From: an uncultured delta proteobacterium
GTDB taxonomy: Bacteria > Myxococcota_A > Polyangia > Haliangiales > Haliangiaceae
NCBI GenBank assembly: GCA_963848295.1
Contig: CAWKDB010000010.1
Location: 4,192,001 to 4,256,000, forward strand
Direction of reading: 5' to 3'
Length of the DNA: 64,000 bases
Part shown: piece after piece, positions 1 through 64,000 of the stretch
Layout: each line of letters starts with the position of its first letter
How positions within the stretch are numbered: position 1 is the stretch's first letter
Position numbers and translations under genes: made by a program
The notes under the pieces: generated by a model
Seen by the model: the letters and a program-made list of their open reading frames with translations, nothing else
Told to the model about the DNA's origin: nothing
Databases searched by the model: none

Positions 1-753
1 TACCTCATCCGGCGCTCGTTCATGGTCTTCGCATCGGCGCATCAGCACTTCTCCGGCATCGTTTTTTGGGGCGAGCCCGAGGAGTCCGACATCCTGCTCG
101 CCACACCGACCTTCGAGGCGCGGCTCGTCGGACCTCCGCATCCATCGCTCGTCGACGCACGCTACATCACGCGCGTCGACCCGCTCGCCTTCGGCCTGTT
201 TGCCGCCTTCGCCACCCGGCACGAGCGGGCGCTGTCACCGTTGATCACGAGACTCGCGGTGCTGCACGGCGATGGTGTCGTCGGCGCGGTCGCCGCCGGC
301 TTCGCCGCTTCGCTCGCGCTGCCTTTCCCCGTTCGCGCGTTCCGCGCCGCGTCCGAGGCGCTCGATTGGCTCGCGCCGCCCATCGAGGCCCGCGCCGTCG
401 AGGTGTTCGAGGAGGTCGAGCGCGTGGTCGGGCGATCGCGCGGAGGCGCGCCATTGCTCGCCGAGCTCGCCGGACTGCTCGAGGCGAAGCCGAGCCTCGA
501 TCTCGCGGGGGCCGCGGCCGAGCTCGCACTGTCGACGCGCAGTCTGCAGCGCAAGCTCCGCGAGCTCGACACGTCATTCCAGAACGAGATCGACGCCGCG
601 CGCATACGGGTCGCGCGGCGCCTCCTCGCCGACAGCCACGCGAACGTGACGCGGGTGGCACTGGCGGTGGGCATGCGCTCGCCCCGCGCGCTCGCGAGAG
701 TGTTCCGTCGTGTGACCGGGCAGGCACCCGCGGCTCTTCGAGACCGGACGTAG
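1..753 (+). CDS. AraC-family transcriptional regulator (probably 5'-truncated by window)
   Basis: C-terminal double HTH (LALSTRSLQRKL...VALAVGMRSPRALARVFRRVTGQAP); frame open from base 1, first ATG at 22. Confidence 0.85.
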   Translation, partial: YLIRRSFMVFASAHQHFSGIVFWGEPEESDILLATPTFEARLVGPPHPSLVDARYITRVDPLAFGLFAAFATRHERALSPLITRLAVLHGDGVVGAVAAGFAASLALPFPVRAFRAASEALDWLAPPIEARAVEVFEEVERVVGRSRGGAPLLAELAGLLEAKPSLDLAGAAAELALSTRSLQRKLRELDTSFQNEIDAARIRVARRLLADSHANVTRVALAVGMRSPRALARVFRRVTGQAPAALRDRT

Positions 754-920
754 CACGCGCAGTCCGACCACTGAGCGAGGCTCGTGCGTGCGGACATCGC
801 GCGGCGCGCTGTTTGGCGCGATCGGTCCTTCGATTGGCGCGCGACCGGAAGATCACCGCTCCTAGAGTGCCGTCGCCGCGGGGCGTTGTCCCCGCTCGAT
901 TTCAATCCACGGAGGACATC

Positions 921-1436
921 ATGAAGAAGTCGTTTTTCTCGAGTGCTGTGATCGCGGTTGTCGGTGCCTTGGTGTGCAGCTGCGCGGGTCTTGATTCATC
1001 GGCGGACCCTGACGGATCCAGCGAGCTCACGACGTCGCAATACGTCGTGACCAGCGACGGTTCGGCCGACGCGATTCACACGACGGTGGTCGACGCTTCG
1101 GATGGCGCACCGGTCGCGACCCTCGACTGGTCCGCCGATACCGGCGAGGCGACCTATGCGTCCACGAGGGGCTGGTCGTTCACGACCGCAGAAGCTACGG
1201 AGGCTCCCACGCTCGACTCGCAGAACGCGTTCGCCGCCGCGCTGAGCGGAGATGGCAAGGCGGATCCTGCCGGCGAGACCGAGCAGCATGGCCGCGACCG
1301 GCGTGCCGGCGGGTGCTCGGTCTACGAGTACGCGAGCGCAGACAACGACACGTTCCTGTCGTGCAGCAGCATCGGTTGCAAGTGCTACGGCGTCTGCGAC
1401 CAGATCGAGCTCCTCAGCTACGTGGGTTGCGTCTGA
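921..1436 (+). CDS. Lipoprotein with 6-Cys C-terminal segment, function unknown
   Basis: GGAGG RBS at 911-915; MKK + hydrophobic stretch + VCSC lipobox; ends RRAGG-CSVYEY...CKCYGVC...GCV. Confidence 0.7.
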   Translation: MKKSFFSSAVIAVVGALVCSCAGLDSSADPDGSSELTTSQYVVTSDGSADAIHTTVVDASDGAPVATLDWSADTGEATYASTRGWSFTTAEATEAPTLDSQNAFAAALSGDGKADPAGETEQHGRDRRAGGCSVYEYASADNDTFLSCSSIGCKCYGVCDQIELLSYVGCV

Positions 1437-1727
1437 GCTAGGCGAACGAGCTCGGATCCGGCTGCGCCGCGTCAGGCCGAACGCAGCGCAGCCGGTGATC
1501 TGTGTGCTGCGAGGCTCGGTCATAGCTTGCGCCCGTTCGCTGCGCCGACGACGCCCGAGCCGTGGCGCCGCTCCCAGCGGCGTATGGTAACTCCGAACCG
1601 AGGGTCGTTGGCGCGAAAAATAACCGTCGCCGATCAGCGGAATCCCACGCTAATTCAATATCTTGAGTCGGTTGGCCGAAAGTTGATTTCCATGTGTACG
1701 ACAACACCACCCCTGTACGATGGAGTA

Positions 1728-2582
1728 ATGCGATCGCTCACCGTCGTTGTAGGCCTAGTAATCGGACTGACCCTCATTGCGTGCGGCCGAAACACCGACG
1801 CGGGCGCCGATGCCGCCGGGAACGGCTGCGTCGAGGCCGCGAAGTTCGTTTACGTCGTCGACGTCACGAACAGGTTTTCGCAGTTCGATCCGATGACGGG
1901 TCAGTTTACCGAGCTCGGCGTGCTCGCGTGCGAGCCGCAGATCGGCGCGGCGCCGTTCTCCATGAGCATCGATCGCGACGCGTACGCGTGGGTCGTCTAT
2001 ACCGACGGCGCGCTCTATAAGGTCGACATTCAAAATGGGCTGACCTGCACGAAGACCGCGTGGGCATCGCCGAATAGCTTGTTCGAGTTCGGGATGGGCT
2101 TCTCGAGCGATACGTCCGGCGGAACGAGCGACACCCTCTACGTCGCCAGCGCGTCGAACGCGACCGGCATGGGCAGCGTCGCGAAGCTGGCGAGGGTCGA
2201 CACCGGGACGCTCGACGCGACCGTGATCGGCACGATCGCGGGTGCGCCCGAGCTTACGGGCACCGATTCGGCGGAGCTGTGGGCGTGGATCCCCGACGCA
2301 GAGCGGCCGACGGTCGAACAGCTCGACAAGACGACCGGCGAGCAGCTCACGACGTTCCAGTCGACGCTCGCCGACCTCGCGGGTACACCGATGAACTGGG
2401 CGTTCGCGTTTTGGGGCGGCGACTTTTGGGTGTTCCTCAAACGCTCGCAGCCGCAGGACGAGACGACGGTGATCTATCAGATCGACGGCGGCAACGGCGC
2501 GATCAAGAGCACGACCCCCACTCGCGATGCCTCGATCGTCGGCGCGGGTGTGTCGACCTGCGCGCCGGTCGTGCTTCTCTAG
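1728..2582 (+). CDS. Myxobacterial-type lipoprotein, probable beta-propeller
   Basis: GGAG RBS, LIAC lipobox, beta-rich repeats, ends GAGVSTCAP. Confidence 0.7.
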   Translation: MRSLTVVVGLVIGLTLIACGRNTDAGADAAGNGCVEAAKFVYVVDVTNRFSQFDPMTGQFTELGVLACEPQIGAAPFSMSIDRDAYAWVVYTDGALYKVDIQNGLTCTKTAWASPNSLFEFGMGFSSDTSGGTSDTLYVASASNATGMGSVAKLARVDTGTLDATVIGTIAGAPELTGTDSAELWAWIPDAERPTVEQLDKTTGEQLTTFQSTLADLAGTPMNWAFAFWGGDFWVFLKRSQPQDETTVIYQIDGGNGAIKSTTPTRDASIVGAGVSTCAPVVLL

Positions 2583-2652
2583 CCGTTGGGATCGCGCTCC
2601 ACCATCCGCGACGCCGGTGCGGTCGCTCTTCGATGGTGCGTTCCCACGATCG

Positions 2653-2741
2653 CGCAAGAAGTGCGCGAATGGCGAGTGCCGTCGCAGCCGCTTCGCGAAC
2701 GATGTCCGCCGCACGCCACTATCGCTGGCACGACCTGCGCA
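2653..2741 (+). promoter_or_regulatory. Paired CGCA-N5-TGCG sites plus sigma54 promoter
   Basis: Sites 2653-2665 (perfect) and 2683-2695 (1 mismatch); TGGCACGACCTGCGCA (GG-N10-GC) at 2726-2741. Confidence 0.7.
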
Positions 2742-2753
2742 GTGTGCCGAGGT

Positions 2754-2939
2754 ATGGCCGCTGTACTCGCACTCGTCATGCTTCCTGTCATCGCCGCGAT
2801 CGGCTGCTTCCTCGGAACGCTGCATGGTGGCGCCTCTCTATCGTCGGTGCTTGCCGCCGTCGCGTTCGTCGCGCTTGCCCTCGGCGTGCTCGGTGGGGCG
2901 TTGCGCTTCCAGCGATCGCTCGATGGCCCCGAGGATTAA
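2754..2939 (+). CDS. Small 2-TM membrane protein (61 aa)
   Basis: Two hydrophobic helices; ATG 13 nt after sigma54 -12 box. Confidence 0.55.
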   Translation: MAAVLALVMLPVIAAIGCFLGTLHGGASLSSVLAAVAFVALALGVLGGALRFQRSLDGPED

Positions 2940-2975
2940 CCCACGAAAATGCGCCACGGCGTGGCGTGTGCCGAC

Positions 2976-3401
2976 TCAGCCGCCGCCTTCGACGACGATG
3001 ACGTCGTCGCGCAACACTTTCGATGACAGGAAGTAGCGCTCTTCGGTCGATAGATGTTCGCGCAAACGCTGGAGCGCTAACCGCAACTCGGCGGTGACTC
3101 CGTCGGCTAGCGTCTTGTGAACGAGGCGATGTTCTTCGAAGTGATCGGTCACCATTTGCTCGATCCGGACCTCGGCAAAGGCGCCGCTATCGATCAGCAG
3201 TGGCCGCAGGAACTGCTCTTCGTGTCGGTTGTGTACCTTGAACGCGACGCGGAGCCGCGCGACCTCGGAGGTCAAGGCGGCGGGTTCGGCGCGACCGGCA
3301 TCGAGGTCGTCCGAAAGCTGTTCGCATCGATCGATCATCTCGCGCAACGCTTCGTGCTCGAGCAGCAGCTCGGCGAGGACCCTCGAGGGCGCGGTGCTCA
3401 T
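2976..3401 (-). CDS. Hemerythrin/HHE-domain protein
   Basis: EH...HNRHEE...DHFEEH...HLSTEE metal-ligand pattern; GGAG RBS. Confidence 0.8.
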   Translation of the reverse strand: MSTAPSRVLAELLLEHEALREMIDRCEQLSDDLDAGRAEPAALTSEVARLRVAFKVHNRHEEQFLRPLLIDSGAFAEVRIEQMVTDHFEEHRLVHKTLADGVTAELRLALQRLREHLSTEERYFLSSKVLRDDVIVVEGGG

Positions 3402-3460
3402 GCCGGCTCTCCGCCGATGTTTTGCGACCTCGTTTGGTTCTCGAACATGCACTTGTTCCC

Positions 3461-3584
3461 TGCATCGGCCATTCCAGCCGATACGACGGTGGCGCCGCGC
3501 CAAGACTCGCAAGACATGCGTCTCGGCGTCGGTGCCGCGCAATGCTTGCGTGTCGTTGTGACGCGAGTTGGCATCGCGGTTGCT
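3461..3584. promoter_or_regulatory. Divergent sigma54 promoters sharing two CGCA-N5-TGCG sites
   Basis: Minus TGGAATGGCCGATGCA (3476-3461); perfect sites 3508-3520 and 3538-3550; plus TGGCATCGCGGTTGCT (3569-3584). Confidence 0.75.
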
Positions 3585-3596
3585 CGTCGTATAGAC

Positions 3597-3833
3597 ATGG
3601 CGCGAATCACCTGCAACGAGCTCCTCGATCGCGGCGACCTGGCGGCGACAACTGGCGACCGATCGACGCTCTCACGCGTAGCGTCGCTGCTTGCCAGTCG
3701 AGTCGGAGACCCGATCTCGGCCCGATTGCGCGGGCTCGCACGAGCGTGTCGTAGCGATGTTGAAGATGTGCGCACGACGTGGACGTCATTGCGAACAGAA
3801 GTCGTCACGCGCATCGCCACCGCAGGCACCTGA
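3597..3833 (+). CDS. Small hypothetical protein (78 aa)
   Basis: ATG 13 nt after sigma54 -12 box; helical composition. Confidence 0.55.
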   Translation: MARITCNELLDRGDLAATTGDRSTLSRVASLLASRVGDPISARLRGLARACRSDVEDVRTTWTSLRTEVVTRIATAGT

Positions 3834-3852
3834 TTCCGTCCGGTACACGGCG

Positions 3853-4611
3853 TCAAGTGTGCGGTCGACGCGGCGTGACCGACCTGGCAAGCGCTGGCGT
3901 CTCGAGCCCAGCATCCACCGTGAGCTCTGACTGTAAGATCGACAGCGCCGTCGCCGGATCGTCGACAAAGCGGAACAACGACAGGTCCTCGCGCGCGATG
4001 ACGCCGTGGCGAACGAGGGCGTCGAAGTTGATGATCTCGTTCCAGTAGCTCGACCCGTACAGCAGGATCGTGATCTTGCGATCGAGCTTGCGGGTCTGCG
4101 CCAGCGTCAGCATCTCGGTCAGCTCGTCGAGCGTGCCGAACCCACCAGGAAACGCGACCATCGCGCGCGCGAGATACGTGAACCACAGCTTACGCATGAA
4201 GAAGTAGTGGAACTCGAACGACAGCTCGCGCGTGATGTACGGATTCGGGCGCTGCTCGTGCGGCAGGCCGATGTTGAGCCCGATCGTCCGACCGCCGGCG
4301 TCGGACGCGCCGCGATTCGCCGCCTCCATGATCCCGCCGCCGCCTCCGCTACAGACGATGAACCGTTGAGCGCCAGGCGGAAGTGACTTCGACCAGGCCG
4401 TGCACAGGCGGGCGAGCTCGCGCGCCTCGGTGTAGTACCGGCCGAGCGGACCGTCTTCGCGGGTACGCGCGGAGCCGAAGAATACGATCGTGTCCTGGAT
4501 CCGCTGGCGCTGGAATGCGCGCATCGGCTGGACATACTCGGCGAGGATGCGCAGCGGGCGCGCCTCGTCGCTGTCGAGGAAGTCTTCATCGTGATACGCG
4601 AGCGCAGTCAT
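3853..4611 (-). CDS. LOG-family (lysine-decarboxylase-like) nucleotide phosphoribohydrolase
   Basis: VFFGSAR, SGGGGGIMEAANRGA, PGGFGTLDE motifs; TAATG coupling with upstream gene. Confidence 0.9.
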   Translation of the reverse strand: MTALAYHDEDFLDSDEARPLRILAEYVQPMRAFQRQRIQDTIVFFGSARTREDGPLGRYYTEARELARLCTAWSKSLPPGAQRFIVCSGGGGGIMEAANRGASDAGGRTIGLNIGLPHEQRPNPYITRELSFEFHYFFMRKLWFTYLARAMVAFPGGFGTLDELTEMLTLAQTRKLDRKITILLYGSSYWNEIINFDALVRHGVIAREDLSLFRFVDDPATALSILQSELTVDAGLETPALARSVTPRRPHT

Positions 4612-5351
4612 TACTTGGCGCCGGCCCAGGCGATCGCGCCTTCGACGTCGTCGTATGCGAACGTCCTGATCTCCGCTGCGATGAAATGCTCGGCGAGTTT
4701 CGGTGCGAGGCTCGCGAGCTTGGTATCCGCCGCGAGCGCGATCCGCTTGACCTTCCGATGGTGGTCGCGCACGAACCTCAGGTGTCGAACGAGCGCGGGC
4801 AGGTTCTCCCAGCCGGGGAACGCCCGCGTGTGGATAACGAGCCCGGGTAGATCGCCGTGCGCCTCGATCCAGTGGTCCGCGGTGAAGGCCAAGGCGTCGA
4901 AGTCTTGCGCTCGCAAAGGTCGAGAGATGTCCACGACGAGCACGCCGGTCTGCGGCACGAGCCGATGCGTCACGGCCACGGTCTCCGGCAGCGACGCGAG
5001 CCATTCGATCGCACGAGTGCGCTCGGCGCTGGTGAAGGCGTTGATCGGATACGGCATGAAGAATGCGGCGAGCCGCGTGGCTTCACGCATCCACGCGACA
5101 TCTGTAACGATGGCGATGCCGTCGAACCGCCGGATCGATCCGATGCCGAGCTTCACGTCCTCCCATGCGCCACTCGGCGTTACACCGTCGAAGCTGAGCG
5201 CGATCTCGCACAGCACGCGGAGCCGCTTTCCATCGCGCCTGGCCTCGTCGAGCAGAGGCACGACGCTCCGTTCATAGTCCTGTTTCGAGATCCGGCCATC
5301 TGCACTCAGACCAGAGATCCCGGGTGGAAGATTTGCGATTCGTTCGATCAT
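4611..5351 (-). CDS. Tandem STAS/SEC14 (SpoIIAA-like) domain protein
   Basis: Two SpoIIAA-like repeats (AWEDVKLG...IAIVTD; FPGWE...KVKRIALAAD). Confidence 0.85.
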   Translation of the reverse strand: MIERIANLPPGISGLSADGRISKQDYERSVVPLLDEARRDGKRLRVLCEIALSFDGVTPSGAWEDVKLGIGSIRRFDGIAIVTDVAWMREATRLAAFFMPYPINAFTSAERTRAIEWLASLPETVAVTHRLVPQTGVLVVDISRPLRAQDFDALAFTADHWIEAHGDLPGLVIHTRAFPGWENLPALVRHLRFVRDHHRKVKRIALAADTKLASLAPKLAEHFIAAEIRTFAYDDVEGAIAWAGAK

Positions 5352-5902
5352 CGGTGTGCTCCATGCGCGGCATCAGTGCCGCTGATCTGTGCCTGACCCT
5401 CGTGCTCGGCCAGCAGCCCTCGTGCGCATTCGACCTCGGCCGGAGGTACGCTCGCGATCAACAAGAATCGGTCCGCCCCTAGCTCCCGCTCGAGCTGGAT
5501 CACCGTGTCCTTAGGGACGCCGAGTCCGAATAGAGCTGCGGCGAACGCGCTCGTCCCGCCGAGTACGGCGGCGCCGACCGCACCACCTTCGATGGCGCCC
5601 AGCAACATCGAGCCGACGATCCCACGCGTCACGATCGGGCCGATTCCCGGAATCCAGAGCGACGCCGGTGCGAGGACAATCCCGAACAGGGCGCCCCAGA
5701 AGGCGCCGTGGCGACCCCAGTACTTGACGCGATCGGCCGCACGGTAGAAGCCGACGGCATGTCCCTCGGCGTGACGACCGCGCCCGATGATCGAGAGCTT
5801 GTTCGTGTCGAAGCTGGCATGCTCCAGTGCGCGGAGCGCGCGCTCGGCGTCTCGATGGTGACCGAACACGGCGACACAGTGGCTGTCTGTAGTCGTCTTC
5901 AT
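5348..5902 (-). CDS. General-stress/DUF1269-like Gly-zipper membrane protein
   Basis: KLSIIGR...GFY...WGxxGAFWG, IPGIGP, LGVPKD. Confidence 0.8.
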   Translation of the reverse strand: MKTTTDSHCVAVFGHHRDAERALRALEHASFDTNKLSIIGRGRHAEGHAVGFYRAADRVKYWGRHGAFWGALFGIVLAPASLWIPGIGPIVTRGIVGSMLLGAIEGGAVGAAVLGGTSAFAAALFGLGVPKDTVIQLERELGADRFLLIASVPPAEVECARGLLAEHEGQAQISGTDAAHGAHR

Positions 5903-5919
5903 GTCTACCCGTACACCAC

Positions 5920-6019
5920 TGCATCAGAAGTGCCCGCGATCGAGTGGGACCACGCGCCTGTCGCGTCGGGGGTGTGCGCAGACGGTGCGGTGCGTTCTGC
6001 GACAGGCGCAAACCCTGCG
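5920..6019 (-). promoter_or_regulatory. sigma54 promoter with paired CGCA-N5-TGCG sites
   Basis: GGGCACTTCTGATGCA (5935-5920); perfect sites 5977-5989 and 6007-6019. Confidence 0.75.
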
Positions 6020-6025
6020 TTCCGG

Positions 6026-7678
6026 TCACTCGCGCGGCGGCTTTATGATTCGCCCGCCTCCAAACGGATGGCAGCCGGCGCAGCTCACTGCGGTCGGCTC
6101 GTGTTGCACGCGATCGCGATGGCAGGTCAAGCAGGTCGCGCGGTCGCTGCGGCCGGTCGCTGCGTGGGCCGAATGGCAAGCCGTGCAGGTTGCCTGGTGC
6201 TGTGCGACGCGATGCAAGCCCGGGAGCTGTGCTTTCGCGTGGCAGCTCTCGCACGCCGGTGGAGCGGCGGGTCCGCTCGGGCCGTGCGGGCGATGACAGC
6301 TCGCACACGCGAGCGCGACCCCGTGGCCGACCTTGATCTTTTCGGCGTGACACGTCGCGCACGCCGCCGTCGCTTGTTTAGGATCGTGCGGGTTGTGGCA
6401 ACCGTCGCAGCGTTGATGACCGGCCGGCGCGGACGCAGCCTCCGGACGATGGCAGCTCGCACACGCGGTCGTCGGCGCCTTTGGAGCGTGCGTCGCATTC
6501 GTGTGGCAGCTCGCGCACTCCGCGTGGCCGGTGCCGCTCGTCGTGTGCGCGTGATCCGCATGACAGCGCGCACACAACGCCGTGGTCGCGTTCGGCTTCG
6601 GGCCGTGCGCGGTATGGCAGAGCGCGCAAGCCGCGTGCCCGGTGTTTGCGGCCGAGTGGGAACGATCGGTATGGCACCTGCCGCATGTTGCAGCGTCGTT
6701 CGCGGGCTTTCCATCGTGCGCGACGTGACAGTCGAGACAGGGCGTATCCGCATGGTGCTCGGTCGCGTGACAGGTCGTGCAGGCGACCGCCTTCGTCCCC
6801 GACGCGACGAGCGCGCCCGAATGCACGGGGTGGCAGCCGGTACATGTTTGGCCGGCCGCGCTCGCCGGGTGAGAGACCAGCTGCTGGTGACACGTCGTGC
6901 ATGCGCGCGGCGTGTCGTCGTGCGGCGAGTGGCACATCGTGCATTGCTTGTGTGCCGCCGAGGCGAGCACGGGTTGATCGCGATGACACGTGGTGCATGC
7001 CGCGACCTCGGTCTTGCCAAACTCGTGCGGCTGGTGGCAGCCGGTGCACTGCGGGTGGCCAGCGGTCGTCGCGCGTGCGGTGATGTGAAGCGCGGCCGGC
7101 TGCGTCGCGTGACAGCTCGCGCACGCTCGATCCGCGAGGTGCTTGTCCTCGTGCACGCGGTGACAATCGAGACAGCCGTGCAGCCCGGCGTGCTGCGTCT
7201 TCTGCGCGGCATGACATGTCGTGCATGGCCTCGGATCGAGCGATGGTGTCTTGTGCGCATGGTGGCAGCTGCCACATGGTTGATCCGAGTGCGCGCCGAC
7301 CGCATGCTTGCCGTCCTGCGGTCGAGCGTGACAGCTCATGCACGGTGATCGCGGCTTGGCACCGGCTGCGGCGATGTCCGATTCGGTTCGCGGCTTGGCG
7401 CCGAACACGTGGCAGTCCCGGCAGGTCGGCACGTTGGCCACCGCCGGATGCAGCGGCGTGATCACGCCGGCGTGGCATCGCGCGCAGATTTCCGCTGGCG
7501 GCGGCGCGAACCCGGTATCGCCATGGCACGCGGCGCAAGCGACCTTGCCGACGTGAGCGATGTGGCCCGCGCTTCGAGCGACGTCGTGATACGTCGCCGG
7601 CACCTGCTCGGGGACTCGCTCGTCGGCGCCGCCACCGCAGCTGGCGATGACGACCGCGATCACGAGCGCGCGGATCAA
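6026..7678 (-). CDS. 27-heme c-type cytochrome lipoprotein
   Basis: 27 CxxCH counted in 550 aa; IASC lipobox; probable TTG start overlapping upstream TGA. Confidence 0.9.
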   Translation of the reverse strand: MIRALVIAVVIASCGGGADERVPEQVPATYHDVARSAGHIAHVGKVACAACHGDTGFAPPPAEICARCHAGVITPLHPAVANVPTCRDCHVFGAKPRTESDIAAAGAKPRSPCMSCHARPQDGKHAVGAHSDQPCGSCHHAHKTPSLDPRPCTTCHAAQKTQHAGLHGCLDCHRVHEDKHLADRACASCHATQPAALHITARATTAGHPQCTGCHQPHEFGKTEVAACTTCHRDQPVLASAAHKQCTMCHSPHDDTPRACTTCHQQLVSHPASAAGQTCTGCHPVHSGALVASGTKAVACTTCHATEHHADTPCLDCHVAHDGKPANDAATCGRCHTDRSHSAANTGHAACALCHTAHGPKPNATTALCARCHADHAHTTSGTGHAECASCHTNATHAPKAPTTACASCHRPEAASAPAGHQRCDGCHNPHDPKQATAACATCHAEKIKVGHGVALACASCHRPHGPSGPAAPPACESCHAKAQLPGLHRVAQHQATCTACHSAHAATGRSDRATCLTCHRDRVQHEPTAVSCAGCHPFGGGRIIKPPRE

Positions 7679-8712
7679 GGCCGCGATCCGATCGGATGAC
7701 ACAGCCGACACGGCATCGACGAGACCGGCACGCGGCTCGACCACCCCGGCGGATGAACCGTGCCACCGACCCCGCCGACCTTGTGACAACCGACGCACAG
7801 CATCTGACCGGCGCCGTCGTGACAGCTCGCGCACGAGGTCGGATCGCGGCGAGCCTCACGCCCGTGCTCGTTATCGGCGGCGGCTGGCCCGACCCAGCCC
7901 GGCGGATGCGGGCTGATCCGGCCGTTGCCCGCGATCCCGCGCTCGAGGTGGCAGCTCGCGCAGCGATCCGGCGAATGACACGTGGTGCACGCGCCCGGCT
8001 CGGCGCGCGCTTCGAGCGCGTGGCGCGCGACAAACCCGGCGCGATGCACGCTCGGCGCGAACGGATCGGAGAAGTGCAGCGTCGCGGGCAGCGCGGCGAC
8101 GGTCTTGCCATGGCACTCCGCGCAGAACTGTTCGCGGTGGCACGACTGACAGACGTCACCCGACGATGCGGCGCGCGTCCCGTGCTCGCGGAGCCAATCG
8201 CCATCGTGTGCGAGGTGGCTCTGCGGCAGCGTCGTCGTGTCTTCGAGGTCGCGGTGGCACGCGTCGCATTTGCGTGCATCCTGGGCGGCGTCGTGGTCAT
8301 GGCACTTGAAGCACGTCGCCATCGGCGGCTGCATGTGCTGGCCACCCTCGGTGACGCCGACGTGGCACCGCACGCAATCGCCGTTGGTCGGCCCGGCGTG
8401 CTTGCGATGATCGAACACGAGATGGTCTCGCGTCTCCGCGAGCTCGGCGAGCGCGTTCGCCTCGGCATGACAGCCGAGACACGGATGCGTGTCATGCGGC
8501 TTGGCGTGGCAGGTCGTGCACGTCGCGTCATCCGGGATGTGCAGCTCGGTCCCACTTCCCGCGTTGATGCCGACATGACAGCGCGTGCACGCGACGCCCG
8601 CCAGCGCGTGCTTGAGGTGCGGGAACGGTTGCGGCCCGCTGCCGGTCAGCCCGAGCACGCCGGCGCATGCGGCGAATGCCACGCACGCGATCACCGCGAC
8701 GAGCCGCTTCAC
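7675..8712 (-). CDS. 13-heme c-type cytochrome (c3/c7-like), probable lipoprotein
   Basis: 13 CxxCH; FPHLKH/FDHRKH c3-type His motifs; FAAC lipobox; GTGA coupling. Confidence 0.9.
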   Translation of the reverse strand: MKRLVAVIACVAFAACAGVLGLTGSGPQPFPHLKHALAGVACTRCHVGINAGSGTELHIPDDATCTTCHAKPHDTHPCLGCHAEANALAELAETRDHLVFDHRKHAGPTNGDCVRCHVGVTEGGQHMQPPMATCFKCHDHDAAQDARKCDACHRDLEDTTTLPQSHLAHDGDWLREHGTRAASSGDVCQSCHREQFCAECHGKTVAALPATLHFSDPFAPSVHRAGFVARHALEARAEPGACTTCHSPDRCASCHLERGIAGNGRISPHPPGWVGPAAADNEHGREARRDPTSCASCHDGAGQMLCVGCHKVGGVGGTVHPPGWSSRVPVSSMPCRLCHPIGSRP

Positions 8713-9924
8713 GACTTCCCCCAACGCCGCCCGAGTTGTGCGAGCACGTCGAGACGTCGCAGCGATTCGGGTGACGACGACGCTTCGCCGGCGACCGCCG
8801 CGTGCCACGTGCCGTTGTCCCAACCGAGCGCGACCAGTCCCCACGGCCACACGGCGCCGAGCCCCGTGTTGTGATCCGGGATCACGAGCTCGAGCTCGGT
8901 GCTCGTGTACAGCCGGTAAGGTAGAGCGATCCGCGCGGCGCCGCGTGCGCCGGTCCACTCGTCGACGCCGACGCCGTCGCGCCGGAGCTCGCCGGACAAC
9001 GAGCTCACCCCGCGTTCGTCGAGCCGCAGCTTGGCGCGAACGACGATCTCGGGCGCCGTGTCGCCGTCGGCGTGACGCACGCCGAGGTCGCCGCTCACGT
9101 CGAGGCGCGGCGCGGCGCGCCAGGTCAGCGTCGTGCCAGCGCGCTCGGCGGGCATGTCGCCGAGCACCGAGAACAGCGAGGTCGCCGGCAAGATGTGCGA
9201 CGCGGCGACGTAGCTCGAATACACGTCCACCCGGAGCTTCTTGAAGCGGTGAGCTGGCGATCAGCGACGCCTCGGCGAGGCCGGGGTTTGCGAGGTCGTA
9301 GGCGACCTTCGCGCCGATATCATCGCGCTTGCCGAGGGACGCACCGCCGTCGACGCCGACCTCCTCGGTCGCGAGCTCGCCGTCGTCGCGTTGCTCGACG
9401 TAGGCGACGCCGATCGAGTCCCATGTCGCCGATCCGGCGCGAGACGCGGCCGCCGGCGATCCAGTCCCACGAGCGCCCGAGCGCGAGCGACGCGAACGGC
9501 GCGGTCTGCGGGCCGGCGTCTTGCGTCGTGAGGACCGGCGCGACCGGGACACCGCTGAACAGCCTCGACGTCGAGCCGATACGGCAAGCGAAGTCGGCCG
9601 GCAGCGCCATCGATCTGGACGGGCCGCAACGCGCCGAGCGATTCGACGAAGCGGCCGATGTGCGCGGAGGCACGGCCATCGGCGGTGCGCGCCCGCAGCG
9701 CGACCACGAGCACATCGGCGTGCGACTCGTCGCCGATCGTCCCACTCCCCGTCCAGACGACCGCTTCCGCCGACAAGCCCGGTCCTGCATCGCCGTCGGC
9801 GGAGACCGTGACGAGCCCCGCCGGCGCGGCCGTCGTCGCGAGCGCATCGGCGCGCAAGACGATCGGATCCGCGAGTGCGCGCGACGCTCGCGCAGATCGC
9901 GACCGCGAAGATCGGCGCCTTCAT
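8709..9924 (-). CDS. Putative outer-membrane beta-barrel (porin of porin-cytochrome complex), several frameshifts in this sequence
   Basis: Signal peptide MKAPIFAVAI...; reconstructed across frames as about 400 aa of alternating amphipathic beta strands, no heme motifs; ATGA/GTGA coupling at both ends. Confidence 0.6.
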
Positions 9925-10181
9925 TTCTTGCCGTACTCCCGGCGCAGCTGGCGCACGACGACGAAGAGATAGAGTCCGAACGCCGTCGTCCCGACCACTT
10001 GGCCGACGGTCATAGCGAGCATCACGGGGAGCGGCGTCGGCTGGAGCATCGACCACACCATCAGGGCGAGCCCGATCAGGGTCAGCACCGCGGCCAGACG
10101 CAACGCGAGCGTCGCGCGGCGGCTCAGACCGCCGGCGTCTGCGGGCTGCTCCGGCTCGGCAGCTGTGGTCTCGTCGGTCAT
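9921..10181 (-). CDS. Small 2-TM membrane protein in cytochrome operon
   Basis: MTDETT...; ATG overlaps the reconstructed NapC stop; two TM helices. Confidence 0.7.
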   Translation of the reverse strand: MTDETTAAEPEQPADAGGLSRRATLALRLAAVLTLIGLALMVWSMLQPTPLPVMLAMTVGQVVGTTAFGLYLFVVVRQLRREYGKK

Positions 10182-10817
10182 GGGATCGGTCCATTCGACT
10201 TGGAGAACGGGTGCGCCGGACCGTGGCAACCCGCGCTCGCGCAGCTCACCGAGCCATCGCGTACCCGATCGAGCAGGCTCTCGTGCTCCTTGACCTGGTT
10301 CCAGATCGGATCTGTCGGTGGAGTGGCACTGCATGCACGTCGAGTTCTGGAACGGCTCGCGGATGTGGATCTTCGCGCGCGCCTCCTCGAGCGACATGTT
10401 GCGGTAGTGCAGCGTGTACTCGTAGACGTGGCGCAGCCCGCCCATCTTCGTGACGATCGTGCCGAACATCCCGTAGTTCGCGTGGCACGCGTAGCAGTTC
10501 TCGTCGCCGAACATCGGATTGCGCGCGTGACGCGCCGCCAGTGTCGTGCTGTTCGGATCTTCGGAGTCGGTGCGGTACGGCGTCATCACATGGCACGACC
10601 CGCAGAACGACCGCTGCTTCGTCGCTTCGAAGCCTGCGACGTTGCCGGTCGTCGCGGTCGCGATCGGCAAGACGCCGATCCCGAGGAGCAGCACCAGCTT
10701 CGTGGCGTGTGACAGGGCGGGCCGGCGCACGAGGTACCACAGCACCAGCAGCGCGGACCCCGTCGCGCACATGAGCGCCATCGAGAGGAACGGATGACTA
10801 AAGATCCACGACGCCAT
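10178..10817 (-). CDS. NapC/NirT (CymA-like) membrane tetraheme quinol dehydrogenase, one frameshift near 10316
   Basis: N-terminal TM segments, FCGSCHVM, CYACH, CMQCH; after 1-nt shift DPIWNQVKEH...CASAGCH (CX4CH)...TGA 10178. Confidence 0.85.
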
Positions 10818-11985
10818 TGATGTGCTCGCTCGTGCCGTTGGTGACGATGATGTTGCCGAACGCATCGACCGTGCCGGAATGGCAGGCCGCGCAGCTCGTC
10901 AACGTCATCGTCGGTGTGTGCGGTGCGTCGCTCGGCGGAATTCCGTGGCAGCTGCCGCAGGTGACCTCACCCGTCGATGTCCAGACCGGCAGCGAGGGCC
11001 CATGGCAATACGAGCTCGCGCAGGTCTGCGCGTCGCGATCCCAGGCGAGGCTCGCGTTCACGATCGCGGGGCCCGCGTGATCGATGTGACCCGGCGAGTC
11101 GATCGTGGTCGGCACGACGTGGCACGTCGCGCACGGGATCGGCGCGGAGATGTGCGACGACGCCTGGAGGTGCGCTTGATGCGCGCCCACGCCGATCGCG
11201 GTCGTGAACGTGTTGCCCGAGAGGTCGACCGGCGGCGCGGGCGACGCGGCGCTGCCGTGACACCCGCTGCACCCGGGCTCGCGCCCGACCTGGACGATGC
11301 CGTCGATGTGCGGCGCCGACGGCGGATGGCACGTCGCGCAATCGTTGCGCGCGTGGCTCGGCGGTGGATTGCCGTGACAGCGGTCGCAACCGCCCGTCGG
11401 CGTCGGGTCGTTCCAGCGTATCGCGGTCGCCGTGCCGCCACCGTTGCCGAGCACGGCGCCGTGACAGTAGACGTTCGTGCAGGTCGCGCCGTCCCACGTC
11501 GGAGGGGCGGCGCGATTCGCCGGATCGCCGAGAGAGGCGCGCGCGCCGAACGTCACCGCCGCCGGCGCCGTGATCGCGACGCCGTTGTGGAGGATGTGGC
11601 CGTCTTGGTCCCAGCTCGTCGGCACGACGTGACACTCGGCGCAGCTCACCGTGGTCAGCGTCGTGTTCGCGTGGTCGGGGTGCGCGTTGCTGGTCGGCCC
11701 GTTGCCGTGACACGTCACGCATGCGGTCGGTCCCGCGGCATGGCAGCTCAAGCACGACACGCCCGACGTGCCGCCGCTGAAATCGGAGCCGTGGCAGCTC
11801 GCGCACAACGCGAAGTTCCAGTTCTGGCTTTCGAGCAGCGCACCGTGAAAGCTCGGGCTGGTCGGATCGAGAATCCCGGGCGGGTGAATGGTCGCGCCGC
11901 AATCGGTCGTGCATGCGCCACCGAGCGTGCGCGGATCGTCGCAGCCCGCACCGCACAGCACGAGCACGATGGCCACCCGCCACAT
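10798..11985 (-). CDS. 12-heme lipoprotein cytochrome with CxxxxCH/CxxCH modules
   Basis: 10 CxxCH + 2 CX4CH (CTNVYCH, CASSYCH), each CX4CH followed by W..CxxCHGxPP; GAGC lipobox. Confidence 0.9.
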   Translation of the reverse strand: MWRVAIVLVLCGAGCDDPRTLGGACTTDCGATIHPPGILDPTSPSFHGALLESQNWNFALCASCHGSDFSGGTSGVSCLSCHAAGPTACVTCHGNGPTSNAHPDHANTTLTTVSCAECHVVPTSWDQDGHILHNGVAITAPAAVTFGARASLGDPANRAAPPTWDGATCTNVYCHGAVLGNGGGTATAIRWNDPTPTGGCDRCHGNPPPSHARNDCATCHPPSAPHIDGIVQVGREPGCSGCHGSAASPAPPVDLSGNTFTTAIGVGAHQAHLQASSHISAPIPCATCHVVPTTIDSPGHIDHAGPAIVNASLAWDRDAQTCASSYCHGPSLPVWTSTGEVTCGSCHGIPPSDAPHTPTMTLTSCAACHSGTVDAFGNIIVTNGTSEHINGVVDL

Positions 11986-11989
11986 CACG

Positions 11990-14203
11990 TCACGGCGTGC
12001 CGTGGAAGAGCGAGACGTCCTCGACCATCCCGGGGCCGTGGCACGTCGCGCACGCCTCGACACCGCCGACGGTCGTGTTGAGCTGCGCGTGGGCCAGCGT
12101 ATAAGGCGCGTCGTGACAGCTCGTGCATGCGGAGGTCTGCGGCTGGAGCTGTATCGTCGACGTCACCGTCCAGAACGGGCTGTCGCAGTAGCTCGCGGTG
12201 CTGACGACGGTCTCCGAGCAGCCCATCAGCGACACCGTGCTCGGGGCGTACGCGGGCGACGCGGTCAGCGGCAGCGTCCAGTTCTTGCTCGTGTGGCACG
12301 CACCGCAACTCGTGAGCGGCGCCGGATAGCGATCGGCACCGAAGTTGTTTTGGGTCCCGCCCGGGTTCGCCACGGAGGGCAGCGGAAAGCCGCCGATCAG
12401 GTAGGGCTCGCTGAGCTGATCGCCGGCGTGGACCTTGTGAATGAAGTGACGGAAGTCGATCGTGTCGGCGAGCACGTTGCTCGAGCCCTGGAAGCGCGGC
12501 GCGCCGGCGGTGTCCGATGCCGCGGGGTTATGACAGAACACGCAGTACTGTGGGTTCGTACGAGCGCCGCCATGTGCGGCGAGGCCGTGGTGACAGCTGT
12601 TGCAGTTATCGAGCGCCACGATCGTTCGCCGTGGCTGCGGCGTGGCGTCGGTGACCGCGAACGTGAGCACCGGGTTCACCGTCGCGTAGCGCGGATCGCT
12701 CGACGTTGGCTGCAGGTAGCCTTCGAGTCCGACCGAGTAGCTGCCGGTCGCCGTCGGCGGGATCGCGGCGCTCGCCGGGAAGACGTAGCGATACGTCCCG
12801 GTCCCGGCGTCGACCAGGCTCAACGCGCCGACCGCACCGCTGCCCTGTACCTTGGCCTGCCATTCGGTCGCGTAGTCGGTGGTCGGGCCCGCGATCGTCG
12901 CGGTGATCGCGGTGAGCGGCGACCCGATCAGATTCGCCGGCGCGCCGTCGACCATCGCCGTGAACGTCAGCGTCGGCGTCTGGCCAGGCCCGGTGTTCGT
13001 CATCGACTGGATCGCGAGCGCGACGGTGGTCGCCGTCGGTGACAACAGGCCAACGAAGTGGAAGTCGGCGATGCCGGCGATGCTGCCGCTCGCGGGATGG
13101 CATACCGCACACGGCGCGTCGTCGGGCTGTACGCCGCCGCCGTGGAGGACCATTCCAGTCGGGACCGGCAGGCTGAACGAGATGTTGTCGTGACACGACG
13201 TGCACGCAGTCTTCGCGGGCGAGGTCTCCCAGCGATCGCCATCGGTGCCGGCGTGGCACGCGGTGCAGCGCTGTGTGCCCGACGCGGCGATCCCCGATGG
13301 ACCGGCGGTCGGGATCGGCACCGCCTCGGGGAACACCACGGTCGAGAAGTCGTTGACCGATCCCATGTATCCGACGATCTGGTACGGGGTTCCGGAGGCC
13401 ACGCTCGGCAGGCCAGCGCCGTCGTGGATCTTGTGAATCATCACCTTGAAGTCGAGCGTGTTGCCGGTGCTCGGATCGCTCGACTGCGGCTGATGACAAA
13501 GGATGCACTGCGCCGTCGAGGTCCACCGGCCGCCGTGCATCGACAGGTCTTTGTGGCAGCTGTTGCACGTCGTGTCGGTGACCTCCTGCCTGGAGATCGG
13601 AGTCCCGCCGTCGGGGCGCGCAGAGAACGTGGCGTTGCCGATCGACTCGGATGCGCCGATCGTGCGCACGGCGAGCGCGCCGACCGTCTGCGTGAGCGAC
13701 GACATGATGCCGGTCGTAGGGGCGGCGAACGCATACGTGTACTCGCCCTTTGCAAGGTCGACGACATCGAGCGTGCCACTCGATTCGGCCTGCGCCTGCG
13801 TCGCCATCGCGCCCGAGCCGCTCGTCGCTTGCTGCGTCGTGTACGCGGTGTACTGTGCAGCTGAACCATCGGTGTTCTTCGCGAGCTGCGCGAGCACGAA
13901 GCTGGTCGCGACCTTGCCGTCGGTCAGCCGGCCGCTGATATCGAGCGGTGCACCGGTGCCATCCGTGACGGTAAAGCTGACCGTCGCCGAGTCGCTGCCG
14001 AACGCGAGACCGGTGACTTCGATCGACACCGCGGACTGCGTCAGCCACGGTCCGATGCCGGCCTCGCCGGGCGGTCCGGCATCGCCGGTCGGGCCGGTTG
14101 GCCCGGTTGGCCCGGCATCTCCAGTGGCACCGGCCGGACCTTGGGGACCGGCCGGGCCGTCGCACGCAGTGACGAACAACAACGACATGAGGATCCAGCG
14201 CAT
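11990..14203 (-). CDS. OmcA/MtrC-family decaheme outer-surface cytochrome lipoprotein
   Basis: VTAC lipobox; 10 CxxCH in two pentaheme blocks; HGGxR, DFKVMIHKIH and DFRHFIHKVH signatures. Confidence 0.9.
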   Translation of the reverse strand: MRWILMSLLFVTACDGPAGPQGPAGATGDAGPTGPTGPTGDAGPPGEAGIGPWLTQSAVSIEVTGLAFGSDSATVSFTVTDGTGAPLDISGRLTDGKVATSFVLAQLAKNTDGSAAQYTAYTTQQATSGSGAMATQAQAESSGTLDVVDLAKGEYTYAFAAPTTGIMSSLTQTVGALAVRTIGASESIGNATFSARPDGGTPISRQEVTDTTCNSCHKDLSMHGGRWTSTAQCILCHQPQSSDPSTGNTLDFKVMIHKIHDGAGLPSVASGTPYQIVGYMGSVNDFSTVVFPEAVPIPTAGPSGIAASGTQRCTACHAGTDGDRWETSPAKTACTSCHDNISFSLPVPTGMVLHGGGVQPDDAPCAVCHPASGSIAGIADFHFVGLLSPTATTVALAIQSMTNTGPGQTPTLTFTAMVDGAPANLIGSPLTAITATIAGPTTDYATEWQAKVQGSGAVGALSLVDAGTGTYRYVFPASAAIPPTATGSYSVGLEGYLQPTSSDPRYATVNPVLTFAVTDATPQPRRTIVALDNCNSCHHGLAAHGGARTNPQYCVFCHNPAASDTAGAPRFQGSSNVLADTIDFRHFIHKVHAGDQLSEPYLIGGFPLPSVANPGGTQNNFGADRYPAPLTSCGACHTSKNWTLPLTASPAYAPSTVSLMGCSETVVSTASYCDSPFWTVTSTIQLQPQTSACTSCHDAPYTLAHAQLNTTVGGVEACATCHGPGMVEDVSLFHGTP
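14060..14158 (-). repeat. Collagen-like (Gly-X-Y)11 linker after lipobox
   Basis: GPAGPQGPAGATGDAGPTGPTGPTGDAGPPGEA. Confidence 0.85.
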
Positions 14204-14217
14204 TGCGGCCTTGCTCT

Positions 14218-14437
14218 ATCACGTCGCGTGCCATCACAAGAAGTTCGCGACCTCGCTGGTCATCCGAGGCATTCGGCCTCGAACCGCGAGGCGGTCGGCT
14301 CGGGAGCGCGCATCGCGGGACGCTCGTGAGCGCGACCGCTCGCTCGGTCGGACCGCAGCGAAGAGATGCACAGGGTTGCGTGGCGGACGGAAAGCGCAAG
14401 CCGTGCGTGCAGGCGCGACCGGCGCGCATGATCTGCG
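14218..14437 (-). promoter_or_regulatory. sigma54-like promoter of cytochrome operon with paired CGCA-N5-TGCG sites
   Basis: TGGCACGCGACGTGAT (14233-14218; GA at -12); perfect sites 14395-14407 and 14425-14437. Confidence 0.7.
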
Positions 14438-14442
14438 CGTTC

Positions 14443-15024
14443 TCAATAGAGCGGCCACTCGTCGGGGCGGAGCGTCGCGCAGTGCTGATCGTAGGTGTAC
14501 CGGTGCGGCGGGACGTAGTGATGCGTCGCCTCGACGGTCTTCATGTCCAGGAGCTCGACGTAGTCGTAGGTCTTGGGCCGCGCGACCTCGACCGTACAAC
14601 CGGCCTCGCGCACGACGCGCTCGGACACCGAGCCGAGCACGAACCGTTCGACCCCGACGAGGCCCTTGCTTCCCACGATGATCAGATCCGCGCCGACTTC
14701 ACGGGCGAGCATCAGGATCTCGTCGGCGGGATGGCCGATGCGCGCGTGGACGAAGAAGTGAACGCGATCGGTGATCGCCGCCGCGCCGAGCTCCTCGGCG
14801 ATCGACTGGGTCATCGCCTGCTGCACGCGCTCGGTGTAATCGTAATCGACGTGCCCGTGCCGAGGCAGTGGTGCGACAGAGCCATGCGGCTCGACCACGC
14901 AGACGAAGTGCAGCGTGTGAAACGGTGCGCGCTTCGCGAGCGCGATGGCGCGGTACATCGCGTCGCGGCTGCTCTTGCTGAAGTCATAACCAACGACGAC
15001 CTGGGTATGGTTGGTGTTGCTCAT
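14443..15024 (-). CDS. Universal stress protein (USP) with C-terminal extension
   Basis: VVVGYDFS...ADLIIVGSKG...VLGSVSERVVREAGCTV. Confidence 0.9.
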   Translation of the reverse strand: MSNTNHTQVVVGYDFSKSSRDAMYRAIALAKRAPFHTLHFVCVVEPHGSVAPLPRHGHVDYDYTERVQQAMTQSIAEELGAAAITDRVHFFVHARIGHPADEILMLAREVGADLIIVGSKGLVGVERFVLGSVSERVVREAGCTVEVARPKTYDYVELLDMKTVEATHHYVPPHRYTYDQHCATLRPDEWPLY

Positions 15025-15037
15025 GCTCGGCCTTGAA

Positions 15038-15053
15038 GGCAACTGACGTGCCA
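15038..15053 (-). promoter_or_regulatory. sigma54 promoter
   Basis: TGGCACGTCAGTTGCC, near-consensus; ATG 14 nt downstream. Confidence 0.8.
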
Positions 15054-15055
15054 GG

Positions 15056-15469
15056 TCACGCACGCGCGTGTTTGACGCCGATGTCGATGCCCGAGAGCGC
15101 GCGGTACGCAATATCGACGAAGTCGGTGCTCGTGATAATGCCGATCGGATGTTCGGCGTCGTCGACGACAGGGACTGCGCTGTACTTGCCGCGGATCAAG
15201 CGCTCGGCGGCGTACGCGGCCGGTGTGCCTGGCCCGACGGTGATCACGCTGCGCGACATGACCGACCCTATGGTCGCAGCTCGATCCGCCGTGCGCAGCA
15301 GGTCGCGATCGGAGACCACCCCGACCAGCTTCCCCGAGATATCGACGACGAGCAGGTGCCGGATCTCGTCGTGCGCCATCTCGTTCGCTGCAAGCGCGAC
15401 GTCGTCGTCGTCCTCGAAAATCGTTCGCAGGTTGACCTTCATGATGTCGGCACACGAGAGGTTCGGCAT
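15056..15469 (-). CDS. CBS-pair protein
   Basis: IRHLLVVD..GKLVGVVSDRDL; AVPVVD...IGIITSTD. Confidence 0.9.
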   Translation of the reverse strand: MPNLSCADIMKVNLRTIFEDDDDVALAANEMAHDEIRHLLVVDISGKLVGVVSDRDLLRTADRAATIGSVMSRSVITVGPGTPAAYAAERLIRGKYSAVPVVDDAEHPIGIITSTDFVDIAYRALSGIDIGVKHARA

Positions 15470-15481
15470 GGTTGCGATCAC

Positions 15482-15605
15482 TTCACGTGTCGTGCCGGGC
15501 CTCGCGCTGCTTTTCCGGCAAGCGATGCGGAACGGACAGGCGGCGCCGCCGACTTTGCGCGAATCCAAGATCGATCGGCCGAGTTGCCGTGGCGCGCGGC
15601 TTGCT
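15482..15605. promoter_or_regulatory. Divergent sigma54 promoters with two imperfect CGCA-N5-TGCG sites
   Basis: Minus CGGCACGACACGTGAA (15497-15482); sites 15517-15529 and 15547-15559; plus TGGCGCGCGGCTTGCT (15590-15605). Confidence 0.65.
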
Positions 15606-15627
15606 GCTCCTCGGGTGGGAGGTACCT

Positions 15628-16167
15628 ATGCCGGCGACCAATACATCCACGCAGCACGTGTATCGGGGCCACGGCGACCACTCCGTGCGCGAGCCGGTCT
15701 GCGACGACGCCCGGTCGAGCGACACGCGCGTCCCGACGATCGCGGACTCCGTTCCGGTGAGCCGTATCATGAGCCGCGACGTCGTATGTGCGCGTGACAA
15801 CCTCGACACCGCCGTGTTGATCGACTTGATGGTGCGCAAGCGAGTCGGTTGTGTCCCGGTCGTCGATCATGACGGCTGTCCGATCGGCATGGTCACCAAA
15901 CAGGATCTGGTCGAGCTCCTGCTTGGCGGGCGTGGACCGGACGCCGCACCAGGTCTTACCACCGGGCAGATCATGATGCCGCTCGCTTTCACCCTCGACG
16001 AGCACGCCACGATCGACCACGTGGCCGCGATGATGAGCATCGAGGACGTCCATCATGTGCCGATCGTCGCCGAGAGCGGCTGCCTGATCGGCATCGTGTC
16101 CTCGCTCGACATCGTGCGCTGGCTTGCGACCAACGACGGCTTGGTCGACGCTTCATCGCGGGGATGA
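15628..16167 (+). CDS. CBS-pair protein
   Basis: GGAGG RBS; IMSRDVV...CVPVVD...GMVTKQDL; HHVPIV...GIVSSLD. Confidence 0.9.
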   Translation: MPATNTSTQHVYRGHGDHSVREPVCDDARSSDTRVPTIADSVPVSRIMSRDVVCARDNLDTAVLIDLMVRKRVGCVPVVDHDGCPIGMVTKQDLVELLLGGRGPDAAPGLTTGQIMMPLAFTLDEHATIDHVAAMMSIEDVHHVPIVAESGCLIGIVSSLDIVRWLATNDGLVDASSRG

Positions 16168-16329
16168 GGCGCGATCCGACGGGGCCCGCCGCGCGCGACC
16201 AGCGACCGATAACGCGGAGTAATCGCAGGCTCGGGCTTGCGTTCCGTAGGGTCGTCGTCGAAGCTTACGGCGGGAAAATTTGGGTCGAGCAGGCCGACCC
16301 GGGTCCCGCATTCGTGATCAGGATCTACA

Positions 16330-18267
16330 ATGCTCGTTGACTGGAACGTCCCATTCCGAGCGTTGATCGACGCCGCGCCGGACGGCCTCGTCGTAGTCGA
16401 CACGCACGGCACGATCGCGCTCGTCAACGCCGAGGCCGAGCGGATGTTCGGATATTCCCACGATCACCTGCTGAACCAGCCGATCGACATGCTCGTCCCC
16501 GATTCGGTCCGCCCGCGGCACGCGGGTCACCTGGCCGGCTACGTGTCCGCACCCAAGCTCCGCCCGATGGGCTCGAACCTCGATCTGCGCGGCCGGCGCA
16601 AAGACGGCACGGAGTTCCCGGTCGAGATCAGCTTGGCGCCGATCACGACCGATCGCGGCACGCTGATCATCGCCGGGATCCGCGATGTCACCGATCGGCG
16701 CCAGCTCGAGCGACAGCATCGCCGCGCGAGCGCGTACCTGGTCTCCGCGGTCGACGCCGTGCAGGACGCCTTCACGTTGTTCGACGAGCAGGATCGCGTG
16801 ATGATGGTGAACAGCGCCGCGCGCCAACTATTGGGGGGCCCGAGCGGCGAGGCGATCGTCGGCCGTCGCTTCGACGAGCTCCTCCGCGACGCGCTCGCGA
16901 GCGGCGTGTTCGATTTCAGCGACGAGACGCGCGAGTCACTGCAGCGGCGCTGGCTCGACTACCATCGAGCGCCGTCGGGCACGCTCGAGGTTCGCACGGG
17001 AACCGGCCGTTATCTGCGCGTGACCGAGCGCAAGACCGCCGATCACGGCACGGTCTCGACGATCGCGGATGTGACCGACGATGTCGCGCGCGCCGAGGAG
17101 CTGGGGCGTGCACGCGAGATCGCCGAAGCGGCGAGCGCGGCCAAGAGCGAGTTCCTGTCCTCGATGAGCCACGAGCTGCGGACGCCACTCAACGCGGTCC
17201 TGGGGTTCGCCCAGCTGCTCGAGCGCGACCGCAAGCAGCCGCTCAGCGATCGCCAGCTCGAACGGCTCGGTCACGTGATGCGCGGCGGCGAGCACCTCCT
17301 GCGGCTGATCGACGACGTCTTGGACCTCTCGCGGATCGAAGCCGGCCGTGTCGCGATCTCGTCCGAGCCCGTCGAGGTCGGCGAGGTGCTCGGGGAAGTC
17401 GTTCATACACTCGAGCCGATGGCGCACCGTGCGCAGATCGGGCTCGCGGTGCAGCCGACACCGGTGGTGTTGCCCTGTGTCCTCGCCGATCGCACGCGGC
17501 TGTCGCAGATCCTCATGAACTTCGGCTCGAACGCGATCAAGTACGGCAAGCCCAACGGCCACGTCACATTTCGCACCGCCACGATCGGCGATGCGGTGCG
17601 CATCACCGTGGAAGACGACGGCATCGGGATTCCTGACGACAAGCGCGACAAGATCTTCGAGCCGTTTCAGCGCGCGGGCCAGGAAGCGGGGCCGATCGAG
17701 GGGACGGGCATCGGCCTCACGATCAGCAAGCGGCTCGCCGAGATGATGCGGGCGAGCGTCGGGTTCTCCAGCGACGTTGGTCGCGGCTCCGAGTTCTGGA
17801 TCGATCTCGCGATTCACCGCGCGCAGAGCGGCGAGACCCCCACCGCAGTCGCGTCGCCATGGACCGGTTCGCGTCTCGCGGCGGCACCGGGCCGACACCT
17901 GGTGGTTTACGTCGAAGACAACCCATCGAACATCGCGTTCATGCGCCATCTCGTCGAAGAGCTCGCCACGGTGGAGCTCATGACCGCGCCTACCGCGGAG
18001 ATCGGCATCGAGCTGATCCGCGCGCACCGTCCGAAGGTCGTCATCATGGACATCAACCTCCCGGGCATGAGCGGCCTCGAAGCGGTCAAGCGTCTGCGCG
18101 AACTGCCCGAGACGCGCGAAATCCCAGTGATCGGTCTGTCGGCCGCGGCCCTGGTCAAGGATACGTCCCGCGCGAAGGACGCTGGGTTCTATCGTTACCT
18201 CACCAAGCCGGTGAAGGTCGCCGAGCTCACGCAAGCGCTCGAAGAGCTGCTCGTCGGTCCGGTCTAG
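16330..18267 (+). CDS. Hybrid sensor histidine kinase (PAS-PAS-HisKA-HATPase-REC)
   Basis: GRRKDGTEFPVEISL PAS/PAC; SMSHELRTPLN; NAIKY, DDGIG, GTGIGL; REC YVEDN...MDINLPGMSG. Confidence 0.95.
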   Translation: MLVDWNVPFRALIDAAPDGLVVVDTHGTIALVNAEAERMFGYSHDHLLNQPIDMLVPDSVRPRHAGHLAGYVSAPKLRPMGSNLDLRGRRKDGTEFPVEISLAPITTDRGTLIIAGIRDVTDRRQLERQHRRASAYLVSAVDAVQDAFTLFDEQDRVMMVNSAARQLLGGPSGEAIVGRRFDELLRDALASGVFDFSDETRESLQRRWLDYHRAPSGTLEVRTGTGRYLRVTERKTADHGTVSTIADVTDDVARAEELGRAREIAEAASAAKSEFLSSMSHELRTPLNAVLGFAQLLERDRKQPLSDRQLERLGHVMRGGEHLLRLIDDVLDLSRIEAGRVAISSEPVEVGEVLGEVVHTLEPMAHRAQIGLAVQPTPVVLPCVLADRTRLSQILMNFGSNAIKYGKPNGHVTFRTATIGDAVRITVEDDGIGIPDDKRDKIFEPFQRAGQEAGPIEGTGIGLTISKRLAEMMRASVGFSSDVGRGSEFWIDLAIHRAQSGETPTAVASPWTGSRLAAAPGRHLVVYVEDNPSNIAFMRHLVEELATVELMTAPTAEIGIELIRAHRPKVVIMDINLPGMSGLEAVKRLRELPETREIPVIGLSAAALVKDTSRAKDAGFYRYLTKPVKVAELTQALEELLVGPV

Positions 18268-18298
18268 CCGCCGGAACTACGGGCGCGGTGGACCGCAC

Positions 18299-18356
18299 CG
18301 CAACATCTGCGCGATCGCTGCCCCGTTCGCAGCAGTTTGCTGGCCTGGTTCGTGAA
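18299..18356 (+). promoter_or_regulatory. CGCA-N5-TGCG site and sigma54-like promoter
   Basis: Perfect site 18299-18311; TGGCCTGGTTCGTGAA 18341-18356 (GA at -12); ATG 14 nt downstream. Confidence 0.55.
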
Positions 18357-18369
18357 ACAGCACCTGGCC

Positions 18370-18813
18370 ATGGTTCCGAAGACGATCCTGGTCCCCACCG
18401 ACTTCAGCGCGAACGCCGAAGAGGCGCTCGATTACGCCGTGGCGCTTGCCGGCAAGCTCGATGCGCGAGTCTACGTGCTCAATGTAATCGCGATGCAGAT
18501 GTTCGGTGCCGAGTACGGCGTCGCGGTCACCCAGGCGATGGTCGAAGACGTCACGCGGGGCAACCAAGCGGCCCTCGACAAGCTGATCGCCGCACGCACC
18601 GGGAGATCCGCGTTTGGTCCCGCTCAGCTGGAGTACGGCGATGCTCGCGCGGTGATCGAGGCGGTCGCTCGGAAGCTCGGCGCGGACTTGATCGTGATGG
18701 GCACGCACGGGCGGCGCGGGCTCAAGCGCCTGCTGCTCGGCAGTGTCGCCGAGTCTGTCATTCGCACCGCGCCGTGTCCTGTCTTGTTGGTCCGTGCGAC
18801 CGAGGTCAGTTGA
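18370..18813 (+). CDS. Universal stress protein (USP)
   Basis: ILVPTDFS...ADLIVMGTHGRRG...LLGSVAESVIRTAPCPVL. Confidence 0.95.
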   Translation: MVPKTILVPTDFSANAEEALDYAVALAGKLDARVYVLNVIAMQMFGAEYGVAVTQAMVEDVTRGNQAALDKLIAARTGRSAFGPAQLEYGDARAVIEAVARKLGADLIVMGTHGRRGLKRLLLGSVAESVIRTAPCPVLLVRATEVS

Positions 18814-18895
18814 CGAAAGCGGAGCGACGGATGTTGCAACTGCAGAGCGACAACTGCGCGGATCTCGCACGGCGCGAATGCCGCGACGCAGAACC

Positions 18896-18983
18896 AGCAG
18901 ATCCTGCGGGCGCTGGCCCTGGGCCGCAAATCTTGCGCGGATCTTTCCGGAACTAGCTAACCAAGCGTGGCACGCTCCTCGCT
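18896..18983 (+). promoter_or_regulatory. Paired sites plus sigma54 promoter of regulator operon
   Basis: Sites 18896-18908 (1 mismatch) and 18925-18937 (perfect); TGGCACGCTCCTCGCT 18968-18983. Confidence 0.7.
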
Positions 18984-19005
18984 ACATTGGCCGCGAGAGG
19001 TCAGC

Positions 19006-20398
<1,393 letters not shown>

Positions 20399-20415
<17 letters not shown>

Positions 20416-21589
20416 CTCGGTCCTCGCCGAGATTTTGACTTCGGTAGCGCTCGACGAGGCCGATCGCGCGCGGCTCGTCGCTCTGCGCGCGCGGTTAGCG
20501 TCGCAGTTTCCGGAGATCGCCGATCGATTCTACGACAGGGTGCGCGCGAACCCCGCGACCGCTCAGCTGATATCCGACCCCGAGCAAGTCGCGAGGCTAC
20601 ACGCGACGCTCATCGAGTGGATGTCGAGCGGCTTGCTCGGCCCCTACGACGAGGCGTTCTCCGCCAAGCGCTCGCGGATCGGCCGGCGCCACGTCGAGAT
20701 CGGCTTGCCGCAGCACTACATGTTCACCGCGATGAGCACGATCCGCGGCGAGTACGACGATCGGATCTCCGCACTCTACGATCCCGCGGAGGCGAGGTTG
20801 GTGTCGAAGTCGGTCGACAAGTTGCTCGACGTCGAGCTCGCGTTGATGCTGCGCCACTACCAGCTCGACTCCGAGGCCAAGCTCGTCGAGAGCGAGCGAC
20901 GCGTGCACTCCGACCGCGTGATCGCGATCCAGACGCTATCCGCCGGACTCGCGCACGAGGTCCGCAACCCGCTGAACTCGGCCAAGCTCCAGCTCGAGTT
21001 GCTCGAGCGGCGCCTCAAGCGTGAGGGCGGCGACCCCAAGCTCGTCGATCCCGTCGACCTCGCTAACGAAGAGATCGAGCGGCTCACTCGGCTGCTCAAC
21101 GAGTTCCTCGCGTTCGCGCGTCCGCCGGATCTCGCGCTCGGCGATCACGATGTCGTCGCGATCGCGCGCAACGTCGTGACGAGCGACCGGATGCTATGCA
21201 CGCAGCGCGGAGCGGCCCTGGAGCTCGAGCCCCACGAACCGCTGGTCGCGCGCATCGACGCGACGAAGCTCGAGCAGATCGTCCACAACCTCGTCCGCAA
21301 CTCGATCGAGGCTGTGTCCGCGGGTGGGCACGTCAGGGTCGCCGTTCGCGGCGACGATTCGCACGTTAACGTGTGCGTCGAAGACGACGGTCCCGGCATC
21401 CCGGCCGCGATTCAAGCGCGGATCTACGAGCCGTTCTTCACGACCAAGGACAGCGGCACCGGCCTCGGCATGTCGATCGTCCACAGCATGGTCACCCTGC
21501 ACGGCGGCACCATCGCGATCGAATCGAGCTCGAACGGCACGCGGTTCGACGTCGCGATCCCGCGTCAGCCCCCAGGCCGCAGCCGCTGA
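20399..21589 (+). CDS. Globin-coupled sensor histidine kinase (AfGcHK-like)
   Basis: Sensor globin motifs ADRFY (B10 Tyr) and RIGRRHVEIGLPQHYM (F8 His); AHEVRNPL, DDGPG, GTGLG. Confidence 0.9.
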
Positions 21590-21820
21590 CCAGCGACGAT
21601 CGAGCTCACCCCTCTCTCCAGGTCGGCGATCGACGGCGCCGTGAACAACGCGTCGAGCTCGTCGAGCGACGGTCGCGATATCGGTGCGCCACGGTGAGGT
21701 GATCTCCAGGGTTCTCCGCCCATGGCCGAGCTCTATACAGGTTGCACGTGGGCATCGAACCCACCGCAAGTCCTCCGGCCCGGGTCCGTCAGGTTGACAA
21801 AGCTCTTCGCAGGCCGTCGC

Positions 21821-22777
21821 TTACGCTCGTCGCCGACGTTGCAAAGTTCGAAGGCTGACGCCCAAACGTTTCGCTGCGTGGGTGAGATTTCCATGCTCCG
21901 CGGCGACGACTCGGTCGATCACGCGGTCCACGATCTCGCCGAGTGAACGAGTGAGGTCAACCTCGAACGCACTCCCGGATGGTTCCATTCTAGCGGCGCC
22001 TTCGAATCCGGGGGGCAGGTCCTTGATGTGGACGGTTCGGCCGGAGCGCAAGATCGTCACGAATTCGATCACGTTTCGCAGCTGTCGAACGTTGCCAGGC
22101 CACTCGTGCGCGACGAAGGCTGCCCGGGTGTTGCGCGTCAGCTTTGGTGGCTCGCAGCCGTGGATCGCCGACAGCTGGGCGACGAACGCGTCGATCAGCG
22201 CGGGGATATCGCGCCGCCGCTCGCGCAGCGGCGGGACGTTCAACGTGATGCCCTCGATCCGATAGTACAGGTCGGCACGAAACCGGCCTGCACGAACTTC
22301 CTCGCCAAGCGGCCTGAGCGTGGCGAGCACGACGCGCGCGTTGACTTCGAGCTTCTTCGTGCCCCCGACGCGCATGAAGCGGTGGGTCTCGAGGAACCGC
22401 AACAGCTTCGGCTGGAGCGCCAGCGGCATCTCCGCGACCTCGTCGAGGAACAGCGTGCCCCCGCTCGCCATCTCGACTTTACCGAGTCCGCGGTCGGTCG
22501 CGCCGGTGAACGCTCCGCGCTCGTGACCGAAGAGCTCGCTCTCGAACAGCGCCTCCGGGATCGCCGCGCAATTGATCGGCACGAATGGCCCGGTGCGACA
22601 GGCGGACAGATCGTGGAGGCGACGCGCCATCACTTCCTTGCCGGCCCCGCTCTCTCCTACGAAGGTGACCGTGACGTTCTTACTCGCGACCGCTCGTAGG
22701 ATGCGATCGAACGTCCGCATGACCGGCGAAGCCATCATCGGCTCGAGCACGACGACCGGAGAAGCCTTGCGGGTCAT
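21821..22777 (-). CDS. sigma54 activator (AAA+ and HTH only, no regulatory domain)
   Basis: GESGAGKE within first ~45 aa, [19 protein letters not shown], Fis-HTH. Confidence 0.9.
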
Positions 22778-22847
22778 TGCAGCTCGCGACACTACGACAC
22801 TTTGCCACGGCGCGCCCGATGCGCGAAAGCGGCGCAGTCGAAGCCGA

Positions 22848-23213
22848 TCACGCGCGATGCGGCTCGTTCGCGCGCAGGGCGTCCACCAAGTCCCAACCGA
22901 ATGACGGCGCTGGGAGCACACGAAGCCGCTCGCCGTAGCTCGCGACCAGCTCGGTCAGGGCCGTTGGCTTGGACGTCACGATGACGACCCGCTTGGTCTT
23001 GCCGAGCTTCATCCAGAAACGAACGCTCGCCACCAGCTCGCTGCTAGACGCAACCTGGGGGCTGATCACGACCAACGCCGCGAACGCGCTCGATACCTCG
23101 AGCTCCTCGCATTCGTGAACCTCGAAGCCTGCGCTCCGCAGATAACTCGCGAGCGCGCCCCGCGTCTCGCCAGCGGGCGCGATCAGAGCGACGGGTTGTT
23201 TGGTCGCTATCAA
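22848..23213 (-). CDS. Degenerate receiver-like single-domain protein
   Basis: CheY-like pattern ([11 protein letters not shown]...RVVIVTS) without acidic pocket; TTGA coupling. Confidence 0.55.
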
Positions 23214-24004
23214 AGCCCGTCCCCCTCGGCAAGAACCTTACGGGCTTGGCCGAGCAGTCCGATCAACCCCTCGAGGATCGTGAATGGGTGTGGCGGACAG
23301 CCGGGCACGTAGAGGTCGACAGGAACCGTCGAGTCCGCGCCGTCGTTCGCCTCGGCGTGGCCGATGTACGGCCCTCCGGAGATCGCGCAGGCTCCGACCG
23401 CGACGACGATCTTCGGCTCCGGAATGGCGTCGTACGTCTTCCGCAACGCGTCCCGCATGTTGCTCGTGACCGGGCCGGTGATGAGGAGGCCGTCCGCATG
23501 CCGCGGCGACGCGACGAACTGGATCCCGAATCTCCCGAGATCGAAGACGACGGTGCCGAGGACGTTCACGTCCGACTCGCACCCGTTGCATCCTCCGGCG
23601 CTGACGACGCGCAGCTTGAGCGACCGGCCGAGCATTCGACGGAGGCTACCGGTGAGCTCGAGCTGGCGTTTCTCGCCCGGTTCCGACGGCGAACGGACGA
23701 TCAGTCGCGCTTTCACACGTTCGGCCAGACGGAACTCGGGCGAAAAAGCGATCGCGTCTGCCGGGCACGCGTCGACGCAGTCCGCACAAAACAGGCAGCG
23801 CGCCATATCGAGCGCGAGCGCGCCCGCGGTAGCGTCGAGCGCGTGGGTCGGGCAACTCTCGATGCACGCGCGGCAGCCATCCGCGCAACGCGACGCATCG
23901 AGCGACGGCCGGCCGCGAAACCGGGGCGGCAGGCTCGGTTCCTCGTCGGGGAACCGATGGGTGCGGGTTCCTTGATGTAGACGGGCGCGGAGGATGTTCA
24001 GCAT
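23210..24004 (-). CDS. Ehr/Hyf small subunit (2x[4Fe-4S] ferredoxin + NuoB-like)
   Basis: CADGCRACIESCP, CLFCADCVDACP, AGGCNGCE, ASPRHAD, GACA, VPGCPPHP. Confidence 0.9.
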   Translation of the reverse strand: MLNILRARLHQGTRTHRFPDEEPSLPPRFRGRPSLDASRCADGCRACIESCPTHALDATAGALALDMARCLFCADCVDACPADAIAFSPEFRLAERVKARLIVRSPSEPGEKRQLELTGSLRRMLGRSLKLRVVSAGGCNGCESDVNVLGTVVFDLGRFGIQFVASPRHADGLLITGPVTSNMRDALRKTYDAIPEPKIVVAVGACAISGGPYIGHAEANDGADSTVPVDLYVPGCPPHPFTILEGLIGLLGQARKVLAEGDGL

Positions 24005-24013
24005 TCCATCACC

Positions 24014-25549
24014 TCAGAGGTCGTGACCGCAGTACGAGAGGTTGAAGCTCTTGTTGCAGAGCGGGAAGTCGGAGACCTGCTGACCGCGCAGCGCGATCGC
24101 GAGAACCATCCAGTTGTGAAATGACGGATCGACGACCTTGTACGTCGCGAACCGGCCGGCGGAATCGGTGACCGCGACGTGGCAGATCTCGCCGCGCCAG
24201 CCTTCGACAAGCGAGACCGTCACGTGGTCGGGTCTCAGAGCGGGGACTCCGACGATCGTTCGTCCCCCGGGCATCATGCGGAGCTCGCGCTTGATGAATT
24301 CGACGGACCGTCGCACCTCGAGGAACCGGACGAACGCACGCGCGAACACGTCGCCGCTCGAGAGGGTCGTGATCGGAACGTGCGCGAAACGATAATAGCC
24401 GCTGGGATGAGTCGTTCGGATGTCGCGATGCAGCCCGGATGCGCGCGCGACGAGGCCCACCGCGCCGAGCTGACCGGCAAGCGCGCGCGTGACGCGGCCG
24501 GTCTCTTCGAAGCGCGACTGGACCGATCCGGCATCCCACAACAAGTGAACGGCTTGCTCGGTCTCGCCGAGCGCGCGCTCCAGTCGGATGATGACGCTCT
24601 CGACCAGGTCCGGCGTCAAATCGAACCGGGTCCCACCGGGGCGGACCATGCCCCGCCCGAACCGGCTGCCGCATAGCTCGGCGGTGAGATTGAGGTAGTC
24701 GCCGCGGAGCCGCCCGCAGAATGCGGCGGTCGGCGAGAACCCGATATCGCCGGAGAGTGCGCCGAGGTCGCCGACGTGGTTCGCGAGGCGCTCGAGCTCG
24801 AGGGCGATCGCGCGAAGCGCGAGCCCGCGCGCCGCAGCGGAGATGTCTGCGAGCGCTTCGACCGCTTGGCAGTATGCGGTAGCGTGCCCGATGGTGGTGT
24901 CGCCGGCGAGCGTCTCCGCGTAGTGGATGGTCCGCGCGTCGGGCCCGCCGACGAGTGCCCGTTCGACGCCGCGATGTTGATAGCCGAGCGAGATCTCGAG
25001 ATGCAGCACGTTCTCGCCGTAGCACTGGAATCGGAAATGCCCGGGCTCGATCACCCCGGCGTGCACCGGCCCCACGGCCACCTCATGGACTTCGCCGCCT
25101 TCGATCGCGTAGAAGCTCGTCGGACCGCTCGTCAGCTGATCGCCGGTCACTGCCCGGTGGGGTGGCGGATGGCGGACCGGCTTCAACCACGGATGGCCGT
25201 GCGGGGTCACGCCCCACTGCTCGGCGAGCTCGCGCTCGAACAGATGAACCTCGGGACAATCCGCGGTCATCGAGGGGAAGCCAGCGGCGCCGATCTCCGT
25301 GCGTGCGAGCTCGAGTAGGCCCTCGTCGTCGCGCGCGAGGACGACGATCATCTCGAGTTGGCCGTTGGTCGGACGTCCGAACAATGCGCAGACGCGCCGG
25401 CCACGTTCGCGCGCGCCGACCACGAGATGACGAAACTCGGCGAGCTCGCACCGTGGAATCGCGGCCAGCGGTCTGGCGGAGCCGTTCTGCATCGCGAGCA
25501 CGGAGGCCACGCCCGCCGACGGTGGGACGATGCGCACGATCGCGCTCAT
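24014..25549 (-). CDS. Ehr large subunit (HyfG/NuoCD-like, lacks NiFe ligands)
   Basis: VGPVHAGVIEPGHFRF, GYQHRGVE, VEGWRGE, DPSFHNW; L1 reads ETLAGDTTIGH, C-terminus NKSFNLSYCGHDL. Confidence 0.9.
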   Translation of the reverse strand: MSAIVRIVPPSAGVASVLAMQNGSARPLAAIPRCELAEFRHLVVGARERGRRVCALFGRPTNGQLEMIVVLARDDEGLLELARTEIGAAGFPSMTADCPEVHLFERELAEQWGVTPHGHPWLKPVRHPPPHRAVTGDQLTSGPTSFYAIEGGEVHEVAVGPVHAGVIEPGHFRFQCYGENVLHLEISLGYQHRGVERALVGGPDARTIHYAETLAGDTTIGHATAYCQAVEALADISAAARGLALRAIALELERLANHVGDLGALSGDIGFSPTAAFCGRLRGDYLNLTAELCGSRFGRGMVRPGGTRFDLTPDLVESVIIRLERALGETEQAVHLLWDAGSVQSRFEETGRVTRALAGQLGAVGLVARASGLHRDIRTTHPSGYYRFAHVPITTLSSGDVFARAFVRFLEVRRSVEFIKRELRMMPGGRTIVGVPALRPDHVTVSLVEGWRGEICHVAVTDSAGRFATYKVVDPSFHNWMVLAIALRGQQVSDFPLCNKSFNLSYCGHDL

Positions 25550-26973
25550 GATCGCATCTCCACGAACGCGGCTGCATCGCGAAGGAGTGAGTCGAGCCAC
25601 GATGGAACGTAGATCCCGAGGACCAGCACGACGGCGAGACAACAGGCAGCAGGAAGGACTGTCATGACCGGTTCGCGCACGCGCCGAGTGTTGTCAGGCG
25701 CGGCACCCAGGACGACGCGGATGACGACCGCGGCCATTCCAATGAACACGATCGCGAGCAGTCCGAGGAACAATCCGCCGGCCCAGTACTCCCCAGCTCG
25801 AAATGATGCTCGCACGATCGCGAGCTCGCTGATGAACAGCCCGAACGGCGGCGAGCCAGCGATCGCGAAGAATCCGAGCAGGAACAGGCCGGCCGTCGCC
25901 GGGACGCGTTGCAGCGCGCCGGAGACCTCGGCGGTGAGCTTGCTCCCATAGGTGTGATGCAGGTTCCCGGCGGTCATGAACAGCACGCCCTTGCCGAAGC
26001 TGTTGTTGAGGATGTGGAGAAGAGCGCCGTAGGTCCCGAGCCCACCCATGCCGAGTCCGAACGCGACGATGCCCATGTGCTCGACGCTCGAGTAGGCGAG
26101 CATTCGCTTGTAGTCGCGTTGACGGATCATGAACGCGGCCGCGACGCCGATCGAGATCAAGCCGAACGCCAGTAGGAGTGAGCGCGCCAGGCCTCCGTCG
26201 CCCGCGGCGTTCATGATCTGGACGAAGCGAAGCAGCGCGCAGAACGCACAGGTCGTGAGCCCACCGGCGAGCAAAGCGCCCACGATGCCGGGCGCTTCGC
26301 CGTAGACGTCCGGCTTCCACGTGTGCATCGGCGCGAGCCCGATCTTGGTCCCGTAACCGATCAGCAGGATCACGAACGCGGCGTGGAGCCAGGGCTTGGA
26401 CAACCGCGTCGCTTCCTGGACGAGATCCTCGAATAACAGCGACGTGTGCAAGCCGCTGTGAAAGGCCGAAGACGCCAGGAAGAACGACCCGAACAACGCG
26501 AACGCGATACCGACCGAGCCGATCAGCAGGTACTTCCAGGTCGCCTCGAGGGAACGCGAGGTCCGATGAAAGTACACGAGCGGAGCCGTCGCGAGCGTGG
26601 AGGTCTCGATCCCGACCCACATGAGCCCGAGATGGTGAGACAGCGCGACCAGCGACATCGTTCCGATCAGCGCGATCAACGATGCGCAGAAGACTCGGTT
26701 CGGACGCTCGGGCCGGGCCGCGAGATAGGAAGGAACGTAGAACGAGCACACGAGATACTGGGCGCTGAGGATCGGCAGGATCAGCCGTCCGAGGGTGCCG
26801 AGGGTCAACCACCGGTCGAACATCGCCGGCGGCGGCGTGATCACGACGACCGCGGTCAAGGCTGCATGAATCGTCGCTCCGATCGGAACGAGCCACGCGC
26901 GCGCGCGCGCCGACGGCACGACCATCGCGGCAGCGCCGAGCACGAGAGGAAGCACGATCAAGATCAGGAGCAC
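25546..26973 (-). CDS. hyfF: HyfF-like antiporter-type membrane subunit
   Basis: SLEATWKYL, GYGTKIGLAPMHTWKPD, KRMLAYSSVEHMG. Confidence 0.9.
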   Translation of the reverse strand: MLLILIVLPLVLGAAAMVVPSARARAWLVPIGATIHAALTAVVVITPPPAMFDRWLTLGTLGRLILPILSAQYLVCSFYVPSYLAARPERPNRVFCASLIALIGTMSLVALSHHLGLMWVGIETSTLATAPLVYFHRTSRSLEATWKYLLIGSVGIAFALFGSFFLASSAFHSGLHTSLLFEDLVQEATRLSKPWLHAAFVILLIGYGTKIGLAPMHTWKPDVYGEAPGIVGALLAGGLTTCAFCALLRFVQIMNAAGDGGLARSLLLAFGLISIGVAAAFMIRQRDYKRMLAYSSVEHMGIVAFGLGMGGLGTYGALLHILNNSFGKGVLFMTAGNLHHTYGSKLTAEVSGALQRVPATAGLFLLGFFAIAGSPPFGLFISELAIVRASFRAGEYWAGGLFLGLLAIVFIGMAAVVIRVVLGAAPDNTRRVREPVMTVLPAACCLAVVLVLGIYVPSWLDSLLRDAAAFVEMRS

Positions 26974-26977
26974 GCGA

Positions 26978-27619
26978 TCATTCCTTCAGCGAGGTGAGCT
27001 CGGCGGCATCGGCCGACCCGAAATCGCGGCCGACATGGTTGATGATGATCCCCATCACGAAGATCGCGACGAACAGGTCGAGCAGCACACCGATCTCGAC
27101 GAGGAACGGCATGGCGTCGAGCAACGCGAGGCCCATGATGAAGATGCCGTTCTCGAGGATCAGGTAGCCGACAACTTGAGTGATCGCCTTGCGTCGCGTG
27201 GTCAGGACGATGCAACCGGTGAGCACCGTGGCGAACGAGCTGGGCAGGATCAGGGACCCCTCCGATCCAGGCGCCAGTGGAAGGGTTCGAGCGAAGATCA
27301 CCGAGAACACGGTGCCCAACGCGCCGATCACGAGCGATGGGATCAAGCCGATCAGCGGCTCCACATCGCGAACGATCGCAGCGTCCCGCACCGCCTTATA
27401 GAGCAGACGTGGAATCACGAGTGCCTTGACCGCGATCGCGACGAGCGCCACCGCGACGACCTCGATAGTCACGTCGACGTGCGCGGTGACTGCGAGGATG
27501 CCGAGACAGACGCCCTGCCATGCGGTCGCTGCGATCACCGGGCGAAGCCGGCTCGCCCCGAGGACGAAGAGATTCAGCAATAAGACCGTGACGAGGAGTG
27601 GATCGAAGACCGCCGACAT
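26978..27619 (-). CDS. hyfE: HyfE-like membrane subunit
   Basis: QVVGYLILENG, VEIGVLLD. Confidence 0.85.
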   Translation of the reverse strand: MSAVFDPLLVTVLLLNLFVLGASRLRPVIAATAWQGVCLGILAVTAHVDVTIEVVAVALVAIAVKALVIPRLLYKAVRDAAIVRDVEPLIGLIPSLVIGALGTVFSVIFARTLPLAPGSEGSLILPSSFATVLTGCIVLTTRRKAITQVVGYLILENGIFIMGLALLDAMPFLVEIGVLLDLFVAIFVMGIIINHVGRDFGSADAAELTSLKE

Positions 27620-27622
27620 AGG

Positions 27623-28540
27623 TCACCGCACCAAGAGGACGAGGGCGAGCGCGCAGAACAGGCATCCGGACAGCAGCAGCGCCGGGACATAAGGCATGCG
27701 CAGCCGCGCGGTCACCGACTCGATCACGCCGACCGCGATCGCGATCGCGACCAGGCCCGCGACGAACACGACCCAGACGAGCCACGCAGGCTGGTCGAGC
27801 GGAATCGCGACCCGGACCAACAGCGAAGCGAACACGAACAGCTTGAGGGCTGCGCCGTACTGGATCACGCCGAGCAACGGCCCGCCATGGTCCAGGATCA
27901 TGACCTCGTGGACCATCGTGAGCTCGAGATGCGTGTTCGGATCGTCGATGGGGATGCGGCTGTTTTCGGCGAGGAGCACCACCAAGAGCCCTGCCGCGAC
28001 CAGCACCAGCGAAGCGCCGGCGACCGACCACACGTGGGCGATCGACGGGCCGAGAAATCCCGAGAGCGACAGCGATCCGGTGGCGCGGGCGACCGCGAGC
28101 AGTCCGAGGACGAATGCGGGCTCCGCGAGGCATGCGAACGTGGCTTCACGCGCGGCGCCCATGCCCTCGAACGACGAGCCGGTATCGAGCCCGGCGGCCA
28201 TCGTGAAGTACCGCGACAAGCCGAGGACGTAGGCGAGCACGATGAAGTCGCCGTCGAACGACCACAGCGCCGGACCCTGCCCGATCGGGACGAGCGAAGC
28301 CGCGACCAGCGCGCCTACGAGCGCGACGGCCGGACCGGCCAGGAACACCCAGCTCGTCGTCCGGCTGAGGACCGAGTCCTTCGCGACTAGCTTGATCAGA
28401 TCGTAGTACGGCTGTAGCAGCGGCGGTCCGACCCGCCCGGCAAACCGCGCCTTCGTCCGCGCGATCACGCCGAGCAGGAGCGGGGGGAAGCCCACGATCA
28501 GCCCGCCCTTGCCGATCACCCGCGCGACATCCGTCCACAT
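27623..28540 (-). CDS. hyfC: HyfC/NuoH-like membrane subunit
   Basis: GRVGPPLLQPYYDL, DTGSSFEGMGAARE, ENSRIPIDDPNTHLELTMVHE. Confidence 0.9.
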   Translation of the reverse strand: MWTDVARVIGKGGLIVGFPPLLLGVIARTKARFAGRVGPPLLQPYYDLIKLVAKDSVLSRTTSWVFLAGPAVALVGALVAASLVPIGQGPALWSFDGDFIVLAYVLGLSRYFTMAAGLDTGSSFEGMGAAREATFACLAEPAFVLGLLAVARATGSLSLSGFLGPSIAHVWSVAGASLVLVAAGLLVVLLAENSRIPIDDPNTHLELTMVHEVMILDHGGPLLGVIQYGAALKLFVFASLLVRVAIPLDQPAWLVWVVFVAGLVAIAIAVGVIESVTARLRMPYVPALLLSGCLFCALALVLLVR

Positions 28541-30516
28541 CACGGGAGCACCCAGTAGTCGCGAACGCTCACGATCGCGAGGGCGACGACGACCGCGGCG
28601 ACGATGTAGAGGATGTAGATGTGCAATAGCCCCTGCTGAACCCAGCGAAGCTGACCGAAGCGCCGAGCACCGCGATCGAGCAGCGGCTCGTACGCCGCGC
28701 GCGTGAACGGGTCGCGTCGATCCGCACTGGTCGTTGCTTCGGTCGGAAATAGCTCGGCGCTCGGCTGCGCGACGATGCGTGCGCGCAACGCGCGCGGCAG
28801 CAGGCGATGCAGGCCTTCGGCGAACGACGATCCGCTGTACTGCATGCGCGGTGTCTGCGCCGGATAACCGCAACCCCAGGTATCGACCAGACGGACGCGC
28901 CGCATGAGCCGCCGGATGATCACGACCGTCAGGGCGGTGCCGAGCCAGAGCACCGCACCTAGGATCGCGAGCGGCTCGAGTGCACTGCCTACGGCAGACA
29001 GGTCGAGCGAGGAACCGGTAACTTGTTCGATCACGGGGGCGAGTGCATCGACCAGCAGCGGCATCAGGAACGGCATCGCGATCGCCGCGACCGCAAGCAT
29101 GGCCATCGGACCGAGCATGCCGTTGCTCGACTCGTGCGCGTGCGCGGCAGCGGCAGTTCGCGGCTGTCCGAGCAGACCCACACCGACGATCCGCACGAAA
29201 CACAGTGCGGCGAGGACGCCGACCGTCGCCATCGCCCCGACCGCGAACAGGAGCAAGAGGCCCGATCCGGCACCCGCCTCGCTGCCGCCATGCGCGAGAC
29301 CGAGGTAGATCAGCCATTCGCTCGCGAAGCCACTCAACGGCGGCAGGGCGGCGATCGCGATGGCACCGAGGCTCACGAGCGCGACGGTCCGCGGCATGGT
29401 CTTGGCGAGACCGCCCATCGCTTCGAGATCGCGGGTGCCGGTCCCGTGCAAGAGGCTGCCGGCGCCCAGGAACATCAGTCCTTTCATGATCGCGTGATTC
29501 CACACGTGGAACAGCGCACCTGCGAGCCCGAGCGCCGCGACGGTGGGGTGGCCGTTCGCCGTCGCCCATAACCCGACGCCGAGGCCGATCAGGATGATCC
29601 CGATGTTCTCGACGCTCGAGTAAGCAAGCGCGCGCTTCAGGTCGCGCTGATAGATCGCGAGCGCGATGCCGACGAGAGCTCCGACGACTCCTACCGCCAG
29701 CAACACCGGCCCCCACGGCAGGGCCGGCCCCACGAACATGATCGTCCGGAGGATTCCGTAGAGTCCGAGCTTGATCATGATGCCGGACATCAAGGCCGAG
29801 ACGTGAGACGGACTAGCCGCGTGGGCCTCGGGAAGCCAGACATGGAGTGGAACGATGCCGGCCTTGACGCCGAAGCCCACGAGGCCGAGCAGCCCCGCGA
29901 CGATCGCGGTGGCGCCGCTTGGCGGAGCGGCGAGCATCTCGGCGAACCCGAAACCGTCGCGGCCGAGCAGCAGGAAGCTGCTCAGCACGCACGCGATTCC
30001 CAGGTGACAGGCGATCAAGTAGACCCACCCGGCGCGCCGCACGTCCGCTTGCGTGTGGTCGAAGACCACGAGGGCATAGCTCGCGAGCGTCATCAGCTCC
30101 CACGCGATGATGAAACCGATCGCGTCGCGCGAGATCAGGACGAGCAGCATCGCGGCGACGAGCACGTTGTAGAAGCACGCTGGAGCGGCCAACCAGCGAC
30201 GAGCCCGTTGCGCGTCGAGATAGAACGCGCCGTAGATTCCGCAGATCGCACCGAGGACGAGCAAGGGCGCGATGAAGAAGGCGGACAGCGGATCGAGCCC
30301 GAAGGAGAGGTGATCGATCGGCGCAGCCCAAGTCACGGTGATCTCGACCGGAGCCCCTCGCGTGAGCGACATGATCGCTGAAGGCAGCGCGCAAGCCGCC
30401 GCGACCACGGTACCAGCCGCGGCGATCACCGAGGGCGCGCGTGCATGCCGGCCGGCGGCGAGCGCGGCGACCGCCGATACTACCAACGCCGCGATGGCGA
30501 TCAGGCATCCGGTCAT
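28540..30516 (-). CDS. hyfB: HyfB-like antiporter-type membrane subunit
   Basis: AWELM, KAGIVPLHVWLPEAH, LAYSSVENIG, TWGCGY...RMQY. Confidence 0.9.
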   Translation of the reverse strand: MTGCLIAIAALVVSAVAALAAGRHARAPSVIAAAGTVVAAACALPSAIMSLTRGAPVEITVTWAAPIDHLSFGLDPLSAFFIAPLLVLGAICGIYGAFYLDAQRARRWLAAPACFYNVLVAAMLLVLISRDAIGFIIAWELMTLASYALVVFDHTQADVRRAGWVYLIACHLGIACVLSSFLLLGRDGFGFAEMLAAPPSGATAIVAGLLGLVGFGVKAGIVPLHVWLPEAHAASPSHVSALMSGIMIKLGLYGILRTIMFVGPALPWGPVLLAVGVVGALVGIALAIYQRDLKRALAYSSVENIGIILIGLGVGLWATANGHPTVAALGLAGALFHVWNHAIMKGLMFLGAGSLLHGTGTRDLEAMGGLAKTMPRTVALVSLGAIAIAALPPLSGFASEWLIYLGLAHGGSEAGAGSGLLLLFAVGAMATVGVLAALCFVRIVGVGLLGQPRTAAAAHAHESSNGMLGPMAMLAVAAIAMPFLMPLLVDALAPVIEQVTGSSLDLSAVGSALEPLAILGAVLWLGTALTVVIIRRLMRRVRLVDTWGCGYPAQTPRMQYSGSSFAEGLHRLLPRALRARIVAQPSAELFPTEATTSADRRDPFTRAAYEPLLDRGARRFGQLRWVQQGLLHIYILYIVAAVVVALAIVSVRDYWVLP

Positions 30517-31163
30517 TGCGGCACGCGCTCGGGCTCGCGTCTCTGCTCCCACCGGCGCGCCTCCGCCAGAACCTGTCCGAAGTCATCGCGGGTCGCGGCG
30601 CGCCGTAATGCCTCGTCGTGCAGCGCGAGCGACAGTCGAGAGAGCAGCTGTAGATGCTGCTTTACGGTCGGAGCGATGATCACGAAGATCGCCTTCGTGG
30701 GGATCCCGTCGAGCACGAGGGCGTGAGGCTCGGCGCGCATCAGGAGCACCATCGCCGCAGCCTCGGCACGGATGATCGGGCTGCGCGCACGCGGGATCGC
30801 GATCCACGCCGCAGGCCGCGTGATGAATAGATCCGCGCCGCGGGCTGCAAGGATCGCGCGAGCCGCCTCGCGGTCGCAGCCGTGAAGGGGCAACTCGGCG
30901 ACTAGCGCGCGGAGATCTCCGTCGAAGACGCGAGCACCACCGCGCTCGAGCGCCCGGCTGAACGGTTGCTCCTCACTGCCGCCGTATAGATCGACGCCGA
31001 CCGGGAGCTCTCGCTCGATCGCCCATTCGAGCAACTCGACCCGGTGAAACGTCGGGCGGTGGTGGATCATGACGTACGGGATCTCGTCGTCATCGATCCA
31101 TCGGTAGATAGCGGTCTCCGCGACTCCGAGCATCGCCGCAGCGTCGCGGACCGTCAGCTTCAC
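30513..31163 (-). CDS. Excisionase-type HTH fused to degenerate PTS EIIA(Ntr)-like domain
   Basis: LTVRDAAAMLGV..TAIYRWI; IAIPRAR...LDG.P...IIAPTVKQHLQLLSRLS. Confidence 0.8.
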   Translation of the reverse strand: MKLTVRDAAAMLGVAETAIYRWIDDDEIPYVMIHHRPTFHRVELLEWAIERELPVGVDLYGGSEEQPFSRALERGGARVFDGDLRALVAELPLHGCDREAARAILAARGADLFITRPAAWIAIPRARSPIIRAEAAAMVLLMRAEPHALVLDGIPTKAIFVIIAPTVKQHLQLLSRLSLALHDEALRRAATRDDFGQVLAEARRWEQRREPERVPQ

Positions 31164-31759
31164 GACGGCACCGGAGCGCGCGCCGGTCGCGCGCGTTGGA
31201 CCCACAAGACGAGGTCGAGCCCCACGCTTGGAACGCGTTCCTGACAGGCGAGGTCGTAGCTTGCTGGCATGACGCCACCGAAGCCGTTGAACGTGACGAT
31301 GCGCGACCCTTCGCGCATGAGGCCGAGCCGCTCCTCGACCTGGCTGACTTGGGCGCGATACCCGAGCACGTGGTCCGGTCCGCTCGCATCCGGAGCCAGC
31401 GGTAACTCGAACGGGTTGTAGAGGTACAACGCGTCGAAGTCGGTCCAGTCGAGCGAGAACGCGTCGCCGTGAAAGAATCGCGTGCGGTCTCCGACACCGA
31501 GGCCACGCGCCAACCGCTCTGCCGTCATCGCGAGCAGCTCGTGTCGTTCGATGCCAAACCACGTGGCCAGCGACGAGAGTGCGCCGACCGAGCAGACTTT
31601 TCCGATCCCCGCGCCGATGTCGAGGATCCGGGTATCGCGACTAGGCGAAAGCAACTTGGACACGCGCAACACCACTTCGATCGGTGTCCAGTGGGTCGCC
31701 GAGAGGTGCCGTAGCTCGAGGGGAACGAGCGCGTCGAACGCGAAGTCGGTCGAGGACAT
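31160..31759 (-). CDS. Class I SAM-dependent methyltransferase
   Basis: HWTP, ILDIGAGIGK, LYLYNPF. Confidence 0.85.
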   Translation of the reverse strand: MSSTDFAFDALVPLELRHLSATHWTPIEVVLRVSKLLSPSRDTRILDIGAGIGKVCSVGALSSLATWFGIERHELLAMTAERLARGLGVGDRTRFFHGDAFSLDWTDFDALYLYNPFELPLAPDASGPDHVLGYRAQVSQVEERLGLMREGSRIVTFNGFGGVMPASYDLACQERVPSVGLDLVLWVQRARPARAPVPS

Positions 31760-31797
31760 CCCGATGGCGCAGCGCGTGGCGCGACGAAAACGCGTCG

Positions 31798-33129
31798 TCA
31801 CGGTGCCGCCGTCTGGGCGATGCCCATCAACTCCGCGCAGCGAGCGACGGCCTCGGCGATCGCAGCGTGGAGTGCGCGGTCCAACGGGGACGGAACGAGC
31901 TCGCCGGGCTCGGCACGAGCCGCGATGGTTCGCGCTGCGGTCAGCATCATGGCGCTCGTGATCGTTCGAGCACGGGTGTCGATCGCGGCCCGCATCAGGC
32001 CCGGGAACGCGAGCGCGTTGTTGATCGCGCGCCCGTCGGAGGCGAGCGCGGCGCCTGACGCGAGCGCGAGCTTCGGGTCGATCTCGGGGCCGGGATTCGA
32101 AAGCGCGAAGATGATCTGCCCGCGACGGACGTGCTCGGCCTTGATCAGACCGGGACACCCCGTCGCGGCAACCACGACATCAGCCTGCGCCTGCAGGTCG
32201 GGGAGCGTGACGAGGCGAGCACCGACACGCTCGCCACGAGCTGCTGCGGCGGCGTTCGGGTCATGGGCAACCACTTCCCCGACCCCGAAACGCCTCACGA
32301 GGCCTGCGATCGCGGTCCCGGCTGCACCGAGCCCGATCACACCGATGCGCGCAGACTCCAGCGGTAAGCCGACCGTACGCGCGGCGACGATGATCGCCGC
32401 GAGCACCGCGGTGGCGGTCCCGTGTTGGTCATCATGGAAGACAGGTTTGTGAAGGAGCTCGGTCAGGCGGGCCTCGATCTCGAAGCATGCGGGCGAGCTG
32501 ATGTCCTCGAGATGGATCGCCGCGAGCCCTGGGGACACGCGTACGACGGTGTCGACGAACTCGTCGACCGTCTTGACGTCCAGGACGAGCGGGACCGCCG
32601 AGAGATTCGCGAACTTGTCGTAGAGCACCGCTTTGCCCTCCATCACGGGCAGCGAGGCCAGTGGCCCGACGTCGCCAAGTCCGAGCACCCGGCTGCCGTC
32701 GCTGAAGATCCCGACTGCGTGGCCGCGCCACGTCGTCGTCCACGCGAGGGCCGGCTCGGCTTGGATCGCTCGCACGACTCGCGCGACGCCCGGTGTGTAG
32801 ATCGTTCGCAGATCGCGAACCGTCTCGAGGTTGAGCCGGCTGGCGATGCGGATCTTGCCGCCGCGGTGCGCCTCCATGACGCGATCGCGCGTCGACAAGA
32901 CCTCGACGCCCGGAAGCAGCCTGATCGCTGCGATGATCCGCACCACCTGGTCCGCGGTGTCGGTCTCGACCGTGATCTCGCGTTGCGTGTGTTCGTCGCC
33001 GACGCGAACGGTGACGATCTCGCACAATAAACCTCGGTGGTCGGCGATCGCCGCGGCGACTCTCGAAAGAGTCCCGGGTTCGTGCTTCAGCCGAACTTCG
33101 AGGACGGTATCGATGCTGCTGCTCTTCAT
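31798..33129 (-). CDS. NAD(P)-dependent malic enzyme with N-terminal ACT domain
   Basis: YTPGVA, DGSRVLGLGD, PVMEGKA, LEDI, FHDDQHGTA, ALSNP, INNALAFPG. Confidence 0.92.
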   Translation of the reverse strand: MKSSSIDTVLEVRLKHEPGTLSRVAAAIADHRGLLCEIVTVRVGDEHTQREITVETDTADQVVRIIAAIRLLPGVEVLSTRDRVMEAHRGGKIRIASRLNLETVRDLRTIYTPGVARVVRAIQAEPALAWTTTWRGHAVGIFSDGSRVLGLGDVGPLASLPVMEGKAVLYDKFANLSAVPLVLDVKTVDEFVDTVVRVSPGLAAIHLEDISSPACFEIEARLTELLHKPVFHDDQHGTATAVLAAIIVAARTVGLPLESARIGVIGLGAAGTAIAGLVRRFGVGEVVAHDPNAAAAARGERVGARLVTLPDLQAQADVVVAATGCPGLIKAEHVRRGQIIFALSNPGPEIDPKLALASGAALASDGRAINNALAFPGLMRAAIDTRARTITSAMMLTAARTIAARAEPGELVPSPLDRALHAAIAEAVARCAELMGIAQTAAP

Positions 33130-33767
33130 CGCGATGCCTCCGCGACTCGCCGGTCCGTCGGTTCCGACGTCTTGATCCACAGCTCGATGCGATCGAACCC
33201 GAACGATTCGGCGAACGTGCACTCGTAGCCGGAAGGGGGCGCCGCGCCGAGCCCGTGGTAGGTCACGACACGCGTGCCGATGCGAGCGTCGGCAAGCCGC
33301 TCTTTGGTGCCCGCGACATTCCAGATGAAGTTGAGCGGATTGAATCCGACCGTCTCGTCGATCACCCGCGTGCGGTCGAACAGCTGCTCCGCGAACGGGT
33401 TGAAGAAGTAGAAAGCGTCGTACTCCGACCAGTCGAGATCGAGCGCATGTGCTTCGATAAACCGGACGTTCGACAGCGCGGACCGTTCGGCGAGCTCGGT
33501 CGCGAGCCGGACCAAGTGCGGCCGATATTCGACGCCCACGAACTCGGAACCGGGGACGGCTCGCCCCGCGACGATACAGAACTTGCCGGGCCCTGCTCCG
33601 ACATCGAGGACGCGCATCCCAGCGCACGGAGCGAGAAGGAATGCGGCACAGCGCGCAACCCGAACCGGTGTGAAGTGGATGTTTGCTTTGCGCTGAAGGC
33701 TAGCTGGGAGCTGCTCGTCGAAGCCCGCATCATCGGTCCATGGCACGCGCAGCCACCGTGCACGCAT
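33126..33767 (-). CDS. Class I SAM-dependent methyltransferase (paralog of 31160-31759)
   Basis: HFTP, VLDVGAGPGK, FYFFNPF; start uncertain. Confidence 0.85.
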   Translation of the reverse strand: MRARWLRVPWTDDAGFDEQLPASLQRKANIHFTPVRVARCAAFLLAPCAGMRVLDVGAGPGKFCIVAGRAVPGSEFVGVEYRPHLVRLATELAERSALSNVRFIEAHALDLDWSEYDAFYFFNPFAEQLFDRTRVIDETVGFNPLNFIWNVAGTKERLADARIGTRVVTYHGLGAAPPSGYECTFAESFGFDRIELWIKTSEPTDRRVAEASR

Positions 33768-33966
33768 TGGACCAGAGCGCGATCGGCACCAAGCGCGACG
33801 AGTGGTTGGCGCGGACGGAGCTCGACTGCAAGCGAGTGTGCGCCGACGACATAGTGACGTACCGTTTGACCCTCATGGGGCCTCATTGCGACGCGGCGTC
33901 GTCGCATGAGGTCGACACGTGGCATTTCCCGCCATGTGATCATGCCGGTACGAGGAGTCGGCGTGG

Positions 33967-34000
33967 ATTCCGCCCGGTCGGGCAGAGTTTGGGGCAGAGC
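33967..34000 (+). repeat. Arm-type direct repeat, copy 1
   Basis: ATTCCGCCCGGTCGGGCAGAGTTTGGGGCAGAGC, near-identical to 40014-40046. Confidence 0.7.
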
Positions 34001-34109
34001 GAATCGCGATGGCTGAACGAGCGAGAGCGACCTGCCGGAAGGAATCGGCATCGATGGGCTGCTCGGCCTGAGCTTTCTCCGTCGTTCGTCGCAAGGCATC
34101 GAAGTTTCA

Positions 34110-35267
34110 TTAGAGCGCGAGCCGGTGGACCGTACCGGAGCTTCCGTCGTCGGTCGCCCACCACAGCGCGCCTCCCGCCACGACCATGTCCGTGATCGGC
34201 GACGGCGAGGTGATCAACGTGGTCGTCGTCGCGGCGGCCTTGTCGTACGCGACGATCTGCGACGCCTGCTCGCCGCGCGCGACCCAATACACGTGGTTGG
34301 TATCGGCCGCGAGCTCCACGATGGGGGTACTCACGCTGCTGGTGCCGATGACCACGGGCGTGCCGCCGGCGACCGGCGCGCTCCGCACGGCCGTCGTTCC
34401 GTCGAAGGATCCGCTGGTGTCCGAAACCCAATAGACCGTGTCGTCGTCGGCGGCGACCAGATGCGGGGAGAGCGCATACCCGCTCGCGGTGAGCCCCGCG
34501 GTGGCCACCGTGGCGGGCGAGCTAGCGGACTTCGCGACGGCGAACAGCCCGTGCTGTGCGACCGCGAAGATCGTCGAGGTGTTCGCGCCGAGCGCGATCG
34601 CGGGATCCGTCCCGTCCAGGGTTCCGATCGTGACGGCATCGCTCGCCGAATCGCGCGCGCTCCTCACGACCACCGGTTGCGAGCTGGCAATATCGAAGGT
34701 GCTCCAGTAGATGTCGCTCGCATCGGTCGTATACACCACCGAAGCTTGGGCCTCGATCGCGTGGCTGGACGTGACCACGGTGGCACCGACCGGCACCTCT
34801 TCGACGAGCCCCTCGAGACCTTGCCCCTGCTCGTCGAAGAACCACTCACCGCCGTCGAACACGGGGCACGTCGCCCCGATCGCCGTCTCGAATCCGGGCA
34901 GCAGGCCGCCGCCGCTTCCATCGATCGGCACGAGGCGAAGCGACCCTTGCGCCTCGCCGGTCGCGGCCAGCACGTCGTCTGCCGACACCGCGATCATCGG
35001 TCCTCCGAGCCGTGTACCGGAGGCGCCGAGCGGAAACGAGGTGACCTCGACGGCCGAGCACGTTCCCGCGCTGCACGTCCCGCCGACGCAGTCGTGCCCG
35101 CACGCGCCGCAGTTGTGTGGATCGTCCGAAGTGGGCGCCGCGCACGATGCGTCGCCGGAGGTCTCGCGACCTCCGCTGCAGGCAGGGACACTGAACAAGA
35201 CGCCGGCGAGCGCGACGCGGACAAAGAAGCTCGTGGCGAAAGACAGGACAAGCGACGCCATACTCAT
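34110..35267 (-). CDS. Lipoprotein with Cys-rich module and beta-propeller
   Basis: VPAC lipobox; DPHNCGACGHDCVGGTCSAGTC; repeats D..IYW, VYWV, LWW. Confidence 0.75.
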   Translation of the reverse strand: MSMASLVLSFATSFFVRVALAGVLFSVPACSGGRETSGDASCAAPTSDDPHNCGACGHDCVGGTCSAGTCSAVEVTSFPLGASGTRLGGPMIAVSADDVLAATGEAQGSLRLVPIDGSGGGLLPGFETAIGATCPVFDGGEWFFDEQGQGLEGLVEEVPVGATVVTSSHAIEAQASVVYTTDASDIYWSTFDIASSQPVVVRSARDSASDAVTIGTLDGTDPAIALGANTSTIFAVAQHGLFAVAKSASSPATVATAGLTASGYALSPHLVAADDDTVYWVSDTSGSFDGTTAVRSAPVAGGTPVVIGTSSVSTPIVELAADTNHVYWVARGEQASQIVAYDKAAATTTTLITSPSPITDMVVAGGALWWATDDGSSGTVHRLAL

Positions 35268-35279
35268 ATGAACCTTCGG

Positions 35280-35522
35280 TTAAGTAGAAGTTCGATGACT
35301 AGACGAGACTGGGAGCAACGGAGCGCCGTTCGGCGTGCTCAGCGCGATGATCGCGCCGTCGCGCACGAGCTGTGCGCGCGAGGTGATGGTCCAGATAGCG
35401 CCATCGGGCGCGAGCGCGACGTCGTCCGTCGCGGCTGCCGGGATCGCGGTCGCGGTGATCGCCGAGCTGCCTTCGGCGGCCACGCGCGCGTAGGCGAGGA
35501 CGAGCGCGCATGCGGTCTTCAT
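35280..35522 (-). pseudogene. Probable remnant of a secreted propeller protein
   Basis: Signal-like start and one DVALAPDGAIW blade, then degenerates. Confidence 0.35.
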
Positions 35523-35770
35523 GCCCGCGCACGTTAGCGACGGCGACCTGCGACGTCGACGAATAGTATCGGCCGCCGCCGCGCGCGCCTGAGAGATTGA
35601 GAAAAAACGCTGAGGGCCTGCGTATGAACAAGTCGGTTGGTGTCCCGCGGGCCACCATCATCCGACGATGGGTCGGGTCGGACCTGCTAAGCGTTTCCGG
35701 ATGCCGTGATCGCGGCAAGCGTGCGGTGTTGTCGCTCTAGGCGCCGTAGTCCGCTGTGCACCCATTCGCC

Positions 35771-35810
35771 TTGCCTAACATATGGTGTCGCTATATAAAT
35801 AGTTTTAATA
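35771..35810 (+). promoter_or_regulatory. sigma70-type promoter with AT-rich operator
   Basis: TTGCCT-N17-TATAAA directly before marR ATG. Confidence 0.55.
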
Positions 35811-36245
35811 ATGAAACCATCGCCACCGCTCGGATCCATGGTCGCTCAGTTCATGCGCGCGATGCACCGGTACGACGCCGGCCGCACGCTGCCGCTCCTC
35901 CACGCCGCAGCCGTGACCACGCCGCAGCTCGCTGTGCTCGAGTTCGCTCGCTCGCCTCGGCTGGTGTCTGAGGTCGCCGATCACCTTGGGCTTTCGCGAC
36001 CGGCGACGAGCCAGTTGGTCGACAAGCTGGCGCGCCGCGGCCTGGTCCGCCGCATGCTCGGCACCGAGGATCGGCGGGAGCGTCACGTCATCACCGCCGC
36101 GAAGGGCCGCGGGCTGCTCGTCCGCGTCACGGCCGCGCGTGCTGCGCGGTTTCATGCGTCGCTCGCGGCCATACCGCGGGACCTCGCCGAGCGGCTCGCG
36201 GCCGTGCTGGCGGAGGTCGTCACCACCTTGGAGAGATCGCCATGA
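35811..36245 (+). CDS. MarR-family regulator
   Basis: TTPQLAVL, LGLSRPATSQLVDKL..RGLV.R...EDRR. Confidence 0.9.
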   Translation: MKPSPPLGSMVAQFMRAMHRYDAGRTLPLLHAAAVTTPQLAVLEFARSPRLVSEVADHLGLSRPATSQLVDKLARRGLVRRMLGTEDRRERHVITAAKGRGLLVRVTAARAARFHASLAAIPRDLAERLAAVLAEVVTTLERSP

Positions 36246-37093
36246 CGCCAGGCCGCTTCCTCCTTCTCAACCTCGCGTTCGCCTTCTACAACGTCGGCAC
36301 GATCTGGGCCCACGAGGTGGACATCTTCCGGTCGTGGCGGCTGCTCGACGCCACCGACTTCGGCCGCATCCAGGAAGCGCACTGGCGGAAGCTGCCGTAC
36401 TGGGTGTTCGCGCCGGTCGGGCTCGCGCTCGCTGGCTCGTTCGCGCTCGTCTGGTACCGCGCACCGGCCTGGGAGACCTGGCCGGTGTGGTGTGCGATCG
36501 CTTGTCAGCTCGCCGCCCATACGCTGACCGCGGCGTGCTGGGGACCTTGGCAAGCCAAGCTCGCGAAAGACACCGCAGGCCCGAACAGCCGCTACCTCAC
36601 GCGCATCCTCGCCACGCACTGGGCCCGCACGCTGCTGATCACCGCATCGGCGCTGGTGTTGCTCGGGTGGGCAGTCGATGTGATGGCGTCGCCGGCGATC
36701 CCGTTCCTCCCCCCCGCTGCGGTCGTTACCGATGCTGGCCGACCGCCCGCGCAACGCTTCCACCTCGCTGGCCGCGTCACCAACCCCTCCGGCAAGCACG
36801 CGGTGTTCGTCGCTCTCTGGCAAGCGGATGGCTTCCTCCAGCGCCCAGCCGACGGCGTCCGAATCGAGCCGGGCAAGCCCGCGGCCTACCGCTTCGACGT
36901 CGCGCGCGGCAGCTGGGCGCTCAGTGCGTTCGAGGATACGAACGACAACGGCCAGCTCGACATGGGGGTGTTCGGGCCCAAAGAGCCGAGCGGGTTCTGG
37001 CGTCGCTTCACCGGCTGGCATCGCCCGTCCTTCGACGAAGTCGCCACCAAGATAGACCGCGACGTCGACCGCGCCGACATCGAGTTGCGCTAG
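36242..37093 (+). CDS. Membrane protein fused to DUF2141-like domain
   Basis: 4-TM N-terminus; C-terminal ALSAFEDTNDNGQLD.G.FGPKEPSGF. Confidence 0.7.
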   Translation: MTPGRFLLLNLAFAFYNVGTIWAHEVDIFRSWRLLDATDFGRIQEAHWRKLPYWVFAPVGLALAGSFALVWYRAPAWETWPVWCAIACQLAAHTLTAACWGPWQAKLAKDTAGPNSRYLTRILATHWARTLLITASALVLLGWAVDVMASPAIPFLPPAAVVTDAGRPPAQRFHLAGRVTNPSGKHAVFVALWQADGFLQRPADGVRIEPGKPAAYRFDVARGSWALSAFEDTNDNGQLDMGVFGPKEPSGFWRRFTGWHRPSFDEVATKIDRDVDRADIELR

Positions 37094-37170
37094 TTTCAGC
37101 GGGTGCGGACCCGTCCTCGCCGACGCACAGCTTCGAGTCGTGCGGGTGGGGCGCCGTCTCTGCGAATCCC

Positions 37171-38190
37171 CTACTGGATCACGGTGTCGCAGCCGAGCGC
37201 GATGTTCACCGAGCCGCTCGCCTCGACGGTGCCGCAGGTCGAGGTGCACAGGAGGATCGCGGTCGGGTTTGCGGGGTTGTCATAATACCAGCCATCGCCC
37301 ATCGGGGGACACGCGGCCTTGTTCGGCACGTTCGGGATCGTCGTGGGCTGACCGCCGCTAGGCGTGTAGACGACGTTCACCTGCATGAAGTTCGGCGTGC
37401 CATCCGCGGGGATCGGAATCTGGTACGTGCACGACGAGCTGTTGCGGATCGCGTTCATCGCCGCGAGGAACTGCGTGTTGACGTTGTTGTTGGTGTCGAC
37501 GATGAACGCAGACGTCGTCCCGCCGGCGGCCGCGATGCCGTTGAGGTTCGACAGCGACGAGCCGACGCCGATGACGAACGTCGCGACCTTGGGGGTCGCG
37601 TCGAACCCCGCCTTCGCGATCGCGTCGATGTCGGTGAGGTTCGTATCGCACTCCTCGGGGTCACCGTCGGTGGCGAACACGACCGCGGAGATGTGGCCGG
37701 GGTGCGCGGTAGCCCAGCTGCTCGCGTGATCGATCGCGCCTTGCAGCGCTGCCGAGGTCGGCGTGCCGCTCGTCGGCGAGTGCGCGCCGATCGAGGCTAC
37801 CAGCGCCGTCGAGGCGCCCGGCATCGGCGCGATCTCGACCGCGGGTGTCGCGTACTCGCTCGCGGTGCACGAATCGTTGTCGAGCCCAAAGTACTGCAGC
37901 CCGATGGAAACGCCGGTCAAGCTGGGCTGCGACAGAAACGACGTCAGCGCGCCCGTGACCGCCGCCCACTTCGTGACGCCGCCGGAGACGATCTGCGACA
38001 TCGACCCAGACTGGTCGAGCATGATGTAGAGATCGAGCGGACTCTTCGTCGCGGTCACCGTCGCGCTCGCGCACGAAGCTGCATCGGCGGGGCGACCATC
38101 ACCGCCGTTGGCGTCGGTGCTCATGCCGCCATGCGCCGTCGGACCGCACGCGCAGCAAAGGATGCTCAGCAGCAAGCTCGATCTCGACAA
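37171..38190 (-). CDS. VWA-domain lipoprotein
   Basis: CCAC lipobox; MIDAS LDQSGSM, TPTS, ATDG; GGAGG before TTG. Confidence 0.85.
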   Translation of the reverse strand: MSRSSLLLSILCCACGPTAHGGMSTDANGGDGRPADAASCASATVTATKSPLDLYIMLDQSGSMSQIVSGGVTKWAAVTGALTSFLSQPSLTGVSIGLQYFGLDNDSCTASEYATPAVEIAPMPGASTALVASIGAHSPTSGTPTSAALQGAIDHASSWATAHPGHISAVVFATDGDPEECDTNLTDIDAIAKAGFDATPKVATFVIGVGSSLSNLNGIAAAGGTTSAFIVDTNNNVNTQFLAAMNAIRNSSSCTYQIPIPADGTPNFMQVNVVYTPSGGQPTTIPNVPNKAACPPMGDGWYYDNPANPTAILLCTSTCGTVEASGSVNIALGCDTVIQ

Positions 38191-38459
38191 AGCGCCCTCC
38201 AGCCTTGACGATCCGCAACGTATGCTCGCTGCTGCGCGGGCGGAACAAACAGCTGTTGGCCTGTGCGAGTCGGTCGGTTCTCTATGTTTTGCGCTTGTTG
38301 CGCTGGGGCAATCGACCGCGTACCCGAGTTGCGGGTCGCCCCGGTCTTCGCCGCGGACTCCACGCGCGAACCGCCGGCTCACATCGCGACCGCGAGTCGG
38401 ACCAATCAGGAGGTACCGACGACATGAACCCGTCGCCGTACGAGCAGGACCTCGAGCCG

Positions 38460-39110
38460 CTACAACCGCTGGTCGTCGGCAGTGAACGAGCCACTCGTGA
38501 ACAGCACGGCGCTTCCCGTGATCTGGTCGACCCCTGCGATCGCCCACGAACCAGTGGCCTGAAGCGCACAATCACCCGCGGGTGACTCGCCACCCGCGCA
38601 CGCGAGCCGATCGATCTCGATCTGGCCCGCAAGCGTGATCGGCTCGGTGAGTTGGGACGAGCCCGCGGTGTACACCGAGCGCGGGCAGGGATCGGCTGGC
38701 GCGTTCGCGTCAAGCGTTGCGCGCTGGTAGAACATCGTCGCTGCGCCCGCACGCGCGTCGAGTACCTGCGCACCTTCGCCGATGCCGTCGATCACGATGT
38801 CGCTGCCGGCCACTGCCGGACACGCGCCGGTTGCGGGATCCGGATACGTCGGCGCCGTCATCCAAGATCCGACGCGTATCGTCAGCACATCACCGGTGCG
38901 GAACACCGCGAGGCAGCACGCTCCGGACGTCGTCGGATCATCAAAAACCGTCGAGGACGTAACGTCCTCGACCATCGTGCCGTCTGGCGTCGCGTAGCTG
39001 AAGTGGTAGGCGCCGGACAGCTCGATCTGCGATCCGAACGTGTCCGGTCCGGCACAAGCCGCGAGCCCGATGCAAACGAAGATCGCGGCGATCTTGCACG
39101 AGTTGATCAT
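38460..39110 (-). CDS. Hypothetical lipoprotein
   Basis: LAAC lipobox; beta-rich, several Cys. Confidence 0.65.
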   Translation of the reverse strand: MINSCKIAAIFVCIGLAACAGPDTFGSQIELSGAYHFSYATPDGTMVEDVTSSTVFDDPTTSGACCLAVFRTGDVLTIRVGSWMTAPTYPDPATGACPAVAGSDIVIDGIGEGAQVLDARAGAATMFYQRATLDANAPADPCPRSVYTAGSSQLTEPITLAGQIEIDRLACAGGESPAGDCALQATGSWAIAGVDQITGSAVLFTSGSFTADDQRL

Positions 39111-39909
39111 ATGGAAATCGTGCATCGGTCTGATTCGGTCGGCACATCCCGCGGATGAAGCGAACGTGAAGCCGAAACTTTGCCGGAAATGTCCGGCCGG
39201 CGGCAGATTGGAACGCGACGATGATCAATCCTTTGACCGCATCAGTCACCGCCATGTGGCGGCCACAGGATTGGCTACCGCCCGCGCATTGCGACAGGAC
39301 GTCATGGCCAACGATGCGCAGACCGGGCATGCGCGCCGGCCTATCGACAGCGTCAAGCGCTGGGCAAGTCGCGCGCAACGCGATTACCGATTCGGGAAGG
39401 AAGCCGCCCGAGATGGTCGGCATCTCTGGACCGGGAATGAAGCGCATGCTGCAGCGCGGCCCGCTCGCAGTTGCGCGACCTGTTCGCCCGGTGGTGCGAG
39501 TTCGCGGTGGAGGCGCGCGAGGTAAGTGAATCGCCGCGGATTAGTCGTGCTGAGCGGCGGCAAGCAGGCGGCTAGCGAATAACGACGACAACATCGGGCG
39601 AAGCGTCCCCCAAACATCGCCGCGTAGGGTACGAGCGGCATTTTGAGTCCGACATTCGCGAACCCCGTATACATCGCGTTCGCGAGCTTGCCGTCGAGGT
39701 GCGAGCCGGTGAGGTACGACTCTTCGGTCGGTTCCGTCGGCTCACGACGGCCGCAACGATCCCGGCGAGCACCGCGATCAGCCCGAACCACGTACGCACG
39801 TTCTCGATCGCGGCCCACATGCTCTAAGGCGACACCCTGAATCGTTCCCCAACCCATTCCCCGTCCCCCGGGAGCGAGCACTCGGCTCCGAATTCCCCCC
39901 TGTTATTAC

Positions 39910-39930
39910 GTGGAGATTAGGGGGATCGAA
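39910..39930 (-). repeat. att-like direct repeat: 3' end of tRNA-Ala/tmRNA, copy 1
   Basis: Reverse complement TTCGATCCCCCTAATCTCCAC; identical to 41891-41911. Confidence 0.8.
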
Positions 39931-40013
39931 GTCTCCCGGAACGCCAATGTTGACGAGCCCTTGCAGCGCTTTCAACAACCTGCGTTCCGGGTGATTACGA
40001 TGGGTCGGGGTCA

Positions 40014-40046
40014 ATTCCGCCCGGTCGGGCAGAGTTTGGGCAGAGC
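40014..40046 (+). repeat. Arm-type direct repeat, copy 2
   Basis: GGGCAGAG-TTT-GGGCAGAG. Confidence 0.7.
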
Positions 40047-40062
40047 TTTTTGGCGAGGCGGA

Positions 40063-40965
40063 TCAGCGTCTCGCCCAGAGCCACTTGGCTGGATCCCAGG
40101 TGGTGACCGGCTCGGTTGCTAGGACCGGATCGAGAAAGCTTTGCGCGGCGGCCGAGACGTCGGCGAGTGTCGCCCACGACAATTGATCTTCGCGCGCTAG
40201 CGCGGCGTAGGCCGGCGCCCATGTAGCTGGCGGGTCGGGCAGGGCACTCGGGACTGCGTGTGTTGCCCGGAACCTGAAGGTTTGTTCGAGGGCGCCGCGT
40301 AAGCGGGCGGCATCGATCGCGCGGCTGCCGGCGAGTAGCGCGAGGTCGGGCAGGTCCTTGATGCGAGAGTTGGGGCGCTTCCGCGGCAGCGTGTACGCGT
40401 GAAGCTTCTCGGCGATGTGCGTCTCGATCGGGTACACGCGCATGGTCGGCGGCGAGATGCCGGCGAAGCCGAGCACGTCATCGGCGACGAGTAGATCGGC
40501 GTCGCCGAACATCGGATCGCCGAACGCGATGTCGACGCCGAAGCGCTGTCCGTAGAGCTTGCCGGCGAGCCGACACTCCGTGCGAAAGCGGAGCCCGTCA
40601 TACTTCATGCCTTCAGCCTCGATCTCGGGATGTCCGGCATCGGGCGCGATCTCGAACGTCATGAAGTCACCAAGGTCGTAGCGAGCTACCCGCTGGAGTT
40701 GTAAGAGCAGGTCATCGGGCGAGCCCACGAGCCGAAGGTCGACGTCCTTCGTCGTCCGCGCTCGTTCGATGCGCAGCTCGAGTGCAACCCCACCCTTGAG
40801 TGTGGCGGCGTCGCCGAACACCGCTGCGATGCGCGCGAGGAATCGGTGGAACACCAGAAGCTGTCGCGTACGCGCGACGATCGCATCCTTCGGCGTTCGC
40901 GCACGGACGCGATGCTCCAGCGCCTCCTTGAACGCGGCCGGGTTTTCATACACGCGCGCGGTCAT
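40063..40965 (-). CDS. abiEii: AbiEii/AbiGii nucleotidyltransferase toxin (type IV TA)
   Basis: LKGGVAL, RTTKDVD, AEKLHA, SRIKD.PDL. Confidence 0.9.
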   Translation of the reverse strand: MTARVYENPAAFKEALEHRVRARTPKDAIVARTRQLLVFHRFLARIAAVFGDAATLKGGVALELRIERARTTKDVDLRLVGSPDDLLLQLQRVARYDLGDFMTFEIAPDAGHPEIEAEGMKYDGLRFRTECRLAGKLYGQRFGVDIAFGDPMFGDADLLVADDVLGFAGISPPTMRVYPIETHIAEKLHAYTLPRKRPNSRIKDLPDLALLAGSRAIDAARLRGALEQTFRFRATHAVPSALPDPPATWAPAYAALAREDQLSWATLADVSAAAQSFLDPVLATEPVTTWDPAKWLWARR

Positions 40966-41543
40966 GCCGCGAGCCCGCCAAACCCTCGCAGCGCCTGCCG
41001 CACGTTGGTCAGCTCGTCCTTCTTCACGAGACCGCGTCGGAGGGCTTCATGCGCGGCTTGCCGGAGCATGTCAGGCGCGAGCTTCGCGCGTGCGCAATCC
41101 GCGAGGGTGCGCCCGGGTGACGTGGCAGGAACTGCGCCGAACCACATGCGTTCGCGCTTCGGCACGTCACCGTGGTGAACGATCACGTCGGGCGGCACGC
41201 GCAGTCGCCGTGCGTTCCAAGCCGTCGGCAGCGACAGATGTGCTCGGGCCGGCAGCGTATCGGAAAGGCCTTGAAGCGCGAGCGCGGTCTGGTGCGAGAA
41301 CACGCCCTGCTTGCCCGACCACAACCAGGCGACCACGAGCTCTTCGTGCTCACTGCTCGGGAAATGAACGAGTCGGTATACGCCGCGCCGCGGGCGCGAC
41401 ACCCGGCCCGCGTGGATGTGCTTGAGCAGCAGCTGCGACGAGAAGCCGGCGCTGGCCGCCTCTTGAGTGGTGACGTAGCCTTGCTGGGCGCTGGCCAGTT
41501 CGTAGAGGCGGTCCCAGTTTGGTCCCGAAGCGGTCACACACAC
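40962..41543 (-). CDS. abiEi: AbiEi-family antitoxin
   Basis: AQQGYVT, RRGVYRL, SHQTAL, TSPGRTLAD; ATGA coupling to toxin. Confidence 0.88.
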   Translation of the reverse strand: MCVTASGPNWDRLYELASAQQGYVTTQEAASAGFSSQLLLKHIHAGRVSRPRRGVYRLVHFPSSEHEELVVAWLWSGKQGVFSHQTALALQGLSDTLPARAHLSLPTAWNARRLRVPPDVIVHHGDVPKRERMWFGAVPATSPGRTLADCARAKLAPDMLRQAAHEALRRGLVKKDELTNVRQALRGFGGLAA

Positions 41544-41767
41544 AACGTAACCCTGGGTTTAGTTTCGTGCAACCAGCCATCTGCTCGACCAATTCAGGGT
41601 TGAGACGAGGATTCGGATCTCGACACTTCCGCTCGGAAGCGGATCGAAGGAAGGCGCCCGCGGACTTGATTACGCGCCAGCACGATACAAACGGCGGATG
41701 GTCGCCACAAGCACGACGTCGAAGCCGGCGAAGGCAGCTGCTCTGGCGGAGACGCGCTACACACCAA

Positions 41768-41800
41768 ATTCCGCGTCGTCGGGCAGAGTTTGGGCAGAGC
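41768..41800 (+). repeat. Arm-type direct repeat, copy 3
   Basis: ATTCCGC...GTCGGGCAGAGTTTGGGCAGAGC. Confidence 0.7.
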
Positions 41801-41860
41801 GCTTCGACGGCAAGCTGAGGCTTGAGGTTCGACGGAACCCGTAATCGCAGTTTCGGAACG

Positions 41861-41881
41861 AAAAAGGCTGCCGAGGCAGCC
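41861..41881 (-). terminator. Rho-independent terminator after tRNA-like 3' end
   Basis: Minus strand GGCTGC-CTCG-GCAGCC-TTTTT. Confidence 0.75.
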
Positions 41882-41888
41882 AGTTAAG

Positions 41889-41915
41889 TGGTGGAGATTA
41901 GGGGGATCGAACCCT
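41889..41915 (-). repeat. att-like repeat: tRNA-Ala/tmRNA T-arm, acceptor 3' strand and CCA, copy 2 (not a full tRNA)
   Basis: AGGGTTCGATCCCCCTAATCTCCACCA; U70 and A73 fit Ala identity; no 5' half. Confidence 0.8.
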
Positions 41916-42110
41916 GCGAAGACGATGAGTTTTCAACTTGAGTCACGTGGCCTTGCAGCCGTCTTCGTAGGTTAGCTCGATCCGCAGTCCGCCCTGATCT
42001 GGCCGAGTCCGGCCGGATCGGCTGCGGCTTGGCAAAATTTTGCCAGCGGAAATGACGGCGCGATGCGATCGCGCTCGGTCCGCAGCGGAGCTTGGGCGCG
42101 AGTTCAGGCC

Positions 42111-42152
42111 TTGCCGAACATAAGCTCCGAGTTATAATAATCTAGAGCTTAT
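42111..42152 (+). promoter_or_regulatory. sigma70 promoter with inverted-repeat operator
   Basis: TTGCCG-N16-TATAAT; ATAAGCTC (42120-42127) / GAGCTTAT (42145-42152). Confidence 0.7.
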
Positions 42153-42477
42153 GCCAAAGCCGGAGCGAATCGCCGTCTTCTTTGGTCGCTTGACCGAGGC
42201 GCCGTCGGCTTCGACGGCGGCGGACGCGTTCGCGCAGATCACGGCGATCTTCGTCGCGGTTGAAGACGAGCTCTGCACCGACCCGGACGACCGCATGTAC
42301 CCACCGAGCGGCGACTTCCACTTCGAGGTCGACGGTCGCGAAGACCTCGACCTCTACCGCCAAGCGGCCCACGACACGATCATCCGCGCGAACGGCGCGA
42401 TTCTGATCCGCATCCGGAAGACCGGCGCGGTGGTTTACGAGAAGGCCGGCTCTGACGGCAGAAAGGTGGAGCTATGA
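42151..42477 (+). CDS. Hypothetical protein, putative TA toxin
   Basis: 108 aa, RMYPP...H...NGAI; ATGA-coupled to HTH gene. Confidence 0.7.
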   Translation: MPKPERIAVFFGRLTEAPSASTAADAFAQITAIFVAVEDELCTDPDDRMYPPSGDFHFEVDGREDLDLYRQAAHDTIIRANGAILIRIRKTGAVVYEKAGSDGRKVEL

Positions 42478-43016
42478 CGAACGAGCGAGAGAAGAACGCG
42501 GCGTGGCTTGCCGATCGGCTTCGTGCTGATCTGCCCGCGAGCAAGGTGACGGTCCACAAACCGAGCCCGAAGAGCAGAGGAACCGGTTGGGTCATCGACG
42601 CCGATTATCGCGACCATTCAGTTGTCGTGATGTGGACGAAGGCCGACGGCTTCGGGCTCGCGACTCCGAAGGACGACGAGCCGTACGGGGCGTCGCCGAG
42701 CGAAATCCATGGCGACGGCGACGAAGCGCTCGCGCGTGTGCTGCATCTGCTCAAGACGGGCGAGCAAGCTCGCAGTCACCGCGAGATGCGTCTCCAGGCA
42801 CTACGTACGCATCGCAGCTTTTCGCAGGAGGTACTCGCGAAGGCGATGCAGGTGAGTCAGGCATCCGTCTCTCAAACCGAGCGCCGCGACGACGTCATGA
42901 TCAGCACGTTGCAGAACTACATCGAGGGCCTCGGCGGCAAGCTGCGCGTCGTCGCTGAGTTTCCTGGCGAGAAGATCGAGCTCGAGCTCGGGACTCTATC
43001 GAGCCTGACCAAGTAA
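42474..43016 (+). CDS. XRE-HTH protein (HigA-like) with extra N-terminal domain
   Basis: SQEVLAKAMQVSQASVSQTERRDD..ISTLQNYIEGLGGKL. Confidence 0.85.
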   Translation: MTNEREKNAAWLADRLRADLPASKVTVHKPSPKSRGTGWVIDADYRDHSVVVMWTKADGFGLATPKDDEPYGASPSEIHGDGDEALARVLHLLKTGEQARSHREMRLQALRTHRSFSQEVLAKAMQVSQASVSQTERRDDVMISTLQNYIEGLGGKLRVVAEFPGEKIELELGTLSSLTK

Positions 43017-43194
43017 CGACGACCAAGTGCGTCACTCGTCCGGACATGTCTGGACGATCATTCGCGGCCGATCGCCGAAGGCGGACCAAGGCCGGGAACA
43101 CCGTCTACGTCGCCGGGTAAATCGCGCAGGATGAGGATGGGAAGGTCGTCGGCGTCGGCGTGCCGCCGCACAGGCGGAGAGGTGTTCGAGAACC

Positions 43195-43569
43195 TCAGCC
43201 CCGAACCCTACGGACTTTCCGGGCACCGCCTCTCGGCCCGTGGCTAGTCCCGCGCGGCAGAAGCACCAAGTCGGCGGCTTCCTCGGCGTCTTTGAGGAGT
43301 GTCTTGCGAGGCGTGCCCAACGCTTTCGGCGGATGGTCGTCGCGCCACTGGTGCCAGGCCGCGAGCGCCTTGTTCGCGCGCTCCACGGTGCGAGTGACCA
43401 GCGGTAGCGTCGCAGCTTCGTTGAGCGCCATGTCCGTGATCGCGTCGAGCAATCCCGCCGCGACCGCGAGCCGGTCGACCAGGTCACTCGGTGCGAGCGC
43501 CGCGATCGCCAGCTCGAGGCCGGTCTTCACCTCGCGAGCGAGATGCCTGAGCTCCATCTGCTTGCTCAT
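43195..43569 (-). CDS. Hypothetical helical protein
   Basis: GAGG RBS; MSKQMELRHLAREVKTGLELA... Confidence 0.6.
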   Translation of the reverse strand: MSKQMELRHLAREVKTGLELAIAALAPSDLVDRLAVAAGLLDAITDMALNEAATLPLVTRTVERANKALAAWHQWRDDHPPKALGTPRKTLLKDAEEAADLVLLPRGTSHGPRGGARKVRRVRG

Positions 43570-43647
43570 CGGAACCTCAGGTGGCTCGTAGGCCACCGAG
43601 CCGAAAACCATGGCGCGCGAAAAATATTCCGCGGCCAAACGCGTGCA

Positions 43648-44445
43648 TCAGTGTCTCAGGATCGGCCAACCGACCTCTGTGCGCCAGCGGAGTGCGTCCT
43701 TCGTCTGAAAGCGAGCCACGAGGTAGTGCTCGCGAATCGGTCCGGCGAGCCCGAGCTCCTGCGCGGCGACGTGCGTCCCCAGCGCGCCGTACGTGCGATC
43801 GATGTCGGCGTGCGAGCCGCGATGGGTGGTCAGCGCGAGCTCGACGGCCGGCAGCACGATCGCCCGAGCACGGTCAGACTCGCGCGACGCGTTCGTCGGG
43901 ATGAACGCGGTGACCGCACCTGCCTCCTCGGCGAACAACTCCGTCGCGAACAGCGCACCGGCCGGGCCGGTCGGTGCTGTGACCGCGGCGTGTAGCTCGG
44001 TGAACGCTGCCTGCCACCAGCGCGACAGGTCGGCCAGCTGCACGTGGTCGGAGATGGCCAGCACCGGGAGCTCGCCGATCGCGCGGTACTCGATCGCGAT
44101 CACCGGCTCGGGCCGTTCGACGAGCGAGCGCAACGAAGCAACTGCGGCCCGCGTCTCCGCGAGCTGACGCTCGAGCCGATCGAGATGCGTGAGGATCAGC
44201 TCGTTGCGTACCGCTGGATCCGATGCCTCGAGTAGCGCGCGCACGTCGTCGATGGGCATCCCGAGCTCGCGAAACCGCTTGATGACGTGGGCGATCGCGA
44301 CCTGTCCGCACGCGTAGTAGCGATAGCCGGTCGCGGGATCGACGTCATCGGGTACGAGCAGGCCGACGTCGTGATAGTGGCGGAGCGTCTTGATGCTCAG
44401 ATGCGTCATGCGCGCGAAGTCGCCGATCGAGACGTTGCGGCTCAT
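43648..44445 (-). CDS. MerR-family regulator with GyrI-like domain (BmrR-like)
   Basis: SIGDFARMT.LSIKTLRHYH..GLL, TGYRYY; HRGSH...GPIREHY. Confidence 0.92.
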   Translation of the reverse strand: MSRNVSIGDFARMTHLSIKTLRHYHDVGLLVPDDVDPATGYRYYACGQVAIAHVIKRFRELGMPIDDVRALLEASDPAVRNELILTHLDRLERQLAETRAAVASLRSLVERPEPVIAIEYRAIGELPVLAISDHVQLADLSRWWQAAFTELHAAVTAPTGPAGALFATELFAEEAGAVTAFIPTNASRESDRARAIVLPAVELALTTHRGSHADIDRTYGALGTHVAAQELGLAGPIREHYLVARFQTKDALRWRTEVGWPILRH

Positions 44446-45350
44446 AACGACGCCAAGACTCGCACGCGGTCGGCCAGGGCGCGCCGCGAGACGGCCGCGG
44501 TCGGCGCGAATAGCTCGAACCCGTGCGGGACTCCGGGGTGAACGTGTAGCTCGACCCAAACGTGCGCGGCAGCGAGGCGCTGCGCGTACGCGATCGTCTC
44601 GGCGCAGAAGATGTCGAGCTGGCCGACGTCGAGATACGTCCGCGGCAGCCCGGCGACGCTGGCGGCGCGCGCCGGCGAATCGCGCAGGCCGGGGAGCACG
44701 GCGTTCCAGCCGGTGATGTTGTCGTCCCACGTCCACGTCGCGAACGGCGCGAGCGCGGCATCGGCGACGGTATTGCGATCGTCGAGCATCGGATAGATGA
44801 GCAGCTGCGCGGCGAGCGGTGGCCCGCCGCGGTCGCGCGCTCGCAGCGCGGTCATCGCCGCATGACCTGCGCCCGCGCTATCACCCATGATCGCGATCCG
44901 CGAGGGATCCGTGTCGAGCCTGCGCGCGTTAGCAGCGAGCCACTCGAGCGCACCAAAGCAATCGTCGACCGCGGTAGGATGCGTGTGCTCGGGCGCGAGC
45001 CGGTAATCGACGACGAGCATGGGTACGCCACTGCGCGCGACGTACCGCCGGACGATCGCGTCGTAGCCGGCCATCGTGCCGAGAATCATGCCGCCGCCGT
45101 GGATATAGAGCGCAGCCGCGGGCGAGCTGCGCGTCGCGGGCTCGTACCAGCGCATCGGCACGACGCCGCTGACGTCGCGAACCCGCACGTCAGGTGCGGG
45201 CTCGATCAGCGCCGACCATGCGACGAACATCCGGTCCCCTGCCGAGCGTCGCGATGCCCAGTCACCGATCGGCGGGCGTGGCGGCAGCGGGCGGCCCCCC
45301 GTCATCGCGGCGAGCGCAGCCGCGATCTCGGAATCGAGCGCGAGGGTCAC
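44442..45350 (-). CDS. HSL-family alpha/beta hydrolase (esterase)
   Basis: HGGG, DYRLAPEH, GDSAG, HGF. Confidence 0.92.
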   Translation of the reverse strand: MTLALDSEIAAALAAMTGGRPLPPRPPIGDWASRRSAGDRMFVAWSALIEPAPDVRVRDVSGVVPMRWYEPATRSSPAAALYIHGGGMILGTMAGYDAIVRRYVARSGVPMLVVDYRLAPEHTHPTAVDDCFGALEWLAANARRLDTDPSRIAIMGDSAGAGHAAMTALRARDRGGPPLAAQLLIYPMLDDRNTVADAALAPFATWTWDDNITGWNAVLPGLRDSPARAASVAGLPRTYLDVGQLDIFCAETIAYAQRLAAAHVWVELHVHPGVPHGFELFAPTAAVSRRALADRVRVLASL

Positions 45351-45634
45351 ACGCCCTCGACGATCACGAAGCGGTAGTCCCCACCGAGGAAGCGATCGCG
45401 GCTCGCGGCTTGATATGGCGCGCTCGCATACCACGCCTTCGCCTCGGCGAACGTCGGGAACTCGAGGATCGCGGCGCCCTCGGTGACCGGGCCTTCGATG
45501 GTCTCGCACCGGCCAAACCGCGCCCGGTAGGTCAGCGCGTGTCCGGCGATGAAGTGGTCGTGGTGCGCGGCGTAGCGCTTCAGTGCCTCGGCATCGCGGG
45601 TTCGTTCCTTGGTGATGATGATGTAAGCGGGCAT
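45347..45634 (-). CDS. DUF1330 protein
   Basis: MPAYII, ILEFP...AKAWY.S..YQ, IVEG. Confidence 0.88.
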   Translation of the reverse strand: MPAYIIITKERTRDAEALKRYAAHHDHFIAGHALTYRARFGRCETIEGPVTEGAAILEFPTFAEAKAWYASAPYQAASRDRFLGGDYRFVIVEGV

Positions 45635-45640
45635 GACCGC

Positions 45641-45672
45641 GTTGTGACGTTCTCCCCCAACGGGAGAGTCAA
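45641..45672 (-). promoter_or_regulatory. MerR/BmrR-type promoter-operator
   Basis: TTGACT followed by palindrome TCTCCC-N5-GGGAGA within an elongated spacer. Confidence 0.7.
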
Positions 45673-46040
45673 GCGGTCGCGTGGCCCGCATCTATGGGCA
45701 TAGGCGCTAGGGCCTCGGGCAGATCGAAGCCGCGGAAGTAGTCCGCGCCGATGAAGTGCACGGCCTGGACGACGCGGTCGCCCGCGAAGTCGACGATCTG
45801 CAGCGAATGGCGCGCGAGGTCGTCGCTGTTGCCTGCATAGAACGCGAGCGCGGTGCGGCCGTTCGCGCGCGTCGCGACGATCCGAATGGTCAGCGACCAG
45901 AAGCGCGCGAGCCGCTCGCCTCGGAACAGCGCGCCGACCGCCGGGCCGCGGAACCAAGCTGCGTGGGGTGGCATCGCGAACACGACCTCATCGTGCAATA
46001 ACCGAACGAGCGCGTCGAGATCGTTAGTTAGCCATGCTTC
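45669..46040 (-). pseudogene. C-terminal (SnoaL-like) remnant of a SigG/ECF56-type sigma factor
   Basis: AW..NDLDALVRLLHDEVVFAMPP..WFRG, TRANG, F..FDLP; no start or sigma domains. Confidence 0.7.
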
Positions 46041-46861
46041 GCCGCGTGGTACTCGCGGCGAACGTGCTCGAGATCGACCGAGGGCCGCGGGTATTTCAGG
46101 TCCAGCCCTTCGAGGTACTCGACGACGATCCGCGCGATCGCGAGGTTGCGAAACCACTTGTGGTCGGACGGGATCACGAACCACGGCGCGTGCTCGGTGC
46201 TGCAGCGCGACAGCGCGTCCTCGTACGCCGCCGTGTAGTCGGTCCCAGGACAATGCGTTCCTTGTAGTCGGCCTCGCTGATCTTCCATTGCTTGGCCGGA
46301 TCGTCGAGCCGCTCCGCGAAGCGCGTCAGTTGCTCTTCCTTGGAGATGTGGAGATAGAACTTGAGGATGTGGGTGTCGTTCTCGACGAGCTCGTGCTCGA
46401 ACGCGTTGATCTGGTCGTAGCGGCGCGACCAGACCTCCTTCGGGACCAGGTCGTGGACGCGGACGACGAGCACGTCCTCGTAGTGCGAGCGGTTGAAGAT
46501 CGTCGACCTCGCCCGGCGCGGGCGCCGCTCGGTGCGCTCGCCACAAGAAGTCGTGCGCGAGCTCCTCGGCGGACGGCTGCTTGAACGCGCGCCACGCGGC
46601 AGCCCTGCGGATTCATCGCGCCGAGGACGTGGTTGATCGTCCCGTCCTTGCCGCCGGTGTCCAGCGCTTGCAGGCAGATCAGCAGCGAGTACCGGCCATC
46701 GGCATAGAACAGATCCTGGAGCGCGCGCAGCTTCTTCTGGTCCTGCTCGATCTCGTCGGCGGCCTTCTTGTGGCTCTCGTGGTGGTCCTTGAAGCCGGGA
46801 TCGATGTCCGCGAGCTTCACGTGGCTGCCGGGCTCACCCTGAACCGATCGACGTAGTTCAT
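46028..46861 (-). CDS. ppk2: Polyphosphate kinase 2 (frameshifted in this sequence)
   Basis: [42 protein letters not shown] across frames. Confidence 0.88.
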
Positions 46862-49376
46862 CGTCGACTCCTCCGCTGCGAGCTTGTAGGCCGGCGTGAC
46901 GATCTGCGGTGCGAGGTTCGAGCGGCTTGCCGGCGGCGGCCGGCGGCTTCGCCCGATCGAGGACGCGATACGCGAGCAGCTTCACGCGGTCGTTCACCAG
47001 GAACCAGGCCAGCGCGTAGCCCCAGACGAACGCGGCCCAGCCCCAGCCGAGCGGCGTCATGAACAGGCCGTAGACCGCGATCAGCGTCGCCACGATCTGC
47101 GTGCCGAGCACCGCGACCCACAGGACGCGCGCCGGGCGGATCGACCAGAACGGGCCGCGCGTGCGCGTCAGGAAGATCGTCAGGTGCCCGGCGACCGACA
47201 GCTTCAGGTACATCAGCGTCTGGATGTGCGCGCGGTCGAGGTGGAACACGCGCTCGCCGAGGTAGAACAGCCCGAACGCGGCGACGACGCCCGATGACGC
47301 CGAGCACCGTCGACGATCCCGAGCACGAGGCGCATGTTCCAGGCCTCGGGCTGGTTCTTGTAGTGAACGTTGTCGTAGGCGATCGACAGGATCGCGCCGT
47401 CGTTGAGCAGCGCCAGCATCACGATCATCACCGCGGTGACCGGATAGAAGTTGAACACCAGGATCGCGAGCGTCATGAACAGCAGCACGCGCAGCGTCTC
47501 GGCGATGCGGTAGATCGCGTAGCTGTTCATGCGCTGGAAGATCTTCCGGCTCTCCTTGATCGCGTCGATGATCACCGACAGGCCCGGCGTCAGCAGCACG
47601 ATCGACGCCGCCGCGCGCGCCGCGTCGGTCGCGCCCGACACCGCGATGCCGCAGTCGGCCTTCTTCAGCGCGGGCGCGTCGTTCACGCCGTCGCCGGTCA
47701 TGCCGACGATGTGACCGCGCTGCTGCAGGACGTCGACGATGTGGAACTTGTGCTCGGGGAAGACCTGGGCGAAGCCGTCCGCGCTCTCGATCGACTGCCG
47801 CCTGCTCGGCGGTCTCGTGATGCTTCGCGTCGCCGAGGCCGCTGGCGTCGAGGATGTTCGTGCCCAAGCCCGAGCTTCGCGGCGGTCTCGCGCGCGATCG
47901 CCAGCTGATCGCCGGTGACCATCTTGACGCTCACGCCCATCTGCCGGGCGCTCGCGATGGTCGCCTTGGCTTGCTCGCGCGGCGGATCGAACAGCGGCAG
48001 CACGCCGAGGAACTGCCACTGGCCTGTCGCGTCGGCGCGCGCCACGCCGAGCGAGCGAAAGCCGCGCGCCGCGAACTCGTTCGACGGCCTTCGTCGACCG
48101 CGGCCTTGACCTGCGCGGCGTTGGCCGACATCGCCAGGATCACCTGCGGCGCGCCCTTGGTGACCTGGAACTGCTTGCCGTCCTTGTCCTTGACCGTGGC
48201 CTCGGTGCGCTTGTGCACGGGATCGAACGGCTGGAAGTGGACGACCTGATAGCCCTTCGAGCGCGCTGGTCGTTCTTCACGCCGCCGAGCACGGCGAGGT
48301 CGATCGTGTCCTTGTCCTCCGCGCGCGACGCGAGCGCGGCGGCGAGGATGACCTGGTCGGCGGGGACGTCGTCGACGCAGAACGGATCGCCGAGCGTCAG
48401 CTTGTTCTGGGTGAGCGTGCCGGTCTTGTCCGAGCACAGCACGTCGACGCCCGCGAGCTCCTCGATCGCGGCCAGCCGCGTCACGATCGCCTGCTTCTTC
48501 GCGAGCAGGCGCGCGCCGACCGCCATCGTCACCGACAGCACCGTCGGCATCGCCACCGGAATCGCCGCGACCATCAGCACCAGCGCGAACTGCAGCGTCG
48601 TGAGCATCGGATCGCCGCGGAAGAGCGCGACGGTGACGATCACCGCGACCAGCGCCGGCTGCGAGGACGATCAGGTAATTGCCGATCTTGAGCACCGCGC
48701 GCTGGAAGTGGCTGACCGTGTGCGCCTCCTGCACGAGCTGCGCGGTCTTGCCGAAGTAGGTGTTCGCGCCGGTCGCGTAGACCAGCGCGTCGATCTCGCC
48801 CTGGCGGATGATCGAGCCCGAGAACACCGCCTCGCCGGCCTTGCGCGTCGCGGGCAGCGACTCGCCGGTCAGCGCCGACTGATCGACCTCGATCGGATCG
48901 CCCGTCGAGCAGGCGCGCATCGGCCGGCACGATGTCGCCGAGCCGCACGCGGATGACGTCGCCCGGCACGAGCTCGCGCGCCGGCGACGGTCGTCCACTT
49001 GCCGTCGCGCTTCACGCGTCGCCTTGATCGCCAGCTTGGCCTTGAGCGCGGCGATCGCGTTGCCGGCCTGGTGCTCCTCCCAGAATCCGACGACGGCGTT
49101 CGACGCGAGCAGCACCGAGGATGATCGACGAAGTCCGAGCCAGTGCCGGACGACGCGCCGACAGGATCACCGCGCCTTCGATCATCCACGGGATCGGCCC
49201 CCAGAAGTAGCCGAGGAACTTCAGGAGCGCGTTGGTCTTCTTCTCCGCGATCTCGTTCGGCCCCGTACTGGATCAGCCGCTTCGCAGCTTCGGCATCCGC
49301 GAGGCCTCCGGGCGTCGAGCCGAGCTTCGTCTGCAAGCTCGGACAACGGCATGGATTTCAGCTCGTCTTCAGGCAT
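46858..49376 (-). CDS. P-type H+-efflux ATPase (type IIIA), multiple frameshifts
   Basis: FWGPIPWMIE, DQSALTGES, IPVAMPTV, CSDKTGTLT, KGAP, GDGVNDAPALK, IAYDN across frames; 3' end approximate. Confidence 0.88.
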
Positions 49377-49391
49377 CAAGCGTCGGTCGAA

Positions 49392-49477
49392 TGCAATTGT
49401 GAGCCCGTGGCTGACTGGGCGCCCTGGCCCCAACGCGGCCTTCGCGAGCGCCGATGAGCGCCGGCGCACGGTGTGCG
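49392..49477 (-). promoter_or_regulatory. sigma54 promoter with CGCA-N5-TGCG site
   Basis: CGGGCTCACAATTGCA (49407-49392); perfect site 49465-49477. Confidence 0.6.
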
Positions 49478-49559
49478 TCACGGGCGCCCGATTCGCTCAC
49501 TGCTGACGCTTGAGCGACGTGGACGCTCGTCGGAGCTAGCCACGACGCTGTGCCACCTG

Positions 49560-51011
49560 CTACGCAGCCGCCTTCGCGGTCCCTAGCCCGCGAACCGCTT
49601 CGATCATCTTCACCAGCACGGCCTGCGCGTCGCCGTACACCATGTCGCAATTGTCGCCATAAAACAGCGGATTCACGATGCCGGCGTAGCCCTTGCCCTC
49701 GCCGCGTTTGACGACGTAGACCTTCTTCGCTTTGTCGGCATTGAGGATCGGCATGCCGAAGATCGGCGAACCCTTGTCGGTCCGGGCCGACGGATTGACG
49801 ACGTCATTGGCGCCGATCACGAGCGCGACGTCCGTCGTTGCGAAGTCCGCATTGATATCCTCGAGCTGAAAGATGAGATCGTAGGGCACGCCGGCCTCGG
49901 CGAGAAGGACGTCCATCTGACCGGGCATCCGGCCCGCGACCGGGTGAATCGCGAACTTGACGGTCACGCCCGCCGCTTGGAGCAGCTTGACGAACTCGTA
50001 GAGCTTCTGCTGACCCTGGGCGACGGCGAGCCCGTAGCCCGGCACGATGATCACGCTGCTCGCGTAGCGCATGAAGATGCCGGCATCGCTCGCGTCGACC
50101 GGCTTCAGACTGCCTTTGATGTCGCCCTGCTTGTGCGCGGCGACCTCGCCGAACTTGGTGAACAGGACGTTACCGATCGAGCGATTCATCGCCTTCGCCA
50201 TGAGCATCGTCAGCAGCAAGCCGGCGGCGCCGACGACCATGCCGGCGATCATCAGTGCTGGGTTCTGCAGCACGAAGCCCTCGAGCCCGACGGCGAGCCC
50301 CGTGAGCGAGTTGTAGATCGCGATCACGACTGGCATGTCGGCGCCGCCGATCGGCAGGGTCATCAGGATGCCGAAGAGCAACGCACATCCAAAGAACAGG
50401 GCGATCAGCTGAGGCATCGCGAGCAGCGGGGCCGTGCCACTCAGCGCGACAACCACGATGTATGCACCGACCGCGAGCGTGGCCGCGAACACGACGGCGT
50501 TCACGACCTGCTGACCGCGCACGTGCAGTGGCTTCTTGATCACGCCATCGAGCTTGGCCCAGGCGACGAGCGAGCCCGAGAGAGACACCGCGCCGATCAA
50601 CGCGCCGATCAAGGTCACGATCAGTGCGGTCGCGCCGTGTGCCCTATTGCCGAACAACTCGACGGCCGCGATCGCGCCTGCAGCGCCACCGCCCATCCCG
50701 TTGTAGAGCGCCACCATCTGCGGCATCGAGGTCATCGCTACCTTCTTGCCGCTCCACCACGCCACGCCACCGCCGAGCACCAACGCGACGACGGCGAGTC
50801 CGAGATTCACAAGCAGGTGCGGATGCGCGGTCGCACTGACCTGAACACGTACAGGAAGCTGGTCACGATCGCGGCGAGCATCCCGAGCCCGGCGACGAAG
50901 ATTCCCGAGCGCGCGGTCATCGGCGACGACATCCGCTTGAGGCCGTAGATCAAGAGCACGGCCGCGACGAGCTCGGTCGCGGCGATCGTGAAGTGCGGAG
51001 AGCTCGATCAT
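49560..51011 (-). CDS. pntB: NAD(P) transhydrogenase beta subunit (compensating frameshifts near 5' end)
   Basis: MTSMPQMVA, IGGADMPVV, VPGYGLAVAQ, HPVAGRMPG, GANDVVNP. Confidence 0.92.
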   Translation of the reverse strand: MIELSALHDRRDRARRGRALDLRPQADVVADDRALGNLRRRARDARRDRDQLPVRVQVSATAHPHLLVNLGLAVVALVLGGGVAWWSGKKVAMTSMPQMVALYNGMGGGAAGAIAAVELFGNRAHGATALIVTLIGALIGAVSLSGSLVAWAKLDGVIKKPLHVRGQQVVNAVVFAATLAVGAYIVVVALSGTAPLLAMPQLIALFFGCALLFGILMTLPIGGADMPVVIAIYNSLTGLAVGLEGFVLQNPALMIAGMVVGAAGLLLTMLMAKAMNRSIGNVLFTKFGEVAAHKQGDIKGSLKPVDASDAGIFMRYASSVIIVPGYGLAVAQGQQKLYEFVKLLQAAGVTVKFAIHPVAGRMPGQMDVLLAEAGVPYDLIFQLEDINADFATTDVALVIGANDVVNPSARTDKGSPIFGMPILNADKAKKVYVVKRGEGKGYAGIVNPLFYGDNCDMVYGDAQAVLVKMIEAVRGLGTAKAAA

Positions 51012-51019
51012 CGCGGGCC

Positions 51020-51376
51020 TCAGCCTTTCTTCGCGTGACTTGCCTTCGCGTGACGCGCATGCGCATGCGCATGCGCGGGCTCATGTCCGCTCGGCTGAAA
51101 CATCGCGAGCATGCGCTCGGTGACGGCATAGCCACCGGCGGCGTTACCCGCGCCGAGCAGCACCGCAAAGAATCCGATCACCTGCTCCGGCAGCGAGCTG
51201 GCATCCAGCAACGCGAACAAGCCGCCGACGACAACGATACCGTGGACGAAGTTCGACCCCGACATGAGCGGCGTGTGCAGGATTGCAGGCACGCGGCCGA
51301 TGATCACCCAGCCGGTGAACGCGGCGAGCATGAAGATGTAGAGCGCGGCAAACGCGTCATGGATCTCGAAGCTCAT
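51020..51376 (-). CDS. pntA: NAD(P) transhydrogenase alpha part 2
   Basis: VPAILHTPLMSGSN, GGYAVTERML.MF; His-rich tail. Confidence 0.9.
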   Translation of the reverse strand: MSFEIHDAFAALYIFMLAAFTGWVIIGRVPAILHTPLMSGSNFVHGIVVVGGLFALLDASSLPEQVIGFFAVLLGAGNAAGGYAVTERMLAMFQPSGHEPAHAHAHARHAKASHAKKG

Positions 51377-52568
51377 CGCGCGCTCGCGATCTTCTCGCGC
51401 CTGCACCTGCCGCCGCATGCGGCGCGCGCGTTTCGATGTCCGGGGTCGCACCCGGCGTTGCCGCGCCGATGCCGTCCTTGCGCTGCCCGGCGTGGGTCAG
51501 CGCGGTCTTCGCCAGCACCTCGTCGTGCCAGTCGATCTCGATGACGTTATCCTTCATCATCAAGGCGAGCAGGTTGTACTGATTCTTCGCGTACAGCTCG
51601 CTGGCATCTTGCGCGAGCATCGACGGCACGTTGAGCGGCGCGACGATCGTCACCAGCCCCACATGCGTGGTCTCGCCCGGCTTGGTGTCCTCGCAGTTGC
51701 CGCCGCCCTCGGCCGACAGATCGACGATCACCGCGCCGGCCTTCATGCCCGCGACTTGCGCGCTGCTGATGAGCTTCGGCGATGGCCGGCCGGGAATTGC
51801 AGCCGTCGTGATGATCAGGTCGGCCTGCTGGATATGCGTCGTCAACACCGTCGCGACCTTGGCGTGCTCGTCCGGCGTCAGCTCGCGCGCGTACCCGCCC
51901 TTGCCCCGCGCATCGACGCCGGTCTCGACGAACTTCGCGCCGAGTGACAGCGCTTGCTCCTCGGTCTCCGGCCGCACGTCGTAGCCCTCGACCACCGCGC
52001 CGAGCCGATGCGCGGTCGCGATCGCCTCGAGCCCGGCGACGCCGAGGCCCATCACGAGGACCTTCGCCGGCCCGATTGCACCGGCGGCCGTCGTGATCTT
52101 CGGCAGGATGCGCCCGAGATGGATCGCGCCGAGCTGCACCGCGTAGTAGCCGGCGAGCGCCGACTGACTCGATAGCGCATCCATCGCCTGCGCACGCGTG
52201 ATCCGCGGAACGCGCTCCATCGCGAAGCAGGTGATCTTCTTGTCCACCAAGCGCTGGACGAGTGCCGGCTCGCTGTCCGCATAGATGAAGGAGATCAGGA
52301 TCGCGCCCTCCTTCATCGAGTGGACGACCTCCAACGCCGGTGGCTGGACCGCGAGCACGACATCGGCTTCGCTGACTAGCTGACGACGATCGTCCATGAA
52401 CACGACGTTGTCGAACGTCGCGTCCATCAGCTTGATGCCATCGGCCGCGCCGGTCTGCACGTGCAGCTTCGCGCCGAGCTTGATCAGCTTGGCGGCCACG
52501 GAGGGCACGAGCGCCACGCGACGCTCGTGTGGCCGGGTTTCTTTGAGCACAGCGATATTGATGTACAT
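51357..52568 (-). CDS. pntA: NAD(P) transhydrogenase alpha part 1
   Basis: ERRVAL, PRITRAQAMD, GLGVAGL, GGYA, GGNCE. Confidence 0.92.
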   Translation of the reverse strand: MYINIAVLKETRPHERRVALVPSVAAKLIKLGAKLHVQTGAADGIKLMDATFDNVVFMDDRRQLVSEADVVLAVQPPALEVVHSMKEGAILISFIYADSEPALVQRLVDKKITCFAMERVPRITRAQAMDALSSQSALAGYYAVQLGAIHLGRILPKITTAAGAIGPAKVLVMGLGVAGLEAIATAHRLGAVVEGYDVRPETEEQALSLGAKFVETGVDARGKGGYARELTPDEHAKVATVLTTHIQQADLIITTAAIPGRPSPKLISSAQVAGMKAGAVIVDLSAEGGGNCEDTKPGETTHVGLVTIVAPLNVPSMLAQDASELYAKNQYNLLALMMKDNVIEIDWHDEVLAKTALTHAGQRKDGIGAATPGATPDIETRAPHAAAGAGARRSRARDELRDP

Positions 52569-52668
52569 GATCCGAATCCCGATCCCTCCGCGGAGCCTCC
52601 GCGCTACAGCCAGTGTTACGCCGCCGCCGTTGCCCGCCCAGGTAACGCGACGGCCTGGACGGTGGTGC

Positions 52669-54052
52669 TCACGCCGGGGCGTCCATCGACGCGGTCCGCA
52701 CGAGCTTCTTGTTCACGAACTCCTGGATGCCCATGTCACCCAGCTCGCGGCCGTAGCCCGAGTTCTTGATGCCGCCGAACGGCAGTTCGGCGTCGGACCA
52801 CGAGATGTTGTTGATGAACATCATCCCGGTCTCGACCCGGCTCGCCACGCGCTTGCCGCGCGCGATGTCCTTGGTGAACACCGATCCGCCCAGGCCGAAG
52901 TCCGAGTCGTTCGCGAGCGCGATCGCGGCGTCCTCGTCTTTGACACGGAAGAACAGCGCCACTGGGCCGAAGAACTCTTCACGGAACGCCGGATTCTCCG
53001 GCTTGATGTCGGTGAGAATCGTCGGCGACATATACGAGCCGGCGCGATCGACGCGCTTGCCGCCCATGACGCATCTTGGCGCCGTGCTTGACTGCGCCGT
53101 CGACCTGCTTCAGCAAGTCCACCAGCGCGGACTCCGTCGACAACGGCCCCAGCGTGGTCTTCTCGTCCATCGGATCGCCGGCCTTGAGCGCACCGAGCGC
53201 CGCCTTGAACTTCTCGAGAAACTGATCGGCGAGCTTGTCGACGACGATGAAGCGCTTTGCCGCGCAGCAGGTCTGGCCCGCGTTGTACATGCGGCCCCAC
53301 ACGGCCCACTTGACCGTGTGCTCGAGGTCCGCGTCTTCGAGCACGATGAAGGCATCACTGCCGCCGAGCTCCATCGACGACACCTTCAGGTTCTTACCTG
53401 CTCGCGCGGCGATACTCTGGCCGGCCGCGACACTGCCAGTCAAGGCAACGCCCTTGATCCGCGGGTCATCGACAAGCTTCTCTGATTGGCTATGAGAGAT
53501 CGCCAGATTGGTATATAGGCCGGCCGGCGCGCCCGCCTCGATCCACAGCTTCTCGAACTCGATCGCACACTGCGGGACGATGCCGGCGTGCTTGACCATG
53601 ATCACGTTGCCCGCCATCAAATGCGGACCCGCGACGCGTGCGAGCTGGTAGTAGGGGAAGTTCCACGGCTCGACGCAGAAGATGATGCCGATCGGGCTAC
53701 TCTCCATGTGCGCCTCGCCGACGCTCGGATGCAAAGCAACTGGCGCCAAGAACTTCTCCGCGTTCTTTGCGTAGTAGCTCAGGATGTGGCTACTGAACGT
53801 GACCTCGCCGCGGGCCTCGTTGATCCGCTTGCCCATCTCCAGCGTCGCGAGGCGCGCGTACTTGTCGACGTTGGCGGCCATGAGCTCGGCCGCCTTGTTG
53901 ACGATCACGGCGCGCTCGGCGTAGCTCTTCTTGCGCCATTGCACGAACGACGACGCCGCGGTCGCGATCGCCTTCTCGAGCTGCGTATCCGACAGCTCCT
54001 CGAACTTCTTGATCGTCTTGCCGTCGCTCGGATTTACACTTTGGTAGCTCAT
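52669..54052 (-). CDS. NAD-dependent succinate-semialdehyde-type aldehyde dehydrogenase (one frameshift ~53070)
   Basis: PWNFP, LTGS, MELGGSD, NAGQTC, EEFFGP, PFGGIKNSGYGRE. Confidence 0.9.
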
Positions 54053-54113
54053 GGTCAGCCTCTTTCTTGGTTCACGTGAAGCGGGTGAAATGGGTGGATC
54101 TCGCGACGCCTCG

Positions 54114-55151
54114 CTAGGCCTCGATCAGGACCTTGAGCGCGCGCGTGTCGGCGGCGTGGCCGAACGTGTGATAGGCGTCGAGCACCTGATCGAGCTTGAA
54201 GCGATGAGTGACGAGGCGCTTCGGGTCGATCTTGCGCGCGCGCAGCATCTCGAGCAGCACGGGCGTGCTGACCGCATCGACCAAGCGAGTCGTGATCGTG
54301 ATGTTGCGATCCCACAGTCGCTCCATGTGGAGCGTCACCTTGGTGCCGTGCACGCCGATGTTGGCGAGATGCCCGCCGGGCGCGATCAGGCTCGCGCACA
54401 GCTCGAACGTCGCCGGGATCCCGACGGCCTCGATCGCGGTATCGACACCACGCCCCGCGGTCAGCTTCATGACGGCCTCGACCGCCTTGCCATCGCGACT
54501 ATTGATCACCGACGTCGCGCCGAACGTCTTGGCGAGCTCGAGGCGATTGTCGTCCAGGTCGATCATGATGATCTCGGCCGGCGAGTAGAACTGCGCGGTG
54601 AGTAACGCCGCGAGGCCGATCGGACCGGCGCCAACGATCGCCACGACGCCACCCGGCGCGACTCTGCCGTTCAACACGCCGCACTCGAAGCCGGTCGGCA
54701 GGATGTCGCTGAGCATCACCAGCGCTTCTTCATCCGCGCCGTCGGGAATGCGATAGAGGCTCGTGTCGGCGTGCGGAATTCGTACGTATTCGGCCTGCGT
54801 GCCGTCGATGCTGTTGCCGAGAATCCAGCCGCCCGTCGTGCAGTGCGAGAACATCAGCTTCCGGCAGTACACGCACTTGCCGCACGCGCTGATACACGAC
54901 ACCAACACGCGGTCGCCTGGCTTGAACATCGTCATCGCCGGCCCGGCCTGATCGATCACGCCGACGCCCTCGTGGCCGAGGATTCGCCCGGGTTGGCACG
55001 TCGGAACGTCGCCTTTCAGGATGTGCAGGTCGGTGCCGCAGATCGTCGTCTTGGTGATCTTGACGATCGCATCGGTGGGCGCCGCAATCTCCGGTTTCGG
55101 GCGCTGCTCGAGCGCCTTCTTGTCAGTGGCTTGATAGACGAGTGCTTTCAT
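54114..55151 (-). CDS. Zn-dependent alcohol dehydrogenase
   Basis: ICGTDLH, GHEGVG, CGKCVYC...C, LSDILPTG, GAGPIG. Confidence 0.93.
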   Translation of the reverse strand: MKALVYQATDKKALEQRPKPEIAAPTDAIVKITKTTICGTDLHILKGDVPTCQPGRILGHEGVGVIDQAGPAMTMFKPGDRVLVSCISACGKCVYCRKLMFSHCTTGGWILGNSIDGTQAEYVRIPHADTSLYRIPDGADEEALVMLSDILPTGFECGVLNGRVAPGGVVAIVGAGPIGLAALLTAQFYSPAEIIMIDLDDNRLELAKTFGATSVINSRDGKAVEAVMKLTAGRGVDTAIEAVGIPATFELCASLIAPGGHLANIGVHGTKVTLHMERLWDRNITITTRLVDAVSTPVLLEMLRARKIDPKRLVTHRFKLDQVLDAYHTFGHAADTRALKVLIEA

Positions 55152-55185
55152 CGCGTGCTCTCTTTCGTTCCTCGGCTGAAACAGC

Positions 55186-55506
55186 TCATCGCTGAAATGT
55201 GCGGACGTAGTCGACCAGCGCTTTGAGCTGATCGCCCGCGAGCGCCGTGAACCCCGGCATGTCTGCCTTGCCGAGGTGGATCTCTTTGCCGACGTCGGCG
55301 TCGCTCAACGCATTGAGCGTCTTGCCGTCGCTCCAAGCCTTGACGTTGAGGTGCTTGCCCATCGGCGTTTGGCCCGCGCCGTCGGCGCCGTGGCACATCG
55401 CGCACTTGTCCTGGAACACCTTCACCGTCGCGCTGTCATCAGCGACTGCGATGCCGGTAGGCGCCAAGATCGCGAGCGCGATCGTTAATCGGATGCATGT
55501 CTTCAT
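55186..55506 (-). CDS. Periplasmic monoheme cytochrome c (class I)
   Basis: Signal peptide, CAMCHG, distal MP. Confidence 0.88.
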   Translation of the reverse strand: MKTCIRLTIALAILAPTGIAVADDSATVKVFQDKCAMCHGADGAGQTPMGKHLNVKAWSDGKTLNALSDADVGKEIHLGKADMPGFTALAGDQLKALVDYVRTFQR

Positions 55507-55599
55507 GATGATGCTTTCGCAGAGTGATCCGATGGGACGCGAGCGCCTCGTCCCGCGCGAGGACTTCGCCGCGCCCACCGACCGGTCGGACTTCGCGTG

Positions 55600-55803
55600 T
55601 GCATGTGTCGAGCCGAGCATCGAGTGCGGAGATTCAGACGAGAGCGCCACGGAACGCACCCGTATTGGCCGCCGGCGCACGGTGGGCGCGCACGCTCGAT
55701 CGTTCCTGCGGTCAGGTGTTGTCGACGCCCGCGCCGATACTGCAGCGCCGTGTCCGATCGCGCAGCTCCTGCGGCGCACGCGACCTGACACGCACTTTCT
55801 GCG
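55600..55803 (-). promoter_or_regulatory. sigma54 promoter with paired CGCA-N5-TGCG sites
   Basis: CGGCTCGACACATGCA (55615-55600); perfect sites 55761-55773 and 55791-55803. Confidence 0.65.
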
Positions 55804-55829
55804 CACGGCACACCACGCTTGTCGACCGG

Positions 55830-56937
55830 TCACGCGCCAACATCAACGCGCACGGTGTGGTCGGCAAGAAGTCTGCTTGCGTGTCGCGCCAGCATGCGCT
55901 CTTCATCGGTGGCGACGACGCGCACTTCGCACGTGCCGCGGCTGATCAGCGGGGCATCAGCGCGATTACTGCTCTCGTCGATTTCGATCCCGAGGAACTC
56001 GAGACCACGACAGATCTCGAGGCGGACGGCCGCCGCGTGCTCGCCGATGCCGCCGGTGAACACGAGCGTCTCGATGCCGCCGAGGACCGCGGCGAGAGAG
56101 CCGATCGATCTTCTCGCGTGGTAACAGAACACGTCGATCGCGAACGCGGCGCGCGGATCGCTGTCGCGCACCGCGAGCAAGCGCTGGACGTCGGCGGTCG
56201 TGCCCGACAACGCGAGCAGGCCGGCCTCGTGATCGACGAGCTGCGCGAGCGCGCGGCCGTCGTGACCGTGCGCGAGCAGATAGATCAGCACGCCGGGGTC
56301 GAGATCGCCCGAGCGCGTGCCCATCACGAGCCCGCCGGTCGGTGTGAGCCCCATCGTCGTCTCGATCGAGATGCCATCGCGGACCGCGACCATGCTGGCG
56401 CCGTTGCCGAGATGGGCGAACACGGCACGGCGCAACGCGGCCGGGGGGAGCGATGCGGCGAGGAACTCGTACGACAGGCCGTGGAAGCCGTAGCGGCGGA
56501 TGCCCGCGTCGTAGAGCGCCGACGGCAGCGCGAAGCGACGCGCGAGCTCGGGCAGCGTGCGATGGAACGCGGTATCGAAGCAGGCGACCTGCGGCAGCGC
56601 TCCGAACCGCGCGCGGACCGCGGCGATCGCGGCGAGCTCGACCGGCAGGTGCAGCGGCGCGAACGGGAGCGCGCGCTCGAGCGCGGCGAGCAACGCGTCG
56701 TCGACGACCGCGGGCTCGAGGTGATCGGGACCGCCGTGGACGATGCGATGCGCCACCACGGTCGGGCGTTCGCGCCGCGCCGACCGAGCTCGTCGAGCAC
56801 CGCGTGCACGGCTTCGGCGTGATCGACGTGCCCGCCCGCCCCGATCCGATCGATCGCGCCGCGTCCACGAGGCTGTCGTCGGCGAACACCGCGTACTTCA
56901 GCGACGACGAGCCGCAGTTCAACGCGAGCACGTTCAT
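55830..56937 (-). CDS. ackA: Acetate kinase (frameshifted near 5' end)
   Basis: LNCGSSSLK, HRIVHGG, FDTAFH, RYGFHGLS, HLGNGAS, GTRSGD, FTGGIGE, TDEE. Confidence 0.9.
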
Positions 56938-59340
56938 CGCGGGCCAGGTCCAGCTCGCGGATCTCCGGCAGGTCCTCGAGGTGCTCCGCGACGTACGCTG
57001 CGCTGGCGCGCGAGCATCGCGAAGCAGGCGTCGGTCAGCTCCTTGGCGTTCGGCGAGCGGCCGGCGCGCGCGCCGGATCGCGTCGATCGCGAGGTGGTAG
57101 CGGCTGGTCTCGTTGAGCACGACCATGTCGAACGGCGTCGTCGTGGTGCCTTCTTCTTCGTAGCCGCGGACGTGGAACCGCGCCGCGTGGGGACGCGCGT
57201 GCAGGAGCTGATGGATGCGCGCCGGGATAGCCGTGGAACGAGAAGCACGACGTGGGTGTCGCGCGTGAACAGCGCGACGAACACGCTCGTCGGTCATGCC
57301 GTGCGGGTGCTCGCGCGGCGAGAACAGCTTCATCAGATCGACGACGTTGACGACGCGCACGCGCAGCGCGGGCGCGTGCGCGCGCAGCCACGCCGCCGCC
57401 GCGAGCGTCTCGAGCGTCGGCGATGTCGCCGGCGCAGGCGAGCACGACGTCCGGGTCGTCCGTCGGCGCGGTCGCGGCTCGGTGCAGCTCGGCCCACGCC
57501 CACGCCCAGATCGACGCGCCGCGCGCGCAGTGCTCGCGCGCCGCCGCGAGGTCGAGCCACTGCAGCTGCGGCTGCTTGTCGATGATGATCGAGGTTGACG
57601 TAGTTCTTGCTGCGAAGGCAGTGGTCGGCGACCGAGAGCAGGCAGTTCGCGTCGGGCGGCAGGTAGACGCGCGCGACGGTGCCCTTCTTCGACATGATCG
57701 TGTCCATGAAGCCGGGCCCCTGATGGCGAGAAGCCGTTGTGGTCGTTGCGCCAGCACGTCGACGTCAGCAGGTAGTTGAGCGACGGCACCGGCGCGCGCC
57801 ACGGCAGGCCGCCAGTCATCTCGAGCCACTTCGCGTGCTGCGTCGCCATCGACGCGACGATCAGCGCGAACGCCTCGTAGGTCGCGAACACGCCGTGGCG
57901 GCCGGTGAGCACGTAGCCCTCGAGCCAGCCCTGGCAGTTGTGCTCGCTGAGCACCTCCATCACGCGGCCGTCGGGCGAGACGTGGTCGTCGATCGCGATC
58001 GACGGCTCCTGGAAGCAGCGGGTCTCGACCTCGAACACCGCGCCGAGCCGGTTCGAGTTGGTCTCGTCGGGGCAGACCAGCCGGAAACGTCGTCGGGTTC
58101 GCTGACGTAGAGGTCGCGCAGCAGCTCGCCGAGCGCGCGCGTCGACTCGTGGCGCATGGCGCCCGGCGCGGGCACGTCGATCGCGTAGGTCGCGAGCGCG
58201 GGCACGTCGAGCTCGATGCGGAGCCCGCCGCCGTTCGCGTGCGGGTTCGCGCCCATGCGCCGCGCGCCTTTCGGCGCCAACGCGCGCAGCGAGCTCGGAC
58301 GAGCGGCCGTTCGTCGTCGAACAGCGCGCTCGGGCTCGATAGCTGCGCATCCAGGCCTCGAGCATCGCGAGGTGCGCCGGATCCGTGCGCACGCCGGCGA
58401 GCGGCACCTGGTGCGCGCGGAACGTGCCCTCGACGGGCAGGCCGTCGACGACTTTGCGGGCCGGTCCAGCCCTTCGGCGTGCGCAGCACGATCATCGGCC
58501 AGCGCGGCACGCCGCGAGCGCCGCCGGACGCGCGCGGCATGCCTGGATCGACCGGATCCGCTCGACGCACGTATCGAGCGTCGCCGCGAGCGCGCGGTGC
58601 ACCGGCATCGGATCGTGATCGCCTTCGACGAAGTGCACCTCGTAGCCGTGCCCCTCGAGCATGACTGCGGATCGACGTCGTCGGTCGCGCGGCCGAGCAC
58701 CGTCGGGCCGGAGATCTTGTAGCCGTTGAGGTGAAGGATCGGCAGCACCGCGCCGTCGCGCGCGGCGTTGAGGAAGCTTGATGCCCTTCCACGAGCCCTC
58801 GAGCGGCCCGGTCTCGGCCTCGCCGTCACCGACCACCGCGACCGCGACCAGGTTCGGGTTGTCGAACACCGCGCCGAACGCGTGCGTGAGCACGTAGCCG
58901 AGCTCGCCGCCCTCGTGGATCGAGCCGGGCGTGGTGCGGCCCGACGTGGCTCGGGACGCCGCCGGGCGTCGAGAACTGGCGGAACAAGCGCGTCATGCCG
59001 ACCGCGTCTTCAGTCGACCCGCGGATAGATCTCGGAGTACGTGCCTTCGAGATAGACGTTCGCGACGATCGCCGGCCCGCCATGGCCGGGGCCGGCGAGG
59101 AAGATCACGTCGAGATCGTGCCTCTGGATCACGCGATTGAGATGCGCGTAGATCAGGCTGAGCCCCGGCGACGTGCCCCAGTGTCCGAGCAGGCGCGGCT
59201 TGATGTGCTCGGGCCGCAGCGGCTCGCGCAGCAGCGGGTTGCTCGAGCAGGTAGATCTGCCCGACGGTCAGGTAGTTCGCGGCGCGCCAGTAGGCATCGA
59301 GGCCGTGCAGCTCGTCGTCATTGATCGAATTCGTCGTCAT
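56934..59340 (-). CDS. xfp: Phosphoketolase (multiple frameshifts)
   Basis: [62 protein letters not shown] across frames. Confidence 0.9.
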
Positions 59341-59384
59341 CTGATGATCCGCCCTCTCTTTCTTCGCTGTGCGAATCGCGGAGC

Positions 59385-59912
59385 TCAGACGCCGGCGGTC
59401 GCGCCGTGCTCGTCGAGCCAGAGCGCGCCGGTGGTCGCGAGGATGCGCTTCGCCGTGGCGACCTCGTCGAGCGTGCCGTGCGCGACGACGACGAACTGGT
59501 CGGCCTTGAGCGCGGTCTCGTACTTGAGGACGCTGTCCTTGGGAATGCCGATGCTGTAGAGGCCCGCGCCGAGCGCGGACAGCCCGCCGACCACGGCCGC
59601 TTCGCCGAGCGCGCCGACGATCCACCCCACCACCGGCCCGAGCGCCATGATCTGCCCGAAGCCCGGAATCGCGAACAACGCGGAGCCGAGCAGCAAGCCC
59701 CACAAACCACCCCAGAACGCCCCGCGCTTGCCCCAGAACTTCATGCGGTCACCGGCGTTGTAGAAGCCGATGACATGATCTTCGGTGTGATAGTCCTTGC
59801 CGACGATCGACAACTTCTTCATGTCGAATCCGGTGCTCTGGAACGCGCGCAGCGCCGCCTCGGCCTCGGGATGCGTTGCGTATATCGCGACCACGCTGTT
59901 TAGCTTTTCCAT
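59385..59912 (-). CDS. General-stress/DUF1269-like protein (paralog of 5348-5902)
   Basis: [33 protein letters not shown]. Confidence 0.85.
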
Positions 59913-59928
59913 TGTGCGAACCGCAACA

Positions 59929-59944
59929 AGCACGATCCGCGCCG
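59929..59944 (-). promoter_or_regulatory. sigma54 promoter
   Basis: CGGCGCGGATCGTGCT; ATG 17 nt downstream. Confidence 0.5.
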
Positions 59945-60156
59945 CCATCAGCTCGAACGGGCGCACATGGCGCGGGGCGACGAGGCCCCTGCTACCGAGT
60001 GTGACGTTGCTGGCTCGCGACCGGCAACTCGCCGTGCGCACGCGCTCACTGTGCCGGAGCGCCCTTCAATTCGCGCCGAATCGCGTTGAGACCGCCCGCA
60101 ATAGGGCGTATTGCGCATGCCCGGTCGGCGTGGCGTGGCGTTGGCGTTGTGACAAC

Positions 60157-61209
60157 ATGTTGTACGAATTCCTTATCGAGAACCGTGCCGAGCTGATCGC
60201 GCGCTGCCGCGCAAAGATCTCGAGCCGGCCGGCGCCGCAGCCCACCGACATCGAGCTCGAACACGGAGTGCCGCTGTTTCTCGATCAGCTCGTCGACACC
60301 CTTCGCGGTGCGCTGACCGCCAACGCTGCAATCGACGATAGCGCCACGAGGCACGGTCACGAGCTGCTCGTGCGCGGCTTTACGATCGCGCAGGTCGTGC
60401 ACGACTACGGCGGCGTCTGTCAGGCGATCACGGAGCTTGCAGGCGAGCGGAACGCTCCGATCGAGCCCGGCGAATTTCAGGTCCTCAACCGTTGCCTCGA
60501 CGAGGCGATCGCAGCCGCGGTCACCGCATATGCAAAGCTACGAGCGCGCGAAGGTACCGAGCGGCTGGGGATGCTAGCTCACGAGCTGCGCAACCGGCTC
60601 AACACCGCCATTTTGTCGTCCGACATGCTGAAGTCTGGCAGCGTCGGTTGGACGGGGAGCACCGGCGCGGTGCTCACGCGCAGTCTGATGGGCCTGAAGA
60701 CGCTCATCGATCGCGAGCTTGCGGACGTGCGCATCTCGTCGGAGAACTGCCAGCTCGGGACGCTGTTGATTCGAGATTTCGTCGCCGACATCGAGGTTGC
60801 GGCCGCGATGGAGGCGACCGCTCGCGGACTCACGCTCTCGGTGGTATCCGTCGCTGACGACGTCGCCGTGAACGCCGACGAGCACATCCTGGCATCGGTC
60901 GTGTCGAATCTGTTGCAGAACGCGTTCAAGTTCACCCGGAAGGGCGGTCACGTCGTCTTGCGCGTGCGCGCGACGGTCGAGCGCGTCCTGATCGATGTCG
61001 AGGATCAGTGCGGAGGGCTGCCGCCGGGAAAGGTCGGCGATCTGTTTCAGCCATTCGAGCAAGGTGGCGCCAATCGCGCAGGCCTGGGGCTCGGGCTGTC
61101 GATCTGCGAACGCGGCGCCCGGATGAATGATGGGAAGCTCCACGTCGTCGACCGCCCTGGCACGGGGTGCGTCTTCACGCTCGATCTGCCTCGCACGCTC
61201 GCGAAGTGA
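60157..61209 (+). CDS. Cytoplasmic histidine kinase with RsbRD_N-like helical domain
   Basis: HG..L..GFTIAQVVHDYG, AHELRN, NLLQNAFKF, DQCGG, GLGLGL. Confidence 0.88.
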   Translation: MLYEFLIENRAELIARCRAKISSRPAPQPTDIELEHGVPLFLDQLVDTLRGALTANAAIDDSATRHGHELLVRGFTIAQVVHDYGGVCQAITELAGERNAPIEPGEFQVLNRCLDEAIAAAVTAYAKLRAREGTERLGMLAHELRNRLNTAILSSDMLKSGSVGWTGSTGAVLTRSLMGLKTLIDRELADVRISSENCQLGTLLIRDFVADIEVAAAMEATARGLTLSVVSVADDVAVNADEHILASVVSNLLQNAFKFTRKGGHVVLRVRATVERVLIDVEDQCGGLPPGKVGDLFQPFEQGGANRAGLGLGLSICERGARMNDGKLHVVDRPGTGCVFTLDLPRTLAK

Positions 61210-61337
61210 GCACCTCGTCAGTCGGGGTCGGCGCCCCCCGGGCGTCTGCTCGCGATCTCGCTGACGCGCGGTCGTCGCGCGATCGATGTTCGGGATATCC
61301 AGCGAGAAGCGTCCGATCCGACATATAAGCTCATGCG

Positions 61338-62610
61338 ATGCTCAAGGACCTGCTCCCGATGGTGCCGGTCGACGCGCTCAACATCGCGCTCGTGCTGGCG
61401 CTGGCGTTCTTCGTCGGCCTCGAGCGCGAGGAGCACAAGCAGCGCGATGCCGGGCTACGCGTTCGGCGGGGTCACGGACCTTTCCGCTGATCGGGCTCGT
61501 CAGCTACGCGCTCGCGCTGATCTGCCGCGCCCGACCTCGTGCCCTGGGTGGTCGGCTTCGCCGTCGTCGGCGGCTTCATGCTGCTGTCCTACTACCACAA
61601 GCTCTCCGCCGAACCGCCGGCCGGGCGTCACCACCGAGATCTCGGCGCTCGCGACGTACGTCGATCGGCGGGCTGGTCCAGCACGAGTACTACTGGATCG
61701 CGACGACCATCGCGCGTCCTCAGCGTGCTGCTGCTCGAGCTCAAGAAGGGGCTCGAGGGGCTCACCAAGCACGTCGCCTCGAACGAGATCATCACGGTCG
61801 CGAAGTTCCTGGTGCTCGCCGTCGTCATCCTGCCGATCGTCCCCGATCGCGAGCTCACGCGCTTCCACCTCAATCCGTTCAAGACGTGGCTCGTCGTCGT
61901 CGCGGTGAGCGGCGTGTCGTTCGCGAGCTACGTCGCTGCAGCGCGTGCTCAAGGGGCGCGGCGGCGTCGTGCTGTCCGCGGTCCTTGGCGGCGCGTATTC
62001 GTCGACGGTGACGACGGTCGTGCTCGCGCGACAGGCCAAGGAGGCGCTGCGGCCGAACCTGTTCGCCGGCAGCATCCTGATCGCCTCCGGCGTGATGTAC
62101 GCTGCGGCTGGTGCTGCTGCTCGCGCTTCTTCAACCGCGGCGCTCGCGGCCGAGCTCGCGCCCGCGTTCGCGGCGCTCGGCGTCGTCGGCGGCGCTGGCC
62201 GGTTGGGTCGTCTCGCGACGGAGCGACGGCGACGCCGCGCCATCGAGCAACGCCGCGAGCCGAAGAACCCGCTCGAGCTCAGGGCGGCGTTCCTGTTCGC
62301 GCTCGTGTTCGTCGTGATCCTGGTGCTGACCAACCTGCGCGCGAGTACCTCGGCCGCGCCGGCCTCTACTCGCTCGCCGCGATCATGGGCGTCACCGACG
62401 TCGATCCGTTCATCCTCGGGCTCGCGCAGGGCGGCGCCGCGCGACGCCGCTCCGACTCGCCGCGGCGGCGATCGTGATCGCCGCGGCGAGCAACAACGTC
62501 ATCAAGGCGATCTACGCGTACAGCTTCGCCGATCGAGCGACCGGGCGGCGAGCCTTCGTCATGCTGGTCGCACTCGCGCTCTCGGGCTCGTTCCGCTCGC
62601 GTGGCTGTGA
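61338..62610 (+). CDS. MgtC/SapB-DUF4010 membrane protein (multiple frameshifts)
   Basis: VGLERE, TFPLIG, GVTTE, NPFKTW, YSST.TT, KNPLEL, GVTDVD across frames. Confidence 0.8.
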
Positions 62611-62611
62611 G

Positions 62612-62878
62612 CTATCCCGGCAACGCGCTCGCCGCGACCGGCGCGACGCTGATCGACGCCCGTGGCGCGACTCGGCCCCACTTGACGCGCGCCCAGATGC
62701 GCTCGTGAGCGTAGTACCCGACGGTCGTGTAGACGTTGCTGACGATCATAAACCCCAACGCGACTTCGACCTTGCGAGTGAAGACGTAGATCGCGAGGAA
62801 GTCGAGGCACACGATACATACGCGGTACGTGACCGCTTTGACGATCGACCGTTTGGTCGTGTCCACGAGGGGCTGCAT
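62612..62878 (-). CDS. DUF2061 membrane protein
   Basis: KRSIVKAVTYR, YYAHERIW.RVKWG. Confidence 0.85.
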   Translation of the reverse strand: MQPLVDTTKRSIVKAVTYRVCIVCLDFLAIYVFTRKVEVALGFMIVSNVYTTVGYYAHERIWARVKWGRVAPRASISVAPVAASALPG

Positions 62879-62890
62879 CGAACAGTCCCT

Positions 62891-63061
62891 TGCAATCATG
62901 GGGCCGCGCATCTCGTCCTTCGCGAAACCGTAGGGGACCGAGCCGCATGATGTGCCGCGGCGGTCGAAAGCGCGCAAGCCGTGCGCGCGACTCGACTCGG
63001 ACCGCGCGGGAGAAGGCGCTCGCACAGATCGGCAGGGAGGCGAGTCGGCGCGTTCCATGCA
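62891..63061. promoter_or_regulatory. Divergent sigma54 promoters sharing paired sites
   Basis: Minus CGGCCCCATGATTGCA (62906-62891); sites 62944-62956 (1 mismatch) and 62973-62985; plus CGGCGCGTTCCATGCA (63046-63061). Confidence 0.7.
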
Positions 63062-63111
63062 TTCCCTCGTCCTCTACACGCTCGCTGATGTGGAACGAAA
63101 GGATCACTTCG

Positions 63112-63852
63112 ATGATGGAGCGACTCACGAACCTTCCGGCGGGCATCTCGGGCGTGAAAGCAGACGGCACAGTCTCGAAGGAGGACTACGAACGCAGCGT
63201 CGTGCCACTACTCGACGAGGCACGGCGAGACACTAAGCGGCTTCGCATGCTGTGCGAGCTCGCGCCCGGCTTCGAGGGCCTGACCGCGAGCGCCGCGTGG
63301 GAGGACGTGAAGCTCGGTCTGCAATCGATCCGTCGCTTCGACGGCTGTGCGGTCGTGACCGACATCGCGTGGATTCGCGAAGCGACGCGCCTTGCGAGCT
63401 TCTTCATGCCGTGTCCGATGCACGTGTTCGAGCTCGCCGAACGAGAACGCGCGATAGCATGGCTCGTCTCGCTGCCGGAGACGGCCGCCGTATCGCATCG
63501 TCTCGTGCCAGACACCGGCGTGCTCGTGGTCGAAGTCTCCCAGCCGTTGCGCGCGCAGGACTTCGACGCCGTCGCGGTCACGGCGGACAGCTGGATCGAC
63601 GCGCACGGCCAGCTCTCGGGGCTCGTGATCCACACCCGCGAATTTCCGGGTTGGGAGAATCTGCGCGGACTCATCCGCCAGGTTCAGTTCGTGCGCGACT
63701 ATCATCGGAAGGTGAAGCGGATCGCGCTGGCTGCAGACACCAAGCTCGCCAGCCTCGCGCAGACCCTCGGCGAGCACTTCATCCAGGCGCAGGTCAAGAC
63801 GTTCGGGTACGACGACGTCGCCGGCGCCATCGCGTGGGCAGGATCGCGATGA
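63112..63852 (+). CDS. Tandem STAS/SEC14 protein (close paralog of 4611-5351)
   Basis: Same length (741 nt), long identical peptide runs; AAGGA RBS. Confidence 0.88.
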   Translation: MMERLTNLPAGISGVKADGTVSKEDYERSVVPLLDEARRDTKRLRMLCELAPGFEGLTASAAWEDVKLGLQSIRRFDGCAVVTDIAWIREATRLASFFMPCPMHVFELAERERAIAWLVSLPETAAVSHRLVPDTGVLVVEVSQPLRAQDFDAVAVTADSWIDAHGQLSGLVIHTREFPGWENLRGLIRQVQFVRDYHRKVKRIALAADTKLASLAQTLGEHFIQAQVKTFGYDDVAGAIAWAGSR

Positions 63853-64000
63853 CCGCACCGCCGCGGCTGCGCGAGATCCGTCGCATCTTGTTGCCGATCG
63901 TCGGCGCTACCAGCGAGCAAGCCGCGATCGACTACGCGGCGACCCTCGCGCTGGCGTTACACGCGTCGATCACGCTGGCGCACGTCGCCGAGATCCCGAA
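63849..64000 (+). CDS. Universal stress protein, partial
   Basis: IRRILLP...AIDYAATLA...ASITLAHV; ATGA coupling. Confidence 0.7.
   Translation, partial: MTAPPRLREIRRILLPIVGATSEQAAIDYAATLALALHASITLAHVAEIP

Follow-up and report, generated by a model that had tools for sequence, protein, structure and literature searches.

The window analysed here, a stretch of 64,000 nucleotides from a soil myxobacterium, raises the question of which regulator reads the paired CGCA-N5-TGCG palindromes that recur beside its sigma-54-like promoters, and in response to what signal. The NmpRSTU system of Myxococcus xanthus, reportedly the subject of Bretl et al. 2018 (PMC6211767), is the point of comparison. EMSA and lacZ experiments (McAllister et al. 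2025, PMC11841059) established that NmpR of M. xanthus recognises GCGCA-N5-TGCGC at paired sites (S1 and S2) with 14-15 nt between them. Under hypoxia it activates sigma-54 promoters in front of genes for CBS, USP and hemerythrin proteins and for P-type ATPase/cbb3, as well as in front of its own genes, a regulon of 7 promoters and 23 genes. We consider it probable that the paired palindromes of the window are bound by its own NmpR-type activator (19006-20415) and that, at low oxygen, this protein would activate the sigma-54 promoters next to them. The result would likely be a much enlarged copy of this known gene programme and not a new one. An earlier note on this DNA had taken the motif and regulon to be undescribed, which does not hold: for M. 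xanthus NmpR, PMC11841059 already describes the motif and its tandem spacing, the dependence on sigma-54, the autoregulation and the induction by hypoxia. The interpretation in that note is, as a whole, partly supported.

The paired palindromes that it listed are real, with four pairs exact on both sites, three carrying one mismatch and 15517/15547 carrying one per site, and both of its single perfect sites (18299 and 49465) are exact. Three pairs do lie between divergent promoters, as it had claimed (3508/3538, 15517/15547 and 62944/62973), and a pair precedes the activator's own promoter (18896/18925). The features are as follows, with offsets measured from the proximal site centre to the GG of the -24 element.

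2653..2695, S1/S2 pair, 30 bp centre to centre (2653 exact, 2683 with one mismatch)
2726..2741, plus strand, sigma-54-like promoter TGGCACGACCTGCGCA, offset 38 bp from the S2 centre, ATG at 2754 after 12 nt
2754-2939, plus strand, membrane-like ORF of 61 aa downstream of the TGGCACGACCTGCGCA promoter
3508..3550, exact S1/S2 pair, 30 bp apart, common to two divergent promoters
3461..3476, minus strand, sigma-54-like promoter, offset 39, ATG at 3448 after 12 nt
3398-3448, minus strand, 16-codon ORF whose TGA overlaps the hemerythrin start (3401) as ATGA
2976-3401, minus strand, hemerythrin gene after the 16-codon ORF
3569..3584, plus strand, sigma-54-like promoter TGGCATCGCGGTTGCT, offset 26, ATG at 3597 after 12 nt
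3597-3833, plus strand, 78-aa ORF without a Pfam family
5977..6019, exact S1/S2 pair, 30 bp apart
5920..5935, minus strand, sigma-54-like promoter, offset 49, ATG at 5902 after 17 nt
3853-5902, minus strand, operon of the 5920..5935 promoter: 5348-5902 (no assigned function), SpoIIAA-like 4611-5351, LOG/SLOG 3853-4611
14395..14437, exact S1/S2 pair, 30 bp apart, lying 169 bp upstream of the promoter of the cytochrome operon
14218..14233, minus strand, sigma-54-like promoter TGGCACGCGACGTGAT, -12 GA variant, ATG at 14203 after 14 nt
7675-14203, minus strand, multiheme cytochrome operon headed by the TGGCACGCGACGTGAT promoter
15038..15053, minus strand, sigma-54-like promoter TGGCACGTCAGTTGCC of USP gene 14443-15024, ATG at 15024 after 13 nt, no palindrome within 100 bp of the promoter
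15517..15559, S1/S2 pair, 30 bp apart, one mismatch per site, between divergent CBS genes
15482..15497, minus strand, sigma-54-like promoter CGGCACGACACGTGAA, GA variant, offset 27, CBS gene 15056-15469, ATG at 15469 after 12 nt
15590..15605, plus strand, sigma-54-like promoter, offset 38, leader with GGGAGG, then ATG at 15628
15628-16167, plus strand, CBS gene on the transcript from 15590..15605, which would continue into the PAS-PAS hybrid kinase gene 16330-18267
18299..18311, single exact site
18341..18356, plus strand, sigma-54-like promoter TGGCCTGGTTCGTGAA, GA variant, offset 37, USP gene 18370-18813, ATG at 18370 after 13 nt
18896..18937, S1/S2 pair, 29 bp apart, one mismatch in 18896, upstream of the activator gene
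18968..18983, plus strand, sigma-54-like promoter TGGCACGCTCCTCGCT of the nmpR-like operon, offset 38, leader with GAGAGG, TTG start at 19006
19006..20415, plus strand, NmpR-type activator P0001, with REC, sigma-54 AAA+ (Sigma54_activat) and Fis-type HTH (HTH_8) domains
20399..21589, plus strand, protoglobin-HisKA-HATPase kinase P0003, NmpU/AfGcHK type, overlapping the activator gene end by 17 nt
49465..49477, single exact site
49392..49407, minus strand, sigma-54-like promoter CGGGCTCACAATTGCA, offset 65, P-type ATPase ATG at 49376 after 15 nt
From 49376, minus strand, P-type ATPase gene with several frame changes down to about 46.9 kb, then split PPK2 genes
55761..55803, exact S1/S2 pair, 30 bp apart, about 250 bp upstream of the cyt c operon, promoter assignment uncertain
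Below the 55761 pair, operon of cyt c 55186-55506, ADH 54114-55151, aldehyde dehydrogenase and PntAB
62944..62985, S1/S2 pair, 29 bp apart, one mismatch in 62944, between divergent genes
62891..62906, minus strand, sigma-54-like promoter, offset 45, DUF2061 gene 62612-62878, ATG at 62878 after 12 nt
63046..63061, plus strand, sigma-54-like promoter, offset 68, then a leader, SpoIIAA-like 63112-63852 and a USP gene from 63849

In the assembly used, frameshifts affect many of the target genes located between 46 and 62 kb.

Exact palindromes number 16 in the window against 6.24 +/- 2.66 expected from 100 dinucleotide shuffles, none of which reached 16; by our gene calls three of them are intragenic (11337, 44859 and 63244) and had been missing from the earlier list. 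The whole 7.78-Mb genome contains 468 exact sites. The spacing check that had been proposed was run genome-wide, and 29-30 bp was enriched in every count: among exact sites up to 120 bp apart, 29 bp occurred four times and 30 bp six times (any other distance 0-2 times); with at most one mismatch in total, 11 and 17 times (other spacings from 13 to 60 bp, 0-6 each); and with a weight matrix (summed score of at least 22), 11 and 20 times (other spacings from 19 to 60 bp, 0-4), compared with 1-2 weight-matrix pairs in the reversed-genome control. Altogether the genome has about 31-35 site pairs 29-30 bp apart, clustered in four islands. Counting the bases of 44 sites together with those of their reverse complements (n = 88) yields (c)(g)CGCA(A/G)N3(Y)TGCG(c)(g), in which the half-sites are conserved and the spacers are not, and this consensus, as read from the counts, is the published NmpR site GCGCA-N5-TGCGC. 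As the published sites are 15 bp long, their gap of 14-15 nt corresponds to a centre-to-centre distance of 29-30 bp, the one found here.

Across the genome, 34 sigma-54-like elements lie within 20-75 bp of 35 pairs, with offsets of 37-41 (24 promoters), 26-28 (six), and one each at 49, 22, 66 and 69. Judged by these spacings, the site-to-promoter distances of 26-28, 37-41 and 49 bp are those of a fixed helical face, in steps of about 11 bp. Pair-plus-promoter composites scoring at least 26 occur 31 times in the genome and three times in its reverse, and rpoN was found (220 bits). The dependence on sigma-54 and the role of the pairs as tandem in-phase enhancer sites for the NtrC-type activator, both proposed earlier, are supported at the sequence level. 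The claim that each site has its GG-N10-GC/GA box stood for most sites; 55761/55791 has no clear promoter, and the boxes are 169 bp from 14395/14425 and 65 bp from 49465. The rigid layout is also broken at 62944 (offset 45) and at the 15038 USP promoter, which has no nearby site, and in four of the window's promoters the conserved GC at -12 is replaced by GA. The NtrC enhancer at glnAp2, with sites more than 100 bp upstream that act by looping, likewise has tandem dyads about three helical turns apart that nucleate an AAA+ oligomer, which activates the sigma-54 holoenzyme. In the present system the -24 GG is only 26-49 bp away from the centre of the proximal site, in increments of about 11 bp. 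An AAA+ ring would be nucleated by dimers bound at S1 and S2 (centred near -92 and -62) and could touch the sigma-54 holoenzyme without a long DNA loop. Because the ATG follows the promoter after 12-15 nt, most transcripts would be leaderless, and we infer that they begin no more than about 3 nt from the ATG. Across the genome, about 130 sigma-54-like promoters have the ATG placed in this way. The word 'leaderless' does not appear in PMC11841059, and the mxan_4236 reporter primer of that study has AGGAG before the ATG.

Conservation was checked among relatives, as the earlier note had suggested. Exact pairs occur in 25 of 41 genomes (G000 included), where a control pattern gave 0-1 hits. An activator ortholog scoring above 460 bits is present in 33 of 40 relatives (above 500 bits in 32), other NtrC paralogs reaching at most 445 bits. 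Exact pairs are found in 23 of these 33 and absent from 10, exact matching being a strict test, and of the seven relatives without the ortholog, six have no pair and one has a single pair. In 9 of 11 loci from relatives the ortholog is preceded by a pair plus promoter, and exact pairs adjoin orthologs in G003, G006, G012, G018, G023 and G037, the last from a different family; judged from these loci, the pair layout upstream of activator orthologs is conserved. The palindromes might instead be a repressor operator or a repeat element lying by chance near sigma-54-like sequences, a reading for which the three intragenic sites speak. We regard it as very improbable, since half-sites are conserved while spacers vary, the -24/-12 element stands at a fixed, helically phased distance, pairs accompany the activator ortholog and precede it across families, and experiments in M. 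xanthus have shown the identical motif to be an activator site (PMC11841059).

The putative orthology of P0001 to NmpR rests on the DNA motif, domain architecture, gene context and target families. Contig C4 encodes a paralog of it with 78% identity and an almost unchanged HTH stretch, and each of the genome's two nmpR-protoglobin kinase operons has a site pair of its own. The globin domain of P0003 (residues 8-157) matches the AfGcHK structure 5ohe (E = 3.8e-26). In M. xanthus the globin kinase NmpU, active with O2, phosphorylates both NmpT and the REC-kinase NmpS and keeps the latter silent; in hypoxia NmpS phosphorylates NmpR (PMC11841059). If the relay works as in M. xanthus, the O2-bound globin kinase would phosphorylate and silence an NmpS-type REC-kinase, which in hypoxia would phosphorylate NmpR. 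The C4 island encodes such a REC-HisKA-HATPase kinase (P0004), with orthologs of at least 53% identity in 15 of 24 same-genus genomes, about 2.5-4 kb from nmpR in four of the relatives (G009, G012, G023 and G024). Alternatively, in line with the direct wiring proposed in the earlier note, the co-transcribed protoglobin kinase may itself set NmpR phosphorylation, as kinase or phosphatase, without an NmpS-type intermediate, which we consider unlikely but far from negligible. The two genes are adjacent and translationally coupled in 12 of 12 loci of the genus, the window's own counted, which is the usual sign of a cognate pair and keeps this alternative alive; moreover, the window has no NmpS-type gene, and a search with this query found none in 9 of the 24 genomes of the genus and, outside the genus, none of at least 53% identity. 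Such wiring would differ from that of M. xanthus, and because AfGcHK-type kinases are active with O2 bound (PMC11841059), in its simple form it would activate the genes for hydrogenase, PFOR, cbb3 and fermentation when air is present. The evidence on wiring thus points both ways, with an NmpS-type kinase in the genome and near nmpR in relatives on one side and the tight nmpR-globin kinase operon on the other.

The predicted targets share CBS, USP, hemerythrin, P-type ATPase and cbb3 oxidase with the published NmpR families, and further include NiFe hydrogenase with Hyp genes, PFOR, PPDK, phosphoketolase with acetate kinase, multiheme cytochromes, nitroreductases, BON proteins and glycolytic genes. 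The low-oxygen, dormancy-like gene set proposed earlier finds support in these sequences. DosRST of Mycobacterium tuberculosis, a heme-kinase-controlled low-oxygen dormancy regulon rich in USPs, CBS proteins and nitroreductases, and with a phosphofructokinase, a P-type ATPase and an erythromycin-esterase-like protein among its members, is alike in working and in gene types, but it differs in regulator class (NarL/LuxR-type DosR), site and sigma factor, and the system here is not a member. A main signal other than O2 (redox state, NO/CO or energy charge) could also enter through PAS-PAS hybrid kinases, with the globin kinase only modulating: two such PAS-PAS-HisKA-HATPase-REC paralogs, 70% identical, lie inside islands (16330-18267 in the window and the C4 copy, directly 3' of the NmpS-type gene), and CBS and USP proteins, families treated in PMC11841059 as nucleotide-binding and energy-sensing, abound among the targets. 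This seems to us improbable, as hypoxia is the only signal experimentally tied to the regulator family according to the Discussion of that study, and the hemerythrins, cbb3 oxidase and protoglobin sensor all indicate O2.

The predicted system shares with M. xanthus an NtrC-type response regulator, two copies of GCGCA-N5-TGCGC with 14-15 nt between them, sigma-54 promoters, paired sites at the operon of the regulator itself, and a protoglobin kinase plus a REC-HisKA-CA kinase (PMC11841059). It differs in having two paralogous regulator-kinase operons, extra PAS hybrid kinases, nmpR in one operon with the globin kinase, and targets that extend to the further genes listed above. The AfGcHK system of Anaeromyxobacter sp. 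Fw109-5 also has a protoglobin-coupled histidine kinase; the genes under Nmp control in Anaeromyxobacter are described as unknown in PMC11841059, whereas here the regulon can be read from the DNA. The published M. xanthus regulon has 7 promoters and 23 genes; with about 31-35 pairs and at least 34 promoters, the one predicted here would be about five times larger. Beyond what that study describes, the system would add a larger regulon, short and helically phased site-to-promoter distances, and a predicted leaderless layout at most starts.

The palindrome CGCA-N5-TGCG (13 bp) was found 16 times in the window, against 6.24 ± 2.66 expected from 100 dinucleotide-preserving shuffles, none of which reached 16 (0/100). 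Thirteen of these 16 exact sites were intergenic by our own gene calls, and those at 11337, 44859 and 63244 were intragenic. An earlier note had described eight pairs and two single sites: four of the pairs were exact in both palindromes with a spacing of 30 bp (3508/3538, 5977/6007, 14395/14425 and 55761/55791), three carried a single mismatch in one site only (2653/2683, 18896/18925 and 62944/62973), and at 15517/15547 each site had one mismatch, while the singles at 18299 and 49465 were exact. Scanning the whole genome (7.78 Mb in 11 contigs), in which the window is C10:4192001-4256000, we detected 468 exact sites, and inter-site distances of up to 120 bp were enriched only at 29 bp (4) and 30 bp (6), with 0–2 occurrences at each other distance. 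Allowing one mismatch in total gave 11 pairs at 29 bp and 17 at 30 bp, with 0–6 at each of the other spacings from 13 to 60 bp. A weight matrix derived from the sites themselves (summed score of at least 22) gave 11 and 20, with 0–4 at the remaining spacings from 19 to 60 bp and 1–2 in the reversed genome. The palindromes and pairs of the earlier note are thus confirmed as highly non-random, and their 29–30 bp spacing is enriched over background in all three scans. Base counts over 44 sites read on both strands (n = 88) revealed a core of C 82, G 88, C 84 and A 81, with a flanking G in 49 of 88. The top-scoring single site of this type in the window is 11337-11349 (TCGCGCAATCGTTGCGCGC), which lies within a gene for a multiheme cytochrome and has no sigma-54 element nearby. 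Apart from one divergent pair at 670.6 kb of contig C2, the pairs fell into four islands:

Contig C4, 5-67 kb, pair island
Contig C10, 1.873-1.918 Mb, pair island
The window, pair island
Contig C11, 347-349 kb, pair island

These features closely match a published system. According to the accessible text of McAllister et al. 2025 (PMC11841059), NmpR of M. xanthus is an NtrC-like response regulator that binds GCGCA-N5-TGCGC in EMSA, mostly at promoters with two sites, S1 and S2, separated by a gap of 14–15 nt; in lacZ reporters, activation required S2 and the sigma-54 site. NmpR turns on its own operon, whose expression rises in hypoxia, and its regulon of 7 promoters and 23 genes includes CBS and USP genes, P-type ATPase with cbb3 oxidase, hemN with hemerythrin, and nmpUTS (PMC11841059). 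The M. xanthus consensus matches our site counts, flanking G/C included, and 15-bp sites with a 14–15 nt gap lie 29–30 bp apart centre to centre, which is the spacing seen here. Judged from its sequence, the system is a member of the NmpR family and is not new. The earlier note had held that motif and regulon were undescribed, which is incorrect, as the accessible text of PMC11841059 already gives the NmpR site, spacing and regulon; its broader reading, of a low-oxygen programme run through sigma-54 by an enhancer-binding activator, appears right in kind.

The activator itself fits this assignment, as does its own operon:

19006-20415 (+), NmpR-type activator
20399-21589 (+), protoglobin kinase

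Pfam detected Response_reg, Sigma54_activat, AAA_lid_14 and HTH_8 on 18967-20415, that is, an NtrC-type regulator with REC, sigma-54 AAA+ and Fis-type HTH domains as in the NmpR regulon. The pair 18896/18925 and a promoter at 18968-18983 precede the operon in a layout that would allow autoregulation. The same full arrangement of pair and promoter lies directly upstream of the activator ortholog in 9 of 11 loci from relatives, so the conservation that the earlier note had proposed checking was found. Among 40 relatives (one of them, G010, is unpublished and counted as one row only), exact pairs were present in 24 (25/41 with the present genome, G000), compared with 0–1 matches per genome for a reversed control pattern. 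Activator orthologs scored above 460 bits in 33 of the 40 (32 of them above 500), versus at most 445 bits for NtrC paralogs, and 23 of these 33 carry at least one exact pair; of the seven relatives lacking the ortholog, six have no pair and one (G013) has one. Exact pairs adjoin activator orthologs in G003, G006, G012, G018, G023 and G037, the last from a different family with an ortholog of 58% identity. In a phylum-wide draw, 17 of the 38 additional genomes from the same class had exact pairs; in the rest of the phylum 10 of 162 had one each, which is about the control rate (14/162), though so strict a pattern would overlook a regulon of the M. xanthus kind if few of its sites were perfect. 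A related-locus search based on the activator brought up chiefly generic NtrC-family members in a wide range of phyla and so gives a rough taxonomic hint only; its best records were Myxococcales, Polyangiales and Nannocystaceae MAGs at 54–59% identity.

A REC-less activator at 21821-22777 was set aside as the binder because its HTH stretch differs. This gene, which encodes a sigma-54 activator with AAA+ and HTH only, adjoins a Hyf/Ech-like membrane complex with NuoB-, NuoD-, NuoH- and NuoL/M-type subunits (window 21821-30516, minus strand), and no NmpR-type pair was found in that region.

We detected 34 sigma-54-like -24/-12 elements within 20–75 bp of 35 pairs (summed score of at least 20); their consensus is tGGCACG-N4-(a/t)TGC(a/t). 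The offset from the centre of the proximal palindrome to the first G of the GG was 37–41 bp at 24 promoters, 26–28 bp at six and 49 bp at one, with 22, 66 and 69 bp at one promoter each; the main classes are about 11 bp, or one helical turn, apart. Where two divergent promoters have a pair in common (window 3508/3538 and 15517/15547), one offset is about 38 bp and the other about 27 bp. A composite score of two palindromes plus promoter reached 26 at 31 places in the genome, compared with 3 in the reversed genome; below a score of about 18 this null gave more matches than the real genome, so only the high-score range was used. The genome also encodes rpoN (Sigma54_DBD, 220 bits, C2:1249355-1249831), and together with the putative sigma-54 promoters downstream of the sites this agrees with an NmpR regulon.

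At the classical glnAp2-type NtrC enhancer, sites lie at least 100 bp upstream and act largely independently of distance. Here, in contrast, 31 of 34 promoters lie at 26–49 bp in three phased classes. Several window sites deviate from this rigid layout, including the cytochrome promoter, whose pair is 169 bp away, and four promoters have GA in place of GC at -12. This variant (TGAT/TGAA) recurs at window 14218-14233, 15482-15497 and 18341-18356 and near 347.5 kb of C11, and it also precedes a USP gene in distant families (G086, G168: TGGCACGAAGCTTGAT). In such distant families, NmpR-type pairs lie 39, 50–52, 61–64 or 69–74 bp from the promoter, distances that are still roughly phased. DosR/DevR is a NarL/LuxR-type regulator with its own box at sigma-70-type promoters, whereas here an NtrC-type regulator goes with -24/-12 promoters; the two systems resemble each other in gene content only.

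The gene following the activator encodes Protoglobin, HisKA and HATPase_c domains (Pfam), and its globin domain matched the AfGcHK structure 5ohe with E = 3.8e-26, which places it with kinases of the NmpU/AfGcHK type. Unlike in M. xanthus, the globin kinase gene is next to nmpR in this genus (12/12 loci), which favours a direct partnership between them. In the published model, the AfGcHK homolog NmpU is active with O2 and phosphorylates both NmpT, which has two receiver domains, and the REC-kinase NmpS; at low O2, unphosphorylated NmpS phosphorylates NmpR (accessible text of PMC11841059). A kinase with the NmpS architecture (REC-HisKA-HATPase) was not found within the window but is present in the genome at C4:31922-33034. 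Its orthologs (at least 53% identity) occur in 15 of 24 genomes of the same genus, eight on the nmpR contig, and in G009, G012, G023 and G024 they lie about 2.5–4 kb or less from nmpR. We regard the published relay as more probable than direct wiring, since an O2-activated kinase working on NmpR itself would turn on anaerobic genes in air.

Gene content in the window was taken from Pfam, with gene starts refined afterwards. A simple GC3 gene filter was too noisy at 66% GC, so we used a codon-usage gene caller trained on this genome, the starts of which are approximate. The following genes are predicted targets:

2754, 61-aa membrane-like ORF
2976-3401, hemerythrin, after a 16-codon ORF
3597, 78-aa ORF
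5902 down to 3853, operon of an uncharacterised protein, SpoIIAA-like and LOG/SLOG
14203 down to 7675, multiheme cytochrome operon
15024 and 18370, two USP genes
15469 and 15628, two CBS genes
16330-18267, PAS-PAS hybrid kinase
19006-21589, activator-kinase operon
From 49376, P-type ATPase with PPK2
55506 down to 49560, cytochrome c, ADH, aldehyde dehydrogenase and PntAB (probable targets)
62878, DUF2061
63112 onward, SpoIIAA-like and USP

Predicted targets in the other islands include further hemerythrins, USP, CBS and BON proteins, nitroreductases, a Host_attach/baeRF12 protein, a P-type ATPase and a cbb3 oxidase, along with genes of anaerobic and central metabolism: NiFe hydrogenase with Hyp maturation genes, phosphoketolase with acetate kinase, ADH, phosphofructokinase, a GAPDH-PGK fusion, PFOR, PPDK and glycogen phosphorylase. 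They also include a PCMT-erythromycin-esterase fusion, a second activator (78% identical) whose globin kinase is frameshifted, and the REC-HisKA-HATPase kinase with another PAS hybrid kinase after it. Both fusions, of 672 aa (PCMT with an erythromycin-esterase domain) and 768 aa (GAPDH with phosphoglycerate kinase), are directly behind NmpR-type promoters at L005:3570-7986 (C10 1.8736-1.8780 Mb). Further along C10, in an N-type ATPase operon with AtpR and ATPase_gene1 (L006:8560-12492, C10 1.8986-1.9025 Mb), an oppositely oriented transposase gene (752 aa) interrupts the alpha subunit. In two distant families (G086 and G168), pairs again flank USP and hemerythrin genes.

Frame changes were dense at 46–62 kb of the window (at least 8 in phosphoketolase and at least 5 in the P-type ATPase), and genes at 7–35 kb were intact. 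The affected genes, within 46000-62600, are those for PPK2, P-type ATPase, PntB, aldehyde dehydrogenase, phosphoketolase and DUF4010, and acetate kinase in the same stretch lacks the first 85 model positions. These changes could be indel errors or could mark decaying paralogs of the intact C4 copies. Metagenome contigs (X1, X2) on 46000-60000 were short low-depth pieces from mixed relatives, and a single low-depth contig lacks a base exactly at the frame break at 59242, a weak hint of assembly indels, not pseudogenes. Elsewhere, an AbiEii nucleotidyltransferase toxin and AbiEi antitoxin lie at 40063-41537 (minus strand), in a stretch (39–43 kb) with few confident genes.

The start codons of the predicted targets lie unusually close to their promoters. 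The first ATG falls 12–15 nt past the 16-mer TGGCACGNNNNTTGCW in 25 of 34 regulon promoters, and 12–14 nt past the promoter of the activator in all nine relatives' loci that have the layout. The codon-usage gene caller, which is blind to promoters, picked the same ATGs in most cases, and Pfam boundaries agree with them; for example, the USP model starts at residue 4 of the protein at 18370. By the sigma-54 promoter convention, the GC lies at about -12. This would put the A of the start codon at roughly +1 to +3, leaving no room for a Shine-Dalgarno sequence in the mRNA. A pattern independent of the matrix, GGCACG-N5-TGC, has 191 occurrences in the genome; the first ATG follows the GC by exactly 13 nt in 37 of them, by 14 nt in 10, by 15 nt in 4 and by 16 nt in 9, and each remaining distance from 6 to 23 nt accounts for 0–3. 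Among 870 weight-matrix promoters, 164 had an ATG at 12–15 nt, and 131 of these ATGs start an ORF that runs to 60 aa or more and scores well for coding. A strong NmpR-type palindrome lies within 250 bp upstream of only about 21 of the 131, and the ATG-proximal sigma-54 layout is not special to NmpR targets. Examples of sigma-54-like promoters 12–15 nt before an ATG are at C2:499111-499140, C10:207970-207999 and window 15038-15053.

When 201 genomes of the phylum were compared, G000 had 40 matches to the fixed pattern (control 0), five other genomes of the class had 18–37, and most others had 0–12 versus 0–4 in controls. In distant families, genes behind NmpR-type pairs mostly have leaders of 30–56 nt, and the compact leaderless cassette would belong to the window's own lineage. 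Two cassettes appear to open with a leaderless mini-ORF that ends on the start codon of the main gene, the overlap reading ATGA:

Window 3398-3448 (minus strand), mini-ORF of 16 codons before hemerythrin; TGA/ATG overlap after a sigma-54-like promoter
L004:4804-4863 (minus strand), mini-ORF of 19 codons before a USP gene; TGA/ATG overlap after a sigma-54-like promoter

This overlap suggests that the main gene is translated by coupling. A 29-codon ORF was also seen upstream of an ABC-transporter gene (L002:19336-19425).

On balance, we lean slightly towards the view that the sigma-54 polymerase of this lineage makes leaderless mRNAs at scale, from about 130 -24/-12 promoters. These promoters, most NmpR targets included, would be positioned for transcription to start at the ATG, and the NmpR enhancer would be docked on one helical face 26–49 bp from the -24 element. 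A compact cassette of about 110 bp would then hold activator sites, promoter and start codon, and would require no DNA loop and no ribosome-binding site. Such compactness could explain growth from a 7-promoter oxygen regulon to more than 30 promoters, and the enlarged regulon would govern a dormancy and anaerobic-energy programme. In the literature searched, as far as its accessible text goes, we found no description of leaderless sigma-54 mRNAs as a class: the available part of PMC3616915 makes no link to them, and the leaderless pexR of PMC12754779 is described there as sigma-A-dependent. If true, phased short-range enhancers with likely leaderless transcripts would be an unfamiliar mode of sigma-54 promoter architecture, and leaderless sigma-54 mRNAs would be a lineage-wide habit.

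The interest of the system lies in the size and content of its regulon and in its compact, phased and probably leaderless promoter cassette. NmpR, studied so far only in M. xanthus with 7 promoters known, would become a conserved programme whose outlines can be read in the DNA of an entire class of soil myxobacteria. The lineage is considered aerobic, and the programme is predicted to control hydrogenases, pyruvate:ferredoxin oxidoreductase, phosphoketolase fermentation, multiheme cytochromes, a high-affinity oxidase and numerous stress proteins. This offers a ready hypothesis that the NmpR-type programme may be a means of surviving anoxic periods in soil.
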